Source: Candidatus Nealsonbacteria bacterium | Lineage (GTDB): Bacteria; Patescibacteriota; Minisyncoccia; Minisyncoccales; PWPS01 | DNA: 42,917 nt | Direction of reading: 5' to 3' | Assembly (NCBI GenBank): GCA_003560665.1 | Contig: PWKK01000029.1 | Location: forward strand, 1 to 42,917 | In this document: piece by piece, positions 1 to 42,917 of the stretch | Layout of the letters: the number at the start of each line of letters is the position of its first letter | Position numbering within the stretch: position 1 is the stretch's first letter | Program-made: the position numbers and the translations under genes | Notes under the pieces: model-generated | Told to the model about the DNA's origin: nothing | What the model saw: only the letters and a program-made list of their open reading frames with translations | Databases searched by the model: none

Positions 1-238
1 AAAAATAGGGGACGGTTCTCTTTAGTCCCCATGCAATTCTATACGGGGCACGGCAGGGAATTCCACTATCTTAAATTATAGAGTAAAAAACTCCGACCGA
101 GACGGTTAAATGAGACATTTACAAAAACACTATTTTTCTCTCAGAACTCCGGTTCTAGACCGAGTCAACCAGCTTTATAAAATGAAAATTCCTGGAAATA
201 AAAATGATAAAAGACAGTGTATAAGAGGAAGCAATTGT

Positions 239-1444
239 TTATCTTTTTTTGGCCAATTCTATCAATTGGTCAATAATTTCTTGGACGAGAGATATCTCTT
301 TTTTAATTTCTTCTAGCTCTTCTCTAAAAAGAGGATTTTGATACCAAGGGACCACCCTGTGGCCAGATCTTTTTATTGATTTGGTGCTTTTTTCTTTAGT
401 TTCTTCAACTTCTACTTGCCACTGGAAAACGGGATAGTCACTTTCATTGTAGATATTAGACCAAATTGATTTAAAATCCCATTCCTTGTATAGCACTTCT
501 AGGGGTGGTTCACCGTAGTTATAAAAACTTTCAATCTTACCGGTATCGATAATTTGACAACCAGAGGAGTCTCCGGCACCAATACAATCAAGAGAACTAA
601 TTCCTCTGTAAGAGAAAGAGTTTTTTATTGTGCCCGTGTTTTTTCCGGTAAACAAACCCACATCTTCTTCTCCCTCTGGCTCTTCTTCTGGATTCCCGGT
701 CGAATAAGAGTTTTTGATGGTTCCCGTTATGTTTTCACCTAAAAAACCACCAACAAAATCTTCACCAATTATATTTCCAGTTGCATAGGAGTTTTGTATC
801 ATTTCTTTTTCCTCCTCTCCCCAGTTTTCTCCAACAAGACCACCAACAACCAATTCCCCCTCAACATTTGCCTTTGAATAAGAGTTCATTACTGTGCCAT
901 TTCGGTTTTGACCGACGATTCCTCCTACAAGCTGTTTTCCGATTACACTTCCTTCTACATAAGAATTTTTTATAACCCCCTCCCGGTTTCGCCCGACAAA
1001 ACCGCCGACATAAATATTTCCCGTGATATTAATATCACTTAAACCAACATCTGAAATTTGGGCTTCGTTGTATATTTTTCCAAAAAGACCTATAAAATCT
1101 TCGTTTTCTCTATTAATAAACAAGTTACTTATCACATGTCCATTGCCATCAAAAACCCCTGTGAAAGGAGTAGCTTCTGTTCCTAGCGGAGCGAATCCCA
1201 AATATTCTTCTTCGATTGCGTCATAGTTCCATTCGCTGCTATCTTTGCAATTGATATCACTGTTTAGAACATAATTACCGCTTAGGGGATAGTCATCTTC
1301 ATTACTACCGATAAGTTGTAACTCAGAGCAGTTATCAATTGTTATTGCTTCTTGTGCCACAACCTGTCCTGTCCACCGGAAGAAAACAAGGGCAAAAAAA
1401 AGAAAGGTTACTATTCTAAAATAGAGTATACTGCTTTTCATCAT
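239..1444 (-). CDS. Secreted/surface GLUG-repeat protein
   Basis: Signal-peptide-like N-terminus (MMKSSILYFRIVTFLFFALVFF...VVAQ); FTGVFDGNGHVISNL...IGLFG motif; repeated VGG(F/I/L)(V/L)GxN...NSY units; acidic. Start placed at ATG 1444 rather than the ORF-track 1498. Confidence 0.8.
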   Translation of the reverse strand: MMKSSILYFRIVTFLFFALVFFRWTGQVVAQEAITIDNCSELQLIGSNEDDYPLSGNYVLNSDINCKDSSEWNYDAIEEEYLGFAPLGTEATPFTGVFDGNGHVISNLFINRENEDFIGLFGKIYNEAQISDVGLSDINITGNIYVGGFVGRNREGVIKNSYVEGSVIGKQLVGGIVGQNRNGTVMNSYSKANVEGELVVGGLVGENWGEEEKEMIQNSYATGNIIGEDFVGGFLGENITGTIKNSYSTGNPEEEPEGEEDVGLFTGKNTGTIKNSFSYRGISSLDCIGAGDSSGCQIIDTGKIESFYNYGEPPLEVLYKEWDFKSIWSNIYNESDYPVFQWQVEVEETKEKSTKSIKRSGHRVVPWYQNPLFREELEEIKKEISLVQEIIDQLIELAKKR

Positions 1445-1738
1445 ATTTTTTGTTAATATACCACAAAAAAAGAAAACAAGAAAAAATATTTCCTTCATTA
1501 AAGCGGAAAAACGGTTACAAACGGTTTCTTGATATTGTTTTTAGAAATTTATTGTACAGCACTTGCCAGTGGATAATTGAAAAAACCAACAAAAGGGGCA
1601 TTAAATTAGTTCGCGGAACAGGGGTTTATTTTCTCATGCTGGTAATTTTCTTTGTTGTTTTTTGCCTGAATAATTGAAGCGACTCGTTGAGTAAGAAAAC
1701 AGCTTGCAAGGGCGGTGGAAAAGAATTCTCGCCGTTTT

Positions 1739-2476
1739 TTACTTAATGACAGTACCGATTTTTTGTCCGAGAAGAGCTTTTTTTAAATTACCTTTTTTGT
1801 AGATGTTAAAAACAACGATATTAACGCCGTTTTCTCTGCAAAGATCAATGGCGGAGTTGTCTATTACCCTGATATCATCGTTTCTAAAAGCCTCTTCAAG
1901 GGACAGTTTTTCATATTTTTTTGCATCAGAGTTTTTTCGTGGATCTTTTGAATAAACTCCGTCTACTCCTGTTGCTTTAAAAACAGCTTCGCAGCCGAGC
2001 TCTAACCCACGCATAGCCGCTGTGGTATCGGTGGTGATAAAGGGAAGGCCGGTTCCTCCTCCGATAATAACAACTCTTCCTTTTTCGAGGTGGCGTACGG
2101 CTCTTTTTCTGATAAATGGTTCGGCAACTTCCTTGATTTCGAATGCTGTTTGAAGACGTGTAGGTACATTTCTTCTTTCTAAAGAGTCTTGTAATGCCAT
2201 TCCGTTAAAAATAGTAGCGAGCATCCCCATGTAGTCGGCTGTGGTTCTGTCTATTCCCTGTTTGCTTCCGGCAACTCCCCGAAAAATATTTCCGCCTCCA
2301 ACAACGATAACAATCTCAAAACCCTTTTTGTAAGCACTTTTTATTTCATCGGCGAGATAAAAAATAAAATCGGGATCAATCCCGAATTTTTCTTTCCCCA
2401 TCATTGCTTCACCGGAGAGCTTTAAAATAATTCTCTTATACTTTGACTGCACTTTCTTTTTTGGTTGTTTTTCCAT
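1739..2476 (-). CDS. pyrH: UMP kinase
   Basis: RIILKLSGEA, VVGGGNIFRG, ADYMGMLATIFNG, FITTDTTAAMR and VDGVYSKDP motifs. Confidence 0.97.
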   Translation of the reverse strand: MEKQPKKKVQSKYKRIILKLSGEAMMGKEKFGIDPDFIFYLADEIKSAYKKGFEIVIVVGGGNIFRGVAGSKQGIDRTTADYMGMLATIFNGMALQDSLERRNVPTRLQTAFEIKEVAEPFIRKRAVRHLEKGRVVIIGGGTGLPFITTDTTAAMRGLELGCEAVFKATGVDGVYSKDPRKNSDAKKYEKLSLEEAFRNDDIRVIDNSAIDLCRENGVNIVVFNIYKKGNLKKALLGQKIGTVIK

Positions 2477-2553
2477 AATTATGGTTGTTTTTTAAAAAAG
2501 TAAAATGTGCTATAGTTTTGTTGTCAATTTATTATAAAAAAAATTCTAAAATT

Positions 2554-3327
2554 ATGCAAAAAACAATAGTGATAATAGTTTTTATTTTACTTCTTGGAGC
2601 AGGAACTCTTTACTTTTACGGAAATGATAAAGATCTTGTATCCGACACACCCAACGATCACTATATCAAAGGGGATATCATCAGTATCAACAAAGAAGCA
2701 CAATCGTTCTTAGTGGCTGAGGGATTAAAAGTGGAAGAATACACCGGTGACATTGATGAGTTGGAAGGTAACGCCATTCATCTAACAGTTACCGAAGAAA
2801 CAGAGATTAGAAAGGGGGACCGAGAAATCACTTTATTGGACTTGATTACGGGAGAAAAAGTGAAGGTTTGGGTGACGGGGCCGGTTATGGAATCTTATCC
2901 TGCACGTGGAACAGCTTCTTTAATTGCTGTAGAGGAAGAAGAAAAAGAGGAGATGGAAAAAGATGAAGAAAGAAGTGAAGAAGAGGTAGATGAAGAAAAG
3001 AAAAAAACTGAAACAGAGAAAACCGAAGAAAAGGAGAGAAAAGATGATGAAGGAAAAGTGGCAGAAAAAAAAGAGTGTTTTGTGGGAGGTTGTAGCGGGG
3101 AGCTTTGCACTGAAAACCTCGAAGTAATAAGCACTTGTGAGCATATCGCCGGGATGGAGTGCTTGGGAGAGGAGATGAGTTGTGAGCTTGTAGAAGGAGT
3201 GTGTACATGGGTTTTATCGGAAAAAGCAGCACGTTGTTTTTCTGAAATAGAAGAAGAATACGGCGAAATAGTGAGGAAAACAAGAATCGGATATTTTTTT
3301 GAAAAAGCGGAAAGTGTTTTAAAATAG
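2554..3327 (+). CDS. Membrane-anchored protein: YobA/DUF3221-like domain, acidic linker and eight-cysteine-cluster domain
   Basis: N-terminal TM segment from MQKTIVII (ATG 2554); GEKVKVWVTGPVMESYPA; E/K-rich linker; CFVGGCSGELC...STCE...C...C...CTW...C with 8 Cys. Confidence 0.65.
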   Translation: MQKTIVIIVFILLLGAGTLYFYGNDKDLVSDTPNDHYIKGDIISINKEAQSFLVAEGLKVEEYTGDIDELEGNAIHLTVTEETEIRKGDREITLLDLITGEKVKVWVTGPVMESYPARGTASLIAVEEEEKEEMEKDEERSEEEVDEEKKKTETEKTEEKERKDDEGKVAEKKECFVGGCSGELCTENLEVISTCEHIAGMECLGEEMSCELVEGVCTWVLSEKAARCFSEIEEEYGEIVRKTRIGYFFEKAESVLK

Positions 3328-3354
3328 GCTGGTGTTTTCTAAAAAAAGAGGCGG

Positions 3355-3801
3355 TTAGAACTGTCTAGCCACCTTTTTGTAATAGTTTTTTTTAAACTCT
3401 TCCGGGCGATTGGCCACATATTTCTTTTCTCTAAAGAACGAAAGAATTTTTTCGTCGTCATCAACGACAAGGTCAGGCTTTTCGCTGAGGATATATTCTT
3501 TTTTTTCTTTTTCGGTACCAAGGCACTTTACAGAATGAAAAGAAAAACCTTTTTTCTGTAGCCAGCATTTTGTGTATTTCTCTGTTTTTACTGGTCTCTC
3601 TGAAGCAACTTTAATTTGAGCGGTGTTGAACAAGCGGTTTAAAATTGTAAGCATTTCCGGGTCTATTTTCGGGTTTAACAACAAGAGACCGAAAAGAACA
3701 ATTGGCCACGGAGCCTCTTTAACCTCTCTTCGCTTTATAGTCTCCCTTAAAAGAGGATCTACAAAGCACAACGTTTCGTCGATATCAAGAATGATCTTCA
3801 T
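3355..3801 (-). CDS. Small capless HAD-superfamily phosphatase (5'-nucleotidase-like)
   Basis: Motif I ILDIDET at the N-terminus, motif II VASER, motif IV VVDDD; strong SD (AAAGGAGG) upstream. Confidence 0.7.
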   Translation of the reverse strand: MKIILDIDETLCFVDPLLRETIKRREVKEAPWPIVLFGLLLLNPKIDPEMLTILNRLFNTAQIKVASERPVKTEKYTKCWLQKKGFSFHSVKCLGTEKEKKEYILSEKPDLVVDDDEKILSFFREKKYVANRPEEFKKNYYKKVARQF

Positions 3802-4087
3802 TCTAAAAACCCTCCTTTAAAGAATGATTGGGTCAGATTATAACATGAAAACTGAAAAAATGAAATAATGTGCAGTCGCAGGAATAAGCCCAAAAACCAG
3901 GGAAAAATTCAATAAAAAAACGGGTGACCGGAAAGAGTTATGAAGAATATTCTCCTGAACAATAAAAAAATAAATAGGGGCAGGGCAACCATCGGGCCTG
4001 AAAACCCGATTAAAGTTGGGATGTTGGAAGTGATTTCCAAAACACACTCAAAACTATAAATCATTGTTAGAATAAAGTTTAAAGAAG

Positions 4088-5884
4088 ATGAAAAGAGAAG
4101 CAGTTAGCCAAAAAGCAATTCGACAGGTACTCAGTGATTACTGGCAACAGTATAAAACATATCCTCGTGACGCGGCGGTTTCTTTTGTAATGCCCACACT
4201 TGGGACGATTTTAACTACTTTTATTCCTCCTCTTATTATCGCTGAGATAGTTAATATGTATGCAGAGCATGATGTTGTTTCGTTAGCTATGGTTAGAAGC
4301 TATATCATTCTTTTTGGGGGGTTGTGGTTGCTTGGAGAGGTTTTTTGGCGTATAGGCTTGCATTACATTATCCGACTCGAAGCGAACGGAATGAAAAATT
4401 TAAGTATTAGCGCATTTCAGCGACTCGTTAACCGGGACCATAGATTCTACACAGATAGCTTTACAGGATCACTGGTTAAGCGGGCTACTGCCTTTGTTAG
4501 AAACTTTGAACGTTTCACAGATACGTTGGCTTTCAATGTAGTTACAAATGTGTTTCCTGTCCTGTTTGCAATGGTGGTACTTTGGCTTTACTCACCGTGG
4601 ATTACAATTACACTCCTGCTGATGCTCGGGATAGCTGTTTTAATAGCTCTTCCCATTATTCGCCGTAGATCTCGGCTTGTATCTCTTCGGCATGAGGCGG
4701 GGACAAAGATGGTTGGACATCTTTCCGACTCCATTTCTAACATCTCAACCGTGAAATCGTTTGCAAAAGAAAGCAGAGAGCGTGAGTGGTACGAATACTA
4801 TGTTCATGATTTTGCAATGAAGTTCAAGAGAGCAGGTGATTATCACAATTTACGCCTTGATGTCGCCATATCTCCTCTTTATGTTCTATCCAATATACTA
4901 GGGCTGATTCTTGCTATTTATTTTGTACAGGCATTAACTCTTCAGGCTGGTGTCATTGTTGTTGTTTTCTCTTATTACAGCCGTATCACGAGAATTTTTT
5001 GGGAAATTAATAGAATTTATCGTGACATTGAATCATCAATGAATGAAGCAGGAGAATTTACCGAGATGTTTCTTGAAGACCCGGCGGTGCGTGATGCTTC
5101 CGACGCGAAAAAGCTTGCTGTTACCAAAGGGAGGATACGATTTAATGACATTACCTTTCGTTATCCAGAGCAGGAAAATAGCGAAGAAACTTTTTTGCAT
5201 GATTTTTCACTAGATATTCGTGGCGGACAAAGGGTTGGGCTGGTCGGCCCGAGTGGAGGAGGAAAAACAACAATTACGGCACTTGTTCTTCGTCTTTTTG
5301 ATCCTCACGTTGGAAGCATTACAATTGACGGACAAGACATACGTCACGTAACACAAGCATCTTTACGTGAGAATATCGCTTATGTCCCTCAAGAGCCTTT
5401 TCTTTTTCATCGCACGCTTATGGAAAATATTGCTTATGGAAAAGAGGGAGCCAAAGAAGAAGAGATTAAAGAAGCGGCTAAACTTGCTTACATTCACAAA
5501 TTTATTGTTTCTCTTCCCGATGGGTATAAAACGATGGTGGGGGAGCGGGGAGTTAAGATATCCGGAGGACAACGTCAACGAATTGCTATCGCACGAGCGT
5601 TACTGAAAGGAGCTCCTATTTTAGTACTTGATGAAGCTACCAGCTCACTTGATTCAGAGTCGGAAAAGTATATTCAAAGAGGATTGTTAGAATTAATGAA
5701 GGGTAAAACATCTTTGGTAATCGCACACCGTCTTTCAACCATTAAGCATCTTGATAGAATTATAGTTCTCAACCAAGGAAAGATAGTAGAAGATGGCACA
5801 CACGAAGAATTAATTACACGAGACGGGCTTTACACCAAGCTTTGGAATCGACAATCCGGTGACGATACGGATAAAAATCTTTAA
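4088..5884 (+). CDS. ABC exporter, fused permease/ATPase (MsbA/MdlB-like half transporter)
   Basis: N-terminal TM domain; Walker A GPSGGGKT, signature ISGGQRQR, Walker B ILVLDE, H-loop IAHRLST. Confidence 0.93.
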   Translation: MKREAVSQKAIRQVLSDYWQQYKTYPRDAAVSFVMPTLGTILTTFIPPLIIAEIVNMYAEHDVVSLAMVRSYIILFGGLWLLGEVFWRIGLHYIIRLEANGMKNLSISAFQRLVNRDHRFYTDSFTGSLVKRATAFVRNFERFTDTLAFNVVTNVFPVLFAMVVLWLYSPWITITLLLMLGIAVLIALPIIRRRSRLVSLRHEAGTKMVGHLSDSISNISTVKSFAKESREREWYEYYVHDFAMKFKRAGDYHNLRLDVAISPLYVLSNILGLILAIYFVQALTLQAGVIVVVFSYYSRITRIFWEINRIYRDIESSMNEAGEFTEMFLEDPAVRDASDAKKLAVTKGRIRFNDITFRYPEQENSEETFLHDFSLDIRGGQRVGLVGPSGGGKTTITALVLRLFDPHVGSITIDGQDIRHVTQASLRENIAYVPQEPFLFHRTLMENIAYGKEGAKEEEIKEAAKLAYIHKFIVSLPDGYKTMVGERGVKISGGQRQRIAIARALLKGAPILVLDEATSSLDSESEKYIQRGLLELMKGKTSLVIAHRLSTIKHLDRIIVLNQGKIVEDGTHEELITRDGLYTKLWNRQSGDDTDKNL

Positions 5885-5910
5885 ATTGGAAAATATTGTG
5901 ATATGATGAG

Positions 5911-5920
5911 AAAAAGGTCG
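5911..5920 (+). promoter_or_regulatory. AAAAGGTCG leader motif, copy 1, preceded by extended -10 TGATATGAT
   Basis: Exact 9-mer ending 21 nt before ATG 5942 and repeated upstream of three other genes. Confidence 0.6.
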
Positions 5921-5941
5921 TTTTTTAAAATTTAAAAAAAT

Positions 5942-6322
5942 ATGTCCCTAAAAAAGATAAAGAAAACAAAGAAACCTGTTTCTCCAAAAAAGAAGGCTAC
6001 TCCTACTAAAGAAACAACGAAAAAGAAAGCACCTCTAAAAACAAAAAAAGCGGGAACCAAAAAAATCACGAAGGAAAAACTTATCGGGAAAGTAGTTCAC
6101 TATTTCAACAAGGCCAAGGTTGCGGTAGTAAAGCTGAAAGCCCCTCTTGCCGTTGATGAAAAGATTAGAATTAAAGGGGGAGAGACTGATTTTACACAAA
6201 AAGTAAAGTCGATGGAAGTGGACAAAAAGAAGATTAAAAAAGCAAAAGCGAAACAGGAAGTGGGGTTGAAAGTGAGTAATAAAGCTCGAGAAGGGTACAA
6301 GGTTTTTAAGGTGGTGCAATGA
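5942..6322 (+). CDS. Small basic protein: Lys-rich N-terminal tail plus EF-Tu domain II/U32 C-terminal-like beta-barrel
   Basis: About 45 aa K/T/P/A low-complexity tail, then IGKVVHYFNKAKVAVVKL...IRIKGGETDFTQKVKSME...VGLKV...REGYKVFK. Confidence 0.7.
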   Translation: MSLKKIKKTKKPVSPKKKATPTKETTKKKAPLKTKKAGTKKITKEKLIGKVVHYFNKAKVAVVKLKAPLAVDEKIRIKGGETDFTQKVKSMEVDKKKIKKAKAKQEVGLKVSNKAREGYKVFKVVQ

Positions 6323-6324
6323 GA

Positions 6325-6351
6325 AAGCAGGGACAAAAAACGTCCCTGCTT
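6325..6351. terminator. Intrinsic terminator hairpin between convergent genes
   Basis: AAGCAGGGAC-AAAAAAC-GTCCCTGCTT is a perfect 10-bp stem followed by a T-rich tract. Confidence 0.75.
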
Positions 6352-6361
6352 GTTTTCCTTT

Positions 6362-6523
6362 TTACGGCGATGAATCTTTTGATTTTGACTCCTTCTTGTT
6401 ATCGATAATGTAGCTTTTTACCCTTTCTCCCGATAGTCCTGCGTCTTCTGCCTCTCTTTTAAGCTTGAGATAATCTTCTTCACTGATTGAAAGATTTCCC
6501 ACCACCACTATTATTTTTTCCAC
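6362..6523 (-). CDS. Uncalled 53-aa ORF, possible ribbon-helix-helix-like protein
   Basis: GTG 6523 to TAA 6362 gives MEKIIVVVGNLSISEEDYLKLKREAEDAGLSGERVKSYIIDNKKESKSKDSSP; strong SD AAAGGAGG upstream; ends just before the terminator hairpin. Confidence 0.6.
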   Translation of the reverse strand: MEKIIVVVGNLSISEEDYLKLKREAEDAGLSGERVKSYIIDNKKESKSKDSSP

Positions 6524-6635
6524 TTTAAACCCTCCTTTAAAAGTGTACTTTCTGGAACCTTATTAACACAACAAAGTGAAATTGTCAACTCTGATTGTAA
6601 TAACAACGCTTACAATTTTATTTAAATAATTATGT

Positions 6636-7079
6636 ATGAAGATAAAGAACAAGATAATTGAATTTCAAACAAAAGGAATTTTTCATTTCATAGATTTTAC
6701 GGATAAAGTAAAAGAGTTCGGTAAAAGAACGGGAGTAAGAAACGGATTAGTTAATGTACAGATAATGCACACCTCGGCGGGATTAATTTTAAACGAAAAT
6801 GAGCCCCTTTTGCTTGAAGATATCAAGGAAAAATTTGAAAAACATGCTCCGCAGAATAATTCATATAAGCACGATGATTTAACCAAAAGAACGGTTAATG
6901 TTTGTGATAATGAGTGCGTGAACGGGCACTCTCACTGTAATGCAATCTACTTGCAAGCAACAGTTACTTTAAATTTTTTTGGCGGTGAATTACAGCTCGG
7001 TCGTTGGCAAAACGTTATGCTTGTTGAACTTGACAGATCACGTCTAAGAAAAATACAACTTCAGATTATAGGAGAGTAG
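6636..7079 (+). CDS. yjbQ: YjbQ/UPF0047 family protein
   Basis: HTSAGLILNENEP, YKHD, NGHSH, LQLGRWQNVMLVELD. Confidence 0.9.
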   Translation: MKIKNKIIEFQTKGIFHFIDFTDKVKEFGKRTGVRNGLVNVQIMHTSAGLILNENEPLLLEDIKEKFEKHAPQNNSYKHDDLTKRTVNVCDNECVNGHSHCNAIYLQATVTLNFFGGELQLGRWQNVMLVELDRSRLRKIQLQIIGE

Positions 7080-7087
7080 CCTTTACG

Positions 7088-8761
7088 CTATTTTTTTAGG
7101 AGAGACAGTTGTTTTTTTACCTCTTCTTCGTCTATTTTTTTATAAAGAGGATTTGTTTTTTTAACTGAAACCTTTTCCGGAGAAGGATAAATCCATTTTA
7201 AATTGTCCGGAGAAGTGTTCATTTGATTACATATTTTCTGTGAAGTTTCAGGGAGGAAGGGAGAAATAAGAACTGCAAGGCACTTGATAACATGTGCGGC
7301 CACTGCCAGGTCTCTTTCTGCTCTTTGAGGATCGCTTTTGACCGTTGACCACGGCTCCTTGTCGTTAATGTAACGATTTCCGTAATCCACTAATTTAAAA
7401 ACAGCTTGCAGACCCTTTCTCAAGTGGCCCTTTTCAATACTTGACGCTACCAATGGGAAAGAATCTTCTGCCAACTTTAAAAAGGAAGACGAACTCTCGT
7501 CCGGGTTTTCCGGAAAAACAACGCCGTCTTTATAGTTTTTTTCAATAAAGGAAAGGGTGCGGTAGACGTAATTTCCAAAGTTTCCAATCAGTTCGCTGTT
7601 TATTTTAGAAGAAAACTCTTCCCACGAAAAATCCGCATCAGAGTTTTCCGAACCGTTAGCTATCAGGTAATATCTAAGGGTTTCAGAATCAAAATCTTCT
7701 AAAAAGTCAGAAAGCCAGATTGCCCAGTTCCTGCTTTTTGAGAACTGTTTTTTTTCCAGAGTAAGGTATTCAGAGGATATTATTTTGTCCGGGAGGTGGA
7801 GGTCTCCGTATCCCAGAAGAATTGCCGGCCAGATTACGGAGTGGAAAGGAATGTTGTCTTTTCCGTGGACATAGTAGTGAATCGCGTCTTTGTTTTTCCA
7901 AAAATCTTCCCAATTTCTTTTTTTTAACAAAGACCACTCTTTACTTGCCGAAAGATATGCGCAGACGGCTTCAAACCAGACATAGATTTTTTTTGACTCG
8001 TATCCTCTGAGAGGAACGGAAATTCCCCACTCGGTATCTCGCGTGATTGAGCGGTCGTGAAGACCCTGATGGAGCAGTTTCTCCGTGAAGTTTCTTGCGT
8101 TTATTCTCCATCCGCTACTCTCTTTAACCATTTTTTTGAGTTTTTTCTCAAAACCACTGAGCCGAAGAAAGAAGTGTTCCGCATCTTTCCAGAGGGGAGA
8201 ACTTTCACATATTTTACACTTGGGGTCGATGATTTTTTTTGTTTCCATTAAGCTTCCGCAACCGTCACACTGGTCTCCTCTAGCGGAAGTGAAGTTGCAA
8301 AGATAGCACTTACCTTCGATATAGCGGTCGGGAAGAAATTTTTTACATTTTTTACAATAAGGAAGGCGTTCTGTTTTTTTATAGATATCATTTTTCTCGT
8401 AAAGCTTTAGAAAAATGTCTTGTACTGTTTCACGGTGAACGTCAGATGTGGTTTTTGTAAAAAAGTCATAGGAAAAATCCATCCCGTCGATAAGGGTTTC
8501 GACAAACTCTCGATGGTATTTTTCGGCGATGACCGAAGGATGGGTTTTTTGTTTTTCCGCCTCGAAAAGAATCGGTGTCCCATGACAATCGCTCCCGGAA
8601 ACAAAGAGCACGGAATCTCCCTTTAAACGGAAATATCTTGCTAAAACATCAGCTCCGATAAGTCCGGCGACATGGCCAAGATGGAGAGAACCGTTAGCGT
8701 ACGGTAAGGCGGCTCCAATCATTATTTTTCTGTTCATAGTTTTTTGTTTTACTTTTACCAT
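7088..8761 (-). CDS. metG: Methionine--tRNA ligase (two Zn knuckles, no C-terminal tRNA-binding domain)
   Basis: ALPYANGSLHLGH (HIGH), SGSDCHG, four CxxC pairs, YVWFEA, HGKDNIPFH, FSKS (KMSKS-like). Confidence 0.96.
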   Translation of the reverse strand: MVKVKQKTMNRKIMIGAALPYANGSLHLGHVAGLIGADVLARYFRLKGDSVLFVSGSDCHGTPILFEAEKQKTHPSVIAEKYHREFVETLIDGMDFSYDFFTKTTSDVHRETVQDIFLKLYEKNDIYKKTERLPYCKKCKKFLPDRYIEGKCYLCNFTSARGDQCDGCGSLMETKKIIDPKCKICESSPLWKDAEHFFLRLSGFEKKLKKMVKESSGWRINARNFTEKLLHQGLHDRSITRDTEWGISVPLRGYESKKIYVWFEAVCAYLSASKEWSLLKKRNWEDFWKNKDAIHYYVHGKDNIPFHSVIWPAILLGYGDLHLPDKIISSEYLTLEKKQFSKSRNWAIWLSDFLEDFDSETLRYYLIANGSENSDADFSWEEFSSKINSELIGNFGNYVYRTLSFIEKNYKDGVVFPENPDESSSSFLKLAEDSFPLVASSIEKGHLRKGLQAVFKLVDYGNRYINDKEPWSTVKSDPQRAERDLAVAAHVIKCLAVLISPFLPETSQKICNQMNTSPDNLKWIYPSPEKVSVKKTNPLYKKIDEEEVKKQLSLLKK

Positions 8762-8839
8762 ATTTCTTGGTTTTTTCCAATGTATTTTTTCTATTTTATG
8801 TTATAGTTAAAAAATACAAAATTAATAAAATAAGAAAAT

Positions 8840-9625
8840 ATGAAAAAATTAGCGTCAATTTTTGTAATACTCTTTCTTCTTGTTTCTGTGGGGATTATCT
8901 TTTCTTCCCTACGGGAAATAACGGAGATGGAAAAAACGACTGAATACGTGCAAAAAGGAGAGGCGATAAGAGTTTTAGAAGGAGAAGATGTTTTCTTTGA
9001 GTATTCGATAGAGGAGTTTAGAGAGTGGGCAAAAGAAAATTGGGACGACATCTTCGAAACGCCCCCTTCATTTGGAGAAGTAAGAAAAGTAGATCCTGAA
9101 AACTTTTACCGGTTTGATGATAACGCTGCAATTTCTCCTCATTCTAACTTTTTGGCACTTTCTGTTAACGATTACGCCGTAGCAACCAGTATTTCCTTTA
9201 TTATAGTAATTGATCTCAACAGTGAGGAAGTGAGTTTGGTTGGTAAAGAAAATATGGGGGGAGTGCAAAGCTTGCACTGGTCTCCCGATGAAAATTATAT
9301 CGCTTACATTCTCGATACCGCCAGAGCACAAGGGGATTATCTTTCGGTTGACAATAGAGAGAACATGAAAAAAGAATTTACGCTTTCAGGAGAAGATATC
9401 TCTAACGCTCTCACCGAGAATGGTGATGGGGAAGACGGCGCATCACATCTTCATTTTATTCCGCTTTTCAGGGAGGTTGAGTGGAGAGAGGAACTTAACA
9501 GATTAAAATTTATAACCAACGGCTATACTGAAGGTTGTGATGGTGTAAGATGGAGCATTGATCCTCAGGGGAGGGACTTAAAGATGGAGGAAAAAATCAA
9601 AAAAAATACAGAAGAAAAACAATAA
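8840..9625 (+). CDS. Membrane-anchored acidic extracellular protein with TolB/WD40-like beta-propeller repeats
   Basis: N-terminal TM segment; AAISPHSNFLAL and LHWSPDENYIAY blade-like motifs. Confidence 0.55.
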   Translation: MKKLASIFVILFLLVSVGIIFSSLREITEMEKTTEYVQKGEAIRVLEGEDVFFEYSIEEFREWAKENWDDIFETPPSFGEVRKVDPENFYRFDDNAAISPHSNFLALSVNDYAVATSISFIIVIDLNSEEVSLVGKENMGGVQSLHWSPDENYIAYILDTARAQGDYLSVDNRENMKKEFTLSGEDISNALTENGDGEDGASHLHFIPLFREVEWREELNRLKFITNGYTEGCDGVRWSIDPQGRDLKMEEKIKKNTEEKQ

Positions 9626-9627
9626 AT

Positions 9628-10158
9628 ATGGAAGGCAAAGAAATTAGAATTAAAAAGTTTTCCACGCAAGACAAAAAAAGGGTAAAAGCTTTCTTGGATT
9701 TTAACCATTACGTGACAGAAGAGGAGCTGATGCTTGCGGAAAACAGAAGAAGAACGCCAAAAGAAGAGGAAAGGCGCTTGGAAAGAATATTGAAAGCGAC
9801 TAACAGAAAAGAAGAAGCTCTTTTGTTTGTTGAAGATGAAGAGAAAATTGTCGGAACAGTAAAAGTTAGTTTACGCACTGGCGCAAGAAGTCACGTGGCG
9901 GAAGTAAGTAGTCTTATAATCCGAAAAGATTATCGAAGAATGGGTTTGGGGAAAAGGTTGATGACCGAGGTAATCGCCACGGCGAAAAAAGAACTGAAAA
10001 GAAAACCAAAGATTCTTCGGTTAAGTGTTTTTGCAGTGAATGAACCGGCGATAAAACTTTACACCAAGTTCGGCTTTAATGCTGTAGCCAGCATCCCCAA
10101 ACAACTCCAGTACAAGAAAAAAATGGTAGACGAAACGATAATGATAAAGATAATTTAA
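9628..10158 (+). CDS. GNAT family N-acetyltransferase
   Basis: IRKDYRRMGLGKRLM (acetyl-CoA motif A) and LSVFAVNEPAIKLYTKFGF. Confidence 0.9.
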   Translation: MEGKEIRIKKFSTQDKKRVKAFLDFNHYVTEEELMLAENRRRTPKEEERRLERILKATNRKEEALLFVEDEEKIVGTVKVSLRTGARSHVAEVSSLIIRKDYRRMGLGKRLMTEVIATAKKELKRKPKILRLSVFAVNEPAIKLYTKFGFNAVASIPKQLQYKKKMVDETIMIKII

Positions 10159-10187
10159 AATTTGCTTTAAAATTTCTTTAAGATATA

Positions 10188-10805
10188 ATGGACGAAGAAA
10201 TAAAAACGTATTGCTTTGATTTTGACGGTACAATCGCCGATACCATTCCACTGATTATCAAAACATTGGATTCTCTTTTAAAGAAAAGTGGGGAAGAAGA
10301 GATAAGCGATACTTTTTTAAGGAAAATAAGGGACGAGGGGGTAGAAGAAGTTTTTCGTGAAATAAAAGTTCCGCTTTACAAGTTGTTTTTTTTATACATA
10401 AAAATAAAAAAAGAAATGAATAGCGGGGTGGTTGATGTTGCTGTTAATCCGGAAATAAAAGAAGTATTGAGGGAGTTAAAGAGCAGGGGAATTGTGCTCG
10501 GTATTTTAACTTCAAATTCTGAAAAGAATGTGCTAGACTTTCTCAAGCGTAATGATTTAAATTTTTTTGACTTTGTAATAACTTCAGGGGTACTGGGGAA
10601 AGAGAGATCAATTAAAAAACTAAAAAGAAAAGGAGGGATTTTTGTCTATATCGGCGATGAAACGAGGGATATAAAAGCAGGCAAAAGGGCAAGAGTAAAG
10701 ACGGTTGCCGTCCCGTGGGGACTTAGCTCAAAAAGAGCACTGCTTAAATCAAGACCGGATGTTTTAATTGAAAAACCAGGCGACATTTTGGAAATCTCCT
10801 TTTAG
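10188..10805 (+). CDS. HAD-IA hydrolase (phosphoglycolate phosphatase-like)
   Basis: FDFDGTIADT, GILTSN, YIGDETRDI, AVPWG. Confidence 0.9.
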   Translation: MDEEIKTYCFDFDGTIADTIPLIIKTLDSLLKKSGEEEISDTFLRKIRDEGVEEVFREIKVPLYKLFFLYIKIKKEMNSGVVDVAVNPEIKEVLRELKSRGIVLGILTSNSEKNVLDFLKRNDLNFFDFVITSGVLGKERSIKKLKRKGGIFVYIGDETRDIKAGKRARVKTVAVPWGLSSKRALLKSRPDVLIEKPGDILEISF

Positions 10806-10831
10806 ATTTTTTTCTTTTCGTAATATATATT

Positions 10832-12040
10832 ATGAATAAAAAGGTGCTAATGTTCGGTTGGGAATTTCCGCCCCATAACAGCGGGGGACTTGGAGTCGCT
10901 TGCTACGGACTTTCAAAGGCAATATCCAAGACTGGAACGAAGATAATCTTTGTTCTCCCGAAAAAATTAAAAGGCATCAAGAGCAGTTTTTTGAAAATAG
11001 TTAGCCCGGGGACAACATACAAAACCTCTTATTATTTTAATTCGTCTATTTATCCTTACGCAACATCATCAACATCACAAAAAGCGACATCAGACTTTTT
11101 TAAATTTGCAGACATTAAGGGAAACAGCTTAGTTGAAGAAGTTTTACGTTACGCCTCTTTTGGAGGAGAAGTGGCAAAAAAAGAAAAGTTTGATGTTATT
11201 CATGCACATGACTGGCTTTCTTTTGGAGCCGGGTTACAGGCAAAAAAAGAAAGCGGAAAGCCACTTGTCGCCCACGTGCACGCAACTGAATTTGATCGGG
11301 GAGGGGGAACGGGTATCAACCCCTTTGTTTATCGACTAGAGAGAAAAGGAATGGAGGGTGCAGATAAGGTGATTGCGGTCAGTAATTTTACTAAAGAATT
11401 AATCGTGAAGCACTACGGAATCTCTCCGGAAAAAGTTGAGGTAGTGCATAACGGAATTGATTTTACAGAAAAAGAAGAACTTTCGGAAAATATTCACAAA
11501 GTAAAAGAGGCGGGAAAGAAAATTGTTTTGTTTGTTGGTCGTCTTACTCTTCAAAAAGGACCTGATTACTTTATTAAGGCGGCAAAAAGAATTTGTGATT
11601 TTTCAGAAGATATCTATTTCGTTATTTCTGGGTCGGGTGACATGGAGTACCAACTGATAGAAGAAGTTGCTAGAATGGGTATCTCCGATAAAGTTCTTTT
11701 CACAGGGTTTTTAAGAGAGAAGGGGTTAAGTGAAATTTACCGCACAGCAGACTTGTTTGTGATGCCGTCGGTTTCGGAACCTTTTGGAATAACTCCACTT
11801 GAGTCATTAATAAATGGCACGCCTGTTCTTATATCAAACCAGTCAGGGGTTTCGGAGGTTATAACCCATGCCTTAAAAGTTGACTTCTGGGATGTTGACG
11901 ATATGGCCGGAAAAATTTTGGCGACACTAAATTACGGTTCACTTTCTGATTGTCTTGTTGAAAATGGAAGGAAGGAAGCGGAAAAACTGACGTGGGACAG
12001 TGCGGCGGAAAAATGCATTAGTATATATAATAACGTATAG
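10832..12040 (+). CDS. GT4 glycosyltransferase (alpha-glucan synthesis cluster type)
   Basis: MFGWEFPPHNSGGLG, IHAHDW, HVHATE, FVGRLTLQKG, MPSVSEPFGITPLE. Confidence 0.92.
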   Translation: MNKKVLMFGWEFPPHNSGGLGVACYGLSKAISKTGTKIIFVLPKKLKGIKSSFLKIVSPGTTYKTSYYFNSSIYPYATSSTSQKATSDFFKFADIKGNSLVEEVLRYASFGGEVAKKEKFDVIHAHDWLSFGAGLQAKKESGKPLVAHVHATEFDRGGGTGINPFVYRLERKGMEGADKVIAVSNFTKELIVKHYGISPEKVEVVHNGIDFTEKEELSENIHKVKEAGKKIVLFVGRLTLQKGPDYFIKAAKRICDFSEDIYFVISGSGDMEYQLIEEVARMGISDKVLFTGFLREKGLSEIYRTADLFVMPSVSEPFGITPLESLINGTPVLISNQSGVSEVITHALKVDFWDVDDMAGKILATLNYGSLSDCLVENGRKEAEKLTWDSAAEKCISIYNNV

Positions 12041-12060
12041 AATTAAATTCTATCTAATCT

Positions 12061-13281
12061 ATGCCATCAGTCTGTTTTTACTTCCAAGTTCATCAACCGT
12101 ACAGAATAAAGAAATATACCTTTTTTGATATAGGAAAAGACTCTTCATACTTTGAAGGAGAAGGAGAGAACAACCTAAACAATCGCTTTGTAATGGAGAA
12201 GGTTGCGAGAAAGTGTTATCTTCCAACCAATAAAATGCTTTTTAATCTTCTTAAAAAGCATCCCGAACTACGTTTTACATTTTCTTTTTCGGGAACAGTT
12301 TTGGAGCAGATGGAGAGATATACTCCGAAGGTGCTAGATTCTTTTCGAGACCTTGTGAGTACCGGAAGAGTGGAAGTTCTTGCAGAAACATATTATCACT
12401 CGCTTTCTTTTTTGTATTCAAAAGAAGAGTTTAGAAAGCAAGTTTCAATGAGTAGGGAAAAAATAAAAGAGTTGTTTGCGGTAGAACCGAGAGTGTTTCG
12501 TTGTACAGAGCTTGCTTACAGCAACGAAATTGCCAAAGAGGCCGAAGAGATGGGTTTTGAAGGTATTCTGGGAGAAGGAGTGGATCACATTTTAGGGTGG
12601 AGAAATCCGAATTTTCTTTATAAGCCGAAAGGGTCAAGTATTGGTCTTTTTTTAAAAAACTACCGTCTTTCCGACGATATTGCGTTTCGTTTTTCCGAAA
12701 GAAGTTGGAAAGAACACCCTTTGACTGCCGAAAAGTTTGCTCGCTGGGTGTCCGATGTTAACGGAAACGGAGAGATAATAAATCTTTTTATGGATTACGA
12801 AACATTCGGAGAACACCAGTGGGAAGAAACAGGTATCTTTAACTTTTTAGAAGTGCTTCCCGAAAAAATATTGGAAAATCAAGATAATAATTTTTCTACT
12901 CTTTCAGAGAGCATTGATCGTTATCAGACAAGAGACGAGGTAGATGTTCCTTATATCACTTCTTGGGCAGACACCGAACGTGACCTTTCAGCGTGGGTGG
13001 GAAATGACATGCAGAAAGACGCATTAAAGAAACTCTACGATTTAGAGAGAGATGTTGTTTCCGTGGGTGATGAAGAGATGATTGATTGTTGGAGGAAATT
13101 TCAAACGTCGGATCAAGTTTATTATATGAGTACTAAGGGAATGGGAGACGGAACGGTTCACAATTATTTTAATCCTTATGGTTCTCATTACGATGCTTTT
13201 ATCTATTTTACAAATGCACTCAGTGATTTTAAGCTAAAATTAGAAGAGAAAAAAACAAACAAGGATTTTAGTAAATCATAA
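12061..13281 (+). CDS. GH57 alpha-amylase family protein
   Basis: FQVHQP, ETYYHSL, FRCTELAY (nucleophile Glu), FMDYETFGEH (acid/base Asp), SWADTERD. Confidence 0.92.
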   Translation: MPSVCFYFQVHQPYRIKKYTFFDIGKDSSYFEGEGENNLNNRFVMEKVARKCYLPTNKMLFNLLKKHPELRFTFSFSGTVLEQMERYTPKVLDSFRDLVSTGRVEVLAETYYHSLSFLYSKEEFRKQVSMSREKIKELFAVEPRVFRCTELAYSNEIAKEAEEMGFEGILGEGVDHILGWRNPNFLYKPKGSSIGLFLKNYRLSDDIAFRFSERSWKEHPLTAEKFARWVSDVNGNGEIINLFMDYETFGEHQWEETGIFNFLEVLPEKILENQDNNFSTLSESIDRYQTRDEVDVPYITSWADTERDLSAWVGNDMQKDALKKLYDLERDVVSVGDEEMIDCWRKFQTSDQVYYMSTKGMGDGTVHNYFNPYGSHYDAFIYFTNALSDFKLKLEEKKTNKDFSKS

Positions 13282-13292
13282 TTTAATTCTAT

Positions 13293-15089
13293 ATGGAAAT
13301 TCCAAAGGAGAACAATCCACAGTGTGACAAGTTATTCGAGGTTTCTTTTGAGGCCTGTAACCGGGTGGGTGGGATTTACCGTGTTCTGGAGTCAAAAGCC
13401 GACAAAATGATACACCACTACGGTGACAAGTATTTTCTCATCGGTCCCTATTACCGAGACAAAGCACGTGGGGAGTTCAAGGAAGAAGCAGCTCCTCCAA
13501 AAATGAGAAAAGTTTTTTATAACTTGCAAAATGAAGGGATAAGGTGTCACTACGGGAAGTGGCTTATAAAAGGAAAGCCGACCGCGATTCTCATCGATTT
13601 TAGTGATTTTTTCTATAAGGCAGATGAAATCAAGAAAGAGATGTGGGATGAATTCGGTGTTGATTCACTAGATACTGGTTACGACTTTAACGAACCTGTT
13701 GTTTGGTCCTATGCAGCCGGGAGACTCATTAGAGAGCTTGATTCTGAATACAAGGAAGAAAAAACAGTGGCACATTTTCACGAGTGGCTTTCAGGGGCGG
13801 GTTTACTGTATTTGAAATCCAAAAAGGCGGGAGTAAGAACAGTATTTACAACCCATGCGACAACTTTAGGCAGAACCCTTGCTTTCCATAGTATTAATTT
13901 TTACAACCTGCTCGATAAATTAGATCCTGAAGAAGAAGTACGTAAGTACGGCGTTCTTGCAAAGCACTCAATAGAAAAAGCATCGGCGAAAGCGTGTGAT
14001 GTTTTTACAACGGTAAGTGAAATTACGGGGATGGAAGCGGAAAAGTTTTTGGAAAGAAAACCGGATGTTTATCTCCCCAACGGATTAGATATAGAAAAAT
14101 TTTTGAGCTTTGAAGATATTGTTGTAAAACACCGTCTGCAAAGAAAAAGATTAAGAGAGTTTGTTGCTTCATACTTTTTCCCTTATTACAAGTTTGATTT
14201 AGAAGAGACACTTTTTTACTTTATTATTGGAAGAAATGAGCTGCGGGCAAAGGGAATTGATGTTTTTATTAATTCTCTCGGTAAGCTAAACCGTAAGATG
14301 AAAGAGGAAGATAGCAACCGTACAATTGTTGCGTTTTTATTTATCCCGGCGGATGTAAGAGGAATCAATCCATCTCTTCTAGAAAATGTTGAATATTTTC
14401 GCGATTTTCAGGACTCTGTAGAAGGAACTCTTCCTGAAATAGAGGAAAGAATTTTTTACAATATTCTACGTGAGAAAAAACTAACAAAGGAAAGTCTTAT
14501 TAGCGAAGACTACCTGTTGGATATCGAAAAAAAACTACACCGTATGAAGAGGGGCGGAGAAAACCCTTCTCTCTCCACACATCACCTAAACTCTCTTCAT
14601 GACGAGATAATCAACCATCTAAAAGAAGCTGGTCTTTCAAACAGAGAAGATGACAGAGTAAAAGTAATTTACTACCCGGTCTATTTAACAGGACACGACG
14701 GTCTTTCCAATCTTAGTTATGAAGAAGCACTTGAGGCTTGTCATATGGGTGTTTTTCCAAGTTTTTACGAACCGTGGGGCTATACTCCCCTTGAGGCTGC
14801 TGCTTTGGGAGTTTCCTCGGTTACGACAGACTTGGCCGGTTTTGGCCGGTTTTGTACGGGCCTCAAGGCAAAGAAAGAAAGACCTGGAATTTATGTGCTG
14901 GAAAGAGAAAAACACAGTGATGAAGATGTCGCTGAGGATCTGTACTCCTTTTTGCACAAGTTTACGAAAACATCGAGAAGAGAACGAGTTGAGAATAAAA
15001 TCGAGGCAAGAAAAATTGCGGCAAAAGCGGACTGGAGAATTTTTGTTCATAACTATATAGAAGCACACAATAAGGCACTGGACTCATAA
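13293..15089 (+). CDS. GT3 (eukaryote-type) glycogen synthase
   Basis: FEVSFEACNRVGGIY, AHFHEW, FTTHATTLGR, TTVSEIT, PNGL, VFPSFYEPWGYTPLEA (EX7E). Confidence 0.9.
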   Translation: MEIPKENNPQCDKLFEVSFEACNRVGGIYRVLESKADKMIHHYGDKYFLIGPYYRDKARGEFKEEAAPPKMRKVFYNLQNEGIRCHYGKWLIKGKPTAILIDFSDFFYKADEIKKEMWDEFGVDSLDTGYDFNEPVVWSYAAGRLIRELDSEYKEEKTVAHFHEWLSGAGLLYLKSKKAGVRTVFTTHATTLGRTLAFHSINFYNLLDKLDPEEEVRKYGVLAKHSIEKASAKACDVFTTVSEITGMEAEKFLERKPDVYLPNGLDIEKFLSFEDIVVKHRLQRKRLREFVASYFFPYYKFDLEETLFYFIIGRNELRAKGIDVFINSLGKLNRKMKEEDSNRTIVAFLFIPADVRGINPSLLENVEYFRDFQDSVEGTLPEIEERIFYNILREKKLTKESLISEDYLLDIEKKLHRMKRGGENPSLSTHHLNSLHDEIINHLKEAGLSNREDDRVKVIYYPVYLTGHDGLSNLSYEEALEACHMGVFPSFYEPWGYTPLEAAALGVSSVTTDLAGFGRFCTGLKAKKERPGIYVLEREKHSDEDVAEDLYSFLHKFTKTSRRERVENKIEARKIAAKADWRIFVHNYIEAHNKALDS

Positions 15090-15091
15090 TT

Positions 15092-16771
15092 ATGAAGATT
15101 ACGCATCACCTAGGACAAAACAAAAGAATAAGTGAAGAAGCAGATGCGGATAGCTTTTTGGTTTCTAACAAAAAAGGGGATTATCTTTGGATGCACGAAT
15201 ATCCTAAAAGTCGGTACGAAGGATGGTTTTGTCGACTAAATGAAAAAGTTTATCGAACTATTGAAGGATTAGAGGTAGAGGATGGAGGAGAGGTTCTAGA
15301 GATTCAAAACGGTTTCAATTACGTTGAACGAAGAAGAGAAAACATTGAAGAATTATTTTATCTTTCTGACTTCTCTCACGGATTCGTCTATGAATTGAAT
15401 GAAAAAAAGAGAGTTAATGTTTTTTTTGACGTAAAGGAGTCTTACTCCCCGGCAGACACAAAGGAGTACAGCTTTGAAAAGGAAGGAGAGTTTTTGATTA
15501 TAGATTTTTCCGAACTAACTATGGCTATTAGATGTGAAGATGGGGAAAATGTAAAGGAGATTATAAAAAGACACTACTCTTATGACGAAAAAAGAGGCTC
15601 TCATCCTTTTTACAGAGACATTTACAAGGGGGTTTCTATCTATGGTCAAAAATTTGTTTTTGCGGTTGCCGAGAGTAAAAGTGAAGCGCTAGAAGAGGTA
15701 AAGAAGATTTTTCTAAAAAGTGTCTTTAAAGAAGAAAAAGAAATTGATGTTCTTTGTGCAAAAAGAGCGCTTGCCGGTCTTCTGGTTCCCGAAGAAAAAG
15801 GATGTTATGCGGGATTGCCGTGGTTTTTTCAGTTTTGGCCGAGAGACGCGGCAATTTCTTTGAAATCAATAATTTCTATTGACGCAGAAATTGGGAAAGA
15901 TATTTTTTTTCGCCTTCTTGAAGAAGGGCTAAGAAAAGGTCCTCGAGGGCCGATTAACATTGATGCTGCCGGATGGACATTTAAAAGAGTCGAGGACGTC
16001 TTGCCTTTGATTGATGTTGGAGAGAGAGAAAAAATCAGGAGAAGCTTAAAAAAACACATGGAAGATTTTCTTTGGTCGTTTACAGAGGATGGCCTTACAA
16101 TCAACAAGCCTAACGAAACGTGGATGGATAGCCTGGACCGTAGCGGAGCAAGAATTGAATTGCAAGCGATGAAGTTGAATATGTATAAGACGGCATTTCT
16201 CTTGGCAAAAAACAGAGGAGAAAAAGTTTTTTATAAAAAAATGGAAGAAGAAATGAGAAAAAGAGTGCGTGAAGTTTTCTTTGAAGGAGAAAACTTGTAT
16301 GATGGTTACTACCCGAGAAAAGAAGTTCCCGATAAAACAGTTCGACCGAATATATTTATAGCGGCTTATATTTATCCGGAAATGTTATCAAAAAAAGAGT
16401 GGATTGACTGTTTTGATAAAAGTCTCGCTAAGCTTTGGCTTCCGTGGGGAGGAGTTGCAACGTTAGAAAGAGAAAGTGCGAACTTTTACGATGAGCATAC
16501 TGGCGAAAATGCAAGAAGCTATCATCAGGGAGACAGTTGGTTTTATTTAAATAATCTTATAGCCCTCGTTCTTTATCGTTTTGACAAAAAAAGGTTTGCT
16601 CGTTACATAGGAGGGATAATGGAAGCAAGTAAAAGAGAGATACTCTGGAAAGGGGCTGCTGGGCATCACGGAGAAATCAGTTCGGCAAAAGAATTGAGAA
16701 GCGAGGGGTGTGTCACTCAAGCATGGAGCTCCGCAATGTACTTGGAAGCAAAAAATGAAATAGGGCTGTAG
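15092..16771 (+). CDS. Amylo-alpha-1,6-glucosidase (glycogen debranching enzyme family)
   Basis: AGLPWFFQFWPRD, IDAAGW, TWMD, VRPN, YHQGDSW, QAWS. Confidence 0.88.
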   Translation: MKITHHLGQNKRISEEADADSFLVSNKKGDYLWMHEYPKSRYEGWFCRLNEKVYRTIEGLEVEDGGEVLEIQNGFNYVERRRENIEELFYLSDFSHGFVYELNEKKRVNVFFDVKESYSPADTKEYSFEKEGEFLIIDFSELTMAIRCEDGENVKEIIKRHYSYDEKRGSHPFYRDIYKGVSIYGQKFVFAVAESKSEALEEVKKIFLKSVFKEEKEIDVLCAKRALAGLLVPEEKGCYAGLPWFFQFWPRDAAISLKSIISIDAEIGKDIFFRLLEEGLRKGPRGPINIDAAGWTFKRVEDVLPLIDVGEREKIRRSLKKHMEDFLWSFTEDGLTINKPNETWMDSLDRSGARIELQAMKLNMYKTAFLLAKNRGEKVFYKKMEEEMRKRVREVFFEGENLYDGYYPRKEVPDKTVRPNIFIAAYIYPEMLSKKEWIDCFDKSLAKLWLPWGGVATLERESANFYDEHTGENARSYHQGDSWFYLNNLIALVLYRFDKKRFARYIGGIMEASKREILWKGAAGHHGEISSAKELRSEGCVTQAWSSAMYLEAKNEIGL

Positions 16772-16797
16772 ATACGTTTTTTATTCAATTCCCGAAA

Positions 16798-18051
16798 TTA
16801 AATCTTTTCCAACAACTCCTTGATAGTTTTCATTTTTTTACTTTTCAGATCATTTTCAGTTATTTTTTGTGAGATGTGCAAAGCCGCCAAAGGCTTTGTT
16901 TCTTTTTTCTTATAACGAAGAGGATAGGTGTGCTCCAAATCTCTTTCTAAAACAAAAATTTCTTTTTCCTTAAGGGCCTCTTTTTTCTCCTTTAAGGATG
17001 TTTTTCGCTTAAATTTGGGAAATTTTCTTACTCTTTGCAAGGAAGTAGAGTTTAAGGCATCGTTGTCGAGCATTATCGCATAAGGGATATTGAATATTTC
17101 ACAAAGTTCGGCATAAATATCAACGGAACCCTTTCCACTTGTGTAGACAACCTTGATGTCGGTTTCTTTTTTGTAAAAACGGTTGATCATTTCACGCATA
17201 AAAATAGCATCTGAAACTCCTTCAACCAAAAGCGCTTTGCTCGCAAAAAGTATTCCCGAGTTGTCGTCATTTATTTCTTGAACAAAGCGACTAAGATCTA
17301 AGTTTTTACCGTTAAATCCGTAGAGTGCAGTACTGTTGTTTTTATTTCGAGTGATTCTCCAAACGTAAGGAAGGTATCTTGCTTGAACAAAAGAAGGGTG
17401 GTGAGTGGTAAAGAGAACTTGATTACCGAATCGACCTTCTTTCAATATACGTAGAAATTTTTTGATAATTGAGGGATGAAGGTGAGTTTCCGGTTCATCG
17501 ATAAGAATGATTTTATAGTTCGGATGAAAGATATAGAAGAGGATTACGAAGAGACGCTTAAAGCCTTCACCCATTCTCTTGACCGAACGGCTTTTTTGAT
17601 CTGCTTGAACATTGTGAAGAAAAAGCTCTTCGTTTATCTCAATTCCCGTAAAATATTTTTCCAGGGCTTGGGAGAAATTAAGGTATTCTTCGGGAAAAGA
17701 AGTTTTAAAAAACTTAAGCTCTTTTACTACCGAAAAATAATCAACTTTGTCGTTAATACGGATAAAATTCTTTTGCGCATCTATCTGTGAGTGATTTGAC
17801 AACTTTCCGCCCTTAAGGTTAATGACGTGTTTTTCCTCATTGTCGGTAAGAGTGATTTTTATATCAGCATTCTTGTCAAAAAATCTTTCCTCTTCCACGT
17901 TTTTGTCAAAAAAAATGTGGATGGCGTCAAGAATGTTTGTTTTTCCGGCGTTGTTTGGACCAACTAGAATATGAAACTCGGAAAAGTCTCGCAAGTGAAT
18001 AGGGTCCTTGATGCTTTTGTAGTGATTAATGATGACTTCTTCAATTTTCAT
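16798..18051 (-). CDS. OLD-family ATP-dependent nuclease (ABC ATPase + TOPRIM), compact
   Basis: MKIEEVIINHYKSI, Walker A GPNNAGKT, MGEG signature, IILIDEPETHLHP, TTHHP; TOPRIM LLVEGVSD and DND. Start moved to ATG 18051. Confidence 0.85.
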   Translation of the reverse strand: MKIEEVIINHYKSIKDPIHLRDFSEFHILVGPNNAGKTNILDAIHIFFDKNVEEERFFDKNADIKITLTDNEEKHVINLKGGKLSNHSQIDAQKNFIRINDKVDYFSVVKELKFFKTSFPEEYLNFSQALEKYFTGIEINEELFLHNVQADQKSRSVKRMGEGFKRLFVILFYIFHPNYKIILIDEPETHLHPSIIKKFLRILKEGRFGNQVLFTTHHPSFVQARYLPYVWRITRNKNNSTALYGFNGKNLDLSRFVQEINDDNSGILFASKALLVEGVSDAIFMREMINRFYKKETDIKVVYTSGKGSVDIYAELCEIFNIPYAIMLDNDALNSTSLQRVRKFPKFKRKTSLKEKKEALKEKEIFVLERDLEHTYPLRYKKKETKPLAALHISQKITENDLKSKKMKTIKELLEKI

Positions 18052-18057
18052 ACTGCC

Positions 18058-18086
18058 ATTATAATCAAACATTTATTAAATGACAA
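18058..18086 (-). promoter_or_regulatory. Sigma70 promoter of the OLD gene, probably giving a leaderless mRNA
   Basis: Minus strand TTGTCA-17 nt-TATAAT-6 nt-ATG. Confidence 0.65.
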
Positions 18087-18157
18087 ATAGAAGCAGTTGC
18101 TCGTGTCTTCCTTTTTTCTATTTTTGTTCATTTTTTTGTTATTTTCCGCCTTAGGGG

Positions 18158-18207
18158 TTGCATAATTTCAATAATTAACTATAATGCTTGTAGGTTTTAA
18201 AAGGTCG
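18158..18207 (+). promoter_or_regulatory. Promoter plus AAAAGGTCG leader motif, copy 2
   Basis: TTGCAT(18158)-16 nt-TATAAT(18180); motif at 18199-18207, 24 nt before ATG 18232. Confidence 0.6.
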
Positions 18208-18231
18208 ATTTACACATTAAATAAAACAGAT

Positions 18232-18480
18232 ATGGACACTAAAAAGATACTTATCGTCATTGCGATAGTTTTGGCTGTAGTAGTAGTGGTTGCTGCTTTC
18301 TCCTTGATGGATGAACCTACCGAGCTTCCTGAAGATATAGATCTCATCGATGATGAAGACCCGTTTGTAGATGATGATGACTTTTTCGATGATTTTGAGG
18401 AAGACGACGAAGATGAAGACGACGAAGATGAAGACGACGAAGATGAAGACGACGAAGAAGAAGAAGAGATAGAAGAATAA
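18232..18480 (+). CDS. Small single-pass membrane protein with poly-Asp/Glu tail
   Basis: MDTKK, a hydrophobic helix, then a D/E-dominated tail; own promoter and terminator. The ORF-track ATG 18184 overlaps the -10 box. Confidence 0.75.
   Translation: MDTKKILIVIAIVLAVVVVVAAFSLMDEPTELPEDIDLIDDEDPFVDDDDFFDDFEEDDEDEDDEDEDDEDEDDEEEEEIEE
18400..18458 (+). repeat. In-frame 15-bp tandem repeat GAAGACGACGAAGAT (3 copies plus 14/15)
   Basis: Units start at 18400, 18415, 18430 and 18445 and encode EDDED. Confidence 0.9.
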
Positions 18481-18504
18481 AACCAATTTATTTTGAAAGA
18501 TTAG

Positions 18505-18551
18505 AGAGCCCTTTTGCATGCTCTTAGAGCGTAAAAGGGCTTTTGTTTTTT
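18505..18551 (+). terminator. Intrinsic terminator
   Basis: GCCCTTTT...GCTC-TTA-GAGC...AAAAGGGC stem followed by TTTTGTTTTTT. Confidence 0.7.
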
Positions 18552-18592
18552 ATCTAAATATGGTATTCTCGTTGGTAGAGATTGGCAGAGAA

Positions 18593-19633
18593 ATGTCTAA
18601 AATTCGTAAAATAATAATTATCGGAAGTAGCATCTGTGGAACGATTGCTCTAACTGTTCTTTTTATTTCTCTAGGGGAAGAGTTTTTTCCGAGAGAGGAT
18701 GTTCCAACAATGAGAGAGGGTGGTGTTATCGCTGAAAGTTGGATAAGAAACTTTTCTCCCACATACACTCTTTCCGGAAAAGATATCTGGATTACAAACA
18801 GCGAAGAGATTGAGAGGGGAGAGTATGAGTTTGTTTTTTCGTTTATAACCGAAAGCCCTGAATACGGCACGCACGAAAATGAGATGAAGGTTAGAACAAA
18901 AAACACGGAGGTGGTAAGTGCGATTACTAATGGTATTTTCGATGAAATCAGCGGCAATTATCTAGAAAAAGAAGAAACAGTTGATCTTTATTTTGTAATT
19001 GAAGAAGAAGAGGAAAGAAGCATTCGTGCGGTAGAAAGATCAATTTCTGTTTCGGCGGTGGAAAATATCGAAGAAGTACTTCTCGCAGAGCTTTTCAAAG
19101 GACCGAGCGTAGAAGAAAAAGAAGCGGGTTATCTTACCTTTATTGAGGATGCAACAAGGATTTTTTCGTTTAGAGTTGAGAACGGAACTGCCTTTATCGA
19201 GCTTAGTACCCCTTTTGACCAGCAACCGGAAATTGCTGCAGAACAGATAAAGCGAACTCTTCTTCAGATAGATGGTGTCAGTGAAGTGAGAGCTCCGGAA
19301 AGAAGAAGGAGGGTTACTCTTGAAATAGAAGGAGTGCCGGAAGATTTTCTCTTTACAGAAGATTTAGACGAAGGATCAGAGGGAGTAGATGTAAGGTATT
19401 TACAGATTGTTTTAAACGCTGATCCTGAGACAATGGTTGCTCAGCAAGGGCCGGGATCTCCCGGCGAAGAGGTTGAGTCGTTCGGATCATCAACAACTCA
19501 CGCAGTGATGGCATTTCAAAGAAAGTATGACGATGAAATACTGAAGCCTGCAGGATTGATTTTAAGCACGGGGATTGTTGATGAGCACACAAGAGATAAA
19601 CTTAATTCTATTTTAGAAGAAAGTAGGTGGTAG
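18593..19633 (+). CDS. Membrane-anchored GerMN-domain protein with C-terminal peptidoglycan-binding (PG_binding_1-like) domain
   Basis: TM helix after MSKIRK; VDLYF...ELFKGPSVEEKEAGY...QIKRTLLQIDGVSEV (GerMN); LDEGSEGVDVRYLQIVLN...FGSSTTHAVMAFQRKY...TGIVDEHTRDKLN. Confidence 0.75.
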   Translation: MSKIRKIIIIGSSICGTIALTVLFISLGEEFFPREDVPTMREGGVIAESWIRNFSPTYTLSGKDIWITNSEEIERGEYEFVFSFITESPEYGTHENEMKVRTKNTEVVSAITNGIFDEISGNYLEKEETVDLYFVIEEEEERSIRAVERSISVSAVENIEEVLLAELFKGPSVEEKEAGYLTFIEDATRIFSFRVENGTAFIELSTPFDQQPEIAAEQIKRTLLQIDGVSEVRAPERRRRVTLEIEGVPEDFLFTEDLDEGSEGVDVRYLQIVLNADPETMVAQQGPGSPGEEVESFGSSTTHAVMAFQRKYDDEILKPAGLILSTGIVDEHTRDKLNSILEESRW

Positions 19634-19634
19634 C

Positions 19635-19662
19635 AAGGGGAAACCCCTTATATAAAAGGTCG
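19635..19662 (+). promoter_or_regulatory. Hairpin AAGGGG-AAA-CCCCTT followed by AAAAGGTCG motif, copy 3
   Basis: Motif at 19654-19662, 28 nt before ATG 19691. Confidence 0.6.
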
Positions 19663-19690
19663 AACTATTAATCAGTTTTAATTATGTATT

Positions 19691-20482
19691 ATGATTAACA
19701 AATTATTAATTGGAATCGTACTTGTAGTCGTTGTTGCCTTGATCGGGTTCTTCATTTCTACTTTAGATATGCCTGAGCCTCTCGACGACGACGAAGTTGA
19801 AGAGTATGTTAATATCGCTGAAGAGTGGATTCGTGAAAATGCAAAAACTTTTACCGAAAGAGGGGGATCTCAACTAGAACACATTAGAACAGTCGAGTTA
19901 GAGGAGGGGGTATACGAGATAGCTTTTGAATTTGAAGCTGCTTTCGCCGGATACGGACCGGTAGATGAAGATGAAATGGCTGCACAAGTGATTACTCCAC
20001 ACACCGTAGTGGTAATAGTGGAGGATGGAGAAGTGGTCAGCGTTATTACAGATGAGGAGTATGACGAAATGGAAGGGAGAGAGGTCGAAGCAGTGGAGGA
20101 AATAGATGAAGATATGGTTACAATAGATGTTTATTTCGTAACAGTAGAAGATGGTATGGAAGGAGTTAGTGCCGTAACAAGAGAGTTTCCGGTGCCTCAA
20201 GACATAAAAGTGTATGCTTTAAATGAGTTACTGGAAGGACCGACCAGTGAAGAAGAGGCGGAAGGGTACTCAACCGCAATAGACGAAGAAACGACACTTA
20301 ATTCCCTTTCTATCGAGGAAGGAGTCGCTTATGCAGATTTTAGTGCAGAGCTGGATGCCTCCGGATCTGCAACCGTAATGATGATTCGTGATCAGATTGA
20401 GAGGACGCTTCTTCAGTTTGAAACAGTAGATGAGGTTGTGATATCTATTGAAGGAGAAACAGAAGAAATCTTACAGCCCTAA
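19691..20482 (+). CDS. Membrane-anchored acidic GerMN-domain protein, paralog of the upstream gene
   Basis: N-terminal TM; IDVYF...ALNELLEGPTSEEEAEGYSTAI...AYADFS...QIERTLLQFETVDEVVISIEGETEEILQP. Confidence 0.82.
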   Translation: MINKLLIGIVLVVVVALIGFFISTLDMPEPLDDDEVEEYVNIAEEWIRENAKTFTERGGSQLEHIRTVELEEGVYEIAFEFEAAFAGYGPVDEDEMAAQVITPHTVVVIVEDGEVVSVITDEEYDEMEGREVEAVEEIDEDMVTIDVYFVTVEDGMEGVSAVTREFPVPQDIKVYALNELLEGPTSEEEAEGYSTAIDEETTLNSLSIEEGVAYADFSAELDASGSATVMMIRDQIERTLLQFETVDEVVISIEGETEEILQP

Positions 20483-20518
20483 TTCTTGAAGAGGACAGAC
20501 TTTACGGGATATTTTCTG

Positions 20519-20550
20519 AAAAACGGCGAGAAATCGCCGTTTTTCTTTTT
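20519..20550 (+). terminator. Intrinsic terminator
   Basis: AAAAACGGCGA-GAAA-TCGCCGTTTTT followed by CTTTTT. Confidence 0.8.
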
Positions 20551-20574
20551 AACAAATTGATGTAAAATAAACGT

Positions 20575-21432
20575 ATGGCTCAAGAAAAACCTAAAATAGG
20601 TGCTCACGTTTCAGTCTCCGGAGGATTGCTCAAGGGAATAGAAAGAGCAGAGGAGATGGGGGCAGAGTGCTTCCAAATTTTTGCAGGGAGTCCGCGAAGA
20701 TACGAGGTACCTCTTTTTGCAAAAGAGGAAATAGATAATTACAAGAAAAAGATTTGTCAAAGTCAGATATCTCCTGCCTACATTCATGCAAGTTATCTGC
20801 TCAACCTTGCGTCAGAGGATGATAATATTCTCCAAAAATCTTTGAAAAGTATTCAAGATGCACTTTTTTTTGCAGATCGTATCGGTGCGGATGGCGTAGT
20901 ATATCACCCCGGCTCTCCGAAAGGAGGATCAAAAGAAAAGGCGATCAAAAGAGAGATTAAAAGTATTTTAGAGGTCTTAAGCAAAACTCCTGAAAATACT
21001 TTTCTTGTTATCGAGAACACGGCTGGTCAAAAGAAGATCGGAACTAATCCCGAGGAAGTAGGATATATTTTTCGGAAAGTGAATTCCTCCCGCCTGCGAG
21101 TTTGTATTGATACCGCTCACTCACTTGAGGCCGGAAACATAAAAAGATTTACCGAGAAAAAGATTAAGGAATGGTTTGCATTGTGGGAAAAAGAAGTTGG
21201 CGTGCAAGGCGTGTGTCTTTTGCATATTAACGATTCTTTAACTTCTCCCGAATCTCAACACGACCGGCATGCTAACATCGGAGAAGGTTTTATCGGACTG
21301 GAGGGATTTAAAAAACTGATGAGTTTCAAGAAGATTGCTGATATTCCTTGGATACTGGAAGTTCCCGGGTTTGACGGAAAGGGCCCTGATAAAAAAAACA
21401 TAGATATATTAAAGAAAATGCGGGCAAAGTAG
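20575..21432 (+). CDS. nfo: Endonuclease IV (AP endonuclease family 2)
   Basis: IGAHVS, IHASYLLNLAS, HPGS, IENTAG, CIDTAH, HINDS, DRHANIGEG, ILEVP. Confidence 0.95.
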   Translation: MAQEKPKIGAHVSVSGGLLKGIERAEEMGAECFQIFAGSPRRYEVPLFAKEEIDNYKKKICQSQISPAYIHASYLLNLASEDDNILQKSLKSIQDALFFADRIGADGVVYHPGSPKGGSKEKAIKREIKSILEVLSKTPENTFLVIENTAGQKKIGTNPEEVGYIFRKVNSSRLRVCIDTAHSLEAGNIKRFTEKKIKEWFALWEKEVGVQGVCLLHINDSLTSPESQHDRHANIGEGFIGLEGFKKLMSFKKIADIPWILEVPGFDGKGPDKKNIDILKKMRAK

Positions 21433-21544
21433 AGAAAGAGTCATTTTAAAGAGTTTGCCTTTTTCTGATATTCAATATAAAATGAGAAGAAAATGGGATA
21501 AGTATTGCTTATCTCAGATTAGTTTAATAATTAATAAAAAAGAT

Positions 21545-21991
21545 ATGACTAATGAAAAAAGAGTGGTTGTCGGAGGAACATTTGACTCTTTTCACAAAGG
21601 GCACAGGGGTTTTTTGGAAAAAGCGTCATCGCTGGGAAGTGTAAAAATCGGGCTTACTTCCGATCAAATGGCCAAAGAAACAAAAGGAGTGGAAGTTGAA
21701 CCGTTTGAAGACCGCCGTAAACATCTTCTCGAATTTCTTCCGAGTGCAGAGATAGAGGAGATAACTGATCCTGTTGGGTTTGCGACAATTGAAGATTTTT
21801 ATTATATTGTCGTTTCTCCGGAGACGAGAAACCGTGCGGAAAGAATAAATGAGGAGAGGAGAAATTCCGGTAAAGAGGAGATAGAGATTGTAGAAATGGA
21901 ATTTGTTCTTGCCGAAGACGGGGAGCCCATTTCTTCCACGAGAATAAGAGAAGGAGATATCGACAAAGAGGGTAAAGTAATAAACCGATAA
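21545..21991 (+). CDS. coaD: Phosphopantetheine adenylyltransferase, archaeal/eukaryotic type
   Basis: VVVGGTFDSFHKGH, IGLTSD, IVVSPET, INEERR, VLAEDGEPISSTRIREGDID. Start at ATG 21545. Confidence 0.85.
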   Translation: MTNEKRVVVGGTFDSFHKGHRGFLEKASSLGSVKIGLTSDQMAKETKGVEVEPFEDRRKHLLEFLPSAEIEEITDPVGFATIEDFYYIVVSPETRNRAERINEERRNSGKEEIEIVEMEFVLAEDGEPISSTRIREGDIDKEGKVINR

Positions 21992-21995
21992 AGAG

Positions 21996-22298
21996 ATGAG
22001 AAAAGTAATGGACTTCCATGAAATTGCGGAGATTATCACTAAAGCTCTCATTGAAAAGAAGATAGTAGAGATTTATTATCCGCGTACAAATAAAAGCGAA
22101 GAAGGTTGGAGAGAAATAGAACCAGAGAGTATTACAACGGACATTCCCCCTGACGGGGAAAGACTTGTTGCAGGTGAAGACAGGTTGAGTCCCGGACATA
22201 TTTTAAACGCCTATGACGCTGGGTCGAAAAGAAAAGAGTTGAAGTCTTTTATTTTTGGCAAAATTAAACAAGCACGTATTTCATCGTGTCACTGTTAA
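21996..22298 (+). CDS. Stand-alone WYL-domain protein
   Basis: ITKALIEKKIVEIYY...WREIEP...ILNAYD...ELKSFIFGKI follows the WYL pattern; no HTH or WCX domain. Confidence 0.65.
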   Translation: MRKVMDFHEIAEIITKALIEKKIVEIYYPRTNKSEEGWREIEPESITTDIPPDGERLVAGEDRLSPGHILNAYDAGSKRKELKSFIFGKIKQARISSCHC

Positions 22299-22308
22299 GC
22301 AAAAAAGT

Positions 22309-23751
22309 ATGGATGTTGATTACCAGGCAATCATAGAAAAAGCGAGGGACGGAGTAGTGGTTGTTGATGAAGGAGTTATCAAATATGTAAATCCGTCCGT
22401 AACAAATTTTTTGGGCTATGACAAGGAAGATTTTCTCGGTGCAAAATTTTTAAGCTTTATCTATAAAAAAGACCGAGAAAAAATTCAAAAAAATTACGAA
22501 GAAAAGGTGAGAGGATCAGAGAATTTTCTCTACGAAACAAAAATGAAAAAGAAAGACGGAAGCTTGCTGACGGTGGAAGTTCGAGCACAAAAGATAAAAA
22601 ATCGGGAGAAGGTGGTAGATTTAGCAATTATTAGAGATGTTAGTTCGCGGAAAAAAGCGGAAGAAGTTTTCTTTAGGCAAGAAGAAAGATTTCATGCTGT
22701 TACGGAAAACACGCCTGACATTATTGCTCGATTTGATCGAGATTACCGTTACGTGTATATCAATGCGGCCGGAGAGGATGCTCTTGGAATTTCAAGAAAG
22801 GATATTTTTTGGAAAACAGAGAGAGATATCGGAGTAGAAGAAGAGAAAGCGGGAGCATTCGAAGACGCAATCAGTTTTGTTTTTAAAAACCGCAAAAGGA
22901 AAACTTTCTACAGCGAAATGACGGTTAAAGGTGAAAAAAGACATCACTACACCATCATGGTTCCGGAATTTTTTGCAGACGGAGATGTTAATTCGGTGTT
23001 AAGCATTACGAGGGATATTACGAAAATAAAAGAAATTGATCAGATAAAATCAGAATTTATCTCGATCACTTCACATCAACTTCGTTCTCCACTTTCTGTA
23101 ATAAGTTGGTGTTCACTGGCTCTTATTCGGGGAGACTTCGGAAAAATTTCCGAAGAGAAAAAAAAGTACATGGAAAAGATTCATGAATCTGCGCAGAAGC
23201 TAATTAAGATAACGGACGTCTTTCTTGATACGACGATGATTGACCTGGAGATGTTTATTTTTAATCCTAAAAAAGTAGATATCGCGGAAGAGGCGAAGGC
23301 AGTTACGCGAGAGTTTGCCAATCTTGTAGAAAAGAAAAAAATCAAATTCACCGAAGATTATAAGAATCTTTCTCCGGTAAGATTTGACCCCCGTGTTTTA
23401 AAAATTATTTTCCGAGGAATAATCTCTAATGCATTGGAGTATACTGCAAAAGGAGGAGAGGTTTACTTTGTCCTAGAAAAGAAAGGTGATGGAGAAATAT
23501 ATTTGGAAGTAGGCGATAGTGGCTGTGGAATATCAAAAAAGAATAAAGAAAAAATATTTACGAAGTTTTATCGTGCAAAGGAGGCGAGAGATATAAAGAC
23601 GTACGGAACCGGTCTTAACCTTTATCTTATAAAATCTATTCTGGATAACATTGGAGGAAGTATCGAGGTGCAATCTCCGAACCCGAGATTTGGCAAAGGA
23701 ACGGTTTTTTATATAAAATTTCCGGTTTCTGCCAAAGAAAAATCCCTATAA
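22309..23751 (+). CDS. Cytoplasmic PAS-PAS sensor histidine kinase
   Basis: Two PAS/PAC units (YVN...IRDVS; YIN...TRDIT), H-box SHQLRSPL, N-box IISNA, G1 DSGCGI, F-box IFTKF, G2 GTGLNL; no TM segment. Start placed at ATG 22309. Confidence 0.9.
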   Translation: MDVDYQAIIEKARDGVVVVDEGVIKYVNPSVTNFLGYDKEDFLGAKFLSFIYKKDREKIQKNYEEKVRGSENFLYETKMKKKDGSLLTVEVRAQKIKNREKVVDLAIIRDVSSRKKAEEVFFRQEERFHAVTENTPDIIARFDRDYRYVYINAAGEDALGISRKDIFWKTERDIGVEEEKAGAFEDAISFVFKNRKRKTFYSEMTVKGEKRHHYTIMVPEFFADGDVNSVLSITRDITKIKEIDQIKSEFISITSHQLRSPLSVISWCSLALIRGDFGKISEEKKKYMEKIHESAQKLIKITDVFLDTTMIDLEMFIFNPKKVDIAEEAKAVTREFANLVEKKKIKFTEDYKNLSPVRFDPRVLKIIFRGIISNALEYTAKGGEVYFVLEKKGDGEIYLEVGDSGCGISKKNKEKIFTKFYRAKEARDIKTYGTGLNLYLIKSILDNIGGSIEVQSPNPRFGKGTVFYIKFPVSAKEKSL

Positions 23752-23761
23752 TATTTTATTT

Positions 23762-26700
23762 GTGGAATTTGAAAAAAGATATAAAAATCTTAATACAAAG
23801 CAACGTCTCGCAGTAAACCATATTGAAGGACCCCTTATTGTTATTGCCGGCCCTGGGTCGGGAAAAACAGAGCTGTTGGCGGTAAGAACTGCTAATATTC
23901 TCAAAAAAACGGACACACCGCCACAAAGTGTTCTTTGTCTTACTTTTACCAGTGCAGCGGCAATTAATATGAAAGAAAGGCTTTTTAATCTTATTGGAGA
24001 AGAATCCTATAAGGTTCCCGTGCACACTTTTCACAGTTTTTGCCTTGGAATAATTGAAAATTACCCCGACCTTTTTTTTAAAGGAGTTGATTTTGTTTTG
24101 GCCGATCAACCTACAAAGATGAAAATACTGGAAAGTGTTTTAGAGAGATTAAGTTTTGACGATCCGTTAAAGAAGCACCATCCGGAAGGCGGGTATGCTT
24201 ATCTAAGTGATATAGAAAGAGCAATTTTTTATCTACAGGACGGGGGAGTGAGCCCCATGGAACTCGAAAAAATATTGAGAGAAAACAAAAAAGAGATTAA
24301 AAAAATAAACAAACTGATCGGAAAGTTTTTGGAAAAAAGAATAAACAAAGAAACCCTTTCTTCCCTTGAAAAGTTTTTCAATGAAAGAGAAAGGTTAACA
24401 GAAGGGAGTAGTCGTTTAAAACCACTTTCAGAGGTAGTGTTTGGCTCTTTAAAAGAAGCGGTTTTTTCCGGGGAAACGACCAATCTTTCTGAATGGAAGC
24501 GAAAGATGACAAGAAGAGATGGAGGAGTGTTGGTTTTTAAAGAAACACTGCAGATGGAAAAATTAGAAAGCTTGGCAAAAGTCTACAACACATATCGTGA
24601 AGAGATGGACAAAAGAGGTTACTATACTTTTTCCGATATGATTTTAAATGTTACAGAGGTTTTGGAAAGAAACGAATCCTTAAGGTGTGAATTAAGGGAG
24701 AAATATCTTTATCTTCAGATTGATGAGTTTCAAGACACAAGTGGAGTACAGATGCGCCTCTTAAACCTTTTAACTCGTGATCAGGTGGATGAAAAGCCAA
24801 ACATTTGTGTTGTTGGAGATGACGATCAAGCCATTTACCGTTTCCAGGGAGCAGACATTTCCAATATACTTACATTCCAAGAAAAATATGCGAATGCAAA
24901 GATGGTTGTTCTTTTGAAAAATTATCGCTCGGTGCGAAAGATAACGGATGTTTCTCGGAGGGTTGTTTTGAAGGCAGAGGACCGTTTGGAAAATCGTTTT
25001 CCCGGGATAAAGAAAGACCTTGTCTCGGAGACTAAAAATGAAGGAAATATCATCGGAAGAACATTTCAGACGAAAGAAGAAGAACTTTCTTATGTTGCAA
25101 AAGAAGTAAAGAAAAAGATAGAAAAAGAAAATCCGGAAGAGATTGCGGTGATAGCAAGAACACACAACGAGATAAAGGAAGCACTCTGCTATCTCAATTC
25201 TCTAAAGGTTCCCACTTTTTCCGAAAGAAAAGAAAATGTTTTGGAAAAATCACACATCAGAGAAATTGTAACTATTTTGAGGTTTTCCGCCTATCTTTTA
25301 GAAAAAGAAGACAAGGGCGCAGAAGCACTTCTACCCGAGATATTGTCCTTTCCTTTTTTAAAAATAAAGAGAGAAAAGATTTGGGAGATTGCAAAAGAGA
25401 GTCACCAAAAAAAAATATCCTGGATAGATTATATTCTCGATGACTCCAAGACAAGGGATACAGGAAAGTTTTTGCTGGAAGTTTCTTCACTTGCAAAGAC
25501 GCATCCGGCGGAAGATGTTATCGATGTTATCATCGGGAACAAAGAGGTAGTGCTTGAGGGGAGGAAGAAGTTTTTTTCCGGATTTAAAGATTTTTATTTC
25601 AAAGAAAAATTAGAAGAAGGGAAGACAGAAGAATATCTCTCATTCCTTTCTTCATTAAGGTGCTTTATAACCGCTGTTAGAAAACACCGAAGGAAAAAAT
25701 ATATTGGAGTAAAAGAAGCAGTTGATCTTGTTGAATTCTACGAAAAAAACAAAATTCCGATTTTAGACAAGAACCCTCTTGTATCTGAGAAAGATGCTGT
25801 TTCTTTGATTACTGCTCACGGAGCAAAGGGAAGGGAATTTGAAACGGTTTTCGTTTTAAACTGCAATCAAAGTTCATGGGGAAAAGAAAAAGGAGCCGGA
25901 AAACTTTCTTTCCCGATGAACCTTCCTCTCGAAAAGGCGGGAAACAAAAGAGATGAAATGATAAGGCTTTTTTATGTAGCGATTACTCGAGCAAAAAAAG
26001 ATCTTTATTTGACAACCTACAAAAAGAAAAGAGACGGTAGGGAGTTGATGAACCTTGAATTTATCAGTGACCTTGAGATGGAAGAAAAAAGAGAAAAAGT
26101 AGATGAGGGCGCAGTTGCTTATTCTATCAATCATGAAAATATTCTCTCTTTCTGTAAAAATGAAAAAAACCTTCTCCTCCCTTTGGCTGAAAACTATAAA
26201 CTAAGTGCAACGGGATTTAACAAGTTTTTAAATGTTGATTCCGGCGGCCCGCAAAGATTTTTTGAAGACACTCTTCTTCGCTTTCCGCAAAAAAAGACAA
26301 AAATGCTTTCTTACGGGACAGCGGTGCATGGTGCAATTGCGGAAATACAATATATTTTAAAGAAAGAAGAAAAGTTGTTGTCTGAAAAAGAGTTTTTAGA
26401 ACTCTTTGAAAAGTTTCTGGAAAGAGAAAGATTGTCTGAAGAAGATTTTTCCGAAACGTTGAAACGTGGGAAGAAAGAGCTGCCTCTTTTTTACAAGGAA
26501 AAGATAAAATATTTTTCTCCGGAAAATATTGCGGAGAAAAACTTTGCCGATGAGGGTTGTTTTATAGGAGGTGTTCCGATTACCGGAAAGATTGATAAAA
26601 TGATTATTGATGGAAAAAGCATAAAGGTTTTTGACTATAAGACGGGCGCCCCGCTTATCAGCTGGAGAGAAAAAGAAGAGAACAAAAAGATAAAAGCTTG

Positions 26701-26995
26701 GCAGTATAGAAACCAACTTCTTTTTTACAAACTTTTAATTGAGAGCTCGAGAGATTTTGACGGGTATGTTGTCTCTGATGGTTTTTTAGAGTTTATTACT
26801 CCCGACAAAGAAAAAAAAATAATCACTCTTCCTCTGAAAATCGAGGAAGAGGATGTTAGAAGAGTTACAACGCTCATCGAAGTAATAGGGAAAAAGATAC
26901 TTTCTTTAAACTTTCCTTCTGTTTATAAGTACAAAAAGAAGTCGCTGAAAAGCATTCAAAAATTTGAGGAAGACCTTCTTGAAGGAAATATTTAA
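23762..26995 (+). CDS. UvrD/PcrA-family SF1A helicase fused to a C-terminal PD-(D/E)XK nuclease
   Basis: LNTKQ, AGPGSGKT, IDEFQD, VGDDDQAIYRFQGA, NYRS, TAHGAKGREF, RLFYVAITRAK; C-terminal GTAVH, GKID, DYKTG, QLLFY. Confidence 0.92.
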   Translation: MEFEKRYKNLNTKQRLAVNHIEGPLIVIAGPGSGKTELLAVRTANILKKTDTPPQSVLCLTFTSAAAINMKERLFNLIGEESYKVPVHTFHSFCLGIIENYPDLFFKGVDFVLADQPTKMKILESVLERLSFDDPLKKHHPEGGYAYLSDIERAIFYLQDGGVSPMELEKILRENKKEIKKINKLIGKFLEKRINKETLSSLEKFFNERERLTEGSSRLKPLSEVVFGSLKEAVFSGETTNLSEWKRKMTRRDGGVLVFKETLQMEKLESLAKVYNTYREEMDKRGYYTFSDMILNVTEVLERNESLRCELREKYLYLQIDEFQDTSGVQMRLLNLLTRDQVDEKPNICVVGDDDQAIYRFQGADISNILTFQEKYANAKMVVLLKNYRSVRKITDVSRRVVLKAEDRLENRFPGIKKDLVSETKNEGNIIGRTFQTKEEELSYVAKEVKKKIEKENPEEIAVIARTHNEIKEALCYLNSLKVPTFSERKENVLEKSHIREIVTILRFSAYLLEKEDKGAEALLPEILSFPFLKIKREKIWEIAKESHQKKISWIDYILDDSKTRDTGKFLLEVSSLAKTHPAEDVIDVIIGNKEVVLEGRKKFFSGFKDFYFKEKLEEGKTEEYLSFLSSLRCFITAVRKHRRKKYIGVKEAVDLVEFYEKNKIPILDKNPLVSEKDAVSLITAHGAKGREFETVFVLNCNQSSWGKEKGAGKLSFPMNLPLEKAGNKRDEMIRLFYVAITRAKKDLYLTTYKKKRDGRELMNLEFISDLEMEEKREKVDEGAVAYSINHENILSFCKNEKNLLLPLAENYKLSATGFNKFLNVDSGGPQRFFEDTLLRFPQKKTKMLSYGTAVHGAIAEIQYILKKEEKLLSEKEFLELFEKFLERERLSEEDFSETLKRGKKELPLFYKEKIKYFSPENIAEKNFADEGCFIGGVPITGKIDKMIIDGKSIKVFDYKTGAPLISWREKEENKKIKAWQYRNQLLFYKLLIESSRDFDGYVVSDGFLEFITPDKEKKIITLPLKIEEEDVRRVTTLIEVIGKKILSLNFPSVYKYKKKSLKSIQKFEEDLLEGNI

Positions 26996-27027
26996 TTGAT
27001 ATTGGTGCATTTAATCACTTGATGAAA

Positions 27028-27060
27028 AATAAAAACACTGATTTAATCAGTGTTTTTATT
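27028..27060. terminator. Perfect inverted repeat, probable bidirectional terminator between the helicase gene and hup
   Basis: AATAAAAACACTGAT-TTA-ATCAGTGTTTTTATT. Confidence 0.75.
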
Positions 27061-27078
27061 GTCTAACCGTAGAGGTTG

Positions 27079-27351
27079 CTATTTAATCAAGTCTTTAAGC
27101 GCTTTTCCAGGCTTAAACTTGGGAACTTTAGAAGCGGCAATCTTAATCTTCTCTTGAGTTCTCGGATTGATTCCTTGTCGTGCCTTTCTCTTGGCGACAG
27201 AAAAGGTTCCGAATCCCGTGAGAGTTACATCTTTTCCTTTTTTCAGTGAAGCACTAATTTCATCCAAAATAGTGTTAAGGCTTTTTTTTGCCTCACTCTT
27301 GGATACTTTGGTTTTTTCAGCTAATTTTTCGACAAGTTCTTCTTTTTTCAT
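27079..27351 (-). CDS. hup: DNA-binding protein HU
   Basis: MKKEEL, GFGTF, RKARQGINPRT, PKFKPGKALK. Confidence 0.96.
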   Translation of the reverse strand: MKKEELVEKLAEKTKVSKSEAKKSLNTILDEISASLKKGKDVTLTGFGTFSVAKRKARQGINPRTQEKIKIAASKVPKFKPGKALKDLIK

Positions 27352-27377
27352 AGATTAATTTTTTTAAATTAAATAAT

Positions 27378-27426
27378 CGACCTTTTGTGCTAAGCCATTA
27401 TAACAGTATTGGTAAATTTTTTTCAA
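27378..27426 (-). promoter_or_regulatory. hup promoter plus AAAAGGTCG motif, copy 4
   Basis: Minus strand TTGAAA-18 nt-(TGT)TATAAT; motif at 27386-27378, 26 nt before ATG 27351. Confidence 0.6.
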
Positions 27427-27566
27427 TAGTGGCTTGCCGTTTCAGGTGTTTGGCTATTGGTGAATATAACGGAGAAGGATTTTCTTGTCAACAGTATATG
27501 TTTTTACGGAAGCTGTAAAATCTGTTATGATAAACGGGAGTTTATTTATATAAAATTTTAAAAAGT

Positions 27567-28844
27567 ATGCTGCAAAAGGATGCAATGGAGATATTAAAAG
27601 CCGGTTATAACGTTTTTTTAACGGGATGCGCGGGAACAGGAAAAACACACCTTTTAAATGAGTATATAAGCTTTTTAAGAAAAAAGGGAACTTGTGTCGG
27701 GATAACCGCATCGACGGGGATTGCGGCAACTCATCTTAACGGAGTGACTCTTCACTCTTTTACGGGAATGGGAGTTTTGAGTGAACTTACAAAAACTGAT
27801 CTTAATCGTATCCTCAAAAAGAGTTATCTCGCAAAAAATTTAGAAAAAACGCAAGTACTCGTTATCGACGAGATATCAATGCTTTCTTTAGAACAACTGG
27901 ATATTGCCGATCGGATTATAAGAGAGTTCCGTAAAAGTGATGAGCCTTTCGGGGGAATGCAGGTTGTTCTCTGTGGAGATTTCTTTCAGCTTCCACCGAT
28001 AAGAAGAGAAGATGGTTTGTATACGGAGGGAACGGGTTTTGTCTACAAAAGTCGTGCGTGGAGAGATTTAGATCTAAGGGTTTGTTACCTTACAGAGCAA
28101 CACAGACACAGGGAAAAGAGCCTTGTTTCTATTTTAAATGCTATTAGAAAAAATGATGTTGATGAAGACGTTTTAAGTCTTTTACGGAGTCGTTATCGAG
28201 CAAAGATAAAAGAAGAGGTCGAGGTAACAAAACTGTATACTCATAACGTTAATGTAGATTATATTAACAGTCGAGAACTGGCAAAACTTCCCGGAAAGAG
28301 TAAATATTTTTATATGCGAAAGAGGGGACCGGAAAAACTGGTGGAATCCTTAGGAAGAAATCTACTTGCTCCGGAACGGTTGGAATTAAAGAAAGACGCA
28401 GTAGTGATGTTTGTGAAAAACAATATCAAAGAAGGGTATGTGAATGGAACGCTAGGACGTGTCATCAGATTTAATGGAGAGATACCCGTAGTGAAAACAG
28501 TAAAAGGAAAATATATTAAAGTAGAACCGGAGAAGTGGGGGATTACAGAGGACGGTGAAGCAAAGGCGGAAGTAGAGCAGATTCCTCTGCGACTGGCGTG
28601 GGCGATTACCGTGCACAAAAGCCAAGGCACAACACTAGATGTTGCCGAGATGGACCTAAGTAAGGCTTTTGAACCGGGAATGGGTTATGTCGCTCTTTCT
28701 CGAGTACGTTCCCTTGATGGTCTTCGGTTGATGGGGTTAAACAAAACAGCTCTTATGGTAAGCGAAGAAGTAGTGCAAATGGACAAAGCTTTCCGGGAAG
28801 CTTCGAGAGGAGATGCGGAAGATTTTCGCCGAAGAAAAGATTAA
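27567..28844 (+). CDS. Pif1-family SF1B helicase
   Basis: TGCAGTGKT, ASTGIAA, IDEISM, GDFFQLPP, LAWAITVHKSQG, YVALSR. Confidence 0.92.
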   Translation: MLQKDAMEILKAGYNVFLTGCAGTGKTHLLNEYISFLRKKGTCVGITASTGIAATHLNGVTLHSFTGMGVLSELTKTDLNRILKKSYLAKNLEKTQVLVIDEISMLSLEQLDIADRIIREFRKSDEPFGGMQVVLCGDFFQLPPIRREDGLYTEGTGFVYKSRAWRDLDLRVCYLTEQHRHREKSLVSILNAIRKNDVDEDVLSLLRSRYRAKIKEEVEVTKLYTHNVNVDYINSRELAKLPGKSKYFYMRKRGPEKLVESLGRNLLAPERLELKKDAVVMFVKNNIKEGYVNGTLGRVIRFNGEIPVVKTVKGKYIKVEPEKWGITEDGEAKAEVEQIPLRLAWAITVHKSQGTTLDVAEMDLSKAFEPGMGYVALSRVRSLDGLRLMGLNKTALMVSEEVVQMDKAFREASRGDAEDFRRRKD

Positions 28845-28918
28845 TTCTTTCATTTTTTGATTTTTTCCTTATAATGAAAAGTAGGGAGGGACTGTACATT
28901 AAAAGGGAGGTGAACATT

Positions 28919-29803
28919 GTGGGGAAGGTGCTTAATTTTAAAGGAGTTGAAGGGAGAGACGTCTATAATCCTACCGCACCATTTAAAATTAACAGAATGA
29001 GATATTTAGCAGCGAGAGTTGAAGAAAGAGATGTTCTATGGCAGGATCCTGGATATAAACCCCGGATAGTTTTTTTTGCAGAAAATGACAATTCTTGGTT
29101 TCCGGTAAAAAACGTGCCAACTCTTCCTAAGTTTGAGGATCCTTTTAAAACATTTGTTTCCGGTGAGCTGATTTTTGGAGGAGTAAGAGTTTATGGGAAA
29201 CCGGGAAAAAGAAAATTTAGGACAGTTTTCTTTAAAGGGAAGTGCCTGCGGAGCTTAAGGGAGTTTGCTTGTGGTCCAGAGATGATGAAGGATATACGTT
29301 TGGTGGAATTAGTTGACGGAAGGATAGGCATTTTTACAAGACCTCAAGGGGGGAGTTATAAGAGAGGAAGAATCGGTTTTACAATCGTCCGGTCACTTGA
29401 AGATGTTAATGAAAAGAATATAGCAGATGCGGAAGTTATCAGAGAAAACCTTAAAGAAAACGAGTGGGAAGGAGTAAATGATGCCAAGTTACTTGAAAGT
29501 GGGAAAATCGGCGTTCTAGCACACCAAGCAAAGATTAAAGAAAGCGGAGAAAGGCAGTACGATGCAACCACCTTTACTCTTGACCCATACAAGATGAAGC
29601 TAGAGGCAAAAGACTTTAAAGTGATTATGACGCATGATGATGTTCCTGAAGCACCAGCAAAAACTCCTCGGCACAGAAAAATTGTTTTTTCGGGGGAAAT
29701 AAATTTTGACTACTATCTTTATACTGGCATTTATGATGCTTCGGTATATGAGGAGAAAATAGAAAATCCCTACGGCGAAAGTTTTTTAAAAAGGACCTTT
29801 TAA
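28919..29803 (+). CDS. DUF1861/MTP-like (GT108 beta-1,2-mannoside transferase/phosphorylase-like) five-blade propeller protein
   Basis: DVYNPTAPF, ARVEER, EDPF, GELIFGGV, GPEMMKDIRLVEL, FTRPQG, IGVLAH. In-frame GTG 28919 follows SD AGGGAGGTG; the ORF-track ATG 28874 overlaps a TATAAT box. Confidence 0.75.
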   Translation: MGKVLNFKGVEGRDVYNPTAPFKINRMRYLAARVEERDVLWQDPGYKPRIVFFAENDNSWFPVKNVPTLPKFEDPFKTFVSGELIFGGVRVYGKPGKRKFRTVFFKGKCLRSLREFACGPEMMKDIRLVELVDGRIGIFTRPQGGSYKRGRIGFTIVRSLEDVNEKNIADAEVIRENLKENEWEGVNDAKLLESGKIGVLAHQAKIKESGERQYDATTFTLDPYKMKLEAKDFKVIMTHDDVPEAPAKTPRHRKIVFSGEINFDYYLYTGIYDASVYEEKIENPYGESFLKRTF

Positions 29804-29907
29804 ATGAGGTCCTTTACTCTTAAGTTGGCCACGGATTGTTTTGTAATCCATGGAACATTTTTTGGCAACACAATAAAGATTAACCGGACCCAAAACCGGT
29901 TTTTTTA
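29789..29907 (+). terminator. Cluster of three hairpins, the last followed by a T-tract
   Basis: AAAGGACCT/AGGTCCTTT; CCACGGATT/AATCCATGG (imperfect); AACCGG/CCGGTT plus TTTTT. Confidence 0.55.
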
Positions 29908-29910
29908 TTA

Positions 29911-30012
29911 GTGTGGAGAAAGGGGGTTGACAAGTTATCATTTGTGGAATAAAATGGGGCTACTACCCAAAATTGTGGAAAAAAGTGGGGAAAACCGTGA
30001 AAGTTGGGGAAA
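29911..30012 (+). promoter_or_regulatory. dcw promoter with MraZ-type operator repeats
   Basis: TTGACA(29927)-17 nt-TAAAAT(29950); TGG(A/G) repeats at 29914, 29945, 29955, 29976, 29986 and 30005, roughly in 10-bp phase. Confidence 0.8.
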
Positions 30013-30029
30013 ACTAAAGAACAATAAGC

Positions 30030-30461
30030 ATGTTTATCGGTGAGTATACATATAAAATAGATGATAAGAAGAGACTCGCTGTTCCTTCTAAGTTTCGTGC
30101 GACTTTAAAGAAGAAAGCGGTAATTACAAGGGGGCTTGATAGCTGCCTTTTTCTTTTTTCAATGGAAGAGTGGAAAAACATTGCTGAAAAAATAAGTAAA
30201 CTTCCTTTCGGGCAGTATGACAACAGGGGATTTTCCAGAATAATACTTTCGGGAGCGATGGAAGTTGAGTTTGATTCTTTGGGGAGAATTATTGTTCCTG
30301 ATTATTTGAAAAAGTATGCGTCGCTTAAAAAAGAAACGGTTGTTGCCGGGCTTTATAACCGTATTGAAATTTGGGATAGAAAATTATGGGATGATTACAA
30401 GAACAAAACCGAAAAGGAATTGGGAAATATTGCTGAGAGATTAAAAGATTTTGGAGTATAG
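30030..30461 (+). CDS. mraZ: Division/cell wall cluster transcriptional regulator MraZ
   Basis: MFIGEY...IDDKKRLAVPSKFR, DSLGRIIVP, RIEIWD. Confidence 0.96.
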   Translation: MFIGEYTYKIDDKKRLAVPSKFRATLKKKAVITRGLDSCLFLFSMEEWKNIAEKISKLPFGQYDNRGFSRIILSGAMEVEFDSLGRIIVPDYLKKYASLKKETVVAGLYNRIEIWDRKLWDDYKNKTEKELGNIAERLKDFGV

Positions 30462-30464
30462 AGT

Positions 30465-31328
30465 ATGCACATACCTGTTTTAAAGGAAGAAGTTTTGCAC
30501 TTTTTAAATCCAAAAAGAAATGAGAATTTTATCGACTGCACTGCGGGAGAAGGGGGACATGCTTTCGGTATAATAGAAAAAAATGGCCCTTCCGGAAAAG
30601 TAATGGCGATCGAGTGGGACGAAGAGCTTTATAACATTCTAAAAAAGAAAGCAACGGAAAGATTCGTTCCTGTTAACAGCTCTTATACCCTGATCAAAGA
30701 TATTGTAAAAGAGAAAAGCTTTTTTCCGGTAAATGGAGTTTTGTTTGATCTGGGTTTTTCCAGCTTTCATGTTGATGAAAGCGGAAGAGGGTTTTCGTTT
30801 ATGCGCAAAGAGCCACTGGATATGCGCTATAACAAGAAAACGACACTTACCGCCTATGAAATCGTAAACAAGTATAGAAAAAAAAACATTTTGTACATTC
30901 TTAAAAAATGGGGTGAAGAGGATTATGCCGAGAGAATTGCTCATGCAATTGTCTCCAAAAGAAGAGAGGCTCCGATAGAGACGACAGAGGACCTTACTAG
31001 GATAATTGAAAGTGTCGTTCCGAAAAATTATCAAAAAAAGACCAAGATAAATTGTGCAACAAAAACATTTCAAGCGTTGCGGATAGCAGTAAACGGAGAA
31101 CTTTTAGGATTAAAAGCAACCCTCCCGGAGGCACTGGAAGTAATGGAAAGAGGAGGGAGGATGGCTGTTATCTGTTTTCACGGAGGAGAAGAGAAACTGG
31201 TGAGAAGATTTTTTCGCTTCGCAGATGTAAAAATTCTTACCCCGCGACCGGTTGTTCCTTCGGAAAAAGAAATAAATAAAAACGTTCGTTCAAGGTCGGC
31301 TAAACTGTATGCAGTTGTAAAAAATTAG
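30465..31328 (+). CDS. rsmH: 16S rRNA m4C1402 methyltransferase
   Basis: HIPVL, DCTAGEGGHA, DLGFSS, RGFSF, PLDMR, FQALRIAVN, RSRSAKL; follows mraZ. Confidence 0.95.
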   Translation: MHIPVLKEEVLHFLNPKRNENFIDCTAGEGGHAFGIIEKNGPSGKVMAIEWDEELYNILKKKATERFVPVNSSYTLIKDIVKEKSFFPVNGVLFDLGFSSFHVDESGRGFSFMRKEPLDMRYNKKTTLTAYEIVNKYRKKNILYILKKWGEEDYAERIAHAIVSKRREAPIETTEDLTRIIESVVPKNYQKKTKINCATKTFQALRIAVNGELLGLKATLPEALEVMERGGRMAVICFHGGEEKLVRRFFRFADVKILTPRPVVPSEKEINKNVRSRSAKLYAVVKN

Positions 31329-31338
31329 TTTAAAAAAA

Positions 31339-31626
31339 ATGAAAAGTATCTTTAAAATTTCTTATCTTACACTGTTTTTCTTTGTAATTGTACTTACTTT
31401 TTCCTGTATTTTTCAGGTCATCAATTTAACACAAGAAAAATACCTCACATTGAGATATCAAGAAAAAATAAATACAATTTCCAGGAAAAATTATTCTGGT
31501 GCCCATGATGTGAAAAACGGGTTTTCTCTAAAAGAGGTCAAAAGAATTGCGAGTGAAAATAATTTTACCGAGACAGAGAGTATTACCTATCTTAAAGCGC
31601 CCGCAACAGAGGTTGTGGTCCGTTAG
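31339..31626 (+). CDS. FtsL-like small bitopic membrane protein
   Basis: One TM helix plus a helical segment; canonical position between rsmH and the PBP. Called mainly from synteny. Confidence 0.55.
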   Translation: MKSIFKISYLTLFFFVIVLTFSCIFQVINLTQEKYLTLRYQEKINTISRKNYSGAHDVKNGFSLKEVKRIASENNFTETESITYLKAPATEVVVR

Positions 31627-31631
31627 ATAAA

Positions 31632-33296
31632 ATGTGTGACAAGCGCTTGTGGTTTATTTTCGGAGTTATAATTATTATAACGGGAGCTCTTTCCTTTAGG
31701 CTTTTTCATTTACAAGTGTTGGATGGGAGCACGTGGAGAGCACAAGCACAAGGGCAGCAAAGAATTTTTGAAAGAAGCATGGGAGAAAGAGGAAGTATTT
31801 ATTTAAGCAGTGTTAACGGATTGCCGGTACCGGTTGCGATAAATAAAAATATCTATCACGCCTACATTTCTCCCCGTGAGTTAACAAGAGAAGAGAAGAA
31901 AGAAGCACCTGCTTTATTTGCAGATATTTTAGATATTGAAGAGGATTTGATAAAAGAACATATTGAGAAAAACACCGGTTACGAGGTTTTAAAAAGAAAC
32001 TTAAGCTCTGAAGAAGTTGAGATGGTAAGGGATACTCCCAATATACACCTTTACAGAGAAAGAGTCCGTAGTTATCCGGAAGGAGATTTAGCTTCTCACA
32101 TTATCGGTTTTGTCGGAGGAGAGGGTGTTGGACAGTACGGAATAGAACAGTACTATGAAGATGTTATTGGAGGAAGAGCGGGAGTAAGAGAGGGTTTAAA
32201 AAACCCTTGGGGAAGTTTCATAGCCAAAGATTCTACACAAAGAGGGGAAGATGTAAATCTCACCGTTGATTACAACATCCAACACTTTGCTCAAAGTGCA
32301 CTGGAAAGAACAGTGGAAAGAGTTAATGCTTCGGGAGGATCGGTTTTGATAGGAAACCCGAAAACGGGAGAGATTTTGGCAATGACCAACTATCCTTTTT
32401 TTGATCTTAACAACTATTCCAGAGAAGATGTAAGTGTTTTTAAAAATTCGGCAGTACAAGAAACTTTTGAGCCTGGATCTGTTTTTAAACCTATCACAAT
32501 GGTTGCCGCCATTGATCGAGGGGCTGTTAATCCGGAAGACACTTTTTATGATAGCGGAGAAAAAAGAATCCATAATCGTGTAATTCGTAACTATAACCAA
32601 AGGGCGTACGGTCTTGTTACGGCAACGGAAATAATGGAGAAGTCTATTAATACGGGAATAGTCCATGTTAAAGACCAAGTTGGAAACGATGTTTTTTTGG
32701 AATACCTCAAAGAGTTTGGTTTTTTTGAAACCACCGGAATTGATCTCCATGGGGAAGTTTATTCTCAAAACAGAAGCTTTCTGGAAGGACATGATGCAAA
32801 CTTTGCAACCGCTTCTTATGGACAAGGAATAGAAATTACCATGGTTCAACTTTTTCGAGCTTTTGCTGTTCTCGCGAACGGAGGAGTGCTTGTTGACCCT
32901 CACATTGTAAAAAGAGAAAACGAACGAGAAACTTCTTTGTCGGAAAAAAGAATAATTTCTCCTGTCGCTGCATCTCTTGTAACCGAAATGATGGTTAGTA
33001 CTGTTGAACAGGGATTTGGAAGTACAGCGAAGATTCCGGGATACTATCTTGCCGGGAAAACGGGAACAGCGCAGGTGGCGTGGTCGAAACTAGGCTTGCA
33101 GAAAAGAGGTTATTCAGACCGAACGATTCAAGGTTTTGCCGGTTACGGTCCGGCATTTGATCCAGAGTTTGTAATTTTGGTTAAGTTAGATCAACCGCAA
33201 ACACGTTCTGCTGAAGTCTCCGCTGCTCCGTTGTTTAAAGAAATTGCCGAGTATATTCTTCGGTATAAAAAGATACCGTATGATTACGATATTTAA
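31632..33296 (+). CDS. ftsI: Class B penicillin-binding protein (FtsI-like)
   Basis: N-terminal TM, RGSI, RSYPEG, GIEQYY; catalytic SxxK (EPGSVFK), SxN (SIN) and KTG (GKTGTAQ). Confidence 0.85.
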   Translation: MCDKRLWFIFGVIIIITGALSFRLFHLQVLDGSTWRAQAQGQQRIFERSMGERGSIYLSSVNGLPVPVAINKNIYHAYISPRELTREEKKEAPALFADILDIEEDLIKEHIEKNTGYEVLKRNLSSEEVEMVRDTPNIHLYRERVRSYPEGDLASHIIGFVGGEGVGQYGIEQYYEDVIGGRAGVREGLKNPWGSFIAKDSTQRGEDVNLTVDYNIQHFAQSALERTVERVNASGGSVLIGNPKTGEILAMTNYPFFDLNNYSREDVSVFKNSAVQETFEPGSVFKPITMVAAIDRGAVNPEDTFYDSGEKRIHNRVIRNYNQRAYGLVTATEIMEKSINTGIVHVKDQVGNDVFLEYLKEFGFFETTGIDLHGEVYSQNRSFLEGHDANFATASYGQGIEITMVQLFRAFAVLANGGVLVDPHIVKRENERETSLSEKRIISPVAASLVTEMMVSTVEQGFGSTAKIPGYYLAGKTGTAQVAWSKLGLQKRGYSDRTIQGFAGYGPAFDPEFVILVKLDQPQTRSAEVSAAPLFKEIAEYILRYKKIPYDYDI

Positions 33297-33308
33297 AAAG
33301 AGAAGGAT

Positions 33309-33923
33309 ATGATAGGAACAATATTAAAAAGAAAAAAAGTTATTTTTATTGCAGGAGACAGGAAACGAGAAACTGCTTACTTTGCGAATTTTGTTCTAAA
33401 AGACAGCTTCACCGTTTTTTCTTCCGACAAAATGCCGTCTATCTTTGATTTTTTTTCAGTGTTAAAGAGTAGTGTTATTATTATTGAAGACAATGACAGC
33501 GAAGACCCCCTTAAGGTGAAGAATTTTTTAGAGTTGTCTCGGTTTTGTATTTTTGTGGTTACAGAGACGGAAGAAAAGGCGAGAATAAGAAAAATTCTTC
33601 AAGGGCCATTGGAAAAATTAATTCTTGTTTTGGACTTCTCGATAGCAAGAAAACTAAAGAAAAGAAAAAAGAAGGATGTTCTTACTTTTGGTATTGACAG
33701 AAAGAGAGCAGCCTTTTATATTACTGATATTCATCAAAGGGAAAAAGAAACAAATTTTAAGGTGAATTACGGAGCAAACACGATTCCTTTTTGGGTAAAA
33801 GAAAAGCTAAAAAACAAAGAGATATATGCCGTTTTGCCGGCACTTTGCCTCGCAAAAATCTTTAAACTTAATTTGGCGAATGTTTCTCATAGAATAAGAG
33901 AGGAATTAACGTCTGGTAGGTAG
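33309..33923 (+). CDS. Degenerate, truncated Mur-ligase central-domain-like protein
   Basis: Position after the PBP; LTFG...FYITDI...TNFKVNY...IYAVLPALCLAKIFKLNL resembles the end of a Mur ligase middle domain; no GKT P-loop and no C-terminal domain. Confidence 0.5.
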   Translation: MIGTILKRKKVIFIAGDRKRETAYFANFVLKDSFTVFSSDKMPSIFDFFSVLKSSVIIIEDNDSEDPLKVKNFLELSRFCIFVVTETEEKARIRKILQGPLEKLILVLDFSIARKLKKRKKKDVLTFGIDRKRAAFYITDIHQREKETNFKVNYGANTIPFWVKEKLKNKEIYAVLPALCLAKIFKLNLANVSHRIREELTSGR

Positions 33924-34033
33924 GGTAAAAATTTGCTATTCTCTCCTTGTTATTTAAGCTTGTGAGATAAGAGCAAACACAGAAGCTTGTACTTCTTTGT
34001 TTTTTTTGTATTATTTTATACAGTTGTAGACAT

Positions 34034-34109
34034 GGCCCCATCGTCTAGTGGCTTAGGACGCCGGGTTCTCAGTCCGGTAACACGGGTTCAAATCCCGTTG
34101 GGGTCACCA
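34034..34109 (+). tRNA. tRNA-Glu (CTC) with encoded CCA
   Basis: Acceptor GGCCCCA/TGGGGTC, anticodon arm CCGGG-TTCTCAG-TCCGG, T-arm ACGGG-TTCAAAT-CCCGT, discriminator A34106, CCA 34107-34109. Confidence 0.95.
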
Positions 34110-35221
34110 TGAAAATTTTATACGGTATATCAATTCTTGCAGGAACAATAATCGGAGCAGGTCTTTTTTCGTTGCCTTATATTACTTCGGTAGTTGGTAT
34201 CGTGGTGATGCTCGGATACATTTTTTTTATAGGAGGAGTTTCTATTTTAGTTCATTATTTTTTAGGAGAGGTTTGTTTGAAAACTCCTGATTTTTTGCGT
34301 TTACCCGGCTTTGCCAAATATCATCTCGGCAAAAATGCACAAAAGATCGCCTACGTTTCCGGTATCTTAGGACTTCTTGGTGCAATTTTGGCCTACCTTA
34401 TTTTAGGAGGGGAGTTTTTGACGGCTCTTTTGGCTCCTGTTTTCGGAGGGGGAGTAGTGCAGTATACAACAATCTACTTTGTGCTTTCCTCTCTTTTCAT
34501 CTATTCCGGGATTAGGGCAATTTCAAAATTAGAATTTTTCGGAATTATTGTTTTTCTTGTTTTTTTATTGATTACCTTTATCCGTGGATTTGAGGAGATC
34601 GCAATTGACAATCTTTTTTTTATGCGAGAAGGGGAGTTTGATATTTTTCTTCCTTACGGAGCTCTCTTGTTTGCTCTTTGGGGCGGAGCTCTCGTCCCGG
34701 AAATTGAAGAAACTTTGTGTTTGGGGAAAGAAAGAAGAAAGCTTTTAAAAATTATACCAATCGGGATAATTCTTTCTCTCTTTATTTCTCTCTTTTTCGT
34801 TGTCATTGTGCTTGGAATTACCGGGGAACACACGACCAGAGAGGCTCTTGTCGGTCTTGAGAGTTACTTGGGCAACAGTATCGCCTCTTTGATGCTTGTT
34901 TTCGGTTTACTGGTTATTTTTACCTCTTTGGTGACCATTGGGCTTACGGTAAAGAAAATCCTCTGGTATGACTTAAAAATACAAAAAGATGTTTCTTGGG
35001 CGATTACCTGTATGATTCCCTTTATCCTTTTCCTAGTAGGAGTAAAGGACTTTATCATGGTTATCGGAATAGTTGGTGCAACGATGATTGCTGTAGATGC
35101 AATTCTTATTCTATTGATGTACGAAAAGATAAAAGAAAAGAAGGTTCGACTCATCACTTATCCTTTGATTTTTCTCTTCATTTTGGGTATTATTTACGAA
35201 ATTGTTTATTTTTTCGTGTAA
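34109..35221 (+). CDS. Amino acid permease (aromatic/hydroxy amino acid permease, TyrP/SdaC-like)
   Basis: ILAGTIIGAGLFSLP at the N-terminus, LPYGALLFALWG, about 11 hydrophobic segments. Confidence 0.85.
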   Translation: MKILYGISILAGTIIGAGLFSLPYITSVVGIVVMLGYIFFIGGVSILVHYFLGEVCLKTPDFLRLPGFAKYHLGKNAQKIAYVSGILGLLGAILAYLILGGEFLTALLAPVFGGGVVQYTTIYFVLSSLFIYSGIRAISKLEFFGIIVFLVFLLITFIRGFEEIAIDNLFFMREGEFDIFLPYGALLFALWGGALVPEIEETLCLGKERRKLLKIIPIGIILSLFISLFFVVIVLGITGEHTTREALVGLESYLGNSIASLMLVFGLLVIFTSLVTIGLTVKKILWYDLKIQKDVSWAITCMIPFILFLVGVKDFIMVIGIVGATMIAVDAILILLMYEKIKEKKVRLITYPLIFLFILGIIYEIVYFFV

Positions 35222-36162
35222 TGTTTTTTAATGTTGTAATTTTTCTTTTCTCTTGCTTTTTAATTATTTTTGCAAGCAGGATTATTATTGATGCGTTGTA
35301 CCGTCTTGCGTGCCGTTTGTGCTGGAAAGAATTTATTGTTGCTTTTTTTGCTGCTTCCGTAGGAGCGGTTATACCAGAGCTTTTCATTGGAGTGAGAGCA
35401 GCGCTGAAAGGTGTCCCAGAGTTGGCCTTGGGCAGCATTATTGGTCAAAATATTATCCTTTTTACGTTATCGGTTGCAATTTGTACATTTATTTTAAAAG
35501 AGATTGTCGTTGAGAGCAGAACTGTAAGGGCGGGAGCAGCATTTTCACTTTTCGCTGTTACTCTTCCCTTTATCCTTCTCTGGGATGGGGTGTTAAGCAG
35601 AATTGATGGAGTGATTCTCATTGCGGCATGCTTTTTCTATATCTACTGGCTTTTTTCTGAAAAAGATCATTTTTTAAAGAAGTATGAAGGAGTCTCTTTA
35701 AAATCATCTGTTCCAAAAGATATTTTGACTGTTTTTTTCGGATTTCTTTTTGTAGTTCTTAGCGCGGAGGGAATAATTTATTCGGCACAGAACATGAGTA
35801 TTCATCTTGGAATCCCACTTGCTATTTTTGGAATTTTTGTTGTTGGAATGGGAGTTGCTCTCCCGGAGACATTTTTTTCTGTTGCTCTTGCTAGCAGAGG
35901 GCACTCGTGGATGATTCTTGGGGGCCTTCTCGGTGCTATTTCTCTTTCTGCAACTCTTGTTTTAGGAATTGTGGCGGTTATTAGTCCCATTGAAGTTGTT
36001 GATTTTTCTTCTCTTCGTGTTGCTCAATTTTTCTTGATTTCCGCAGGATTCTTTCTTTTTCTTTTTGTGAGGACGAACAACAAGATTACGAAAAAAGAAG
36101 CATTTTTTCTGCTTGGAGTATATCTTCTTTTCCTCTTGTTTGAATTCATAATTCTTGCCTAA
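35221..36162 (+). CDS. Cation:calcium antiporter (CaCA/YrbG-like)
   Basis: Two alpha-repeats (VGAVIPELF...LGSIIGQNI; GVALPETF...LGGLLGA), DGVLSRIDG, ITKKEA. ATG overlaps the permease stop (TAATG). Confidence 0.82.
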   Translation: MFFNVVIFLFSCFLIIFASRIIIDALYRLACRLCWKEFIVAFFAASVGAVIPELFIGVRAALKGVPELALGSIIGQNIILFTLSVAICTFILKEIVVESRTVRAGAAFSLFAVTLPFILLWDGVLSRIDGVILIAACFFYIYWLFSEKDHFLKKYEGVSLKSSVPKDILTVFFGFLFVVLSAEGIIYSAQNMSIHLGIPLAIFGIFVVGMGVALPETFFSVALASRGHSWMILGGLLGAISLSATLVLGIVAVISPIEVVDFSSLRVAQFFLISAGFFLFLFVRTNNKITKKEAFFLLGVYLLFLLFEFIILA

Positions 36163-36218
36163 GGAGTTGTGATTTGTCTTGATATTTTTGGTGTTTGGTG
36201 GTATCATTCGGGAGCATT

Positions 36219-37190
36219 ATGGAAATTCTTTTTATTATCACAGGAATTTGTGTTCTTTTTGTTATTCTACTTTACGTGCATAAGGCAAATTTGGATGTGG
36301 AAAGAAGGTTAACAGACGTCATTACCAGCGAAATTAAAGAAATGCGTGGTAATGTCGATTTGACTTCTCGAGGAATGAACGAACAGGTTTCTTCTTTTAT
36401 TCGTGAAACCGAGAACATAAAGGAGAAGATGGAGGCGATGCAAAGTACAGTTAAAGGAATTTCCTCTTTTCAAGAGTTTTTTCGTTCTCCAAAAGTGAGA
36501 GGACAGTGGGGAGAGGCCAGTTTAAAGCACTTGCTTCAAGAATATTTTCCCGAAGAACTTTACTCTATCCAGCATAGTTTTTCTTCCGGAGAAACGGTAG
36601 ATGCCGTTCTTCGGCTTCCCGACAAGAAGCTTTTACCGATAGATGCAAAGTTTCCGTTTGATAACTTTCGGAAAATGATAGAGTGTGAAGGAGAAGAAAG
36701 AGAAGCTATACGGAAAAAGTTTTTAGAAGATGTAAAAGCAAAGATACGAGATATATCGGAGAAGTATATTCTTCCTTCCGAAAACACAGTGGATTTTGCA
36801 GTAATGTATATTCCTGCCGAAGCTGTATATTATGAAATAAATATGGCGACCGATGTTAATATTGCCGAGTTTGCCCGCTCAAAAAAGGTGATACTTTCTT
36901 CCCCGAATACTTTCTACTTAACACTGCGGGCGATTGAACAATGGTTTCGAGACACACAAATTACAAAACAGGCCCATGAAATCATGCAGCGTCTCGCAAA
37001 GATCGAAAAAGATGCCAGCAAGCTTACCGATGATTTTCGAAAACTGGGAGGACATCTTAAAAATGCTGTTTCATCATACAGGCAATCGAAAAAGAGAGTG
37101 GTGTTGTTTGATAAAAAAGTTAAAGGAGTTTTAAAAACAAGCAAAAAAGATAAAGTGAAAATAATCGCCCCGGAAAAGAAAGAAAAATAA
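36219..37190 (+). CDS. rmuC: DNA recombination protein RmuC
   Basis: N-terminal TM, coiled coil, PKVRGQWGE, PIDAKFP, DFAVMYIPAEAVY, SPNT. Confidence 0.93.
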   Translation: MEILFIITGICVLFVILLYVHKANLDVERRLTDVITSEIKEMRGNVDLTSRGMNEQVSSFIRETENIKEKMEAMQSTVKGISSFQEFFRSPKVRGQWGEASLKHLLQEYFPEELYSIQHSFSSGETVDAVLRLPDKKLLPIDAKFPFDNFRKMIECEGEEREAIRKKFLEDVKAKIRDISEKYILPSENTVDFAVMYIPAEAVYYEINMATDVNIAEFARSKKVILSSPNTFYLTLRAIEQWFRDTQITKQAHEIMQRLAKIEKDASKLTDDFRKLGGHLKNAVSSYRQSKKRVVLFDKKVKGVLKTSKKDKVKIIAPEKKEK

Positions 37191-37208
37191 CTTTCCTGCG
37201 GCAAAAAA

Positions 37209-37565
37209 ATGATAGCAGTAATTAAAACAGGAGGAAAACAGTATGTTGTTTCTCCGGGAGAGAAAATAAAAATTGAAAAACTCGAAATAAAGGAAGGGGA
37301 AAGAGTTGCTTTTGAAAAAGTACTTCTCTTTGAAGATGATAAAGGAGAGGTTGTGATTGGGACACCTTACCTAGAAGAGGTAAATGTTTTGGGGGAAGTT
37401 TTAAAGCAGGGGATGGGGGATAAAAAAAGAGTTTTTAAATACAAACCCAAAAAGAGGTACAAAGTTAAAAAGGGGCATAGACAGCCCTACACGGAAGTGG
37501 AAATAAAGGAGATTAAGAAGGGAAAGGTTGAGAATAAAGCAAAGACAGAAAAAAAGAAAAGTTAA
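37209..37565 (+). CDS. rplU: 50S ribosomal protein L21
   Basis: MIAVIKTGGKQY, IGTPY, FKYKPKKRY, GHRQPYT. Confidence 0.97.
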   Translation: MIAVIKTGGKQYVVSPGEKIKIEKLEIKEGERVAFEKVLLFEDDKGEVVIGTPYLEEVNVLGEVLKQGMGDKKRVFKYKPKKRYKVKKGHRQPYTEVEIKEIKKGKVENKAKTEKKKS

Positions 37566-38173
37566 CTTCTTCCCTTTAGTGCGGAGGAGAGTGTTTCTTC
37601 GTCGGCATATTCCAGCTCAGTTCCGGTAGAGAGCCCCCGCCCAAGGCGGGTGGTTTTTATTTCAAGAGAGTTTAAAACACGAGCAAGATAGATAGCTGTT
37701 GCTTCACCTTCGGTTGTCTGGTTGGTAGCGATAATCGCTTCTTTTGTTTTCGGTAAACCGAATGATTTGTGGTTTTTTATTCTTTCTTGAAGCTCTTCAG
37801 CACGAATCTTTTTTAAATCTTCTTTTTTTAAAGGAGAAACTGTTCCTCCCAGTATAAAATAGATTCCGTTATACTCGTTTGTTTTTTCGATAGAGAGAAG
37901 ATCGGTTTCCTTCTCTACAATGCACAATAATTCTTGATTTCTCTTTTTATCTTTGCAGACAGAGCACAACTCTTCTTCCTTTAAGACAGAGCGAAAACAG
38001 ATATGACAGTTTTTTACTGATTTCTTTAACTCTTCCAACCCTTCAATAAGGCTTTTAATTTCCTCATCGGGAGCAGTAAGACAGTAAAAAGCAAACCTTG
38101 TCGCCGTTCTAGGGCCGATGGTGGGAAAACGGGAAAAAAGATTAATTAGTTTCTCAATGGGAGGGGGATACAT
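37562..38173 (-). CDS. recR: Recombination mediator RecR
   Basis: FPTIGPRTATR (HhH), CHIC...CSVC, CIVE, EGEATA, LEYADEETL. Confidence 0.95.
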   Translation of the reverse strand: MYPPPIEKLINLFSRFPTIGPRTATRFAFYCLTAPDEEIKSLIEGLEELKKSVKNCHICFRSVLKEEELCSVCKDKKRNQELLCIVEKETDLLSIEKTNEYNGIYFILGGTVSPLKKEDLKKIRAEELQERIKNHKSFGLPKTKEAIIATNQTTEGEATAIYLARVLNSLEIKTTRLGRGLSTGTELEYADEETLSSALKGRS

Positions 38174-38189
38174 ATATAAGTTGGGAGAT

Positions 38190-39536
38190 TTAGTGTGCTT
38201 TGTCTAGGTTTCTAAAAGAAGCGGTGTTTTGGTCAAAATATAATTCGGCTTTTCCGATGGGACCGTTGCGGTGTTTGGCAACGAAAACATCAGCGATATT
38301 TCTACGAGAGGTATCTTGGCGGTAGTAGTCTTCACGGTAAATAAACATGACCACATCTGCATCTTGCTCTAATGCGCCGGTTTCACGTAAATCGGCTAAT
38401 CTTGGTATTTGTGGAGTTCTTTGTTCTACTGCTCGGGATAATTGTGAAAGAGCAAGAACGGGAACGTTTAGTTCCTTTGCTAGTGTTTTTAGCTCACGGG
38501 AGATCTCTGTCATTTGTTGAACCATTGAAGGGCTCTGTGATCTCGGCTGCATTAGTTGTAGGTAGTCAACGATAATTAGCCCGAGCCCTTTTTCTGCCTG
38601 CAGACGACGGGCCATCGTTCTCATCTGCATTACGTTAAAAGAAATAGAGTCATCGATGTAGATCGGTAGTTTGGAGAGCTCTTCGAAAGACTCTCTAATG
38701 CGTGTAAAGTCGTTTTTTTCTCCCGATTTTTTCAGATTTCCGGTGCGAAGTTTCCACAGATTAATTCCCGATATGTCGGAAATAAGACGGTCAACAATCT
38801 GATCAACGGACATCTCTAAACTAAAAATACCAACGGGAGTATTGTGTTTCAATGCCACGTTTTTTGCGATGTTGGATGCAAGAGAGCTTTTACCCATGCT
38901 TGGTCTTGCAGCGAGAATGACGAGGTCAGATTTTTGTAGTCCGGAAAGAATATTGTCCAAGTCGGTGAAACCGGTCGGAACTCCTCTTGCTTTTCCGTCT
39001 TCTGATGAAAGATGTTCGATTCTTTCAAAAGCTTCTTCCAGTGTATCTTTAAGAACAGAAAAGCTCTTTTTCATTGACCCTTGCGAGATGCCAAAAACCT
39101 TTTTTTCCGCTTCATCGAGAAGCAGCGCTACATCTCTGTTTTCATCGTAGGCAGAGATGCTTATTTCTTGTCCAAAATTTATCAAGTCACGCAAAACTCT
39201 TTTTTTGCAAATTATGTTTGCATAATCAACGACATGACTTGCGGTAGGAACGGAATTTACAAGAGAAGTAAGGTAGCTTTTTCCACCAACATCTTTCAAT
39301 AGTTTTTTCCCCTTAAGTTCCGCAGAAACGGACAGAAGGTCAATTGCTTCGTGTCGTTCTAGAAGAGTAATTATTGTTTCGTAGATATCACGATGACTCT
39401 TTTTATAAAAATCTCGTGGGGCTAAAAAATCTGCCACCCTGAAGATAGCTTCGGGATCGAGCATTAAAGACCCGAGAAGTGATTGTTCAGCTTCAAGATT
39501 TTGCGGAGGAATTTTTTCTATGTTTTTATTGGTCAT
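38190..39536 (-). CDS. dnaB: Replicative DNA helicase, no intein
   Basis: [46 protein letters not shown]. Confidence 0.97.
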
Positions 39537-40902
39537 TTTTTTTTATTTTATAACCGCTCTCAACATCCTCGATTAAATAACCCCTCTTTTTAATCTTTTC
39601 TCGAATATCGTCTGCTTTGGCAAAATCCTTTTTTTGTCGTGCTTTTTCTCTTTCTTTAGCGAGAACATCAATTTCCTTGGGGATAATTTTTTCTGGACGA
39701 TCATCTTTTAGCTTTAGCCCCAAAACACGATCAAAGCTTTCAACGGTTGCTCTTTTTATTTTGTCAGATAAGGAATCATCTTTAATCAAAACCCAGATGG
39801 TTTCAAGAGCTTTGGGGGTATTAAGATCGTCGTTTATCGCATTTAAAAATCTTTCCCTGTAGTAAGGGGAGACATCTCCTGTACCTGATTCTAGTTCAGA
39901 TATCCTTTTTTGTAAATTTTTTAGTCCACTTTCTGCGCTTTCAGCTGAATCTTTAGAAAAATTGACTGGTGAACGGTAGTGAGTTCCTAGGATGAGATAT
40001 CGGTAGGAAAGGGGAGAAATGTTTTCTTTTTTCAGGGAATTAAGAGTGACAAAGCCTCCTTTTGATTTAGACATTTTTTCGTCCTTAAGATTTAAGAACT
40101 CTCCATGCATCCATATTCTAGAAAGATTCTCTCCAAAAGCCGCTTTGCTTTGAGCTATTTCGTTTGTATGATGAACACAGATATGGTCTACTCCTCCACA
40201 GTGAATGTCAAAAGGAATACCTAAATATTTGTGAGACATAGCGACACACTCTGTGTGCCATCCGGGAAAACCACGCCCCCAAGGAGAATTCCACTCCATC
40301 TGTCTCTTCTCTTCGGGTTTGGAAAATTTCCAGAGAGCAAAATCAGTAGGATTTTTCTTTTCTTTTATCTCTACTCGAGCACCCGGCCTTAGATCCACTT
40401 TTTTGAGATTGGCAAGCTCTCCATAGTCTCTTAACTTAGAAGTATCAAAGTATATACCATCCTTAATTTGATAGGTGAAGCCCTTCTTTTCCAGGGTTTT
40501 TATAAGATTGATCTGCTCTTCTATGGTTTCGGTGGCTTTTACATAAACATCCGGAGGAATAATGTTTAAATCCTCCAAATCTTTTTTGAAGGCATCGGTG
40601 TAGTAGTTTGCGATATCCCAGGCGGTTTTCTTTTTCTCTTTAGCGCTTTTTTCGATTTTGTCTTCTCCCGTGTCTTCATCGGAAGTTAGGTGACCTACAT
40701 CGGTTATATTCATCACATGTTTAACCTTGTAGTTGTTGTAATAAAGAGTTCTTTTCAGTATATCCTCAAAAATGTAAGCCCTTAAATTTCCTATATGAGC
40801 GTAGTCGTAAACAGTAGGGCCACAAGTATAAAGGCCAACTTCTTTTTTTAGAGGCTTAAAGTCTTCTTTCTTTTTAGACAGGGTGTTGTAAAGCTTAACC
40901 AT
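39526..40902 (-). CDS. cysS: Cysteine--tRNA ligase
   Basis: [43 protein letters not shown]. Confidence 0.97.
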
Positions 40903-40908
40903 ATCGCG

Positions 40909-40937
40909 ATTTTACCATAGAGAAAGAAGCAATACAA
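40909..40937 (-). promoter_or_regulatory. cysS promoter, probably giving a leaderless mRNA
   Basis: Minus strand TTGTAT-17 nt-(TGG)TAAAAT-6 nt-ATG. Confidence 0.6.
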
Positions 40938-40976
40938 CTTTCATTATCCCTTTTTTTATAGTAAAATTGCACCTGT

Positions 40977-41576
40977 ATGATAGAAGATATTATTGAGAAA
41001 ATAGGTTCAGTGATACCGTTTATCGGAACAGAAGAGATCGTAACAACTCTTCTTGCGATGACACCGGTTGTTGGTATAAGAGGGGCGATACCACTAGAAA
41101 TATTTGGCTATGAGATGGATATTTACTCTGCTTACTTTTGGTCGGTATTGGGTGAGTTTTTCCCAGTTTTCTTTATCTTGCTTTTCTTGGGTGCTGTTTC
41201 TGGGTGGCTTTCGGAAAACTTTATTTTCATGAAAAGGTTTTTTGATTTTCTTTTTTCAAAAACAAGAAGGGATTACAACGGAAGAGTGGAAAAGTACGGA
41301 CTTTTCGCTCTTTTTCTTTATACCGCAATTCCACTTCCTTTTTCGGGAGCATGGACAGCGTCGCTTGTAACTTTTCTTTTCGGGCTTTCGCGGAGGAAGG
41401 CGATAGTAGCAATCTTTTTTGGTGTGCTGCTTTCGGGAATAAATATTATCTTTCTTTTGCAAATGGGAGTTGTGATAGAAAAATATCGAGGACCGATGAT
41501 GGTTGTTGGTTTGGCCGCACTTGCTTCTCTCGTCTATTTCCTATATCATCGAAGAAACAATAAAAAAAATGTCTAA
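40977..41576 (+). CDS. COG2426 / putative small multidrug export membrane protein
   Basis: LAMTPVVGIRGAIP, EKYG...AIPLPFSGAWTASL; multiple TM segments. Confidence 0.8.
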   Translation: MIEDIIEKIGSVIPFIGTEEIVTTLLAMTPVVGIRGAIPLEIFGYEMDIYSAYFWSVLGEFFPVFFILLFLGAVSGWLSENFIFMKRFFDFLFSKTRRDYNGRVEKYGLFALFLYTAIPLPFSGAWTASLVTFLFGLSRRKAIVAIFFGVLLSGINIIFLLQMGVVIEKYRGPMMVVGLAALASLVYFLYHRRNNKKNV

Positions 41577-42711
41577 CTTAGTATTATATCGTAAGTACAG
41601 GCCGCAGAATTTTTCCGAAGTAGTCGGACAGGATCATGTCACAACGACTCTTCTTAATGCTATTAAAAGTGATAAGATTTCTCACGCCTATCTTTTTTCC
41701 GGGCCAAAGGGTTGTGGAAAAACAACAGTGGCACGTCTCCTAGCAAAGGCGGTAAACTGTGAAAAAGATGATGGCCCCGAACCTTGCAACAAGTGTTCTT
41801 CTTGCAGAGAGATAATGGAGAATCGATCAATGGATATTATTGAGATTGATGCTGCGTCTCATAGGGGAATTGATGAGATAAGAGAGCTTCGTGAAAGAGT
41901 TCGCTTTGGTCCCTCAAAGTCAAAATACAAGGTGTTTATTTTAGATGAAGCTCATCAATTGACCTCTGGAGCAGCCAATGCACTTTTGAAAATGCTGGAA
42001 GACGCTCCCGCTCATGCGATTTTTATTCTTGCTACCACTGAACCGCAAAAGATGATTCCCACTATCATTTCTCGTTGTCAGCGTTTTGATTTTCGGAAGA
42101 TAGCCGTACCGGAGATGACAAAAAGGCTGGAAAAGATTGTAAAAAAGGAGGGAGTTTCGGTAGAAAAAGATGTTTTGTCAATAATCGCTTCTGCTTCCGG
42201 GGGGGCGCTTCGTGACGGAGAAAGTATTTTATCGCAAATCATCTCTTTTGTCCCCGCGGGAAGTACGGTTAAAAAAGAAGACATAAAAGGACTCTTGGGA
42301 ATAATCGAGAGAGAGGTTGTTGGTGATTTTCTTGGGTTTCTTTTAGAGGATAGGGCTGTTGAGGCGTTAGATTTGATGGAAAAGTCTTTTGTGCAAGGAG
42401 TTGGCCCGGAGGCGTTTTATGAAAACATAGTTTATTATCTTCGAGAAATGATGCTTTTGAAAATTATATCGGAAAAAGAAGGGGAGAGTGGGACAAAATC
42501 CTTAATGGACTCTCTTTTAACTAAGCTTACAGAAGAAGAGGTGGGGAGAATAAAGGAACAAACGAAAAACCTTACTACGGAGGAAATAAGTGAAATAATA
42601 GAATTTTTCTTTGAAGCAGGGAAGAGAATTAACTACTCTCCCATTCCGCAACTACCGCTGGAGGTTGCTGTTGCGGAAACAACAGAAATGTTGAGAAAAA
42701 ACTCTAAATAA
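41569..42711 (+). CDS. dnaX: DNA polymerase III subunit gamma/tau (short form)
   Basis: LYRKYRPQNF, GPKGCGKTT, Zn module C...CNKCSSC, EIDAAS, LDEAH, SRCQRF. Start at ATG 41569. Confidence 0.96.
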   Translation: MSNLVLYRKYRPQNFSEVVGQDHVTTTLLNAIKSDKISHAYLFSGPKGCGKTTVARLLAKAVNCEKDDGPEPCNKCSSCREIMENRSMDIIEIDAASHRGIDEIRELRERVRFGPSKSKYKVFILDEAHQLTSGAANALLKMLEDAPAHAIFILATTEPQKMIPTIISRCQRFDFRKIAVPEMTKRLEKIVKKEGVSVEKDVLSIIASASGGALRDGESILSQIISFVPAGSTVKKEDIKGLLGIIEREVVGDFLGFLLEDRAVEALDLMEKSFVQGVGPEAFYENIVYYLREMMLLKIISEKEGESGTKSLMDSLLTKLTEEEVGRIKEQTKNLTTEEISEIIEFFFEAGKRINYSPIPQLPLEVAVAETTEMLRKNSK

Positions 42712-42719
42712 GTTATAAT
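42691..42719 (+). promoter_or_regulatory. Sigma70 promoter for tRNA-Gln, overlapping the 3' end of dnaX
   Basis: TTGAGA-17 nt-TATAAT, 11 nt upstream of the tRNA. Confidence 0.6.
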
Positions 42720-42730
42720 CCTCATGTATT

Positions 42731-42801
42731 TGCCGGGTGGTGTAATGGTAACACGGTTGGTTTTGGTCCAATTAATCTAGGTTCGAGTCCTAGCCCGGCA
42801 A
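42731..42801 (+). tRNA. tRNA-Gln (TTG), CCA not encoded
   Basis: Acceptor TGCCGGG/CCCGGCA, anticodon arm GTTGG-TTTTGGT-CCAAT, T-arm CTAGG-TTCGAGT-CCTAG; followed by ACAG. Confidence 0.95.
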
Positions 42802-42829
42802 CAGTCTTGAGATAGTGACCGAGATCATT

Positions 42830-42860
42830 AAAACCGAGTATTTGCTCGGTTTTTTGTTTT
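42830..42860 (+). terminator. Intrinsic terminator after tRNA-Gln
   Basis: AAAACCGAG-TATTTG-CTCGGTTTT followed by a T-tract. Confidence 0.8.
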
Positions 42861-42917
42861 GTGGTATATTTGAACAATATAAAATAGAAATATAATTATG
42901 GAGATAAAAAACAAAGA

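Follow-up and report, generated by a model that had tools for sequence, protein, structure and literature searches.

A strand-specific leader motif in a Parcubacteria lineage lacking the anti-Shine-Dalgarno is complementary to the 16S helix 26 loop

Several described systems resemble parts of what we report here. The STAB-SD of Bacillus (cryIIIA) is a 5' mRNA stabiliser that pairs with the canonical anti-Shine-Dalgarno (anti-SD); CsrA/RsmA sites have a GGA core, often presented in a hairpin loop; and the consensus of the CIRCE operator is the inverted repeat TTAGCACTC-N9-GAGTGCTAA. In eukaryotes, both the Gtx leader and loop IIId of the HCV IRES pair with the tip of helix 26 (h26) of the small-subunit rRNA, and adenines cluster beside the HCV IRES contact, according to two reports (PMC6316650, PMC4756818). 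In two others, bacterial h26 is exposed at the surface and adjoins bS1/uS2, the 3' end of 16S rRNA and the 5' end of the mRNA (PMC11800381, PMC10123108); for loop exposure we rely on the E. coli literature. We found no case of bacterial mRNA docking on h26 in the literature searched. How mRNAs are chosen and loaded in bacteria without Shine-Dalgarno (SD) pairing is an open question, for which data from the candidate phyla radiation are nearly nil. Anti-SD loss has previously been published for some Parcubacteria, in which h26 is highly conserved, and Tsurumaki et al. regard the role of h26 where the anti-SD is missing as unknown (PMC9297842).

The window analysed here is a 42,917-nt stretch of a Candidatus Nealsonbacteria contig (PWKK01000029.1). 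An earlier note on this DNA had described the motif AAAAGGTCG in four 5' leaders, and a scan of the window recovered all four, with position and strand unchanged, together with a fifth exact copy that the note had overlooked (Table 1); this copy, antisense within a CDS, is taken as a chance copy. In dinucleotide shuffles of the window, AAAAGGTCG had a mean count of 0.97, and five copies were reached in 1 of 100 shuffles. The A/T-rich spacers of 21, 24, 28 and 26 nt that the note gave between motif and ATG are as described (83-100% A+T, with 100% at 5921-5941 after copy 1), as are the -10 boxes upstream of three of the four copies (TATGAT, TATAAT and TGTTATAAT); upstream of copy 3 are a GGGGAAACCCC hairpin and TATATA, with no clear -10 box. 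From the position of its -10 box, transcription of the first gene is predicted to start inside the A-run of the motif. The gene identities also hold: the HU and GerMN/Germane genes match Pfam families PF00216 and PF10646, respectively, the Lys-rich protein has only a weak match to a barrel domain, and the acidic membrane protein has no family match. A doubtful weak copy near the end of another gene carries a C-variant of the motif that shows no upstream enrichment (0/10 copies genome-wide).

Table 1. Positions of motif copies and associated promoter elements in the window
Feature	Position	Strand	Context
Leader motif AAAAGGTCG, copy 1	5912..5920	+	21 nt 5' of ATG 5942, Lys-rich protein gene 5942-6322
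-10 box TATGAT, with TG at -14/-15	5902..5907	+	4 nt 5' of copy 1; read from sequence
Leader motif, copy 2	18199..18207	+	24 nt 5' of ATG 18232, acidic membrane protein gene 18232-18480
Sigma-70-type promoter: TTGCAT 18158-18163, 16 nt, TATAAT 18180-18185	18158..18185	+	-10 ends 13 nt before copy 2
Leader motif, copy 3	19654..19662	+	28 nt 5' of ATG 19691, GerMN-domain gene 19691-20482
Leader motif, copy 4	27378..27386	-	26 nt 5' of ATG 27351, HU gene 27079-27351
Extended -10 box TGTTATAAT, HU promoter	27397..27405	-	ends 10 nt before copy 4; read from sequence
Fifth exact AAAAGGTCG copy	24067..24075	-	antisense in CDS 23762-26995; no ORF downstream
Doubtful weak copy CAAGGTCG	31292..31298	+	last codons of gene 30465-31328; 40 nt before ATG 31339

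We scanned the genome assembly (679,080 bp in 30 contigs) for the 8-mer AAAGGTCG, and the strand bias suggested by the window holds throughout. The 8-mer occurs 27 times, with 14 copies in sense upstream regions and none in antisense upstream regions. It ranks first among 8-mers by upstream-region share (0.52 for these 14 of 27 copies, against a baseline of 0.031, or 3.1%), ahead of words of the -10, -35 and SD-like types. The motif is strictly defined: each of 24 one-letter variants has 0-4 sense upstream copies, none of them enriched, wobble variants such as AAAGGTTG have 0 sense upstream copies among 53, the AAA of the motif is strictly required (present in 18/19 leaders), and an extension to GGUCGAC never occurs in leaders. 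The distance to the start codon is looser. The earlier note had inferred a tight constraint, which does not survive the larger sample: spacing in this genome is 20-80 nt (median 28), with 9 of 13 leaders at 20-30 nt and 4 of 13 at 39-80 nt. A crude class-wide search for AAAGGTCG-N15-35-ATG gave no clear excess over a reversed-pattern control (12 versus 9 in this genome; 150 of the 1,163 class-wide matches listed).

The motif is carried by ~2-4% of genes. Those bearing it include HU, GroES, Hsp20, a KhpA-like protein, a pilin and small acidic envelope proteins; none of the 13 leader-type genes encodes a ribosomal protein or an elongation factor, which argues against the suggestion that the motif marks highly expressed genes in general. 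Conservation in orthologous leaders extends across the order, where AAGGTC precedes HU in 12/13 loci, GroES in 23/29 and Hsp20 in 18/20. In the antisense orientation it was found at 0/62 orthologous loci (53 sense versus 0 antisense), and the motif is kept while its flanks diverge. Motif-to-start distances reach 121 nt before GroES orthologues, and none in orthologous leaders is below 15 nt.

Given that the motif lies 3' of -10 boxes and CIRCE-like operators, it would be transcribed if those promoters are used. Together with the count of 14 sense versus 0 antisense copies and the conservation amid diverging flanks, this position bears out the view in the earlier note of a strand-specific element acting at the RNA level rather than a dimeric operator. 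We also considered an operator in the DNA, bound by a transcription factor that is monomeric or asymmetric and acts as a roadblock just 3' of promoters. The motif is indeed ~2-30 bp from -10 boxes, it adjoins or sits within the CIRCE-like operators of groES and hsp20, and a leader on contig C18 carries it twice at a distance of 12 bp. Nonetheless, we think this very unlikely: the orientation is absolute, both here (14 versus 0) and in orthologous leaders (53 versus 0), the distance from the -10 box varies, and there is no palindrome or repeat apart from the one tandem case, which would be unusual for operators. Leaders of groES and hsp20 contain both the motif and the CIRCE/HrcA operator, and in other families of the class GGTC lies inside the 9-nt CIRCE spacer in 11/29 groES leaders; unlike CIRCE, however, the motif is asymmetric, and it also precedes genes that have no CIRCE (HU, GerMN, pilin). 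Two promoter-element readings were rejected. A discriminator or initiator element is at odds with a gap between -10 box and motif that varies from 2 to 30 nt, and a -35 element of leaderless transcripts is at odds with 12 HU leader spacers that have no -10 box at a fixed distance, and with the strong canonical promoters upstream.

The absence of an SD before these ATGs, which the earlier note recorded for the four genes, is a property of the whole lineage rather than of these genes. All of the relatives in the order with a 16S 3' end (8/8) lack CCUCC; the 16S gene of the genome scanned is not assembled, and its h26 loop and 3' tail are taken from four genomes of the same genus. In its large contigs, a weak residual GGAGG peak 4-11 nt upstream of starts involves 16 of 570 genes. 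Lineage-wide non-use of the SD and A/U-rich, unstructured leaders are shared with SD-independent initiation in Bacteroidia, where, by contrast, the anti-SD is kept but sequestered, and where the available portions of the reports describe no discrete upstream 8-mer (PMC7797042, PMC13000457).

The motif itself has SD-like features: it is short and purine-rich, it shares AAAGG with the rare AAAGGAGG sites of this genome, and it is complementary to an exposed 16S sequence at the platform and mRNA exit with a comparable predicted duplex energy (-11.0 kcal/mol). It differs from an SD in that its partner would be the h26 loop rather than the 3' tail, AAAGGUCG not being complementary to CCUCC; in its position, 20-30 nt or more from the start rather than the ~5-10 nt (within a range of ~4-12 nt) of an SD; and in being strictly defined and limited to ~2-4% of genes, whereas the SD is degenerate. 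A conventional SD serving other start codons was also rejected, as no alternative start codon lies 5-12 nt past any copy in the window.

The earlier note had proposed that the motif might pair with rRNA, and a candidate partner does exist, although the exact complement CGACCUUUU is not the match. The motif core GGUCGA is a perfect 6-bp Watson-Crick complement of UCGACC in the h26 apical loop, UGUCGACC; at this loop UCGACCCUU is an 8-of-9 complement and exact CGACCUUUU is absent. The hairpin, at approximately model positions 819-848 in the Rfam alignment, has loop UGUCGACC in 8/8 relatives with a 16S 3' end. By a rough estimate, a 6-mer complement would turn up by chance somewhere in the ~1,500 nt of 16S rRNA with a probability of ~0.3, and with a much lower one at this loop alone. 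The required AAA lies outside the loop complementarity. Every h26 parsed in the class sample had the same loop core, UCGACC, as did every lineage with the motif; the covariation described below is that of the loop with the pre-16S trailer, and pairing of the loop with the mRNA motif is putative. Eukaryotic h26 docking by the Gtx 9-nt element and the HCV IRES is a close parallel, with the same rRNA helix, the same apical region on the mRNA exit side and Watson-Crick docking, which in our case is predicted from sequence complementarity; the eukaryotic examples involve the 40S subunit and unrelated loop sequences, such that the likeness is one of analogy, not homology.

Other partners fared less well. 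In 23S rRNA, a single 8-of-9 complement is present in one of three same-genus genes and is not conserved. A new partner in the 16S 3' tail was rejected as well: in this order, GUCGAC ~20 nt past h45 pairs with GGUCGA(U) only via two wobbles, and elsewhere, in other orders, the trailer element reads in the sense of the motif itself, which excludes it as the partner. We regard a trans-acting small RNA carrying CGACCUUU as the least probable explanation, to the point of being hardly credible. A strict 8-nt motif found only in sense in leaders does resemble a seed match; however, a non-exhaustive search of the genome, in 30 contigs, gave no obvious small RNA gene among the 13 non-leader copies of the 8-mer, which are antisense in CDSs or in terminator stems, and 23S rRNA has no conserved complement.

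The h26 loop pairs with GGUCG-type sequences in the pre-16S 3' trailer across Patescibacteria, as indicated by a trailer element that is both complementary to the loop and covarying with it. GGTCG occurs in the 150-nt 16S 3' trailer at 36 of 65 Patescibacteria loci, as compared with 5 of 65 in 5' leaders, and each of four control 5-mers occurs at 4-11 of 65. Two sister families show the exchange: in f134 the loop is UCGGUC and the trailer has GACCG in 7/8 genomes and GGTCG or GTCGA in 0/8, whereas in f109 the loop is UCGACC and the trailer has GGTCG or GTCGA in 9/9 and GACCG in 0/9. Further variant h26 loops match their own trailers. Covariation extends to the base preceding UCGAC in the loop and the one following GUCGA in the trailer (loop G with trailer C, 11/14; loop A with trailer C, 1/15; Fisher p = 1.2e-4). 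We found no prior description of trailer-h26 pairing in the literature searched, and the trailer element may matter for 30S biogenesis independently of the role of the mRNA motif.

The trailer also raises the possibility that the leader motif is a ribosome-independent determinant of RNA processing or stability, such as an RNase Y-type site or a 5' stabiliser, with the same factor recognising the 16S trailer element. The same sequence type is found in 16S 3' trailers, where processing must occur, the motif is near predicted 5' ends, and both RNase J and RNase Y are encoded. We nonetheless hold this to be improbable, because covariation of the trailer element with the h26 loop speaks for RNA-RNA pairing and against a sequence fixed by protein recognition, and because there is no conserved local structure beside the leader motif.

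We tentatively favour the reading, drawn from complementarity and position, that 30S subunits dock through h26 on the leader motif, which would act as a relocated SD, a standby element or a stabiliser; the pairing of the mRNA motif with the loop, and any effect on translation or stability, are inferred. On this model, AAAGGUCG(A) would be transcribed close to the leader's 5' end and would base-pair with the h26 apical loop (UGUCGACC in this genus), which faces the solvent on the 30S platform next to the mRNA exit; the motif is of the same sequence type as the pre-16S 3' trailer element that pairs with that loop. A small group of mRNAs would thereby be tethered to the 30S subunit, most often through a site 20-30 nt before the AUG in an unstructured A/U-rich leader, which may raise initiation, much as a standby site or relocated SD would. 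The loose spacing to the start fits a tether better than it fits positioning of the start codon. Given that RNase J and RNase Y are encoded, it is conceivable that a docked 30S subunit also protects the 5' end against RNase J. Such a role would be reminiscent of STAB-SD, with which the motif shares rRNA complementarity, a location close to the 5' end of the mRNA but distant from the start, and an RNase J-containing organism; the canonical anti-SD is, however, absent from the lineage that bears the motif, and a stabilising role here is putative.

The main rival to docking on h26 is a site for a sequence-specific RNA-binding protein, defining a post-transcriptional regulon of chaperones, a nucleoid protein and envelope proteins, with the likeness to h26 coincidental or secondary. 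All eight positions, including the AAA, which is not a feature of the trailer element, are required and wobble variants are absent, although 16S trailers tolerate GGUUGA; the pattern is closer to recognition by a protein than to degenerate SD-type pairing. The genes are few and cover a narrow range of themes, the start spacing is loose, and the motif lies in the leader of a gene for a KhpA/KhpB-type KH-domain RNA-binding protein, an arrangement common among autoregulated RNA-binding proteins. No candidate protein has been tied to the motif, however, and on this reading it would be a marked coincidence that the motif is a perfect 6-bp complement of a surface loop, beside the mRNA exit, that demonstrably pairs in cis with sequences of this type. 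On this evidence we judge a protein site rather unlikely, albeit a serious competitor. A CsrA/RsmA-type site is a poor model for it, as the conserved 8-mer lacks GGA and is not enclosed in a conserved hairpin; folds of the leaders are weak and inconsistent, with no conserved local structure.

Comparison with other lineages bears on how far loop conservation can be read as a sign of docking. The h26 loop is conserved throughout the phylum, SD-using lineages included, where HU and GroES leaders have GGAGG in 6/8 cases and GGTC in 0/8; in lineages with variant h26 loops (G275, G252, G220, G206 and G251), HU and GroES leaders use GGAGG, without an element complementary to the loop. Conservation of the loop could be explained by trailer pairing alone. 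A broader proposal is that anti-SD-less Parcubacteria recruit selected mRNAs through pairing between the leader 8-mer and the h26 loop, and that across Patescibacteria the pre-16S trailer occupies the same loop in cis, masking immature subunits and licensing mature ones, such that one loop would serve as both assembly checkpoint and docking site. We consider this possible but doubtful.

We found no prior description of the motif itself in the literature searched. Whatever its partner, it is a concrete, testable cis element, with a strict 8-mer, order-wide conservation and a named candidate in rRNA. If the pairing is true, h26 docking by Gtx and the HCV IRES would have its first counterpart in bacteria, and there would be an explanation for the strong conservation of h26 in Parcubacteria, which PMC9297842 leaves open. 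The natural pairs UCGGUC/GACCGA and UCGACC/GGUCGA are ready-made compensatory mutants for reporter or orthogonal-ribosome work. The motif is also of use in annotation, where it flags true 5' leaders and aids the choice of start codon. At the second site in the window, for example, the longest ORF begins at 18184, a position within the -10 box, and its frame runs across the motif; for the acidic membrane protein, a plausible start is the ATG at 18232 in the same frame.

Exact searching of both strands recovered five copies of the leader motif AAAAGGTCG in the 42,917-bp window; dinucleotide shuffles of the window contained 0.97 copies on average, and a count of five was reached in 1 of 100 shuffles. 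Four copies match, in position and strand, those reported in an earlier note based on the sequence alone, and direct reading of these sites bore out its spacer lengths, the strong A/T-richness of the spacers and the absence of Shine-Dalgarno (SD)-like sequence. The note had also described clear -10 boxes at three sites, and these lie 4, 13 and 10 nt 5' of the motif. It had seen merely shorter partial matches inside coding sequences, where the fifth exact copy in fact lies. For copy 2, the longest ORF begins at 18184, within the -10 box, and the credible start is the in-frame ATG at 18232. The third copy is preceded by a GGGGAAACCCC hairpin and TATATA. This hairpin is immediately past the stop codon of the gene at 18518-19633 and 8 nt 5' of the motif; it has no T-run, and a terminator, a processing site or promoter context are all conceivable. 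Pfam searches confirmed two of the downstream gene products, HU and a GerMN (Germane) domain protein; the acidic membrane protein matches no Pfam family, and the barrel assigned to the Lys-rich protein is a weak, sub-threshold match only.

Positions of leader motif copies and associated features
Feature	Location	Strand	Remark
Motif copy 1	window 5912	+	21 nt spacer to ATG
Motif copy 2	window 18199	+	24 nt spacer to ATG
Motif copy 3	window 19654	+	28 nt spacer to ATG
Motif copy 4	window 27378-27386	-	26 nt spacer to ATG
Fifth motif copy	window 24067-24075	-	antisense, within CDS 23762-26995
GGGGAAACCCC hairpin	window 19634-19646		
AAAGGAGGGT(T)	window 3802-3821	-	gene 3355-3801
AAAGGAGGGT(T)	window 6524-6543	-	gene 6362-6523
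groES leader hairpin tgtccgaaattgattttcatataaggaca	G000 contig C1, ~42530-42574; orthologous loci L025-L038		just before start
CIRCE-like repeat before hsp20	G000 contig C1, 223800-223845		TGGCACT-N9-AGTGCCA
Tandem AAAGGTCG pair	G000 contig C18, ~6854-6874	-	12 nt apart
16S tail without CCUCC	L002, L004, L005, L008 and four further order-level loci		
16S trailer element	L001-L008, L084-L143, L185-L198		relatives

The window is contig C29 of an assembly (G000) of 679,080 bp in 30 contigs with 39.6% G+C. A purpose-made codon-usage ORF picker called 680 genes in this assembly (87% coding), and we analyzed 390 upstream regions that were 25 nt or longer, totaling 42.4 kb. The 8-mer core AAAGGTCG has 27 genomic copies on both strands, of which 14 are in upstream regions in the sense orientation and none are there in antisense. 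Its upstream share of 0.52, against the 0.031 of sequence space that these regions occupy (3.1%), is about 16 times the baseline and the highest among all 8-mers with at least eight upstream copies, ahead of TGTATAAT (0.33), AAAGGAGG (0.23) and TTGACAAA (0.21). None of the 24 one-letter variants is enriched genome-wide (0-4 sense upstream copies each). Among 19 leaders chosen on AAGGTC alone, the hexamer is preceded by A in 18 and followed by G in 13 and then A in 10, giving the consensus AAAGGUCG(A). The earlier observation is confirmed and is highly significant. The distance constraint fared less well: the 13 leader-type copies, defined by a spacer with 70% A+T or more and, within 120 nt, an ATG-started ORF of 45 aa or longer, are loosely spaced at 20, 21, 21, 24, 26, 28, 28, 30, 30, 39, 43, 57 and 80 nt. 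Seven have a recognizable -10 box ending 2-30 nt 5' of the motif, and we found no common secondary structure among motif leaders. One leader holds a tandem pair, the sole such case seen.

The motif precedes genes for HU, a KhpA/KhpB-type KH protein, an Rrf2 regulator, a receiver-domain protein, a T4SS-type pilin, a DUF4412 protein, the GerMN protein and several small acidic membrane-anchored proteins, as well as groES and hsp20, each downstream of CIRCE-like inverted repeats. The suggested enrichment before ribosomal-protein genes was not found, with no ribosomal-protein or elongation-factor gene of G000 in the set. In 30 relatives at the genus, family or order level, sense AAGGTC is present within 150 nt upstream of HU at 12 of 13 loci, GroES at 23 of 29 (AAAGGTC in 22) and Hsp20 at 18 of 20; antisense AAGGTC is upstream of these orthologues at 0 of 62 loci. 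Flanking leader sequence has diverged, and the motif lies 22-36 nt from the start for HU, mainly 24-29 nt for Hsp20 and 22-121 nt for GroES. A DNA operator would be an unlikely explanation, given the absolute strand bias. Within the genus of the window, groES leaders hold a conserved hairpin between the motif and a GTG/ATG start at MKIKPL, and this hairpin may act as a thermosensor or regulate translation; the G000 groES call begins 14 codons further upstream and is probably overextended. Class-level groES leaders (L145-L173) carry the CIRCE-like repeat TTAGCACTC-N9-nnTGCTAA, and the 9-nt spacer holds GGTC(G) in 11 of 29 groES leaders of a class-wide sample of other families.

The 16S gene is absent from the G000 assembly, and we read the ribosome context from relatives. 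All eight order-level relatives whose 16S sequence reaches the 3' end, four of them from the same genus, lack the anti-SD CCUCC in the tail past h45 (for example, GGAAUAAUUAACUUUUU); CCUCC is kept in 16 of 27 properly anchored genes of the class sample and in nearly all those sampled from other classes. Loss of the anti-SD in Parcubacteria is already in print: the motif was detected in 48% of them, and lineages without it overlap a group lacking uL1 (Tsurumaki et al., 2022; PMC9297842). uL1 was not found in G000; this and the relatives' tails without CCUCC both match that published subgroup. G000 encodes a four-domain S1 protein.

The earlier suggestion to search rRNA yielded a candidate partner. 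In the 16S genes of eight relatives, the complement of AAAGGUCGA is present as UCGACCCUU (8/9 match) in seven and as UCGACCCUA in the eighth, within a short hairpin, CUUGAAG-UGUCGACC-CUUCAAG, that maps to helix 26 (h26; model positions ~819-848, Rfam alignment). Within the hairpin loop, the segment UCGACC complements GGUCGA without a mismatch, with a predicted duplex energy of -11.0 kcal/mol. Bacterial h26 is on the surface, adjoining bS1/uS2, the 16S 3' end and the mRNA 5' end (PMC11800381; PMC10123108), and the tip of 18S rRNA h26 pairs with the Gtx leader and HCV IRES loop IIId (PMC6316650; PMC4756818). Helix 26 is described as highly conserved in Parcubacteria, its role without an SD helix being unknown (PMC9297842). 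The loop core is conserved across Patescibacteria, so the mRNA motif is not open to a covariation test.

Precursor 16S rRNA, by contrast, offers covariation, and we conclude that its 3' trailer pairs with the h26 loop. Across Patescibacteria, an element complementary to the loop, usually GGUCG(A/G), lies 20-110 nt beyond the 16S end. GGTCG occurs within 150 nt downstream of 16S at 36 of 65 loci and in 5' leaders at 5 of 65; four control 5-mers occur in the same trailers at 4-11 of 65. Variant loops are matched by their own trailers (fractions give the trailers from other genomes that fit the loop equally well): CAUAGAUC by GAUCUAU (2/63), AUCGGUC by GACCGAU (1/63), UUUCAAAUC by GAUUUGA (6/63), UUGACC by GGUCAA (7/63) and UCGACU by AGUCGA (13/63). 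Of two sister families in one class, f134 has the loop UCGGUC and trailer GACCG (7/8 genomes; GGTCG or GTCGA 0/8) 98-108 nt past the 16S end, whereas f109 has UCGACC and GGTCG or GTCGA (9/9; GACCG 0/9) at 53-75 nt; this pair of families is the clearest case and represents a double compensatory change. Covariation is likewise seen between the trailer base that follows GUCGA and the loop base on the 5' side of UCGAC (loop G with trailer C, 11/14; loop A with C, 1/15, and with U, 8/15; Fisher p = 1.2e-4, overstating independence among related genomes). Term searches of the literature found no mention of this pairing, nor of h26 in a survey of leader-trailer helices (PMC11404451). In two relatives (L002, L008), a TTGACA/TACAAT promoter and then a boxA-like GTTCTTTTGAAAA lie upstream of 16S, and a long helix joining leader to trailer is positioned well outside the GUCGAC element.

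Leader motif and trailer element are the same type of sequence, and the simplest reading is that both use the h26 loop. The leader motif would occupy the loop after trailer removal, and 30S subunits would dock close to the 5' terminus of the mRNA, with an unstructured A/U-rich stretch and then the AUG following downstream. As G000 encodes RNases J and Y, a docked subunit could also shield the mRNA 5' end, resembling the STAB-SD of Bacillus, which protects mRNA 5' ends. We regard such docking as the best single reading, at somewhat less than even odds; against it, the AAA of the motif is not accounted for, wobble variants are missing, the distance to the start is loose, the loop comes from relatives, and it is likewise conserved in lineages that use SD and have no such motif. 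The chief alternative is the site of an RNA-binding protein; a KhpA-like protein is one candidate, its gene having the motif in its own leader. The RNA-level reading of the earlier note is partly supported, with mRNA-rRNA pairing still a prediction. The h26 docking proposal places the motif, for which we found no earlier description in the literature searched, among mRNA-rRNA docking elements, with a specific, testable rRNA partner.

GGAGG is found within 20 nt of the start in 46 of 676 G000 genes, and at 4-11 nt in 16 of 570 genes on large contigs versus 22 of 102 on small ones. Small contigs C7, C9, C16, C23, C25 and C27 have 57-66% G+C, versus 39.6% for the genome, and probably represent contaminating or foreign sequence within the bin. 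Lastly, AAAGGAGGGT(T), an SD-like remnant, recurs 7-8 nt before a few starts in the window and on other G000 contigs; the relatives of this lineage lack the anti-SD.

Follow-up and report, generated by a model that had tools for sequence, protein, structure and literature searches.

Overlap between the encoded CCA end of a tRNA-Glu gene and the start codon of an amino-acid permease in a 'Candidatus Nealsonbacteria' genome

In a genome of 'Candidatus Nealsonbacteria', a lineage that we take to belong to the candidate phyla radiation, the encoded CCA of a tRNA-Glu gene ends on the very base that opens the start codon of an amino-acid permease gene. The window, that is, the whole stretch of DNA analysed here, is 42,917 nt long. 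The overlap is one extreme of a lineage-wide packing of tRNA genes against protein genes, and the arrangement results from genome compaction and does not serve as a dedicated switch for amino-acid uptake. We favour, with a probability of roughly 0.55, a co-transcribed tRNA-permease-antiporter unit that has lost its spacer, in which cleavage where the tRNA ends would produce a leaderless or near-leaderless mRNA and a CCA-adding enzyme would repair the tRNA. The overlap is read directly from the DNA; co-transcription, the cut and leaderless translation are what we infer from it and from the gene content of this genome and its relatives.

Anatomy of the junction and its assembly support

The tRNA-Glu gene (anticodon CTC, + strand, positions 34034–34109) was called by ARAGORN and matches Rfam family RF00005 with 58.2 bits (gathering threshold 29). 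The match covers the full model (1–71) and spans 34034–34106, the discriminator A34106 included. All seven acceptor-stem pairs are standard or G-U, and the genome-encoded CCA (34107–34109) adjoins the discriminator directly. The junction CCATG (34107–34111, + strand) reads C34107 C34108 A34109 T34110 G34111, so A34109 is both A76 of the encoded CCA and base 1 of the permease ATG. The discriminator-to-ATG gap is 2 nt, and the tRNA thus immediately flanks the coding sequence, as it does in tRNA punctuation. When 34020–34170 was folded as RNA, the centroid contained the acceptor, anticodon and T arms of the cloverleaf, with an energy no better than that of shuffled sequences (z 0.32).

The permease ORF (34109–35221, + strand) encodes 370 aa and matches Pfam family PF03222 with 61.7 bits (cut-off 22), residues 2–345 aligning with profile positions 4–365 of 393. 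It is assigned to the Trp_Tyr_perm (HAAAP-type) family and is a predicted amino-acid transporter. Upstream of its ATG there is an in-frame TAG at 34046–34048, with no ATG, GTG or TTG from there to 34109, and the first in-frame alternative further on is a TTG, 65 nt past the discriminator and downstream of the GTIIGAG motif. Homologues begin at the same Met in 13 of 13 genus genomes and keep the N-terminus M-K/N-x-x-Y-x-x-x-I-L-[AS]-G-T-I; because this conserved N-terminus fixes the start, the gene begins at A34109. At its other end, the permease TAA (35219–35221) shares one base (TAATG) with the ATG (35221–35223) of an exchanger of the Na_Ca_ex family (35221–36162, + strand; PF01699, 118.1 bits). 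Upstream of the tRNA lies a 204-aa ORF without a Pfam family (33309–33923, + strand). These features bear out the structural reading of a first-pass annotation made from the sequence: a one-nucleotide overlap of CCA and ATG (seen alike by ARAGORN, Rfam, the sequence and contigs), a permease start that cannot be moved, no room for a leader between tRNA and ATG, and an antiporter overlapping the permease stop.

That annotation had also called for a check of the junction against sequencing data, and matching Logan contigs were found. A search for sequencing runs listed five, all of them DNA. Contigs from three DNA runs and two samples reproduce the junction without differences (run X1, 34081–34600; X2, 34081–34600; X3, 34080–34449), although these runs may include the source samples of the window's own assembly. 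The contigs extend only 28–29 nt into the tRNA-Glu gene, and among the contigs listed 33700–34009 is without cover. They break inside the tRNA because it is common to co-occurring strains. The genome itself is ∼0.68 Mb in size and is a metagenome assembly of 30 contigs; the habitat of these organisms is lakes.

Gene order, spacing and packing of tRNA genes among relatives

All 13 genus genomes that carry the permease have a tRNA-Glu(CTC) gene upstream on the same strand, and across the order this arrangement was found at 26 of 51 loci examined. The distance between discriminator and ATG is far less constant. Within the genus it takes values between 2 and 103 nt, and order-wide it reaches ∼1000 nt; among the 26 loci it is ≤7 nt at six, 16–47 nt at nine, 64–213 nt at seven and at least 564 nt at four. 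In the permease tree, gaps of ≤7 nt fall into four clades that are separate from one another: this genome (2 nt), loci L003 and L009 (4 nt), loci L029 and L036 (4 nt) and locus L042 (7 nt). In one genus of the family, hundreds of bases lie between tRNA and permease, and at one locus of that genus (L028) a hairpin followed by a T-run was read by eye after the tRNA. Such a long separation indicates that the link between the two genes is dispensable. Since the spacing varies among relatives, the overlap itself reflects compaction. The first-pass annotation had proposed a coupling of tRNA processing to permease expression and had named variable spacing in relatives as the observation that would speak against it; that is the observation made here.

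The ARAGORN-called tRNA-Glu gene sequence is identical to that of two relatives (L002 and L012), and the same sequence occurs in relatives with 22- and 103-nt spacers. CCA is encoded in 5 of the 26 orthologous tRNA-Glu(CTC) genes. Permease dN/dS between this genome and relatives is 0.055–0.135 (0.055 against L002), and in two sister pairs with a 4-nt gap in both members it is 0.068 (L003/L009) and 0.166 (L029/L036), with dS for permease pairs at 0.7–2.5, that is, near or past saturation. These ratios indicate that the permease is under purifying selection, including at loci with short gaps.

Close packing behind tRNA genes extends to proteins of other kinds. In this genome, the distances from tRNA to start codon are +10 for Arg(GCG)-RecG, +13 for Pro(GGG)-CNNM/CBS transporter, +24 for Leu(CAG)-RNase J, +27 for Val(GAC)-RluA-like, +28 for Ser(TGA)-class II aaRS and +36 for Lys(TTT)-UvdE. 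In the complete genome of a relative (G056), gaps of 1, 2, 4, 6, 10, 13 and 29 nt follow seven of 46 tRNAs, and four unrelated genes begin 1–6 nt past tRNAs. The Leu(CAG)-RNase J and Val(GAC)-RluA pairs are common to both genomes. Among 117 tRNAs checked, there was no ORF start at or before tRNA position 74. Because the unrelated RecG, CNNM, RNase J and RluA-like genes are abutted in the same way, the layout does not indicate a specific coupling to amino-acid import, and the earlier proposal that tRNA processing is coupled to such import is not supported.

tRNA 3′ ends, promoters and translation initiation

C74 is encoded in all 46 tRNA genes of this genome, and the full CCA in 11 of the 45 that are readable; the other 34 lack it. 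The second tRNA-Glu gene (TTC) also has an encoded CCA. We rejected the idea that the encoded CCA is a chance trailer, since it is present in both tRNA-Glu genes and in 11/45 tRNA genes overall, against 1 in 64 expected. The invariance of C74 may have other explanations, for example pairing with RNase P RNA. A CCA tRNA nucleotidyltransferase gene is present (NF009814, 300.8 bits against a cut-off of 290), and post-transcriptional CCA addition is predicted for this genome. A CCA-adding activity, which the first-pass annotation had deduced from a single tRNA without CCA, is thus both needed and encoded.

The same annotation had looked to RNase Z for a cut after the discriminator, and here the profile search went the other way. 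The best match to TIGR02651 in this genome scores 21.5 bits against a cut-off of 292.95, and none of 61 genomes of the order passes that cut-off. The best candidate is a 295-aa metallo-beta-lactamase protein, whose top score is to the ComEC C-terminal domain (129.8 bits, below the cut-off of that model). RNase E/G was likewise not found in this genome. RNase P is present (RNA, 140 bits; RnpA, 74.5 bits), as are RNase J, RNase Y, PNPase and an RNB exonuclease. Of the mitochondrial-type pair, a 5′ cut by RNase P and a 3′ cut by RNase Z, this genome therefore has a recognisable enzyme for the first. Without RNase Z, the 3′ ends may be matured by exonucleases only, and this route would destroy the mRNA.

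Shine-Dalgarno initiation is not used in this organism. SD-like 4-mers at positions −20 to −4 precede 11.2% of 547 crude ORFs, compared with 16–17% in control windows, and the region upstream of these starts is A-rich. Similarly, the frequency in G056 is 10.1% against 18.3% in the control. A 16S rRNA gene was not found in this assembly, also by motif search, and the 16S of G056 was used for the anti-SD instead; CCTCC was not seen at its 3′ end. Since the SD signal is absent genome-wide, the earlier argument that the permease has no room for an SD carries no weight. Hexamers resembling a −10 element and ending 7–15 nt before ATGs number 7.2 per position, versus 3.1 per position further upstream (218 genes), a count that rests on crude ORF calls in AT-rich sequence. 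A position-specific control (65 observed versus 44.9) is partly circular, and the distal background was used for that reason. The enrichment hints at short or absent leaders.

An extended −10-like element, TGnTAnnnT (33934–33942, + strand), lies 91 nt before the tRNA 5′ end and is a candidate promoter. The full motif TTTAC-N14–20-TGnTAnnnT, defined by eye from the loci and hence post hoc, occurs upstream of tRNA-Glu at 14 of 24 loci examined. In this genome its −35-like TTTAC half is decayed, and the 3′ end of the upstream 204-aa ORF covers the site. A generic sigma-70 scan did not list the 33934–33942 element and placed no site inside the tRNA, nor any on the + strand between 33722 and 35165. 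From the motif, a transcript that starts upstream of the tRNA and runs on through the permease is plausible.

Proposed processing, alternatives and known systems

In the reading that we favour, the promoter, tRNA-Glu(CUC), permease and Na/Ca-type exchanger would form one old co-transcribed unit. The tRNA-permease spacer is free to vary and has been lost entirely here, so that the encoded A76 also serves as base 1 of the AUG. Because the organism does without SD and packs its genes tightly, it tolerates a start codon placed directly after a tRNA. The precursor would be cleaved by an endonuclease where the tRNA ends, behind A73, C74 or C75 (A34106, C34107 or C34108), leaving 2, 1 or 0 leader bases, and the released mRNA would be translated as a leaderless message. 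The shortened tRNA would be completed by the CCA-adding enzyme, so that one transcript could yield both products. No recognisable RNase Z would be involved, and the cut may fall behind the invariant C74, as reported for Propionibacterium acnes. We put forward only tentatively a wider version, in which Nealsonbacteria and their kin throughout the order use a mitochondrion-like punctuation: an endonuclease other than RNase Z would cut after the near-invariant C74, both maturing tRNAs, to which CA is then added, and making the 5′ ends of leaderless mRNAs for the several genes that directly follow tRNAs, with SD initiation lost altogether.

A precise cut could be dispensed with if the two products shared the transcript in time. 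Ribosomes would then read the permease from the chimeric RNA, either with a folded tRNA at its front or only at times when the tRNA is unfolded. Later, 3′-to-5′ exonucleases such as PNPase and the RNB enzyme would trim the mRNA away as far as the acceptor stem, freeing the tRNA for repair by the CCA enzyme. We consider this unlikely. The failure to find RNase Z in this genome or in 61 genomes of the order fits it, as does the presence of PNPase, an RNB exonuclease and the CCA enzyme, and the invariant C74 could mark the place where an exonuclease stalls beside the helix. However, the AUG lies 3 nt past the last acceptor-stem pair, which would put the folded tRNA in the path of upstream mRNA through the ribosome, an objection that follows from the footprint of the 30S subunit. 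Moreover, gaps of 1–6 nt recur at several loci under purifying selection, so that many genes would have to live with awkward initiation.

Independent transcription seems to us quite improbable. In that case the permease would have a promoter of its own, lying within the tRNA gene or overlapping it, its mRNA would begin at A34109 or immediately before, and nothing would couple the two genes. This reading draws on the hints of promoters directly before many ATGs in this genome and on the long-spacer genus of the family, where the permease likely has its own promoter. Against it, the sigma-70-type scan has no + strand site across the region, and the −12 to −7 window before A34109 is G-rich acceptor-stem sequence. 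It would also require promoters inside several tRNAs (Val, Leu, Trp and Arg in G056), and the tRNA sequence is identical in relatives whose permease lies 22 or 103 nt away. Finally, a mis-assembly in a repeat (the tRNA being shared among strains) or a permease that is no longer expressed is very improbable: the contigs do break within the tRNA, with a run X1 depth of ∼370 there against 13 downstream, and the genome is a 30-contig metagenome assembly, but the last 28–29 nt of the tRNA are joined to the ATG without differences in three runs, relatives' independent assemblies have 4-nt and 7-nt gaps, and the 370-aa ORF is intact with the low dN/dS given above.

The closest parallel to the favoured processing scheme is mitochondrial. 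In animal mtDNA, tRNAs flank mRNAs, their excision produces leaderless mRNAs, and RNase Z makes the 3′ cut. As in that system, a tRNA here abuts a start codon, a nucleotidyltransferase would restore the CCA and there is no SD mechanism; by implication, tRNA end-processing would set the mRNA 5′ end and the mRNA would be leaderless or nearly so. Unlike mitochondrial DNA, this is a free-standing bacterial genome in which a minority of genes follow tRNAs, the spacing varies among relatives, RNase Z was not found and punctuation is a proposal drawn from the gene layout. Bacterial tRNA-mRNA operons, such as the E. coli tRNA cluster upstream of tufB, also place a tRNA and a protein gene on one promoter and separate them by RNase P and other nucleases. 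In those operons the mRNA retains an ordinary spacer with its ribosome-binding site, or the gene precedes the tRNA; in the present genome the spacer counted from the discriminator is 2 nt and coincides with part of the CCA. The portion of the source available to us describes secG-leuU as another such operon (PMC2241853).

For the cut itself, the nearest precedent is P. acnes, which lacks RNase Z. According to the accessible part of that report, dRNA-seq maps cleavage between the two Cs of the encoded CCA, and repair by nucleotidyltransferase is proposed (PMC3848588). The same part indicates that, as here, there is no RNase Z homologue and tRNA genes with and without encoded CCA are mixed. A cut after C74 would fit the invariant C74 of the present genome; it is measured in P. 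acnes and deduced here. P. acnes is an actinobacterium with mostly solitary tRNA transcripts, and the available text describes no abutting protein genes (PMC3848588). Buchnera, another organism with a reduced genome, has lost the encoded CCA from tRNA genes and resembles the present case in its small genome, in the majority of tRNA genes without CCA and in post-transcriptional CCA addition, which is predicted here; the accessible text of that paper does not contain 'overlap', 'RNase Z', 'leaderless', 'polycistronic' or 'start codon' (PMC3439896). In Thermococcus kodakarensis, tRNA-Lys is co-transcribed with TK0306 and lies within its 159-nt 5′ UTR. There too a tRNA precedes a protein gene, and leaderless mRNAs are abundant in the organism, but it is an archaeon, and a tRNA/start-codon overlap is not reported in the part of the study available (PMC4247193).

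The literature searched, supplements excluded, yielded no description of a bacterial tRNA whose 3′ end overlaps a start codon, although one may still be published. The word 'leaderless' was absent from the candidate phyla radiation and Patescibacteria literature searched, and candidate phyla radiation, tRNA, CCA and RNase Z came together there only for an unrelated system. If the processing proposed here is correct, these bacteria would have evolved their own counterpart of mitochondrial tRNA punctuation, independently and in the course of genome reduction. A new tRNA 3′-end nuclease would then also be expected in a large, uncultured lineage in which RNase Z is lacking and most tRNAs need CCA addition. 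For annotation, gene callers that bar overlap with tRNAs or expect an SD site would clip or miss starts of this kind.

The junction of tRNA-Glu and the permease gene

The overlap between tRNA-Glu and the permease gene is real, and is explained as the compaction of an old tRNA–permease unit. It lies in a genome that we take to belong to the candidate phyla radiation, assembled into 30 contigs (679,080 bases, 39.6% G+C, 46 tRNA genes, 100% marker completeness), whose sequence is present in salt-lake and soda-lake metagenome runs. ARAGORN places a tRNA-Glu(CTC) at 34034–34109 on the forward strand, and the Rfam tRNA model covers 34034–34106 (58.2 bits), ending at the discriminator, A34106. The encoded bases C34107, C34108 and A34109 follow, and A34109 is also the first base of the ATG of a 370 aa ORF (34109–35221, forward strand). 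The sequence thus reads as reported in the first-pass annotation.

The ORF encodes an amino-acid permease of the Trp_Tyr_perm type; it scores 61.7 bits on PF03222, where the cut-off is 22, and aligns to that profile from residue 2. Its start had been described as fixed, and three observations bear this out: the upstream frame is closed by a TAG at 34046–34048, with no start codon read between there and 34109; the next in-frame start inside the gene is a TTG 65 nt past the discriminator, beyond the GTIIGAG motif; and the same Met and N-terminus open the permease in every genus-level homologue. We therefore place the permease start at 34109. The antiporter gene said to be translationally coupled to the permease is likewise confirmed as an exchanger gene (PF01699, forward strand, start at 35221), its start overlapping the permease stop in TAATG at 35219–35223. 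Such an overlap is consistent with coupled translation of the two transporters.

Gene order and spacing among relatives

The permease was searched in 61 genomes of the order and all 14 of the genus, and ARAGORN was re-run on the loci. A same-strand tRNA-Glu(CTC) lies upstream in all 13 genus genomes that have a permease match and at 26 of the 51 loci examined, the other 25 including some with little upstream sequence. The gap between discriminator and ATG is 2 nt here and 4, 4, 4, 4, 31, 42, 47, 64, 65, 72, 82 and 103 nt in 12 other genus genomes; over the 26 loci it is at most 7 nt in six, 16–47 nt in nine, 64–213 nt in seven and at least 564 nt in four. The triplet after the discriminator is CCA at only 5/26 of these tRNA-Glu(CTC) loci, and its first base is C at 26/26. 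Gene order is conserved; the overlap itself is not. The idea of the overlap as a conserved device is therefore abandoned, since the gap varies among relatives, an outcome that the first-pass annotation had itself counted as a refutation and equated with chance compaction.

The tight state should not be written off as accidental. In a maximum-likelihood permease tree (50 rows), gaps of at most 7 nt fall in four separate clades with longer-gap clades between them: this genome, loci L003 and L009, loci L029 and L036, and L042 from another family. Sister pairs in which both members have a 4-nt gap show permease dN/dS values of 0.068 and 0.166, indicating purifying selection, and the value between this genome and its nearest relative is 0.055, although dS is near saturation and these ratios are rough. 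Recurrent tight clades and purifying selection together argue that a permease starting 2–4 nt behind a tRNA is still in use. A Logan contig from run X4, from a co-occurring relative (34107–34114 in the window, loose end at 34114), runs on from CCATGAAA into a brief A-rich segment and from there into another ATGAAA, the start of its own permease. Deletion between such short direct repeats would yield exactly this overlap, an origin at which this single contig hints.

The tRNA–permease linkage can be given up. Within the family, one genus has a spacer that has grown to hundreds of bases (200–825 nt); L028, in this genus, has a hairpin and T-run after the tRNA, as judged by eye, and several long-spacer loci have a common motif ∼25–40 nt before the permease ATG. 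The lengthened spacer of this genus, for example at L022 (genome G026), is packed with repeated units of ∼100 nt ending in similar words.

Processing and transcription of the unit

If the transcript is cut once, A34109 can go with the tRNA or with the mRNA and not with both, a point of logic in the first-pass annotation that holds. The conflict is no obstacle because the genome encodes a CCA-adding enzyme. Of the two genes proposed for a search, cca is thus present (CCA tRNA nucleotidyltransferase; NF009814, 300.8 bits versus 290), and RNase Z was not found: the best match to TIGR02651 in this genome, a ComEC-like metallo-beta-lactamase protein, reaches 21.5 bits versus a cut-off of 292.95. 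That cut-off is passed by 0/61 genomes of the order versus 9/14 control genomes, with partial matches of 50–160 bits in a few genomes of the search. No RNase Z was therefore found in these 61 genomes, even though CCA has to be added to most tRNAs. This genome has RNase P RNA type A (140 bits) and RnpA, along with RNase J (TIGR00649, 548 bits), RNase Y (609.7 bits), a protein of 712 aa that carries two RNase PH domains and that we read as PNPase, and an RNB exonuclease. RNase E/G was not found in this genome. With RNase J, RNase Y, PNPase and RNB, its set of RNases resembles that of Firmicutes.

The full CCA is encoded by only 11 of the 45 tRNA genes that could be read in this genome, and C74, the first base after the discriminator (e.g., at 34107 and 42803 in the window), is present in 46/46; the base that follows C74 is mostly A or T. 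Among relatives, C74 occurs in 12 of 12 tRNAs on G006:C5, 41 of 46 in G056, a complete genome from another family, and 10 of 13 on G037:C1. Cleavage behind C74, or base-pairing of C74 to the RNase P RNA, might account for this near-invariance. As a published parallel, for P. acnes, which is also without tRNase Z, PMC3848588 describes dRNA-seq cuts between the two Cs of the encoded CCA and proposes repair of the cut tRNA by the nucleotidyltransferase.

Here, a cut after A73, C74 or C75 would leave a tRNA that can be repaired, and the mRNA would keep two, one or zero leader bases. We favour this route, with a probability of roughly 55%, as it would draw both products from one transcript and agrees both with the invariant C74 and with the cuts described for P. 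acnes. In its logic the closest known system is mitochondrial tRNA punctuation, in which tRNA excision defines mRNA 5′ ends. We file the locus as possibly working like punctuation and not as a member, since RNase Z was not found and the RNA level is judged here from DNA. Bacterial tRNA–mRNA operons are alike in co-transcription, and typically keep normal leaders. The literature searched yielded no account of a start codon in bacteria that overlaps the 3′ end of a tRNA, and one may exist.

The main rival dispenses with a precise cut: the message would be used with the tRNA still attached, and exonuclease decay of the message would set the tRNA free. We regard it as doubtful, though still worth weighing; initiation should be hampered where a folded tRNA lies 3 nt from the AUG, which speaks for the punctuation-like cut.

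An internal promoter that makes the permease mRNA is less likely than this rival, and indeed improbable. A generic sigma-70 scan gave no forward-strand site inside the tRNA or anywhere in 33722–35165, and gaps of 2–4 nt leave no room for a promoter outside the tRNA, so co-transcription of tRNA and permease would be the simplest reading. TTTAC-N14-20-TGnTAnnnT precedes tRNA-Glu at 14 of 24 loci, a post hoc count as the motif was defined by eye from the same loci, and ends 11–21 nt before the tRNA in most. At relatives' loci L002–L014 this conserved promoter-like motif overlaps the end of the preceding gene, within its final codons. In the window the −35-like half is lost, and an extended −10-like half-motif stands at 33934–33942 (forward strand), 91 nt before the tRNA. 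Between this element and the tRNA sits an imperfect inverted repeat with AAGCTT-containing arms (33956–33964 and 33978–33988) followed by a T-rich run; the repeat is absent in relatives with the motif close to the tRNA.

An artefact, also less likely than the main rival, is barely credible: Logan contigs from three DNA runs and two samples join the final 28–29 nt of the tRNA to the ATG with zero differences, although these contigs, which break farther 5′ within the tRNA where co-occurring strains have common sequence, may come from the samples behind the assembly and are thus supporting and not independent proof.

Other genes abutting tRNAs and signals for initiation

What merits notice is a lineage-wide pattern: start codons abutting tRNAs at several loci, near-invariant C74, no SD signal, no anti-SD in the 16S of one readable relative, and no RNase Z found. 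Six other tRNAs in this genome precede same-strand, Pfam-confirmed genes: the gap is 10 nt between tRNA-Arg(GCG) and RecG, 13 nt between tRNA-Pro(GGG) and a CNNM/CBS transporter, 24 nt between tRNA-Leu(CAG) and RNase J, 27 nt between tRNA-Val(GAC) and an RluA-type pseudouridine synthase, 28 nt between tRNA-Ser(TGA) and a class II aminoacyl-tRNA synthetase, and 36 nt between tRNA-Lys(TTT) and UvdE. The spacers at the RecG, CNNM/CBS, RNase J and RluA-like junctions (G000:C24:24592-24676, C1:138154-138241, C1:39646-39754 and C24:38501-38604, respectively) are short and A-rich. In the single contig of G056, 7/46 tRNAs are followed within 30 nt by the start of an ORF of 100 aa or more, at gaps of 1 (Val-GAC, RluA-like; assuming the first start, as a later non-ATG start is possible), 2 (Leu-CAG, RNase J), 4, 6, 10, 13 and 29 nt; the Val(GAC)–RluA-like and Leu(CAG)–RNase J pairs are the same in both genomes. 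At none of the 117 tRNAs examined (46 from this genome, 46 from G056, 13 from G037:C1 and 12 from G006:C5) does an ORF of 100 aa or more begin at position 74 or earlier. Genes in this genome are generally packed tightly: at most 10 non-coding bases lie upstream of 28% of 601 crude ORFs, and tRNA–gene junctions are thus no tighter than gene–gene ones. A regulatory role in amino-acid import, proposed earlier as a coupling of import to tRNA processing, is not supported, as unrelated genes abut tRNAs likewise.

The earlier remark that the junction has no room for a leader or SD is true of the site and not special to it. SD-like 4-mers at −20 to −4 occur in 11.2% of 547 crude ORFs of this genome versus 16.1% and 17.0% in control windows, and the region upstream of ORFs is A-rich without a rise in G. 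Because such motifs are depleted overall, the missing room is uninformative for the permease. 16S rRNA was not found in this assembly; on the minus strand of G056:C1 (loci L070–L101), no CCTCC follows the GGATCAC that is conserved close to the 3′ end of 16S, and G056 ORFs are likewise depleted of SD-like motifs in their upstream regions (10.1% versus 18.3%). Among 218 genes of this genome whose upstream spacer is 60 nt or longer, −10-like hexamers ending 7–15 nt before the ATG number 65 matches over 9 positions versus 155 over 50 positions farther upstream, a count based on crude ORF calls in AT-rich sequence. The excess hints that short-leader or leaderless transcripts may be common in this genome.
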